From assembly GCA_054661495.1 (NCBI GenBank), contig BAAFSQ010000123.1, positions 1 through 28,466 of the forward strand: 28,466 nt of DNA. The letters are read 5' to 3'. A program made the position numbers and the translations under genes. This document shows, in pieces, positions 1 to 28,466 of the stretch. The notes beneath the pieces were generated by a model, which saw nothing but the letters and a program-made list of their open reading frames with translations, was not told the DNA's origin and did not search any database. The DNA comes from Zygophlyctis sp. KS116. Taxonomy: Eukaryota; Fungi; Chytridiomycota. The number at the start of each line of letters is the position of its first letter. The first letter of the stretch is position 1.

Positions 1-85
1 GGATTAATTTTTTTCGCGTATTCACCACATAAGTCTGATGTAAATCAAGATAGAGACTCAATAGAAAGTACAAACTACGATTTTT

Positions 86-832
86 TTATCCAGAAATATA
101 AAATGTATTGGGAATCAGACGATCATAGCGAAATTGGAAATTTGTCCGAAATCCAATTGCTATAATATTGAGAACTCCTGTAGAAACAGCCCAAAGAAAA
201 CTATTTAAATCGCCTGATTCATTAGCATATATAAATCCAAGAATAAATAAATAGAAAGAAATCAAATGAATAATAAGAAATGATGCGAGGTATTTTATCG
301 TTTCAGGAATGACCTCGAATTGTAGGAGAGAAATGTACTCGTAAATATTGATGACCAACAGCAAATTAGAAAATGCAAATGAAAGATATGTATAGATAGT
401 TTTTTTCCTGAAAATAATTGACACATTCTATGATGAATATCTGAATACGCTTACATTCGATGATTTCTTCTTGGATTCCGGTTTGACTGCAGGAGGCGCA
501 TCGGCTGGCTCGGACCTGGTTATTTTGCTTTCGATGCGCTTTGCCAATACTTTTTCGAGTATCTCTCTCTCTTGATCAGCCAAGGAAATGGCAGATGATC
601 TTCTAACAGAAAAATTGGACACACCCGTGGAGTTTTTCATGACTGCTTTCTCGTCATCCTCTTCTATAGTATTCTTATCTTCAGATGTAATGGTTCTTCT
701 TCTTATACGCATCTGACTCATTCGCCGGCGCACATTTGCGTCAGCTATTTCAAGAATCTCATCATCAAGCTCGTCGGCAAGTTCTTCTAAATGATCAGTG
801 CTATATGCGCTAACTTCAGACTTCAGATTCAT
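86..832 (-). CDS. Hypothetical membrane protein (charged, probably disordered N-terminus; about 3 TM helices at the C-terminus)
   Basis: ORFs 428..832 and 86..424 join in frame through a 27-nt GTAAGC..TAG intron (428-454). The ATG at 832 lies inside the last codons of the upstream ABC gene. No family recognised; both ends are uncertain. Confidence 0.6.
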
Positions 833-3039
833 TTATAGTATATAACTTGTAATAAAAGCCTTTCTTTGCGAGGAGCTCCTCGTGTGTGCCTAGAATTAAA
901 CGCGAAAACTAATACCCATTTCCACAATATTCCCCGTTGATCTTTTCTGCTTATCCTTGGAGTCCAGAACCACTATCAAATCCGCCGACTTAATAGTACT
1001 AAGTCGATGGGCAATAATTAATGTGGTTCTATTTTTCATGAGTCGATGTAGGGCCTCTTGAACAATTCTTTCAGATTCATCTTTGACGTTATTCTACTCA
1101 TAAACTTACTATCAAGTGCACTCGTAGCTTCATCTAAAATAATAATCTTTGGATTTTTGAGAATAGCCCCTAATCTTAACTTAAAGTACTTACTGGCAAT
1201 CGCTACTCTCTGTTTCTGTCCTCCTGAAAGGGTGACCCCTCTTTCTCCGATAGTAGTTTCATATTTTTCTGGAAAATCGTCTATAAATGAGGCTGCGTTT
1301 GCTAATTGAGCTGCTTCTAAAACTTCCTCGGAAGACGCTCCAGGTCTACCGTATATAATGTTATCATAAATTGTTCCTGCAAACAAGACAGGCTCTTGAT
1401 CAATATAACCAATATTCTGCCGCAGCCAACTAAACAAATTAAATATAATACATACTTTGAATCTAATCTTCGCAAATCTTCACCATCAACTAAAACTAAA
1501 CCAGAATCAGGATCGTAAAAGCGTTCAATCAGTTGACCTATTGTACTTTTACCGCTACCAGATGGGCCACACAATGCGATTATACTCCCATTAGGAATAG
1601 TTACTTTTTATAAATGTATTAAATGGTATCTTACAAGAAATATTATGAAGTACTGGATCATTTGGACGAGTTGGGTATTTGAAACATACATTCTTCAATT
1701 CAATAGATCCTTTCAGATCACTCAAATAAAGTCCTCCCTGACTGGTGATTTTGGGCTGTAGTTCCATAAATTCAAAAATACGTGAACCAGATCCCAAAGC
1801 TTTCACAACTTGACCAAACATAACTCCTATAGTTGCTTCCAATTAACATAATTTAGATATTACCAAAAGATTTTTGAACATTTTGAGTAGCCACCCTTTA
1901 CATCAGACAAATTTCAAATAATTACATATATGCCATGAGCTGTCCAGAAGACATTTTTTCTTGAATAACTTGCTGCCCACCAAAATAAAGCATAAGAAGC
2001 ATCAAAAGCCCAACTGATGAATTTGTAAAACCTTGAAAGGCCCCGATATGAAATCCTAAAAACATGTTTAATTCAGCATTTCTCTGAGATGCATCCAAAT
2101 ATTTTTGAAGTTGAAAGTCCTCTGCGGAAAATGACTTGACTGTTAAAATATTTGCAACCGACTCATTTGCTATACCATTTGCAACCGACTCTGCATCCTT
2201 TGCCATTTTTGAAATACTTCGAAGATATTGACCGTATGAATTCATTCCAAGATAAAGTACTGGCATAGATGATAGCAAAATACCTGTAAGATACGGTGAT
2301 AGGTACATCAATGTAGCACAAGTTCCAATTATTTGCGTACTACTCTTAAGTCCTTGTGTAATAACAAGTTTGAAAGTATGCTTAAATTCAGAAATATCCA
2401 TTGTTAGTCGAGACACCACTTCCCCATTCATTCTTTGATCAAAAAATGCCATATCCTGATGTAAAATTGAGAAAAACAAATCTTTTTTCAATTTAAGAGC
2501 CAATCTTTCCCCTAATTGACCTACAAGATATATATCAATCCAAGTCAAAAGTCCTTGGAACGAAAACAAGCCCAATAATCGCAATCCAACTGATCTTATC
2601 GCGATCAAATCCAAACTAGACTGTGAAGCCATTTGTTGAATAAGGGAAGCAAATCGGCCCATCACTGTAGGAATAAATACATTTATGACGGCCGTCCCAA
2701 AAGACACAATAATTATCTAGTTTTTTAAAAAACTTGCAATACCGTTCCAAAAAGAAACCAATCTGATCTTATATACTTCCATAACCTTTTTAAAACCTGA
2801 CTATGAGAAACCTGTGTTTCTGTCTGTTTATCTTGCGGCTTTAGAATCTCTTTTTGTCCAACATGGACTTTTGCGACTTTAAAATCTATTGGATCAAGCT
2901 GAATTGATGGGTTTTCACATAATATACTAGAGTATGTTAAATATATTGATCCGCCCATTCCTAAACAAAGCGGCATCCATCTTGATCTAACCCAAGAATG
3001 CTGTTTTGGCCATTTATTGAACAAGACTCTAAATCTCAT
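816..3039 (-). CDS. ABCB8: Mitochondrial half-size ABC transporter, ABCB8-like (ABCB8/ABCB10/MDL family)
   Basis: Eight introns (2717-2742, 1896-1925, 1836-1863, 1604-1634, 1430-1455, 1170-1193, 1081-1109, 890-915) restore the TMD motif [24 protein letters not shown] (ABCB8-type), Walker [10 protein letters not shown], signature [14 protein letters not shown], Walker B/D-loop [11 protein letters not shown]-loop IAHRLSTI and GTHEELL. Arg-rich N-terminal presequence-like segment. Stop TGA at 816-818. Confidence 0.9.
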
Positions 3040-3069
3040 TACAAAAACTTATCGTAACCTAATGATTTA

Positions 3070-3545
3070 TTATAAATGATAAGATTCCGGTGAATATTCA
3101 CAATGTACAAACATATTTTCATATCTTACATCTGATCCATTTTGAAGATCTATACTAATTAAAAGAATAAATTACCATTAATTGTAATCTTTTGATATTT
3201 ATTCTCTGCCTTTGGAGTACAATAAGAAGATACAGGTGATGCTCTCCCTTTACGTTTTTTTCTTGGAGCATCAACACAACTCTCACTATTCCCACTGCGA
3301 ACACACCGACCACAAGGCCGTGAATCATCGCATTTTTTACAAGCCTTTTTACAATGAATGCAAGCTATTTTGACTAGAGATCTTTTAGGACGATATTTTA
3401 TCTCTTTTGATTCATATTCACCAATAGTCTGACAAGCGACTGATCGCTTCATAGAATTATCATCGAGGGATGTAATTTGAAAAACATAGTCATGATTAGA
3501 ATACATTCCTTCTAGATTCATAATCTCTGCTGCAAAGTCTTGCAT
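3070..3545 (-). CDS. Small Zn(II)2Cys6 binuclear-cluster transcription factor (ERT1/AcuK/RDS2-like cluster)
   Basis: ACIHCKKACKKCDDSRPCGRCVRSGNSESC followed by RKKRK. A 26-nt intron at 3150-3175 extends the ORF to TAA at 3070-3072, which overlaps an AATAAA. The last exon is less certain because an alternative acceptor exists. Confidence 0.85.
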
Positions 3546-3826
3546 TTAATTTGAAAGAGGAGCTTGTAATTAATTCATGATATTAAATCTGCGCAGCTTA
3601 TGAAAACACGCAATTTTTTTTGAAATTTTTGTAAAATATGCGCCTATTGTGACTTTAAATTGGGCAATTTTCAATTCTATCCAAAAGTTGAATTTCTAAA
3701 AAGAAAAAAGATGCTGTTTTGGAAAAATTATAACTTTATGGGATCCACTTACTTTAACGCTGGAAAAAGTTCTTTATGAACATCTTTATCTTCGATTCGT
3801 AATGAATCCGGACCTGCCCCATAAAT

Positions 3827-3980
3827 TAGGCTGATACTAGGTCTAAAATAGGTCGATCCTAGGTCTAAAATAGGATGATACTAGGTCTAAAATAGGTCGA
3901 TCCTAGGTCTAAAATAGGTCGATAATAGGATGATACTAGGTCTAAAATAGGTCGATCCTAGGTCTAAAATAGGTCGATAA
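3827..3980. repeat. Minisatellite: 14 units of 11 bp (TAGG+7 nt) with 22/44/55-bp higher-order structure
   Basis: TAGG recurs exactly every 11 bp from 3827 to 3970. Unit types are TAGGTCTAAAA, TAGGTCGATCC, TAGGATGATAC and TAGGTCGATAA. 3871-3925 is identical to 3926-3980. Confidence 0.97.
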
Positions 3981-4167
3981 AGTTGAAATGTGACTTTTTA
4001 ATTCTATTTTTGGATGTTCTATTATTAGCTACAGATAAGGATCTATTTTTAGAAAGTTATTTTTAACAAAATAAAAAAAAAGTAGTAACTTCAACTGATA
4101 ATAGGATGAACCCTGAACGATTCTAACCCAAAACTGAGCTAGGACAAGGCCGAGAGTTCAAAAAAAA

Positions 4168-7100
4168 ATGCAAACAGCCCAAGGCCGAGCCAGGGAAACA
4201 GCCCCAAACTTGGTAAAATGTAGGGACCCCACATGTAAATGTGTCTTTAAGACTGCAAGAGGTGAGCGTAATCACAGTTCGAAGTACCACGCTCACCTTA
4301 TTAAACATGTCGGTAGACCAAATATTGCGGTAAATAGAATTTATTTAATATTTTTAGAGTCTCAATCTCAATTTGGAAGGTCCCTTAGGAGAAAATTCAT
4401 CTGAAAGTCTTCTTGATCTTGGTGATCTGGATATTTCTGGCCTTGAAATCTCTGAGGGCCCTCTGATTTCTGTAATGATTTTAAAATGCTTAAACTAGGC
4501 AAATTTAGAACGGATAAATGAATTAGAAGCATCAGAAGAGGGTCTAAAGTTTGCTAATGACGATTTACAAAATGCATTAAATGTGGAACAAAAGTAATTA
4601 TGATCTAAACTTAAATTAGAAAAGCTGATGATTACGAGAAATTATGTGATTCGCAGGCAATGCAATTATTGATGCAATCAGAGATAATAAGGGTCTCAAA
4701 AAGTAAATTGGATCAACAAAATGATAATTTTGAGCAAAAGATGGATGCTGTGAAGATGGATGCTGAAAGAAGGATTTTTGAAACTCAAAAGGCTATGCGT
4801 ATAGAGGTACTGGATAAAAGTATTTAAAAAATTAGCTAGATGAAGCAAGAAAGGATTTTGGTATACAGATGGAGGAATTGATATCACAAAGAGATCATAT
4901 GGAAAATCAACTAATGATGGAAATGAATCACGCTAAAAGAAGAGTAAAACATTCTATTTATAAATCAAAAGATGGCTTCTGAATTGGAATCTTTGAAAGA
5001 ACTTCAAAATACACAGCAGTCCAAGGAAATCGATTGGCAGATGAGATTAAATTATATGGAATCTGAGCTTAATACTATAATTGATGATGATAAAGAAACA
5101 ATATCAAATCTAGAACTCAACGTTTGCAATTTATATCAAAATATTAAAGAGTAAGGATTTTTTAACTAAATGGTTAGTCTAAACAGTAATATAGACATGA
5201 TTAATCATGATCTGAATGAAGCAAGATCTGTCGTACAGTCTAAAGATGATGAAATCGATCGGTTGCAGACTTTATCAATGGATTTAACGAATAAGTTGGA
5301 AATAACCAAACAAAAGCTTAGTAGTCTAAACAAGAAACTAGAGGAAGATGATATGACTATTAATCTTGCAAACCAGAATATCTCTACTCTTCGAAATGAC
5401 GTATCTGCGCTGAAAAGGTAAATAATACATTATTCTTATTCTAGTGAAAATGCTAAACTTGAAGAGTCAACCAACAATTTAAAAAGGGCAAAGAGCGATC
5501 TAGAAAACAAGATATTTCTTCAAAGTACTTTATTTTGTACAGTAATATTATAGAGGAAGATTTCCTGAGTCTTCACTCAACTTATGAGGCTTCAAAACTG
5601 CAATGTAAAATGGTAAAGTTTACAGAGATAATTATAGGATATGGAAAAGGCACTTTCCTTATTAAAAAATGAACTTGTCTCAGATTATGAAGGAGTTATT
5701 GATGGAATTAGAAAACAAGCCAAAATTGAGCTCATTAATGCAATTTCAGAAAAATGGGATCAAATAAAGGAGATTCAAAACTCGATGAAAACACAGGAAT
5801 TAAATTTTAACAAAAGTCTAGCGTCTCAAAATGAAGTGTCCATTGCTGAAAAAACTGATTTACAGGTACTTTTGACACATAGTGTTCATAAATTAGTCTA
5901 AATTAAACTCAAGTATCGAAACTGCGAAATCTCTTCAAAGAGACTTTAATGCAGCAAACGTAGAAATCAATCAAAAGCTACTTGAAATTTCTAAACTAAA
6001 ATCCGTGATTGATGTACTTTTCTGTCTGGAATTAATAATTAGAGTTTAAATGATCAAATATTTGTTTTGGAAGTCGATAAATCTCACTGGTTCCTTCAAA
6101 TAGAAGCCACAGATAAACGGGCTAGAGCAGAAGAAGTAGGAAAGTCTGCAATTGAAAAGGAAAAACTGGAAGCGGCACTGTAAGTTACTTTAGGATTCTA
6201 AAAGTAAGGAGAGCAGATCATGCGGAGCATATGGATATATTAAGGACAAGTCTTCAGCAGCAATCTGATCAAATGCTGCAGGAACAGGAATCCCGCATGC
6301 AAAGGTCACATAACTCATCAATTCAAGCACTCAATAAGAAATATCATGAGGAATTGAAGATTGAAAGAGACAAAGTGTTTACTTACGAAAAGCTTTTGAA
6401 TGATATTAAAAGAAAACTTAAAGATCAAGACGAATATAGATCTGGAAATATTGCAGAGCCTACAAAAGTTCAACTGAAATCTGTAAGAGTAAATCTGTAA
6501 TTATAGGGGAAAAGAAACCTTTTATCGGATTCAGATGTAGAATATGCAGTTAATCCCTTACCGGATTATCTGGTATGTACAACATTCAGCATTGTCGAAA
6601 ATGGTCTCGGGTCTCAGTTATACCGTAAGATCACCAAATGGGACAACATACCTCTGTCTCTTTCAAATGGATCGGACCCGGACAATACGGATAGAGGAAA
6701 GGGGAAGAAAGGTGTTAACAAATTGGAGACGAACTTTTTAAACAATATACGAACAAAAATGGTCTCTATTTTAAAATCAATTGGGTTCCGCCGGATATTT
6801 ACCTTCGGTGGAAATAATTCAAAATTTTTTATACCTTGGATCAGGCCACAGCTTTCAGATTCTACTTTTTATTATACAGACTGTTGCCATATGTGCCAGT
6901 TCTACAATCCTTTGTACAAACCTAATCAAGACGCTCATGAGAAGTTGGACAAATGGCTATCTATAATTTCTTCTGCAAAGATTTCATTTGGACAAGAAAT
7001 GTTTAGACAAAAGGGGCCTGGATATGAGAAACAACTTTTAATCCGACGCCAAGCACTTTTTCACGCGAGCCAGATGGGTGGAAGAGTATCTGTGGAACGT

Positions 7101-7256
7101 CTTGCCATGAAAAGAAACGCTGGAAAAGAAGTTGCACTCCACAAATGCAGTGGCTGTGGGAAATTGGAAGAGAAACAATTAGAGAAACCTGGAAGGCATC
7201 GACCAAGAATTGAAAATGGAAAGAATCCTACATGTGGATACTGGATATTAAAATAA
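4168..7256 (+). CDS. Hypothetical protein: N-terminal C2H2-like zinc finger, long coiled coil, Cys/His-containing C-terminal domain
   Basis: Thirteen introns (4330-4357, 4472-4498, 4594-4619, 4807-4835, 4944-4971, 5151-5177, 5418-5444, 5525-5553, 5613-5637, 5866-5896, 6014-6042, 6180-6208, 6483-6506) join the + strand fragments in one frame. Motif C-x4-C-x3-F-x8-H-x4-H, then an E/K/L/Q-rich heptad region, then CCHMC and CSGC near the C-terminus. Confidence 0.75.
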
Positions 7257-7393
7257 ACAGTGGATCTTTTATGTGTTTTAATAAAATATTTCTAATTTCT
7301 ATGTCTTGGGTTGAATCTTTTTGAAATTAAAGAATTTTATGATGCTTCACTACAGCTAAAACTCTTCCTACATTTTTATCAAAAAACTGGTCC

Positions 7394-7401
7394 AAAAAAA
7401 A
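7394..7401 (-). terminator. RNA polymerase III oligo-T terminator of tRNA-Phe
   Basis: Run of 8 T on the minus strand, one base after the tRNA discriminator. Confidence 0.85.
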
Positions 7402-7402
7402 T

Positions 7403-7475
7403 TGCCGAAACTCGGATTCGAACCAAGGACCTGAGCATCTTCAGTGCTACGCTCTCCCAACTGAGCTATTTCGGC
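7403..7475 (-). tRNA. trnF-GAA: tRNA-Phe (GAA), intronless
   Basis: Reverse complement GCCGAAATAGCTCAGTTGGGAGAGCGTAGCACTGAAGATGCTCAGGTCCTTGGTTCGAATCCGAGTTTCGGCA folds as a 73-nt cloverleaf with anticodon loop CTGAAGA, A and B boxes, and no encoded CCA. Confidence 0.97.
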
Positions 7476-7589
7476 TGAAATCGACAAAATACACGTGACC
7501 AGTGGCGTGCGCCGTGTCTAATTTGAGCTCATCCACCCATTGTTTAATTCTTCTAAAAAACCTACACAATCTGTAAACCCTTAAATTCA

Positions 7590-8195
7590 ATGAAATTATT
7601 TGAAGCTTTTCATTCATTTGAAGCTCCCTGGTCTGCAGTCACTCTAGCAAACTGGAATAAATATCCCAATCCATTATCTTCTCATGTTATATCATGTGAT
7701 ACTATCAGCAGAACAGTCCAGAATGATACATTAATCACTGAAAGAGTATTAAGTTGTAAACAACCAGTTCCCAGCATTCTCTCATATCTCGGATTTAATG
7801 TCTCAGAACTAGCACATTTTCATGAAATATCAACATTAGATCTTAAAACTAGAGAATTTAAGGCTTCTACTGTGAATCTAGATCTAAGACAAGTTATGAC
7901 TGTGAATGAGACTATAACACTCTCTGAACATTTAGGAAAAACTCTATTCAAACAAGAAGCTCAAGTACAAGCACAAGGAGTTTTTGATACTGTAGGAAAA
8001 GTAATTGAAGATATGGCAGTCTCTAGGTTCCAAATAAATGCTACTAGAGGAAAACAGGCTCTAGAACAAGTCACTTCTAAATTCTGGGAAGAAGCAAGTT
8101 TTCTAGAATCTAGGCTTGAACAGAAAATAGAAGAATTATCACAATCATGGGAGCATAGTGACTCTAAATTAGAGCCTAGAGAATACATTTTTTGA
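7590..8195 (+). CDS. UPS2: PRELI/MSF1-domain mitochondrial lipid-transfer protein (Ups2/PRELID3-like)
   Basis: MKLFEAFHSFEAPWSAVTLANWNKYPNPLSSHVISCD..R...LITERVL matches the PRELI/SLMO signature. Intronless, 201 aa. Confidence 0.88.
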   Translation: MKLFEAFHSFEAPWSAVTLANWNKYPNPLSSHVISCDTISRTVQNDTLITERVLSCKQPVPSILSYLGFNVSELAHFHEISTLDLKTREFKASTVNLDLRQVMTVNETITLSEHLGKTLFKQEAQVQAQGVFDTVGKVIEDMAVSRFQINATRGKQALEQVTSKFWEEASFLESRLEQKIEELSQSWEHSDSKLEPREYIF

Positions 8196-8240
8196 TGAAT
8201 AATGTAAAAGACTGCATGTTTTTTTTTAGATTTTTGATAA

Positions 8241-9257
8241 TTACAACTTAATCTCTCTACTAAATCCACAAAAGTCCAAATATTTCTTTTTCTACCTTTA
8301 AGAAACTTAAATTACCAATTCTTCAATTTGAATTTCTAATTCCAAAGTCTTTAATTTCTGCCAACCTGAATGTTTCCAACATTTCCCTACTTTTTGACAA
8401 ATCTTTTCCTTGTAATCTTGATTATCAAGCCTTGTAATATCTTGTAATTCAAGATTTTCTAAATTTTTATCAATCTTTACAATGTCAATCCTTTCTTCTA
8501 AAATATTTAAATCTCCTTGAATTATAGAATAATCAAACCCACAAACCATTTCATTTGTTGGCTTATCTAGATTAATATAATGTACATTATCAACAATCTG
8601 ATCAATCATCAACAATTTTTCTTCTGATTTCCTTAAATCTTGTTTGAGTGCATTCCTAGAGTCTAAAAGAAACTCCAATTCATTTTCTAATTCATCATAA
8701 TTAAAAGGATCTTGTAAATTTTGAAATTTAATATTTGAAATTGTTTCAAAAGATTTAAAACATTTAGTTCTTGAATCAGACTCTAGTATTTTTTCTACAA
8801 TTCCCCTGTAAACTATTTTACCACAGTCTTGTGAACAATATTTACCAGATTTTGACGAGAAATTAAGTCTAGCATACTCTTGACAACCATTACATTTTTC
8901 CAAGAGTATAATACTCTTACCAAAAGTAATACAAGTAGAACATGCCCTATTTCTTGAGAGATTTAGATTATACCATGTATGTATTCCTTTTGCAGTATTT
9001 TCGTCCATATCATGACAAATCCCATGAAACCATTCTGAGCAATAGTCACAACAAATATGAAATTCATCTGCAGTCTGCTGTAAACAAGAGCAATTAATAT
9101 CAGACTCCTTGACTGGAGAGTACGATTTAGATGATGATACAAGTTTCCGTTTCTTGAGCGGCCAATGAGTCTCTTTTGTATTGTCTGTTATGACACTACT
9201 GACACTACTCATGTTATTACTCATGGGAGAATGTGTCTCTACAGGAAAAGATTCCAT
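8241..9257 (-). CDS. SPP1: COMPASS PHD-finger subunit, Spp1/Cfp1(CXXC1)-like
   Basis: PHD CSC..ICCDYCSEWFHGIC..WACSTC is restored by removing the in-frame 27-nt intron 8947-8973. Also KYCSQDCG and C-terminal ICQKVGKCWKHSGWQKL, typical of Spp1/Cfp1. A second intron at 8292-8315 has an ambiguous acceptor. Start placed at ATG 9257; other Mets are possible. Confidence 0.8.
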
Positions 9258-9267
9258 TTTAATTTTT

Positions 9268-10471
9268 ATGCTAAAGTGGACAATTCCAGTCATTCTCATA
9301 CTATGGTATCCCAGGATATACAGGAAAATCATTAATTGGATTATAAATTCACCAGTCTTGTACTATTGGCAAAAAACATTATCTACAACTCATTCTAGTT
9401 TAGGAAAACTTAATATTTACCATTCTAAATCTTTGGGAATTAGTATTACTCCTGTACCTTGTGGTGCAGATAATTATGCTTACTTGGTAATTGATTTAAA
9501 GAATAGTATTCTAGATTTTTTAAAATTGTAGAAGTTGCAGTTGCAATAGATCCTGTAGATCCAAAAAGACTACTAAATGCATTATATGAAATTGATTCTC
9601 AAATTGAATTAACTCATGTTTTAATAACTCATAAACATTGGGATCATGCTGGTGGAAATAGAGATTTAGTAAAGAAATTTCCAGGATTGGTTATAGTTGG
9701 AAGTAGTCTAGATTTTCCTGAAAATGGTCTCTTTAAGAACTTTTATTGTGTTAATAAGAGGGTAGTGGATAAAGAGAATGTAATTGTAAATGGAATTTTT
9801 AGAAAAATTAAATTTATAGGTTGGAAGATTGGTATTCAAGGTTCTTTATACTCCTTGTCATACTATGGGAAGTGTAATGTATCTCTTGGAAATTGATAAA
9901 ATTCAGTCTGAATTTAAGGAATTTGAAATTTTAAAAGATTTTACAAGAGATGGGTTAGATGTAGACTCTAGTAGTTTATTTACTGGAGATACGATATTTA
10001 CAGGAGGAATTGGTATTTTTAAGGATTTTTACGATAGGAAAGTTTTTTGAAGGAGATGCAAGTGATATGCATTTTGTGATTCAAAGATTGCTTTTAGATT
10101 TGGATTATAATACGCTGATTTGGCCAGGGCATGAGTATACTCTAGAAAATTTAGAATTTGCAATTGGATTAGAATCTAATAATTCTGCTTTAAAGGTACG
10201 ATATCAACAAGCTATAGAGACAAGAGTACAAGGATTATGTACAGTTCCTTCAACTTGGAAATATGAACTCATGACAAATCCTTTTTTAAGGATAGACTAT
10301 AGGACAAGAGATGAGGAATTATGGATTAATATTAAGAAGAATTTAAAAGATTTTAAATATCTAGTTAAATCTGTTGGATCAAGTTTTGAAAAAACTAAAG
10401 AAATTCAAGAAATAGTAATGTTGGATTGTTTAAGATCTCTTAAAGATAAATGGAAGAGTAAAAAAGAATAA
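9268..10471 (+). CDS. Hydroxyacylglutathione hydrolase (glyoxalase II)-family metallo-beta-lactamase-fold protein, PNKD/HAGHL-like, with hydrophobic N-terminal extension
   Basis: Introns 9506-9531, 9786-9819 and 10013-10037 restore DNYAYLVID, THKHWDHAGGN, TPCHT, LFTGDTIFTGGIGKFFEG, WPGHEYT and ELMTNPFLR. Confidence 0.9.
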
Positions 10472-10485
10472 TTTTAATGCTATTA

Positions 10486-11394
10486 TTAAATACCATTCCA
10501 TGTCCTTGTTTTATCTGAAATCACCACCATATCATATAATTCTCCTTCATCTTTTGCCAATCTTTCCAAGAGAGCTGCTGATAATGATTTTTTTAGTTTT
10601 GATAATACAGATGCCTTGATTGAAGTCTGTACTGATTCTGGTAAAGTTCTTACTAATGGAGTAAGCGTAAACACTACTCGAAGAGGAACTAGATCTGAAA
10701 TAAATGCAGAAGATGATTTTGGATCTAACGGAGTTATAGTTACTCTTGTTGTTTTTGATCTTAAATCTTTAATATTGTTTGATGGTGACTTTGGTCTTTT
10801 AAAAGCAGGTGAAGTAGGAATCGACCAATCCATACTTTTGAGTTCCTGTAATATTGATGATACATCCTTGTCAATCGAATCAATCAATCCTCTTGTAGAT
10901 ACTGTTGTGTGATTGAAATTGTGTTCTTTTTTATTAGATATTGAATTGTTTGATTTAATTGAAGAACTGTACTCGTCCATTGATCTTGCTCCATGAATAG
11001 ATTCATTTGATGATGATGCTCTTATACTACGAAATGCATTCGGAGGTCTAGATGGCATACTTAGAGGTCTTCCACTTAAAGCCAATGATTTCTGAATTGG
11101 AATTTCCAATATTTTCCTTAAATGAATAGAATCATTTGTCCAAAGCCTGTTGATTCTCTTGACTTCTCCAACGCCAACTCTATACATTACACAAATTCCT
11201 TCCAATGTATCATCCGGTTGAATTAAATGATGAATTATTTGATCTGAATCATTCTGGGATTTTACATCAAACGAATGCCTGTTCTTGATGCTCATTGCTG
11301 GAGATGAAGGACCTTTACTATTCTTATAGTCGAATGAATCAGTGAGATCTATCGGAGAAATCAGTGGATGGCTAGTCGTAGATGTTATTGACAT
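10486..11394 (-). CDS. Intracellular LysM-domain protein
   Basis: HLIQPDDTLEGICVMYRVGVGEVKRINRLWTNDSIHLRKILEIP is one LysM repeat. Ser-rich flanks, no signal peptide, intronless. Confidence 0.85.
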   Translation of the reverse strand: MSITSTTSHPLISPIDLTDSFDYKNSKGPSSPAMSIKNRHSFDVKSQNDSDQIIHHLIQPDDTLEGICVMYRVGVGEVKRINRLWTNDSIHLRKILEIPIQKSLALSGRPLSMPSRPPNAFRSIRASSSNESIHGARSMDEYSSSIKSNNSISNKKEHNFNHTTVSTRGLIDSIDKDVSSILQELKSMDWSIPTSPAFKRPKSPSNNIKDLRSKTTRVTITPLDPKSSSAFISDLVPLRVVFTLTPLVRTLPESVQTSIKASVLSKLKKSLSAALLERLAKDEGELYDMVVISDKTRTWNGI

Positions 11395-11426
11395 TCTGAA
11401 ACGAAAAAAAGGAAAATTTACGAGTT

Positions 11427-12465
11427 TTAAATCGAATCGAATATTTCCATCAAGGATTTAGATATAATCCGAATATTATAATCAATCAATCCTTGTTTGT
11501 CTAGTGCATCTTCCCTAATTAATGCAACTATTACCAAATGTGAATTTACAGGTCTCAAGTATAATTGTCCATTATTAAGGCTAATAATTGACTCATCATT
11601 CTTGATATCTGTTGAAAAAGTTGCTGTATTCCCATATATACTTGACATATCTAGTACCACATCTATTACATCTGAACATAATTCATAAGTTCCTATATCT
11701 ACAGGAGATGAATCAGTTGCGATATAAATCTTTGACATTGCATCAAATAAAAAAACTTTTTCAATTCCAGAATTCTAACCTTTAATTGATTCAACTTACA
11801 GAACAGAGTATATTAAGTAGAGATTCAAGTGTAGGAAGTTGTGGAATTAGTTTTTGTACAACTTTTGAAAATGCTTCAAAAATTGAATGATCATAGATTG
11901 AAGTTAGATAAAAACTTAGATAAACTGATTCTAGTCCTGCATCCATAAATTCATCTGTTAATCTTTGAAGTATATCTCGTTGAGTATCTATTAATTTAGA
12001 AAAAATAGAATAGTACCAATTTTATAATCATCAGACAGTCCATCTACCTTGTGAATAAAAACTTCAAAATTAATTTTTGGATTGATATAGTATGCACGCG
12101 ATACAGTTAAGAATAAGCGATGTAACGCTTCAAGATAATCTTCTTGAACATCAATCACAAATATTAGAGCGCCACATTTCCTAAATAAATCATCAAAATC
12201 CATGACGGTATCAGAAAAATTCCATAAATTAGGAAAATCTTCCACTCGTAAGTCTACAAACGATCTGACATCAGACTAGAGAAATACCTAATTTCATCCT
12301 TTTCCTTTGAGTTTGATTCTAAAAATAATGTTTCATTTGGTGACATTTTCTGAAAAACCACTTTAGCAATTGATGATTTCCCTCCTCTACAGTTAGATTG
12401 GGAAAATACCTCTTTAGGCCCATCAGTGCCAGTAACGGTTTTGAGGAAAAAGTATTATATTTCAT
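11427..12465 (-). CDS. GTR2: Rag GTPase Gtr2/RagC-D
   Basis: Introns 12387-12409, 12265-12287, 11988-12016 and 11775-11799 give [74 protein letters not shown] and [12 protein letters not shown], all collinear with RagC. Confidence 0.96.
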
Positions 12466-12467
12466 TT

Positions 12468-13622
12468 CTAAAACTCAAAATTCGACCAAATTTCAGTCTT
12501 CCAATTAGAAAATTTGTCCTGAAGAAATTCTTGATTTGAATCTTGAACTGAAATTGGTTCGTTTGGATCAATTAGAGGCTTTTTAACTACTGGAAATACT
12601 GGAGAGGCTATTCCTGGAGAGGCCAAAGAAGAAACTGCAGGAGATGAAACATGCATAATAGGTTGAGCTTGTGGATAAGCATAATAATCTTGTGTAGAGA
12701 CAGGTTGAGGAGGTCGAATCATTGATTGAGGAGTTGTGGGTGCAATTCCTTTACCCCAACTTAATTTTACTCTTGTTCCATTTAGTAGAAATCCATTCAT
12801 ATTATTAATAGCCATTTCAGCACTTGATCGATACACAAATTGAATAAATGCACATCCTTTACCTTGAGGTATCTTAATTCCTACAATATCACCATAACCA
12901 GCAAAAAAATTTCTAATATCATCTTCTGTAGTAGTTGGTGCAGTATTTCCAACATAAACTGTAGCATCTGGTTCAGCATAACCTAAATAAACAGGAGGTA
13001 CATAAGCAGATGAAACAAGAGTAGGTGTAGCTAATTGTATAGAACTATAACTTGATCTATATTTTTGAGTTGCAGCAGACACTCTAATTGGTCTACCTCC
13101 ACAAATTACACCTTGCATTTCCATCATTGCTCTTTGTTGTTCTCTTTCATCACCAAATTTTACAAATCCATACTGTTTTGATTGACCAGTTCCAGGATCC
13201 ATGACAACTTTTGCAGATCTAACAGACACATATTTTTTTTGAAATACTTGTAATAGTTGATGATCTCTTACATCCATCGCAAGATCACCTACAAATACAC
13301 TATACTCTGCAGCGGTACTATTATCAGCTTTAAAAGCAGTCGGCATTGATCCAGGACCAGATCCAACGGCAGACCAATTCAATTTAAAGTATCTATTAGT
13401 TCCAGGCATAGGATTACCATTTAAAGAATTCATAACTCTTAAAGCGATTGCATGAGAACCAAATTCTACAAAACAATAACCTGAATTCTGTCCAGTTGTT
13501 TTATCCTTGATCATCTTTACAGAGGCTACTTGCTCTCCGAATGACTGATATAACTTTCTAATGAATAAATCATCCATATACACTTCTAAATCTCCCATCC
13601 ATAGTGTTTTAACGTCTTGCAT
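12468..13622 (-). CDS. NAM8: Three-RRM RNA-binding protein of the Nam8/Ngr1/RBP45-47/TRNAU1AP family
   Basis: TLWMGDLE, SGYCFVEF, FKLNWS, EYSVFVGDLA, SKQYGFVKFGDEREQQRAM, KGCAFIQF, RVKLSWGK. First in-frame ATG is at 13622; the ORF-track start at 13703 is TTG. Intronless. Confidence 0.88.
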   Translation of the reverse strand: MQDVKTLWMGDLEVYMDDLFIRKLYQSFGEQVASVKMIKDKTTGQNSGYCFVEFGSHAIALRVMNSLNGNPMPGTNRYFKLNWSAVGSGPGSMPTAFKADNSTAAEYSVFVGDLAMDVRDHQLLQVFQKKYVSVRSAKVVMDPGTGQSKQYGFVKFGDEREQQRAMMEMQGVICGGRPIRVSAATQKYRSSYSSIQLATPTLVSSAYVPPVYLGYAEPDATVYVGNTAPTTTEDDIRNFFAGYGDIVGIKIPQGKGCAFIQFVYRSSAEMAINNMNGFLLNGTRVKLSWGKGIAPTTPQSMIRPPQPVSTQDYYAYPQAQPIMHVSSPAVSSLASPGIASPVFPVVKKPLIDPNEPISVQDSNQEFLQDKFSNWKTEIWSNFEF

Positions 13623-14000
13623 TTTACCAACACTGGCACAGACGCTCACCTTTTCTTTATTAGAGTGCCTATAAGAGTGCTCAGGTTTGGGTGAAATTTT
13701 CAAGTATAAATAGGCTCAAGAGGTCTAGGAGTCACATTCTTTTTTTTCAAAAGGAAAAAAGAATCGAGATCTTTACTGTTGAGGGGCAGTATTATGCTGT
13801 AAATTTCTCTACAAAGTTCTCTTAGAAGAAAACAATTCCTCTTTCCTTTAAGTAGTTGAGAGAGGTCTTGTAGTCCCTATATTCTATATCTTTTCCTAGT
13901 GGCTAGATCACTGTGAAGGTTGAGAAAAACCATAGGGAATACATTTTAATAATTATCAATAACATTTTATTTTTATTAACAATCTCTCTTGTCTAGTCAT

Positions 14001-14856
14001 TTACTTTTTATCTGTAGCCGCAACTTTTTTAGGAGACTTAACTGGAGATTTCTTTGGAGACTTTACAGGAGATTTCTTAACGGCAGTTGCAGCCTTTTTA
14101 ACTGGAGACTTTTTAACAGCCGATTTAGTTGCAGGCTTTTTAACTGGAGATTTCTTTGCGACCACCTTTTTAACTGCAGTTTTTCTAGCAATTGCTTTTG
14201 ATTTTTCAGCAACTTTTTTGGCTGCTGGAGATTTAGTTTTCTTGGCTGCAGTCTTTTTAGGGGAAGCTGCTGGTTTAACTGGAGAAGCAATCTTTTTAGG
14301 AGAAATATCCTTTTTAGGGGAAGAAGCAGTCTTTGTTTTCTATTTTCAGAATAGATTCAATTACCTTTTCAGCGACTTTCTTGGCTGCTGGTTTCTTTAC
14401 AGCTTTCTTAACAGGAGATGCCACTTTCTTAACAGGAGATGCAGCCTTTTTAACAGGAGATGCAGCCTTTTTAACTGGCGCTTTCTTGACTGGAGCAGAC
14501 TTGGCTTTGTCATCAGAAGCCAATTTAAAAGTTCCTTTGGTTTGAAGAAAGATCTTCTCAGAGACTCCCTTCTTAATTGCGATATTCAAGTGGGTAATAT
14601 AAGTAGTTGGAAGTCCCTGTTATCAGATCAGATGTAATTTTACCTTGTTATTGGCTTCAACATATCTTTTAATTGCTTGGCGACTAGATCCTTTTTTCTC
14701 CTTCTAAAAGGTTAGAATCAAGTAACGGCGCGGTTAGAATTCCTTGGGAAAATTACTTACCAATTGGATGATTGCATCTTTAATCATTTCCTTGAAGGAA
14801 GGATGAGATGGTTTAGTCTTGACATTTTTGGGTTTAGCGGCTGCTGATTTTGCCAT
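14001..14856 (-). CDS. H1: Linker histone H1
   Basis: Globular domain SHPSFKEMIKDAIIQLKEKKGSSRQAIKRYV...QTKGTFKL after removing introns 14704-14760, 14617-14643 and 14340-14364. K/A/P-rich tail with many SPKK/SPVK motifs. TAA at 14001-14003, then AATAAA. Confidence 0.95.
14399..14485 (-). repeat. Coding 21-bp tandem repeat (KKAASPV-type units) in the H1 tail
   Basis: ttaacaggagatgc recurs with a 21-bp period and translates to APVKKAASPVKKAASPVKKVASPVKKA. Confidence 0.85.
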
Positions 14857-14866
14857 TTTTTTCTTG

Positions 14867-14874
14867 TGACGTCA
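14867..14874. promoter_or_regulatory. CRE/ATF palindrome TGACGTCA, 10 nt upstream of the H1 ATG
   Basis: Perfect bZIP-site palindrome in CpG-poor intergenic DNA. Function is inferred only. Confidence 0.45.
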
Positions 14875-15173
14875 TCGGGCTCTAGATTACCTTTATAGTC
14901 AATTGTTGGCAAGTTTGATCACTCATATAATTTTTTTTGATTCAAGTTTAATGATTTGGAAAGATTATGTGATAGATCTGTACAACTTGATTGGGTAATT
15001 TAAGCAAATTAGAAGTGTTTAAATTCAAGATCAGTCGTAGATCAAATAGAAATGCGATATTTATTAATTTCAATCTTACTAAAAACAGGGGAAAAAGTAG
15101 ATTTAATGTTTAAAGGTTGATTTGGCATGGTAGATTCAGTGTTCAAATATATCAGGTGATTGATTCACAAAAG

Positions 15174-15202
15174 ACGCGATACGGACGCGTTGCTTTCGCG
15201 TT
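15174..15202. promoter_or_regulatory. MCB/SCB-like cell-cycle element cluster (ACGCGA, ACGCGT, TTTCGCG)
   Basis: Three CGCG cores at 15175, 15186 and 15197, just upstream of ATG 15213, in the promoter region shared divergently with H1. Confidence 0.65.
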
Positions 15203-15212
15203 GAGATAAAAC

Positions 15213-16427
15213 ATGTCCAGATACTCTTTAAGGAATAGAAGCTCATGCGTCAATGAGCATCGTGAATGGGAAGAGAATAAAATTACAAATTCTAATTTAT
15301 CAAATTCATTGATGGCTGGAAAGAGAGCAGCTTACAATATGGAATCTAATCTTTCTCCGAGTATTTTGACAAAATTCCAAAGAATGACTACATTCTCTCC
15401 ACACAATCCAAGGTAATTAAATTTTCAAATTGATCTCTAGGAGTGCAAAAAAGGCAGCTCATAGCCTACTTAACACCTCTGTTAAAAATGATGCTGTAGA
15501 TAAAAATGTTTTTATTCAGGATATAGACAGCCTAATTAAAAGTTGTGATCCGGTATTCAAGATTTTTTAAACCTTTAGAATTCAACAAATGTACTAGAAC
15601 ATCTTGCCATGACTGATGCTGATATTTTGCCTGTTGAATTACCAGAGAGGTATAATTACCAGGTATGGGAAGATCCAGGACTAGCAAAGGATACTGTGGT
15701 AGAGGAAATTAAGAAGCCTTCTGAATTTGAAGTAAATGAAAAAGAAAATCTATGGAGACCTTCGGCTATTTTACATGCATTTTCCCCTTTTAAGAGAAAT
15801 AGGGAAGAAAGGGCGCTCAAAGCACTTAGTATTGCTTCATTTCCTGAATATTTACAACTAAAGGGCCAGTTCTTTAACGAGTTGGGAAAATCATTCTTTA
15901 AGAGAAAGGAGAAGGATCTTTCTCGATTTAGAGCAACTAAGATCAATTTGTTTAGGAATAGATATCACACACAGCAAGAATATCCCAGATTGGATAGTAC
16001 CAATAGCAAACCTATTAACTTGACAACTGATGTTGATCCTATTTGCAAGATTCCCACTCCAGAGATTGCAAAACGTGCTTTGGTTAGCACTACCGTTATT
16101 CAATATAGCCCTATTGAACAGTCTCAAAGATCGGCATTTAGGCCTGTCAGTAAAGATGGTAGTACTAACATGAATGTTGACAAATGCAAGCCAAAGGCAA
16201 CAGAAAATCATGATTTGAATGACACACCTTTCAACACTCCTCGCTCAGAATTTATAAAGAGGTCAGTTGATCATGATCTTTCTTCAAAGAATGTCCAAGA
16301 TACCAAGGAACATAAGCGTAATTTAAGGCCCAGACCAACAAGGCCACCAACTCTGTTTGGATTTGCATCTGATTGCAGTGAAGATGATACATATGCTTCA
16401 AATAAATCCAGAAAACGAAGGAAATAA
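15213..16427 (+). CDS. Hypothetical basic nuclear protein with SP/TP sites, a KEN motif and a C-terminal NLS
   Basis: Introns 15413-15440 and 15553-15578 join ORFs 15213..15416 and 15609..16427 in frame. Ends KSRKRRK. No family recognised. Confidence 0.7.
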
Positions 16428-16580
16428 TTTAATGTCAGTTCCCCTGTTTCATTAGTTTAGAATAAACCATTTTTTGTACTTAATTGAACCATTTCATTCC
16501 AATTAATGAATTATTCCTATTCCTTGGTTGGGATAATAAAACAGTAAAAAATAATTTATTAGCTGCTATAATTACAAAAA

Positions 16581-17986
16581 TTAGTTTTCGCTGAAAGAAT
16601 ATACGGCAACATATCCAGCTTCATAACAAGGTACAAAAACTTCAGAAAATCCATCACCTAGTTAATTAGCTAAAACAGAGCAAAAATATTACCATTAACA
16701 TCTCCTACTGCGATTCCACCGACGGTTGAATGGCAATTATGAAATCCAACCGCATCATAATCCCAATTATCAGGTGATTCTGATTTAGGGATTAGCATAT
16801 ATGCCTTTTGAGAAGCATCGCCAGCCAAAGCAAGAAATGGCTTCATACTTTTATTATCTACATTTGGATAAAAAGCAACAGGAAGTCCAGGAGCAGCGGC
16901 TTTAGTTCCTTTTTGCAGTACATGAAAATCTCCAGTGGCAAGAACATGACGTGTCCATGATGTAGTCGTAGAAAATCCAGGCTGATACTGATACGCAAGC
17001 ATTGATCCCTTGATCTTTTCCTTCTCTTCTTGGTGGTTTGTAATAACTATCTCAGGCTATTTTCAATATAAGTTAATCACACCTTTCCATCATTATTAAT
17101 GTCAAAAACAGATAGTCCCAAAACATGTCCTGCATTTCTAATTATTAATTAAAAAGTGATGATTACCTTTCAACCACGAAAGTTCGCAATGCAGATCTCT
17201 CTGAAAATCGACCCAACGGATCAACAGTCTTGATGATTGAAATTCGGCTACTCCAATATTCAACGGTAACAATCTCAGGAACACCATCCAAATCTAAATC
17301 AACTATAGAAAATAATGTATCACAATTGGCACTTAATACTGTTTCTATCCAAGGACCTGTAGGATTCTTACGATCTTTAGGTACAAGATAAGTCAAATTT
17401 CCATGACCCCGTCCATTCATGGGTGACACTGTGGCTCGACACGTTAGAATATCTAATTCCCCATCATTATCGACATCATGAAATACAAGTTGATGATAAA
17501 AATAGTTCCTCGCCATAAAAATCTTGATCATCCGTCCCTGTTCACCAGTTGAGGATCTAATAAACTTAAAATCGATTTGATTACTCACCTTGCAGAGAAC
17601 CAAATTCCACCATTTGTTTTAGTTGGAACTAAAAATCCACCAGCCACTACGACACCATCCATTCCAAAAACTGATTTAGGAGCTTGTAAAACATAATTAG
17701 GCCAAGTTACATCACCGGCAATCTTTTTGAGTCTTGGAGTTGTACTTCCTAGTGCAGCAATTCCAGCATCTTGATAAAACGCAACGCCGTCCGGATTGTG
17801 AAAGGGATCAAAACCAAATGATGTCACAAATAATGATGGGTCTTTCTCATCTTCAAAATGGATCAAATCGCAATATGCTGCTTTTGGAACAGTTATATTA
17901 GATATCATTTTAAAGCTTCTAGGAAGAGCTGCAAATCCATTACAAGATCCACTCAATGCTAATACTGACAAGATAAATTGCAACAT
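16581..17986 (-). CDS. Secreted FG-GAP/VCBS-like beta-propeller protein with DxDxDG Ca-binding loops
   Basis: Signal peptide MLQFILSVLALSGSCNG. Repeats DVDNDGELDIL, DLDLDGVPEIV, DINNDGKPEIV and DVNGDGFSEVF. Introns 17557-17588, 17138-17166, 17057-17082, 16658-16692. Confidence 0.85.
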
Positions 17987-18157
17987 TTAATAAAGATGTC
18001 GGTTCCAGTTGACTACTAGAGGCTTAGTCAAGCCCGTTCGCCTTAATCATGGGATTGGAAGCCATGACGCTTTTAAGGCCTCAAAAGATTAATGCGTCTA
18101 AAAGAGTTTATTGGATCCTATCAATCACCCTTATTCTAACAATATTCACAGTGGCAT

Positions 18158-19396
18158 CTAGTTTTGATCAAAATTCTCCAAGAGAAAGCCTCCCAAAATA
18201 GCAGTGGCAATAAGAACTGGGAGAGCATCTGGACTGTCGGTCTGGCATTCTGGACATTCAAGGCTATTCTTTCCAATAGCCTGATGAACAAGAGTTGGGA
18301 TGCATTCTCCACAAAATCTGTGCTTGCATGGTTCTACTTCAAGACTGGGAAAAGGTTGATTGCATCGACTACAATTTGGCAGATTTTGTCTTTGTCGAGT
18401 TCCTCGCTTTCTAAAAGTGGTATCAATTATTTCATGAACAAGGGAAGACGATGAATATGATCCTTGTCCAGACGGCAATGCTCTTTCAGCTTTTAAAGCT
18501 TCATTAGCCTTTCTAAAGTTTCATTTTCAAAATATTTACCTCATTGATGCTCTTCGCTGATTCATTCCACATTTATTACAGAGATAATTTGCATAATTTT
18601 CACGGTCTCGTCGCCACTTACCTGCAGACTTGTATGTCAGACAATTAGCACATCGGCGGCGCGTATCAGAGGAAACTTCAGCGACTGTTGTGCTTCCAGA
18701 ATTACCATCCTGACAGTTAATATTAGTAAAACATACAACATCATATCCAGGAACATAATCACAAGGAGAATAGGATTCGCCATTATGTTGATGACTGGAA
18801 GCTCTTGGAGTTTTCGAATGGTCAAATTGAGAGCTGTCATGATTAGCTTTTAAAATGATTTACTTTTGGCGCTGATTAAGACGGCCTCGTCGTTGATTCA
18901 TTCCGCAATTGTTACAAAGCCATTTGTTTGGTTCTTCTAAATCGGATCTCCAGTAGCGAGAATATGTGGTCTCACAGCGATTGCATTTTCTTGACGCCAA
19001 TCTTTTTTGCACTTCCGGCATTGGTAATGGCTGATCTATCGATGCAGTATGCCAACCACGATAGGCCAGAGGACCAGTCATTCTGGTCTTTATAAGTCCA
19101 GTAGATTTTAATTTGGTAACTGCATTTCGTATTCCAGATGCGGTACTTTAGGTCAATGAATAAATAAATTACTGATTTAATTGTTCGGCTAATTGCTCAT
19201 TAGTGAACCATTGGTCAGAATGTGTCATGAGAAACATTTTTAATTCTTCAGGGACATTTTTGGGTTTTTGTATGATGATAATATCTTGGGGTTGCAAAAC
19301 CGCGTCTCTTTCATGTTTTAAACTAGATTCGGACAAGTAGGAAAGAGCGGCTGGTGAACAAGGTATAATATCTGGGGGGAAAGCTGCTTGATTCAT
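18158..19396 (-). CDS. Multi-domain regulator: winged-HTH-like domain, two GATA-type zinc fingers, C3HC4 RING
   Basis: Introns 19146-19172, 18834-18863, 18710-18736 (in-frame, probable) and 18513-18539 join the ORF fragments. Motifs CNRC-x19-CNNC, CANC-x20-CNKC and CSRC..CKHRFCGEC..CPEC. Confidence 0.8.
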
Positions 19397-19462
19397 CGAT
19401 TGGGTATATTACTGCTGTTATTATTACTCAAGTTGAAAGAAGAAGGCTCTTTCAACTATAAA

Positions 19463-19503
19463 ACGCGGTGCGTGTTATCAACGCGTTTGATGCGCGTTTC
19501 GTG
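19463..19503. promoter_or_regulatory. MCB/SCB-like cluster upstream of the GATA-RING gene
   Basis: ACGCG at 19463, CGTG at 19471, ACGCGT at 19481, CGCGT at 19493, and TTTCGTG (CACGAAA on the minus strand) at 19497-19503. Confidence 0.55.
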
Positions 19504-19571
19504 CAACAATAGTGACGTAACCATTATGATGACCCGGTGACTTGTACCAGGCTGTGTTTATTGGGCTGGAT

Positions 19572-21470
19572 CTAAAACTTTAAGAATATGACTCCTCCCA
19601 CTCCTAAAATCCAGCCTAAAGCTCCAAATCCTGTACATACATAAAATGCAATCTTTTGCGTCTCCAAAATTGATTTATAATATTTAACAATACGGTCAAC
19701 CTCCTTTTGAAAAATAAAGCTATTCCCCGATGGAGATTGTCCATCATTAGAAGAATCCGGACCCAGTTTTATAGCCATCCGTTTTGCTAGCACTGATAAA
19801 TCGCCCATGGCTTCATTATCAATAGCTCCTACAGAAGAATTCACTCGAGGAAATTCCAAGTGCATAGAATTCTTTAAACTTTCTCCGATTCCAACAATGG
19901 ATTCGAAAGTAGATCCAATCATACAGTGAACAAACTTGGAAATAGCATCTTTCAAAGGAGGAACTGTATTAAATGCCTTTGAGATCAAGTCATTAAATCC
20001 TGTAGTAAAAGTATTTGTTGTCTGATTGACTACTTGAACTGTGTCATTTATCCATCCGAAAAGAATCTGATTAGTCTGAGTTTCAATCTCTTGAATCCTA
20101 CTATTCGCTTGCAGTACATATGGATCAACTGTTTCTGACACCATTTTTTGAACGGCACGATTTATCATTCCAGTTGTAGTTTGCAACTCGTTATTCACTG
20201 AATTTAAGGCTGACAAACTTGCACGATCTAATATAAGGATCTGTATATTAATCAAAATCAATCCTAATATTCCTATTCCTAGAAAGAGCAAAGACGGATT
20301 ATAAATTGTATAATCCAAAAACCATCGCAGCCGCATTCTCGAGCCATGTTTTCGAATCTTACTGGCGACTTTACTGTAGATTAAGAATGCAACCGGATTT
20401 CTAACAGAATATAAAATATCACCCAACTCTATGGCTCCAAAAGATCCTTTAGTCAATGTGTTTAATCTTTCTTGACTTCTTTCAAACCATTTGTGCTCCA
20501 GATATATCAGATATGCGTTCGCAATTATCATTAAAATACCTAAAACCACCAAAGTCCAAATCATTACTGTGAAACCATAACGTATACCATCTGCCAGCTT
20601 TGGAATCCAACCAGTAGGAACATCCTTGCAAAATGTTGCGTCGGCGGCTTTAGCAGGAACAGGTAAATTTAGATCCGAGAAATAAACCTTTTTCATTGTA
20701 CTATTCAAAGAATCAGATAATAACTTGAATGGTGTTGATATCAGCGCACTGATTTCATTTTGAGCATCTTCCAAGTCAGGCACAGTATTTTTTAAATTTT
20801 GCAGAGTTGATTGAAAATCGGTAGGAAGAGCGAAATTAAGTTTTCCTGCGACTTCTGGAAGTGAAAAGGTTGGTATATTGACATTACTCCCTGAATTACC
20901 AAACATATTCGTGACTGCGTTTGCTGCACTTTGTACACCGCCATTGATTGATCTTATCTGAGAATTGATCCCATCAAGACCGGCATTTAGTGAGTTAGCG
21001 ATACTAGCCATTTGCGTTTGAATCTAAATTTTAATATCTAATTATCATACAAATGTAGTGATCTCTTGAGAATATAGTGAAATAGCACCCAACGTTCCAG
21101 CTAAAATTGAATCTAAAATACAAACGATTAGCTTTTGGTATCTTTTTAATAAGATCACAAGCAGCTGATTCAACAATTTAATAAACATCAATAGCATTTT
21201 ACCCATATGATTTACTACTGATGAGATTGAGGAAGCGATCGCAGCATTTGTCTGTGCAGCAACATAATGAGGTGTGGATGCCAAAGAAGTAGCAGCAACT
21301 TCCAATCCATGACAAGATGATGCCAAGCGGAACTGAGTTTCTTCTATTTTAGAATCAATAGTTTGCCTCATTGTCCATAACGACATTATCGAAAGGATTA
21401 CAATCAAGAGATATGTAGACAAGTAAGATCTAGAGAGCTTTGCCTTTAATCCAAGATATGAAGATTGCAT
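19572..21470 (-). CDS. PRM1: Plasma-membrane fusion protein Prm1
   Basis: N-terminus YLGLKAKLSRSYL followed by a TM helix, SSCHGLEVAATSLASTPHY, multiple TM helices with two large ectoloops, LFGWINDT, CMIGS and LEFPRV. A 27-nt intron at 21024-21050. Start placed at ATG 21470. Confidence 0.88.
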
Positions 21471-21561
21471 TGTATTCAAACTGAAAACGGCCGCACTCAA
21501 CGCACTCAATGACGCAGAGCAGTCAATCAGATCCCATGTTTGGACTGGGAATGAATAATCT

Positions 21562-23097
21562 TTATTGTTCCTTCTTTTCAGATGAAGTATCAGCATCTGC
21601 AATTTCATCCTTTTTCTTAACATAATCATCAGGTATCATCATTTCCAACAACTCACCACCACCAACCAAGAAGAAGAGAGATGAAATTAGCAATATGATA
21701 TGACCGTGATAATAAGTCGTCGAATAGAATTTCATTGAATAATCGAGTCGACGAAGTAAAAATGCAGGCATATTATAAGCTAATAGAGAATGAGTACAAA
21801 TCCATCCAGCAATATCATATAATATGCGAATTTTTTCAAATCTTGAAAGAAATAGTGGCCTGATATATTTTCTACAGTTTCTGCTAATATACGTAAGCCA
21901 AGCCATACCTAAAAATGTTAGATAGTATCCTGGATGATATCCATGCCAAAAAGCTGAAATTAGAAAAGTCACTAAAGTAGCAACAAAAGTAGAGCCTTTA
22001 GAATTTGGAGGATGAATTCTATTATACACTGAATGTCTAAGCCATTCAGCTGTATTTGCATTCCAACCAGCCAGCAAAACTCGAAGATTTGGTGCCAATT
22101 CAATTTGTCTTATATTAACATTTTGCAATCGGTTCCATTTATTTCTTCCATTATAGTCTGTCCCACTGTATCCAAGACCAGCAACGAGACCTGCTCCTTC
22201 TGCTAATTTCCATCCTCTAAAAAGTTATAAAACAAATTAATACGCATAAAACGAACATCTCTGAACAAACCCAGTAAAATATATAAACCAAAATTTACTA
22301 AATAATGATCGATCCATATATTCTGGTTTAAGAGTGATTAGATAATTATACTGACTATCAAAATAAAAATTTATAGCAAAAGGAATCAATGCTTTTACAT
22401 TTAAAGATTTCCAAAATTACCTGTAAACGCAATAAAAATCCCAGGAACCACTCCAGATGGAGCATTTTCAAATCTTTCCTTACTCTTTAACACTTAAATT
22501 TACCTTTTTATAAATATAATTATAATAATCCTTGAATTGAAAGGATGGTCCAATCAAGAAACAAGGAAAAAAGAAAATATAACCCAAAAAATCCAATAAT
22601 GAAGGGAATTCCACCAATCTATATCTCTTTTGGTACATAGTTTGATCCTTTGATGATTAAAATTAGTAACGAACCTTTTCATCTATTTGACCATCGAATA
22701 CAGCCCAAGCAAAAGAGCTCAGTTTTAATACCATTACCATTATTACAATAGTTTGATCTATTCTTCCTGTCTGACCTTTAACTATTTGCGTATACAAATG
22801 ACTAGATTTAGTTCAATATTCATACTTGACGGATAGAACGCCCATGCTAGAGATAATAATTGCAATAGGTGCTTTGGAAGAACCTTTAAAAATATAGCAG
22901 ATCCCATAGCAAATCAAACATAATGAAATAATTTGTAAAAATCCAGTAAAGTTGAATAAATAAGAAAATGAAGACGCAGAGACTATTATAGAAAATATAT
23001 TCTTTGCTTTATTCGGCAGATAATTAAACAATATCGCAAGAGGATAATTTAAGAGAAGAAAAGCTCCAATTCCAAAAACTTCAGGATTTTGTTTCAT
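21562..23097 (-). CDS. ALE1: MBOAT lysophospholipid acyltransferase (Ale1/LPCAT3-MBOAT1/2 family)
   Basis: Introns 22802-22825, 22648-22674, 22479-22503, 22392-22420, 22217-22243. Motifs MVLKLSSFAWAVFDG, FFPCFLIGP, GWNANTAEWLRHSVYNR and SAFWHGYHPGYYLTF. Confidence 0.92.
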
Positions 23098-23148
23098 TTC
23101 AAAAAAACCTAAATTCAGTTAAGTTCAGATTTAATTGTAGTATGTTAA

Positions 23149-23330
23149 TGATTGCTGACTGTTGATTACTGACTGTTGATTATTGACTGTTGATTGCTGA
23201 CTGTTGATTGCTGACTGTTGATTATTGACTGTTGATTACTGACTGTTGACTGTTGACGGATGATCTGATGGTTGATTACTGAATGTTGACTGTTGACGGA
23301 TGATCTGATGGTTGATTGCTGATTACTGAT
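23149..23330. repeat. Heptamer-based minisatellite: 7 x 14 bp (TGATTRYTGACTGT) plus 2 x 40 bp
   Basis: 14-bp units run from 23149 to 23246. 23231-23270 and 23271-23310 differ at one base. The array overlaps the 3' end of the methyltransferase CDS. Confidence 0.95.
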
Positions 23331-24820
23331 CTAATAAGAAATGATTCATTCTCTCCTACCATAGCTTGACTTTGAATTTTAGTTTTTCTAACAGCAACCA
23401 ATGCAACATTTCTAGGAGAAATCTCGTGACGGAAAACATTCTTGAGTTCAACCTCAAAATCACGGTTTTCAGACACGTACTTGTAGCGGTCATAAAGTAA
23501 TAGTGATTCCATGACAGGTCCATAAAATCTACGCATTGTAGAAACAAATGCTATTCTTCCAAGCAATATAGGATATGAGCAAGATTCTTCAAATTCTATT
23601 AATTGGGGTTTTAGAATGTATAGATCAGGTCTAGCAGATAAGGCATAATTTATAAATCCATTTGAAAAAGCATCCTTTTTAAGAGTTCCAATAGATAAAC
23701 GAGGTTGTGAAATATCAGAGTTTTGATTTCTTGATTCTAAAAAACCTTCTAAAAGACAACGATATGCAAATGCTTTCCATATATCAGTTATTCTTTTATC
23801 TGAAAATCCAACCATTGTTTGACATGCACAATTTAAAATTCTATAAGTAGGAATAAATAGATTTTGAGAATCTGTTTGATTATTAAAAGGATATTTGTCA
23901 TTAAATTCCATTGTATGAGATTTTATAGTGTTTGATAAAGGAAAGCCTTTCGGAGATAGCATTTGATAACAACATCCAATACTAATCACACAAGCTACCC
24001 ACGAACAATTAATAAAAGAGTTTAGAATAACTTGACTTGATAGATCTCCACAAGCATGTAAACAAGTTATCAAGATTTTAGAATTTCCTTTGCCAATCAA
24101 AGACTTTTGAAATTCAAGTCTATCGCCTACTTGAATCAAATCATATTCTGATAAAATATCAAAAAGGCTTTGAGAGTCTAATCTCTGAACGATGTGTGTA
24201 ATTTTTTGATGAAATTCTGGACAGCTAGTAAATCGTTTTTGAGAATGTCTAATTTGAGATTCATCACCATCAATAGCAAGAATAGGATAATATTTAGACA
24301 ATTCTACAGTTAAATAGCCAGAACCAGATCCCACATCTACAATACCTTGAACATCATACTGATTTGCATATTGTAGAACCATTTTTGAAAGTAATTCCAC
24401 TTCATGATACTTTTTTTTACCCATTTTCGAGATACAAAGTACATCATTTGTATACTGAAAGTTCCCAAAAATTTCCCTAGAAATAGTCAGCATTTTGGCC
24501 TCTACAAATTTAAATTAACTAGACATACCATTAATAAATCCAATCATACTTTTTGGCCAATAGTTATCTCCAAGAATATCCTCATCTCTGAATGATTGGA
24601 TGGATGGATCAGATAGTTTCATCAATGCTAAAAGCCTTGCAAAGAATGCATCCATGTCCCTGGATATCTCATTATCCACAAAGCTAATCCATTCCTCTGG
24701 GCAAGTCCGTTTAAGCATGCATTGGATTTCAGGTTGAGCAAAAGTAAATATATGAGGCTCAATAATATTATTCCACTTTATGATCCATTCAACCATCTCT
24801 TTGCCTTGTTTAGCTTGCAT
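23276..24820 (-). CDS. METTL25: SAM-dependent methyltransferase, METTL25/RRNAD1 (Methyltransf_32) family
   Basis: MGKKKYHEVELL, IVDVGSGSGYL, LHACGDLS, GCCYQML, ESLLLYDR and ISPRNVALVA. A 27-nt intron at 24502-24528. First ATG is at 24820 (24841 is GTG). Confidence 0.88.
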
Positions 24821-24881
24821 CGCCGTGAGCCAAAGTGCCACTTATTCGCAAATAAACAAGATCCTAAACAGGTAAACAGTA

Positions 24882-25385
24882 ATGAGAGGACAAAAATCAC
24901 AGCGATTTCAAATCTTGGCTCCAGTAACCGGAAGTATTGGGCCTGGATCATATGAGATTGATGGAGCAACTGGATTGTTCAAAACGGTGGCACAAAAGCC
25001 AACATCTAAGCTGGGTGTTGCAGTTACAACTGCATGCAGATTCCCCGATCTAAAAGCATCTGGTCCTGGAGCTGGTGAATATGAAGGAACTACATTTGTG
25101 GATCTATTGGATCACAAAAGTATAACATTGGGCTCAAAGTCATTAATCACAGATCATTCTATTTTGAATACCCCCGGACCAGGGACATATAATCCAAATT
25201 ATGCTATTGGACGGCATGTAGGAAACGATCATAGATTCGCACTTACAAAGTCCGAATGGCTTAAGAAGAAGAGTTTGGAAAATAGAGCAAAACTGGAAAA
25301 TATCAAGGAATTGTTAAAATCAAATGAATCATTTTGGGAGAAGCGTACAGTTAGACGGATAGCACATTTGTCATTGTATTTTTAA
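24882..25385 (+). CDS. STPGR/SHIPPO-repeat (ODF3/pitchfork-like) flagellar microtubule-associated protein
   Basis: PGPG-Y-type repeats IGPGSYE, GPGAGEYE and TPGPGTYNP. C-terminus RRIAHLSLYF. Confidence 0.75.
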   Translation: MRGQKSQRFQILAPVTGSIGPGSYEIDGATGLFKTVAQKPTSKLGVAVTTACRFPDLKASGPGAGEYEGTTFVDLLDHKSITLGSKSLITDHSILNTPGPGTYNPNYAIGRHVGNDHRFALTKSEWLKKKSLENRAKLENIKELLKSNESFWEKRTVRRIAHLSLYF

Positions 25386-25388
25386 AAG

Positions 25389-28300
25389 TTACAATTCACA
25401 TGCAATATGAACATTTTTATCTATCCATACAGAGTCTGATTCCATGCTTGAAATGTAGAATGAGGTTACAAACAAATCCATGTATGGAGATATGAAAATC
25501 CCAGGCTTTGGTTTGAATATATATAATGGGCATTCAAACTTTGTGCCGTTTCTCCCGACTTTTGGAGTTGCCTTGAGATTTTTTATCTTGGTTTCTTGTC
25601 TCAAAATAGGCTGGATCCATACCTTTTTATGAGTTTATAAAAAAAACTTACACACGGTATCTCTATTGAAGATTCAGAAAGTTTGCCCGGTCGTAAGATT
25701 CCTTTTGAAAAATCCCATGATGCTCCAACCAAATTTAGCCCGGATACGTATGCTCCCTTTTCCGGTAAAAGAGATGGTTTTGAACTAAGGATTGAAACTT
25801 CAAGATCAATTAATTCAATTGAATCTTTAGAGTAAGTACAGTAATCAAGACGAATTGCTTCCAAAAACCCTTTTGGACAAAACATTTTGGTGATATCATA
25901 GATTATAAGGCAGCCCTTATTAACCAGATTTGGATTTTGTCGAACAGAGTACCAATTATTTACAAATTGTAGCCGTGAAGGAAAGTCTTTAATGAATTCA
26001 GCAAGTTTTAAGCTGGTAAGATAGCACTTTCCAGATTTTAACCATTCTGATGGAATTTGATTGGTCTGCATCTCCCATATAGTTTTTTCATAATGCTTAA
26101 ATCTGGGAATAGATCCGCTAGCCATGCTTATGAGACGATCCAAAGACCTGATGACTAAAGCAGTCAATGTCTGATAGCTTTCTATATTATATCGAAGGAC
26201 ATGCTCCATAAATTTACTAGCCTTTGAATTATACAATTGTAGACGCTTCGAAGTGACTTTAAAAGGTCTCTTACTAATATTAATTAAACTTTTGAATTGA
26301 AAGCAACCGGTGCTTTGCATCTTTATATCATTTAAAAAGCATTCACAAAGCTCTTTGAATTCCTTTAGAGGCGATACGATGGATTTAAAAGGCCCCTCTA
26401 ATTCCAAATTCTGATATAACCGGAAACAACTTAAAATTTCCTCTGAGAAAGCAGTATTCTTAGAATAACGGGCATTTATATCAAGACCATAGATTGCCGG
26501 AGAAATTAAATCATCCTCTGGTAGCGCTTTTATCTGTTCAACGCATTTTTTCATATCTGATTTTGCATATTTTTCATATATTGTCTTGAATGAAGGTAAA
26601 TCATTATGGGTTGAATCAAACATTGCGATATTGTGAAATCTCGTAAACAGTGAGCAAATTGTTCGTATGTCCCAAGTGTCAAGAGATTGAGAATTTAGAA
26701 TATAATTGTTTGTCAAATGCTGAAATTTATGCAGCAAATCTGTCTGATCAATCAAATCATCCCCGAAATCTAAACAAACTTGTCTGAAAAGCTTGAAGGC
26801 TCTGAGAATTTCGTCATCAGTTATATCAATCGGATTATTCAATCTGACGATTTGAAAGTTTTGCGAGCTTTTAAAAAAGGAAACCGAGAGCAAAAAGCTG
26901 AATAAGACTCGGCGGTAAGTCATTTGCATCTTTGGGCTAGCAGGTATGTTATTTTCAACTGATATGTAAGATGATTCATATATATATGAGCGCAAAGATC
27001 GATTCCTGGGAATGTACACTTTAATTGAGCGCTGAGATATGGAAATCGGCATATTTTCAAAGGGCTTTGAGATGAGCCAAAGCCTAAAGTTTTGATTTCT
27101 TTCTGACAACGTTTTCATTAAATAAGAAAAATGAAAATCCAAATAATACAAAGCATTTGAGTTACGATCACAGCCAGTAAGAATAAGCCACCTCCCTCGC
27201 CGAATTGAGTCCAACAGGACATTGGCCAAATCATTGATAACATCCTTATCATCTAAATTTAGAAACGAGGTCGCATTGGTCATTAACTTTTCCGATGCCA
27301 AACGCTTGATCATTTTCACGACATTATCCTGACCTTCATTGATAATCCATATGAAAGCGCTGATACTTGAAAATCTAAAATTGCTTTGTATAGGGTCCAC
27401 TGGGTCTATGGTGGCACTTGGAGATATAACTGAAGTGAATAAATTCTGCACTGCTAAATTTAAAGAGTCTGGACGCAGTACATAAATTATAATCAGCTTA
27501 TCAAGTGCTGAAAGATTGGAAAATTCAGTCGGATGAGTTAATTTCAAAGGATTTTCAGCGTTTGATAGATTTTCCCAAGCTGAATCTACCTTCTTGTTGA
27601 ATGTTCTCGTAAAATAAGAAGCACTTTCTACTATATGTTTGAATTTCTGCCATCTGCATAGTCGTTCCCATTTGTCAATTAAAGTTCCTGAAATCCAATC
27701 AGGCTTTTCAATTTGATTAGAAAAATCCGATTCTTGCCTGCTCGATTTTCCGCCTAAAAACTTCACGTATTCGTCCAAATTTCTAACTGGACTCTCCAAT
27801 ATGTACTTGCATGCAATCAGCGCTAATTCTAGAGACCATACAGATAACTCTGACATATTTAATCCTGGCCGAACATAATTAAAAACAGCGACCAGCAGTT
27901 GGGAAATGCAAGATCTTAATTGGTGTCCTTCGAAAGAAGCTAACTGACGACCAGATAATGCACATAAGTCTAAAAACCACATGAACCCAATATAATTCTT
28001 CAGACTTAACAGCGTCAATTTATCAACTGAGAAAAATATTTCAGCCATCGGTTTTGACAATTTTTTTATCATGGATGTTTTTTCCGCCTTTTTTTGCTCC
28101 TGTCCATCTGAAATTTCCATTTTCCCTATAATAGACATCGCCAACTCATCATTTTCTATTATGTTTCGATACAAATCACCGTGGCTCAGGTCTCCTTTTT
28201 GGATCATTAAAACAAATTCAGCACTTCGATTAGCCAGAAATTCGTATCTATTCCGAAGACTAGCAGCTTCAGTATCAATGCTTTTAAAATCATCTTTTTC

Positions 28301-28466
28301 CTCCTTAAACACTTCTGACAAAAGATGCTCGAAAATCAATGAATGAGCTGTGTTTTGGTCTAATGAACAGTAGATCAATGAGCATTTTTTCAGCCAAGTA
28401 TAGCTATTCAAGAATTCCAGAGGCTCAGAAATTATTATATAAACCTTAAAATTCGAGTCAACCGGT
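25389..28466 (-). CDS. Divergent dynein heavy chain-like protein, C-terminal part (end of AAA5 region, AAA6/D6, C-terminal domain); 5' end lies beyond the window
   Basis: Frame is open to the window edge. Motifs LDKLIIIYVLRPD, GRWLILTGCD, NFRLWLIS..MPISISQRSIKV, IYGLDINA, NQIPSEW, GAYVSGLNLVGASWD, and after the 29-nt intron 25623-25651, FECPLY..WIDKNVHIAC. Confidence 0.85.

Follow-up and report, generated by a model that had tools for sequence, protein, structure and literature searches.

The window, that is, the whole stretch of DNA analysed here, comprises 28,466 nt of Zygophlyctis sp. KS116. Independent gene modelling followed by curation places 53 GT-AG introns in 15 of its genes; 52 measure 23-35 nt and one 57 nt, and the 19 curated gene models of the window are all free of internal stops. 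These are the numbers and lengths of a preliminary description of this DNA, whose observation of 23-35 nt GT-AG introns is confirmed and whose two examples, of 23 nt (12387-12409) and 24 nt (1170-1193), are both present on the minus strand. The gene finder started from a flat intron-length prior of 15-200 nt; a peak at 24-30 nt is visible already at iteration 0 and recurs in a repeat with the flat prior and no branch model. The window has 81 cases in which the first TAG follows a GTA at a distance of 23-30 nt; Markov simulations give 46.6 ± 8.0. Curation added the three introns of the glyoxalase II-like gene, removed a false 197-nt call (10297-10493) and, on the basis of orthologues, changed a 37-nt intron (1827-1863) to one of 28 nt (1836-1863). 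The comparison with relatives that the preliminary description had proposed supports 28 of the 53 introns, seven being cleanly absent in orthologues; the other 25 are defined by reading-frame restoration alone. Relative to sequences of 72% identity, the gap rate is 25-27% in introns and 4% in exons.

At the start of the window, a gene with no assigned name (86-721) has a 27-nt intron (428-454, minus strand), found at the same position in the relatives L011 (27 nt) and L012 (28 nt). The adjacent gene (816-2976, minus strand; Pfam ABC_membrane) encodes an ABCB-type half transporter with eight introns, at 2717-2742 (26 nt), 1896-1925 (30 nt), 1836-1863 (28 nt, ending in AAG), 1604-1634 (31 nt), 1430-1455 (26 nt), 1170-1193 (24 nt), 1081-1109 (29 nt) and 890-915 (26 nt). 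All eight are also present in L011, whereas five of the positions are absent, with gapless coding sequence, in L008, L012 or L014. Those common to orthologues differ in length by non-multiples of three. An independent metagenome contig matches 600-3744 with 0 substitutions. The following Zn2Cys6 gene (3070-3545, minus strand; Pfam Zn_clus) has a 26-nt intron (3150-3175) that is kept in L011. In a coiled-coil gene fragment (4233-7256, plus strand), 14 introns, each 24-31 nt long, were called from 4235 to 6506. Eleven of them (4472-4498 to 6180-6208) lie inside a part duplicated from contig C146, and in the paralogue GT and AG are intact at all 11, with non-3n indels confined to the introns; the remaining three (4235-4259, 4330-4357 and 6483-6506) are without comparative support. 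This apparent gene is a chimeric partial duplicate within a polymorphic insertion, and its C-terminal part has no match in Atlas or Pfam.

The PHD-finger gene (8241-9257, minus strand) contains a 24-nt intron (8292-8315) that measures 25 nt in L011 and 27 nt in L007. The glyoxalase II (HAGH)-like gene (9268-10471, plus strand; Pfam HAGH_C) has introns at 9506-9531 (26 nt), 9786-9819 (34 nt) and 10013-10037 (25 nt); the first has counterparts of 23 nt in L012 and of 61 nt in L007, both of which lack the second. The RagC/Gtr2 GTPase gene (11427-12465, minus strand), an exon of which matches RagC structures (E 8e-29), has introns at 12387-12409 (23 nt), 12265-12287 (23 nt), 11988-12016 (29 nt) and 11775-11799 (25 nt). 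Three of these positions are common to L007, L012 and L050, where 11988-12016 is absent and the coding sequence is gapless. Next to it lies an intronless gene (12468-13622, minus strand) for a three-RRM protein of the Nam8/RBP45/47 type, possibly a U1-associated factor to judge from the similarity on which the Nam8 assignment is based.

Frame restoration yields an H1-like protein from the histone H1 gene (14001-14856, minus strand; introns 14704-14760, 14617-14643 and 14340-14364, of 57, 27 and 25 nt). The 57-nt outlier has a consensus donor and two CTAAC motifs, with no unusual fold (z 0.22) and no Rfam match. Frame restoration alone defines the introns of a gene of no named family (15213-16427, plus strand; 15413-15440, 28 nt; 15553-15578, 26 nt). 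The same procedure gives those of an FG-GAP-repeat protein gene (16581-17986, minus strand; 17557-17588, 32 nt; 17138-17166, 29 nt; 17057-17082, 26 nt; 16658-16692, 35 nt) and of a GATA/RING finger gene (18158-19228, minus strand; 19146-19172, 27 nt; 18834-18863, 30 nt; 18710-18736 and 18513-18539, 27 nt each). It also gives the 27-nt intron (21024-21050) of a membrane protein gene (19572-21470, minus strand), whose product we take to be Prm1-like. An MBOAT acyltransferase of 467 aa (21562-23097, minus strand; Pfam MBOAT) is restored by removing introns at 22802-22825 (24 nt), 22648-22674 (27 nt), 22479-22503 (25 nt), 22392-22420 (29 nt) and 22217-22243 (27 nt). Finally, a methyltransferase gene (23276-24820, minus strand) has a 27-nt intron (24502-24528), and a dynein heavy chain gene (minus strand; Pfam Dynein_C) that extends beyond the window has a last intron of 29 nt (25623-25651). 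The dynein and SHIPPO-repeat genes are consistent with a flagellate organism.

Beyond the window, a self-trained gene finder applied to 254 kb, 2% of the genome, called 503 introns with a median of 27 nt, 97% of them at 22-35 nt, and a density of 2.4 per kb of CDS. Nearly all introns of the genome measure about 24-31 nt; longer calls of 57, 68, 82 and 87 nt also occur. The portrayal of the genome as fungus-like and intron-rich is borne out. The donor is GTA(A/T), with GTA in 95% of introns, and the 3' ends are TAG (363), AAG (98) and CAG (34). YTRA with its A at -13 to -6 occurs in 341 of 495 introns, against 154 expected. The A of the T-R-A branch-like motif, a position read from the motif, lies 7-10 nt before the end of the intron. 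A 3' pyrimidine tract is absent (Y fraction 0.48 at -8 to -4), as first described. This A has a hard lower limit at intron position 17-18: an A at -9/-10 is found in 15 of 294 cases when its position would be 17 or less and in 94 of 536 when it would be 18 or more (p 9e-8), falling to 1 of 147 at 16 or less. Two distance floors, one on each side of the branch-like A, would accordingly set the minimum of 23-24 nt. Neither the U12-type extended RTATCCTT donor nor the TCCTTAAC branch appears in the donor and branch logos of the sampled introns. With regard to introner elements, the intron interiors look unrelated by eye and the positions are common to relatives. Stop-free introns of 3n length are rare (30 of 149), the gene caller being biased against them. 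Altogether, the assignment of the window segments to U2-type (major) spliceosomal introns is supported.

Further evidence comes from essential genes. Actin becomes gapless once introns of 27, 25 and 25 nt are taken out. In a close relative, the transcript-like contig L046 is 99% identical to the genomic L048 except for one 25-nt GT..AG gap, the Hsp90 intron; two further spliced Hsp90 contigs of relatives (L047 and L049) are known. This evidence concerns a single Hsp90 intron in relatives, from contigs that are transcript-like and not labelled as RNA. The search of sequencing runs for RNA of Zygophlyctis sp. KS116 gave DNA runs only, and a scan of metagenome contigs with the RagC exon gave one genomic relative and no transcript.

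The most probable explanation, held with good confidence, is that these are ordinary U2-type introns of an uncultured freshwater chytrid, shortened genome-wide to near the minimum size for the spliceosome. Shrinkage is seen at an ancestral Hsp90 intron position, which holds 82 nt in Spizellomyces and 27 nt here. The donor would be paired by U1 and the branch motif by U2 across the intron (intron definition), and a lariat loop floor of 17-18 nt plus a tail floor of 6 nt would account for the 23-24 nt minimum. The introns may have been driven down to this floor by deletion bias or by selection for compactness. Recognition would combine weak signals (about 7 + 6.5 bits) with a soft preference for short spans (about 3-4 bits), the rare longer introns relying on stronger donors and branch sites. 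Judging from spliceosome structures, the U6/5' splice-site duplex and the U2/branch helix's upstream arm, placed end to end, would take up a loop of about 17-18 nt. New machinery would then not be needed; the only loss would be of those protein contacts that lie farther from the branch on its upstream side.

The preliminary description had instead proposed a remodelled, length-measuring spliceosome. Such a machine, with truncated SF3b/SF3a contacts, altered branching factors or sequential binding of U1 and U2, would fit the restriction of 97% of introns to 22-35 nt, and a loop of 17-18 nt would leave scant space before the branch for the footprints of proteins. Furthermore, in Stentor the branching-factor regions are not conserved (PMC9505925). 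Exonic cryptic decoys of 24-39 nt are depleted to 0.64-0.66 of expectation, compared with 0.82-0.92 at 40-63 nt and about 1.0 in antisense; a similar depletion of decoys of 64-70 nt (0.74) makes the case for span weaker. Intron span probably contributes to recognition. A strict ruler is excluded, because introns of 57-87 nt are called here and an orthologous HAGH intron measures 61 nt in L007. The inventory of snRNAs and proteins that had been recommended covered seven components (U1, U2, U6, U2AF65, SF1, U1-70K and SF3A2). All seven are encoded, full-length and ordinary in their canonical motifs, with U1 ACUUACCU and U2 GUAGUA unchanged, so that these parts give no support to remodelling; Prp8, SF3B1, Isy1, Cwc25, Yju2 or the U1 peripheral proteins may nonetheless have changed. 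Myxozoans with introns of 22-27 nt also retain U2, U2AF1 and U2AF2 (PMC13644364). Structural remodelling with active length measurement is consequently regarded as unlikely, although it is the strongest of the alternatives.

Hsp90 is 82-86% identical to that of named chytrids and falls inside the chytrid polytomy with moderate support (83/65, a single gene), which points to a genome belonging to Chytridiomycota; the 5.8S rRNA was searched for, and no rRNA was found. Inheritance from an ancestor in common with the short-intron Rhizophydiales Globomyces and Gorgonomyces is improbable, more so than remodelling. All three are chytrids, the Hsp90 backbone is not resolved and the branch-to-AG spacing of 7 recurs in Gorgonomyces; however, the seven sampled genera of Rhizophydiales form a 100/98 Hsp90 clade without the query, and a clade of the query with five genera of the Terramyces/Globomyces/Gorgonomyces group is rejected (AU p 0.0026, Hsp90 only). 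In addition, the Hsp90 intron of Polyrhizophydium, the one intron compared there, measures 403 nt, and Spizellomyces introns measure 55-82 nt. The short introns of Zygophlyctis sp. KS116 thus appear, from this one gene tree, to have originated independently. The reading of the segments not as introns but as misassemblies, lesions of pseudogenes or frameshifts that some other mechanism reads through has a negligible probability and is for practical purposes refuted, since against the lack of RNA from this organism and the chimeric coiled-coil duplicate stand the identical DNA in independent metagenomes, the need for the introns in the essential actin, Hsp90, RagC, U2AF65 and SF1 genes, the retention of GT and AG around interiors with non-3n indels, and the exact absence of the segments in orthologues and transcript-like contigs.

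The called ORFs break up these genes, as had been predicted for standard gene finders. Callers with a 40-nt minimum and prokaryotic callers fragment them, and the annotation of lake chytrid genomes is therefore probably incomplete. Introns of this size are already known in ciliates, microsporidia, dicyemids and myxozoans. Chytrids are missing from the exceptions under 30 nt listed in a 2026 paper (PMC13644364), and the literature search found no paper describing tiny chytrid introns. Nevertheless, novelty is largely limited by public chytrid annotations in which the length mode is equal or lower. The preliminary description had conceded that such relatives would remove the novelty and not the observation; cultured Globomyces and Gorgonomyces, together with Rozella, have similar or shorter introns, and the observation stands. 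The window adds a further fungal origin, apparently an independent one, whose geometry can be measured (loop floor 17-18, tail 6). Combined with Globomyces (about 30 nt), Gorgonomyces (19 nt) and Spizellomyces with its long introns, it allows the old question of how short the donor-to-branch distance can be to be addressed through comparative genomics and through RNA work on related fungi. A tentative extension, more doubted than believed, is that introns were miniaturised at least twice among chytrids that remained intron-rich, with lineage-specific loop floors (13 nt for Gorgonomyces, 17-18 nt for the present genome) and an unchanged 6-nt tail. Identifiable changes, particular to each lineage, in the spliceosome surfaces that contact the intron would set these floors. 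If true, a single fungal phylum would contain a natural series, so far unreported, with members that can be cultured.

Among known systems, Globomyces pollinis-pini (Rhizophydiales, GCA_025399215.1) is a cultured, intron-dense chytrid with AT-rich GT-AG introns mostly of 26-36 nt (median about 30 in eight annotated genes of an 18-kb sample, the lengths being reconstructed from the annotated span of each gene and the length of its protein); it differs in a slightly longer mode and another Hsp90 clade. Gorgonomyces haynaldii (Rhizophydiales, GCA_025526955.1), also cultured, shares tiny GT-AG introns and a branch-like A at -7 but is more extreme, with a fixed 19 nt and the A at position 13, and is less intron-dense, with about one intron per gene in the sample. 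Rozella allomycis has 2.5 introns per kb of CDS (PMC8476143) and introns of about 30 nt in S23 (PMC6349667), although it is an endoparasite of another phylum (Cryptomycota). A fungal intron median of down to 29 bp, not attributable to a species, is reported elsewhere (PMC8042348). Encephalitozoon has introns of about 25 nt, but few, less than 20% spliced and with a reduced spliceosome (PMC6349667); here there are hundreds per 250 kb, essential genes included, and, unlike in a microsporidian-type reduced spliceosome defined by loss of U1 or U2AF components, U1, U1-70K, U2AF65 and SF1 are present. Paramecium (about 25 nt), myxobolid myxozoans (22-27 nt) and Stentor (15-16 nt) are unrelated lineages that share genome-wide ultra-short U2-type introns, a weak branch signal, the absence of a 3' pyrimidine tract and the retention of snRNAs and U2AF (PMC5014332, PMC13644364, PMC9505925). 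Stentor has a fixed length and a branch A at 10-11, whereas Zygophlyctis sp. KS116 has a loop floor of 17-18, a branch at -7 to -10 and variable lengths of 23-35 nt with a tail to 87 nt. With a median below 30 nt (27) and many introns (2.4 per kb of CDS), its genome is of the Paramecium/myxozoan type.

The window contains 15 genes with 53 introns after curation, all of 23-35 nt except a single one of 57 nt. This agrees with the tally in the preliminary description, and the two introns quoted there are present exactly as given. Donor-to-first-TAG spacings of 23-30 nt are in excess in the window (81 vs 46.6 +/- 8.0 under a Markov null). Intron lengths were determined by a purpose-written, self-trained gene finder, with coding statistics from long ORFs in 254 kb of the same genome (G000) and an initially flat intron-length prior. 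With the flat prior the peak is already at 24-30 nt, and it is unchanged in a control run that also lacked the branch model. In these 254 kb the finder yields 503 introns with a median of 27 nt (97% are 22-35 nt) and a density of 2.4 introns per kb of coding sequence; the genome is indeed intron-rich.

Sequence comparison argues, along four lines of support, that the window segments are real and well supported introns. An ungapped actin protein, whose gene lies elsewhere in G000, requires introns of 27, 25 and 25 nt. Relatives syntenic with the window (97%, 71-74% and 63-67% nucleotide identity) have introns at the same positions but of other lengths. Seven window introns are missing from an orthologue, in which coding runs uninterrupted over the junction, and alignment gaps amount to 25-27% in introns vs 4% in exons. 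Comparative support extends to 28 of the 53 introns. Those at 1836-1863, 1896-1925, 2717-2742, 9786-9819 and 11988-12016 are absent in the 71-74% identical relatives, which indicates that intron gain or loss in this clade is probably recent and still ongoing. Gene packing is extreme at 11394-12470 (2 nt from the RRM gene stop to the RagC start; 32 nt from RagC to the LysM gene), and this gene order is kept in three syntenic contigs of related genomes (L007, L012 and L050).

Between the coiled-coil gene and its paralogue, GT and AG are retained at 11/11 introns and frame-breaking indels are confined to introns. At Hsp90, the JGI contig L046 starts just ahead of the start codon and ends just past the stop. 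It is 99% identical to the genomic contig L048, with the sole exception of one 25-nt GT..AG gap, and G000 has a 27-nt intron at this site. In a sister clade two further Hsp90 contigs are joined there; neither they nor L046 are labelled as RNA, and no RNA run is among the sequencing runs found to hold Zygophlyctis sp. KS116. Assembly error is excluded as the source of the segments because independent metagenomes hold identical DNA over 600-3744 (0 substitutions).

The window also carries a polymorphic 3.7-kb insertion (3715-7395), immediately past the 3' end of tRNA-Phe (7403-7475, minus strand) and missing from the syntenic contig L011 and from other runs. It is a mosaic, in which pieces matching contigs C274 and C596 accompany a partial, 91-95% identical copy of a coiled-coil gene (1049 aa) of contig C146, which we take to be FAM184-like. 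The copy has 87-nt and 12-nt deletions relative to its parent, both frame-preserving. Tandem repeats of 22 nt lie at 3822-3980, and no transposase was seen in the insertion. Another tandem array (23149-23322; 14-nt unit, 12.7 copies) overlaps both the methyltransferase ORF, at its end, and the region upstream of MBOAT.

The introns of G000 have a GC content of 22% and begin with GTA in 95% of cases. In the 254-kb sample the 3' ends are TAG (363), AAG (98; 20%) and CAG (34; 7%), AAG being commoner than CAG. No polypyrimidine tract precedes the AG, as originally noted, and the branch-like motif reported near it is borne out: YTRA occurs in 341/495 introns vs 154 expected, the enrichment being for an A placed at -7 to -10. 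At -6 the frequency falls under background, and in introns of 23-24 nt the A lies solely at -7 or -8. There is also a 5' floor, the -9/-10 offsets being taken only if the A then comes no earlier than position 18 (15/294 below this floor vs 94/536 from it onwards, p 9e-8). The two distance floors sum to the observed minimum length, 23-24 nt. A loop of 17-18 nt would give roughly the room that the U6/donor duplex and the upstream U2/branch helix take up in published structures.

The information content of the intron signals is about 7.1 and 6.5 bits. Exonic donor-branch-AG look-alikes of 24-39 nt are depleted to 0.64-0.66 of the synonymous-shuffle level, more than those of 40-63 nt (0.82-0.92). 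The depletion is seen in frame-breaking classes too and not on the antisense strand. The greater depletion at 24-39 nt is suggestive but not clean, because the 64-70 nt class is low as well (0.74). Longer introns occur (57, 68, 82 and 87 nt), and their branch sites tend towards the consensus; one 26-nt intron has a 61-nt orthologue. The sole long intron of the window (14704-14760, histone H1, 57 nt) has a consensus donor and two CTAAC motifs. An 8-bp stem might cover its donor, yet the intron folds no better than shuffled sequence.

The inventory of the splicing machinery is partial: U1 (two copies), U2 (two full copies), U6, U2AF65, SF1, U1-70K and SF3A2 were recovered, and none of these is lost. 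The motifs ACUUACCU of U1, GUAGUA of U2 and ACAGAGA of U6 are intact. All four proteins recovered are full-length; U2AF65 has an RS region, two RRMs and a UHM, and SF1 a ULM, KH-QUA2 and zinc knuckles. U1 has GC, not AU, ahead of ACUUACCU. U6 (L051, C436:156-268) reaches only 61 bits and is atypical in the sequence of its internal stem-loop, with ACAGAGA and AGC intact. Most probably a conventional major spliceosome handles these introns by intron definition; they would have been worn down to its geometric floor, and the short span would supplement the specificity of weak signals. A specifically remodelled, length-measuring spliceosome, as first proposed, is possible, if rather doubtful, and its soft form is compatible with the conventional spliceosome.

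G000 (1175 contigs, 12.7 Mb) is present in freshwater metagenomes. Its Hsp90 shares 82-86% identity with those of named chytrids. Together with nine environmental sequences it makes up a long-stemmed clade that falls within the Chytridiomycota polytomy and not among the sampled Rhizophydiales. Union with the short-intron Rhizophydiales is rejected by this single gene (AU p 0.0026), which suggests that the short introns of the clade probably have an independent origin.

Ultra-short introns are known from Paramecium, Stentor, microsporidia, dicyemids and myxozoans (PMC5014332, PMC9505925, PMC13644364), and Rozella has introns of ~30 nt (PMC6349667) at 2.5 per kb (PMC8476143). The literature search, whose coverage leaves out many subscription papers, did not turn up any account of tiny introns in Chytridiomycota, nor any paper on the 19-nt introns of Gorgonomyces haynaldii. 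The tiny introns of G000 are not unique among chytrids and such introns are probably under-reported. Spizellomyces introns are longer (55-82 nt), and Polyrhizophydium has an Hsp90 intron of 403 nt. The 27-nt Hsp90 intron of G000 is an old intron that shrank, since the Spizellomyces Hsp90 intron occupies the identical codon boundary. In two cultured species intron lengths were derived from annotated gene span minus protein length. Globomyces pollinis-pini (L052, GCA_025399215.1) has dense introns, mostly of 26-36 nt and up to 12-13 per gene. In Gorgonomyces haynaldii (L053, GCA_025526955.1, JAHLJY010000007.1) each of seven adjacent annotated genes has 19 or 38 nt of intron, resolved as GT-AG introns of 19 nt; T-x-A occupies their positions 11-13, which puts the branch-like A at 13 (-7). 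This fixed-length system in a cultured fungus, like that of Stentor, is perhaps a more remarkable case than that of the window.

Follow-up and report, generated by a model that had tools for sequence, protein, structure and literature searches.

In the compacted genomes of Encephalitozoon cuniculi and Antonospora locustae, as well as in nucleomorphs, the spacers between genes are nearly gone, the signals of one gene must sit inside its neighbour, the neighbouring genes are unrelated, and gene order is kept where spacers are short (PMC3629993, PMC2099475). For microsporidia, overlapping transcripts have been documented, and control elements located inside a neighbouring gene have been proposed as the cause of the conserved gene order (PMC3629993, PMC2099475). 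Two ORFs on one strand may also share a single mRNA. Fungal ribosomes have been shown to reinitiate after a long ORF (PMC10352335), and the IGG1/IGG6 bicistrons of Glarea lozoyensis consist of two full-length ORFs on one strand, only a few bases apart (PMC10352335). For these and for the fungal and green-algal polycistrons, both the single transcripts and the two proteins have been demonstrated (PMC10352335, PMC7896298), the green-algal ones apparently making use of leaky scanning with short upstream ORFs (PMC7896298). Viral stop-restart sites of the UAAUG or AUGA type are known from caliciviruses, influenza B and the hypovirus CHV1 (PMC10275272, PMC2699510). [quoted passage not shown]

The locus considered here lies in the window, a stretch of 28,466 nucleotides from the freshwater chytrid Zygophlyctis sp. 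KS116 (contig BAAFSQ010000123.1). It comprises three unrelated genes on one strand, encoding a three-RRM protein, a Gtr2-type GTPase and a LysM-domain protein, with gaps of 2 and 32 nt between them. The original prediction offered two explanations for the narrower gap: either the promoter and leader of Gtr2 lie inside the RRM coding sequence and the RRM 3' end inside Gtr2, or a bicistronic mRNA is translated by termination and reinitiation as part of an operon-like expression system. The reading favoured here, to which a probability of roughly 60% is given, is that deletion-driven compaction removed the spacers and that each gene most likely forms its own transcription unit, overlapping with that of its neighbour.

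Gene Anatomy and Junctions

The first gene of the run (12468..13622, minus strand) is a single exon of 384 codons plus the stop TAG and, as judged from Pfam, homologues and the gene finder, encodes a three-RRM protein resembling Nam8, TIA-1, Pub1 and RBP47. Pfam RRM_1 matches it in three stretches (E 6e-44), and its best named matches are chytrid hypothetical proteins and the plant RBP45/47 proteins. Homologues at 99% and 82% identity have equal length and the same C-terminus; since the protein's C-terminal end (EIWSNFEF/ETWSSFNF) is kept right up to the stop in the 82% relative, the stop is real. An intron hidden at this end, closing at the AG of the junction, was also considered and rejected, as the sole available donor would give 19 nt, below the minimum of 22 seen in this genome, and its removal would create a TGA.

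The second gene (11427..12465, minus strand; stop TAA at 11429-11427) encodes a Gtr2/RagC-type GTPase of 312 codons, identified by Pfam, frame checks and the gene finder. Its five exons (12465-12410, 12386-12288, 12264-12017, 11987-11800 and 11774-11427) are separated by introns at 12409-12387 (23 nt), 12287-12265 (23 nt), 12016-11988 (29 nt) and 11799-11775 (25 nt), the second of which was set by comparison with contig L001 of the 82% relative. In an exon-by-exon search, exons 2-5 match Pfam Gtr1_RagA (PF04670) over profile positions 11-232, and a gene for the Gtr1 partner is present on contig C32. The canonical G3 motif DxxGQ was not found in Gtr2; its place is taken by DFPNL, which the 82% relative shares, and the 58% relative has DFPGH. 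The next in-frame methionine is codon 15, and a start there would remove the first β-strand (KPLLALMG), which is conserved in both the 82% and the 58% relatives; the start can thus not be moved downstream, as had been claimed. That claim had placed the G1 region ten codons after the start, a distance that fits the beginning of strand β-1, the G1 P-loop itself (GLKRGGKS) beginning at codon 16 and being interrupted by a 23-nt intron. Nor can the start be moved upstream, because a TGA closes the frame four codons before the ATG. The same TGA excludes an RRM-Gtr2 fusion through frameshifting or read-through, and in the 82% relative such a fusion is likewise out, with a TAA three codons before the Gtr2 ATG.

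The third gene (10486..11394, minus strand) is a single exon of 302 codons encoding a LysM-domain protein. The Pfam LysM match is marginal (22.4 bits against a cut-off of 20.9, residues 56-99), and the start is supported by an N-terminus conserved in both relatives (MSI...SHPL in the 82% one, HPLLIS in the 58% one).

At the RRM-Gtr2 junction (12463..12470, minus strand), the sequence reads directly as TAG at 12470-12468, AA at 12467-12466 and ATG at 12465-12463, with the Gtr2 frame at +2 relative to the RRM gene and TAATG at the same place in the 82% relative. The Gtr2-LysM spacer (11395..11426, minus strand), also read directly, is T-rich and 32 nt long, and the LysM ATG follows at 11394-11392. 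Both distances agree to the base with the original prediction. Judged from comparison with the two related metagenomic species, all four gene ends at both junctions are fixed, and an ab initio gene finder trained on the same genome returned exactly these three gene models. Three metatranscriptome runs with small matching shares yielded only contigs of 151-206 nt, which are read-sized and located in the LysM and RRM genes (10978-11335 and 12896-13187), with none at 12463-12470 and no joints; the matches from exact-protein look-ups were DNA contigs only, with the introns in place.

Spacer History and Genome-Wide Compactness

The order RRM-Gtr2-LysM is common to both metagenomic species, one at 82% identity (overlapping contigs L001 and L031) and the other at 58% (L004), the order being read from L031 and L004. 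In the 82% relative, the RRM stop and the Gtr2 start share one base (TAATG, L031 560-564), so that the two spacers measure -1 and 115 nt, and the frame of Gtr2 relative to the RRM gene is the same as here. In the 58% relative, the second spacer is 304 nt; the first, which contains a scaffold gap, has at least 61 nt of sequence besides it and comes to 111 nt in the scaffold. Since the order is the same where the spacers are wider, the synteny is old and the spacers have been deleted; the series across the relatives therefore has independent genes first and shrinking spacers later. Between this species and its closer relative, the distance from stop to start stays within -1 to +2 nt across a protein divergence of about 18%.

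How common such spacing is was surveyed in 228 kb of sequence, some 1.8% of the 12.7-Mb genome, with our own gene models. The coding share of this sample is 86%, and introns are about 26 nt long (mode; observed minimum 22) and number about four per gene. Convergent gaps have a median of 26 nt and tandem gaps one of 93 nt, with 5 of the 59 tandem gaps at 2 nt or less. The histogram of tandem stop-to-start distances that had been proposed as a check thus contains a near-zero class (8/59 at 10 nt or less), and the 2-nt gap between RRM and Gtr2 belongs to the lowest tenth, extreme but not unique. Other tight junctions are COG4/histone deacetylase (TAATG), NMD3/glycosyltransferase (a gap of 1 nt) and acyl-CoA dehydrogenase and its next gene (4 nt), and the abutting tandem class as a whole spans gaps of -17 to +10 nt, with interspecifically conserved TAATG overlaps among them. 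The spacing on which a special operon-like system had been built is therefore real, but the claim of a special system is weakened, because near-zero gaps are common here between unrelated genes. The genome also encodes UPF1, UPF2 and Mago nashi, genes of nonsense-mediated decay (NMD) and of the exon junction, and the nearest named homologues are found in chytrid fungi at 41-49%, not in microsporidia.

Promoter-Type and Poly(A)-Type Words

The words GTCCGA and ACGCGT are enriched 5' of start codons and are regarded as promoter-type words. TCCGA and TCGGA occur upstream of 20 and 16 of 108 ATGs, against 5.6 expected, and ACGCGT occurs in 5 of 108 upstream regions, against none of 2638 coding windows of this genome. 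The 50 nt that follow stop codons are enriched in TAATA, AATAA and ATAAA, with AATAAA as the top hexamer (14/67, against 3.0 expected). At tight junctions, words of both types turn up inside coding sequence: promoter-type words lie within the upstream CDS, at most 100 nt 5' of the downstream ATG, at 4 of 12 junctions as compared with 9.5% of CDS control windows, and 5 of 12 have a poly(A)-signal-like word in the 50 nt past the stop, as compared with 18% of CDS controls, figures that come from 12 junctions in our own gene models with p of about 0.02 and 0.05.

At the RRM-Gtr2 junction itself, the 82% relative carries ACGCGTT inside the RRM CDS, 49 nt 5' of the Gtr2 ATG, the only such site in its contigs L001 and L031. 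In this species, the 120 nt that precede the Gtr2 ATG contain neither GTCCGA nor ACGCGT. A poly(A)-signal-like TAATA (12453..12457, minus strand), marked by the enrichment of this word after stops, lies 11-15 nt after the RRM stop in Gtr2 codons 3-5; the 82% relative has AATAATAAT at this place, and the less compact 58% relative does not. For LysM, a candidate promoter-type word, TTCGGA (the reverse of TCCGAA; 11468..11473, minus strand), is placed 79 nt upstream of the ATG and owes its assignment to the TCCGA/TCGGA enrichment. It sits in the Gtr2 codons I-R-I and uses the rare arginine codon CGG (5.4% of Arg codons). The 82% relative reads ATC CGT ATC at this position and has TCGGA instead at -22, in its longer Gtr2-LysM spacer.

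Separate Transcription Units or a Shared mRNA

The positions at which transcripts start and end are predicted here from the DNA. On the favoured reading, the two genes were already neighbours in an ancestor, have unrelated functions, and would have lost the spacer between them by deletion. The promoter and start site of the Gtr2 mRNA would then be hidden within the final 50-100 nt of the RRM CDS, giving this mRNA a very short leader, and cleavage and polyadenylation of the RRM mRNA would take place within Gtr2, a few tens of bases past its start, guided by A/T-rich words in the first Gtr2 codons. An equivalent arrangement would hold for Gtr2 and LysM, which are 32 nt apart. There may be longer read-through RNAs as well, on which only the 5' ORF would be translated. 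Between the two explanations in the original prediction, indirect evidence speaks for these overlapping units: the embedded motifs, the ACGCGT at -49 in the relative, the words after the stop and the ancestral spacers, although a promoter word 5' of Gtr2 in this species is missing from that list; the bicistron has gained no positive support.

A bicistronic or tricistronic mRNA, transcribed from a promoter 5' of the RRM gene and translated by ribosomes that reinitiate 2 nt after the TAG, would have parallels in viral UAAUG stop-restart and in the fungal bicistrons of the IGG type. Its appeal lies in the geometry, with stop and start 2 nt apart here and merged into TAATG in the 82% relative, where the frame of one gene against the other is unchanged, and a proximity kept between -1 and +2 nt across about 18% divergence would also fit translational coupling. 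The recognised promoter words missing from the 120 nt 5' of Gtr2 would suit such an mRNA too, and fungi can evidently perform the reaction: in yeasts and filamentous fungi, ribosomes that have translated a full-length ORF can reinitiate beyond a 9-bp linker (PMC10352335), and the UAAUG coupling of CHV1 operates in a fungal host (PMC2699510). Against this, the first ORF has 384 codons, neither species has the TURBS motif UGGGA within the final 150 nt of its RRM CDS, and no stable structure is predicted at the junction (folding z of 0.61 and -0.22, not significant). A poly(A)-signal-like word follows directly after the RRM stop, the relative has its embedded ACGCGT at -49, the ancestral state had spacers, and TAATG is also a natural end point of neutral deletion. 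Moreover, since UPF1, UPF2 and Mago are present, a spliced bicistron, with its first stop before four exon junctions, should be an NMD substrate. Ribosomes could not reach Gtr2 by leaky scanning either, because the CDS of the RRM gene contains 34 ATG triplets beyond its start codon. Taken together, a shared and reinitiated mRNA appears improbable at this locus, and it is equally doubtful that the abutting tandem class at large consists of true cellular bicistrons, which would have to reinitiate without a TURBS-like element and despite intact NMD.

An intermediate situation, in which both kinds of RNA are made at a regulated ratio and the read-through RRM-Gtr2 RNA acts as a switch and not as a template for Gtr2, is conceivable but still unlikely. 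The anatomy forces RRM transcription through any Gtr2 promoter, which might permit transcriptional interference with an embedded promoter or down-regulation coupled to NMD, and microsporidia do have stage-specific long overlapping transcripts (PMC3629993); the idea is purely inferential, though, as no sequence feature separates regulated from incidental read-through. Far less credit is due to an annotation artefact, in which an intron gone unnoticed would give the RRM gene an earlier end, or Gtr2 would start downstream, and the true gap would be larger. Tiny and frequent introns and the second in-frame ATG at Gtr2 codon 15 make the suspicion reasonable, and an earlier RRM end had been named as what would undo the spacing, but it is contradicted by the RRM C-terminus conserved to the stop and by the 19-nt length of the sole GT...AG candidate with its resulting TGA, and a start at codon 15 by the loss of a β-1 present in both relatives; the gene finder picked the same ends. 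An operon resolved by spliced-leader trans-splicing is just as hard to credit. The RRM stop falls in an acceptor-like TTTTAG at -2, whose score of 4.4 is close to the median for the real acceptors of this genome, and CAG precedes the LysM ATG; yet acceptor-like sites before ATGs show no genome-wide enrichment (30, against 30 in the control window), and both AGs, that of Gtr2 and that of LysM, are absent in the 82% relative.

Significance and Relation to Known Systems

Should the overlapping-unit reading be true, this chytrid would represent a further, independent lineage that is losing its nuclear gene spacers and burying promoters and poly(A) signals in the coding sequences of neighbours. This would raise the question of how the cell avoids degrading or mis-splicing read-through RNAs when genes abut. 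The spacer series across the three species (some 110 nt or more and 304 nt in the 58% relative, -1 and 115 nt in the 82% relative, 2 and 32 nt here) offers a natural experiment on signals moving into coding sequence as spacers vanish. If, instead, the bicistron were true, the locus would provide a rare cellular case of stop-restart translation after a long ORF.

When the locus is set beside the viral stop-restart sites, the TAATG of the 82% relative is shared with them, whereas the junction of this species has a 2-nt gap with neither UGGGA nor a structured upstream element, and it belongs to a cellular gene pair produced by deletion. The route apparently taken by the green-algal polycistrons is impossible here. 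Closer in form are the IGG1/IGG6 bicistrons, which likewise place two full-length ORFs a few bases apart on one strand, the difference being that the ORFs described here are read from DNA. With microsporidia, the comparison is of another kind: their overlapping transcripts are documented, while those of this locus are predicted, and they have few or no introns, whereas spacer loss here has taken place beside many very short introns, about four per gene, and with the NMD and exon-junction genes kept. Nevertheless, the general features of the compacted genomes recur at this locus, where spacers have nearly gone, the signals of one gene would probably sit inside the next, the genes are unrelated to each other, and their order has been kept as the spacers became short.

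A conserved junction between three closely packed genes

On the minus strand, a three-RRM (Nam8/TIA-1-like) gene of 384 codons (13622 to 12468; three RRM_1 domains, Pfam E 6e-44) ends in a TAG at 12470-12468 and is followed, after a spacer of only two nucleotides (AA), by the ATG (12465-12463) of a gene encoding a Gtr2/RagC-type GTPase, identified by Pfam Gtr1_RagA matches. Gtr2 runs through five exons to a TAA at 11429-11427, and 32 nt after this stop, at 11394, lies the ATG of a 302-codon ORF on the same strand, whose LysM domain is marginal (22.4 bits, with the Pfam cut-off at 20.9). Gtr2 exon 1 comprises 18 residues followed by an Arg codon split by intron 1, exon 2 starts with GGKS, completing the P-loop, and exons 2 to 5, matched to Pfam exon by exon, cover positions 11-232 of the Gtr1_RagA profile in order. 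The introns measure 23, 23, 29 and 25 nt, the second (12287-12265) being placed by comparison with relatives.

The gene ends are fixed by comparison with two relatives known from freshwater metagenomes. In species B, whose RRM protein is 82% identical, the RRM C-terminus is kept as protein as far as its stop, together with the N-termini of Gtr2 (MNNNSSKPLLVLMGLKR) and LysM (MSISHPL), while species C (58%; contig L004) retains MKTNGQKLVLMGLKR and HPLLIS. As originally predicted, the Gtr2 start cannot be moved downstream, since the next Met (codon 15) would remove the conserved beta-1 strand; further upstream, the frame is closed after three codons 5' of the ATG. A custom-built gene finder, which combines a hexamer coding score with intron PWMs and an intron-length model and had this genome as its training set, predicted precisely these three models without having been given them. 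The predicted spacings of 2 and 32 nt are thus confirmed by sequence reading, by conserved termini in two relatives and by the gene finder, and the junction is real, conserved and well-constrained.

Two further features of Gtr2 differ among these species. The G3 motif is DFPNL, not DFPGQ, in the window (12225-12239, minus strand) and in species B (contig L031, about 780-795), and DFPGH in species C (L004, about 5232-5246), which indicates that the G3 change is conserved and evolved stepwise. Intron 3 (29 nt; 11988-12016, minus strand) is missing from species B (L031, about 990-1010), introns 1, 2 and 4 being common, so that tiny introns appear to be still gained or lost.

Compaction across the genome

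The assembly comprises 12.7 Mb in 1175 contigs, of which we surveyed 228 kb (1.8% of the genome, from the largest contigs): the window plus 200 kb, made up of the first 40 kb of each of five further contigs. The gene models are our own, with somewhat uncertain start codons, and the finder permits overlaps of up to 20 nt. This sample holds 119 genes, is 86% coding and contains about 480 introns, whose lengths (22-35 nt) peak sharply at 26 nt. The introns are uniform, with nearly all at 22-35 nt, about four per gene and the pattern GTA...YAG; so many introns alongside extreme compaction are unusual.

The median gap is 26 nt between convergent genes and 93 nt from stop to start in tandem pairs (n=59), eight of which have gaps of 10 nt or less (-17, -17, -1, 1, 2, 4, 10 and 10). 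Complete, clearly unrelated genes form such tight pairs, namely COG4 and a histone deacetylase (TAATG), NMD3 and a glycosyltransferase (1 nt), and an acyl-CoA dehydrogenase and its neighbouring gene (4 nt). Among the tandem gaps, the 2-nt spacing ranks in the extreme tenth without being singular, and the RRM-Gtr2 junction fits the general pattern of this unusually compact genome. Within the same sample, 11 of the 59 tandem gaps measure 87-93 nt, five of them exactly 93, with no sequence in common; this cluster may represent a preferred minimal terminator-plus-promoter length. Elsewhere in the window, the CDSs of an ABC-type gene and the next gene overlap by 17 nt on the same strand (816-832, minus), in agreement with the gene finder, and at 9190-9270 lies a divergent pair whose start codons would be separated by about 10 nt, provided that the hydrolase gene begins at 9268.

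The junction across three species

All three species have the order RRM-Gtr2-LysM, with spacers of different size. In species C, the RRM-Gtr2 spacer amounts to 61 nt or more together with a scaffold gap (111 nt in the scaffolded sequence), and 304 nt separate Gtr2 from LysM; in species B the values are -1 nt (a TAATG stop/start overlap) and 115 nt, and in the window 2 and 32 nt. These neighbours were therefore once independent genes of the usual kind, and the spacers between them were lost by deletion in steps. The tight junctions of the window and species B are a 3-nt indel apart, with identical relative frame.

The spacer upstream of the RRM gene is unusually long (378 nt) and contains a candidate H/ACA snoRNA (13808-13946, plus strand, opposite to the RRM gene), indicating that it is not empty. 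In a search of 501 nt the candidate scored 39.3 bits (E 3e-08) against SNORA73/snR30, which it resembles, short of the gathering score of 74, and it overlaps a block nearly identical in species B (contig L001, 1-110).

Expression of the three genes

Judged from the DNA sequence, each of the three genes most probably has a transcription unit of its own that overlaps its neighbour's, in which case control elements would lie within neighbouring coding sequence. Among hexamers, AATAAA shows the strongest enrichment over the 50 nt that follow stops (14 of 67, where 3.0 would be expected), and related 5-mers are present beyond the stop in 5 of the 12 tight junctions, compared with 18% in CDS controls. 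TAATA lies at +11 to +15 after the RRM stop, in Gtr2 codons 3-5, and species B has AATAATAAT at the matching position; in species C, where a spacer is present, the Gtr2 N-terminus is encoded without poly(A)-type words.

As for promoters, the words with the strongest enrichment over the 90 nt that precede ATGs are GTCCGA/TCGGAC and the MluI-box-like ACGCGT. They occur inside the upstream CDS, within 100 nt of the downstream ATG, at 4 of 12 tight junctions, a rate about equal to that of normal spacers and above the 9.5% of CDS control windows (binomial p about 0.02 by our own calculation, n=12). LysM has TTCGGA at -79, inside Gtr2, using CGG, which is rare among Arg codons (5.4%); species B is without it at that Gtr2 site and carries TCGGA in its longer Gtr2-LysM spacer, at -22. 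No such word (GTCCGA/TCGGAC, ACGCGT) was found in the 120 nt upstream of the Gtr2 ATG in the window species. In species B, ACGCGTT stands 49 nt before the Gtr2 ATG, inside the RRM CDS, as the sole such site in L001 and L031; in species A, the window organism, whose background frequencies are used for this comparison, ACGCGT occurs in 0 of 2638 CDS windows versus 5 of 108 upstream regions. ACGCG/ACGCGT also clusters in two intergenic promoter regions (15174-15197 and 19463-19493) and is almost missing from CDSs, where about 1% of windows of 100 nt contain it.

Alternatively, as also proposed originally, Gtr2 could be translated from a bicistronic mRNA by reinitiation after the RRM stop, which we consider unlikely. 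The stop-to-start distance, held within -1 to +2 nt over considerable divergence, and the lack of a promoter word before Gtr2 in the window species favour such coupling, and in fungi reinitiation over a 9-bp linker after full-length ORFs is possible (PMC10352335), and the UAAUG coupling of a hypovirus works in a fungal host (PMC2699510). However, TAATG is also the point where neutral deletion must stop, and the first ORF, at 384 codons, is long: reinitiation drops as ORF length grows, and after a long ORF it requires an element of the TURBS type, a viral reinitiation element (PMC10275272). Its motif, UGGGA, was not found in the last 150 nt of the RRM CDS in the window species or species B, and the junction folds no better than shuffled sequence. 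The genome encodes UPF1, UPF2 and Mago nashi, and the general model of nonsense-mediated decay (NMD) predicts that a spliced RNA with four exon junctions beyond the RRM stop would be degraded. Leaky scanning to the Gtr2 ATG was rejected, as 34 ATGs intervene. A spliced-leader operon is also disfavoured: before ATGs, acceptor-like sites show no enrichment, and species B does not share the acceptor-like TTTTAG found at the junction.

In a run search, the window DNA was present in many freshwater metagenomes, with small shares only in three metatranscriptomes. The metatranscriptome contigs (151-206 nt) are confined to LysM (10978-11335) and the RRM gene (12896-13187), with none at the RRM-Gtr2 junction, and carry no splice joints; exact-protein look-ups matched unspliced DNA contigs only.

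Comparison with known compact genomes

The overlapping separate transcription units proposed here find their closest match in the compacted nuclear genomes of microsporidia, where transcripts start in upstream genes or finish in downstream genes, and where buried control elements have been proposed to maintain gene order (PMC3629993, PMC2099475). Unlike microsporidia, the window genome has many introns, which are very short, and keeps its NMD and exon-junction genes, and its nearest named homologues come from chytrid fungi, at only 41-49% identity.
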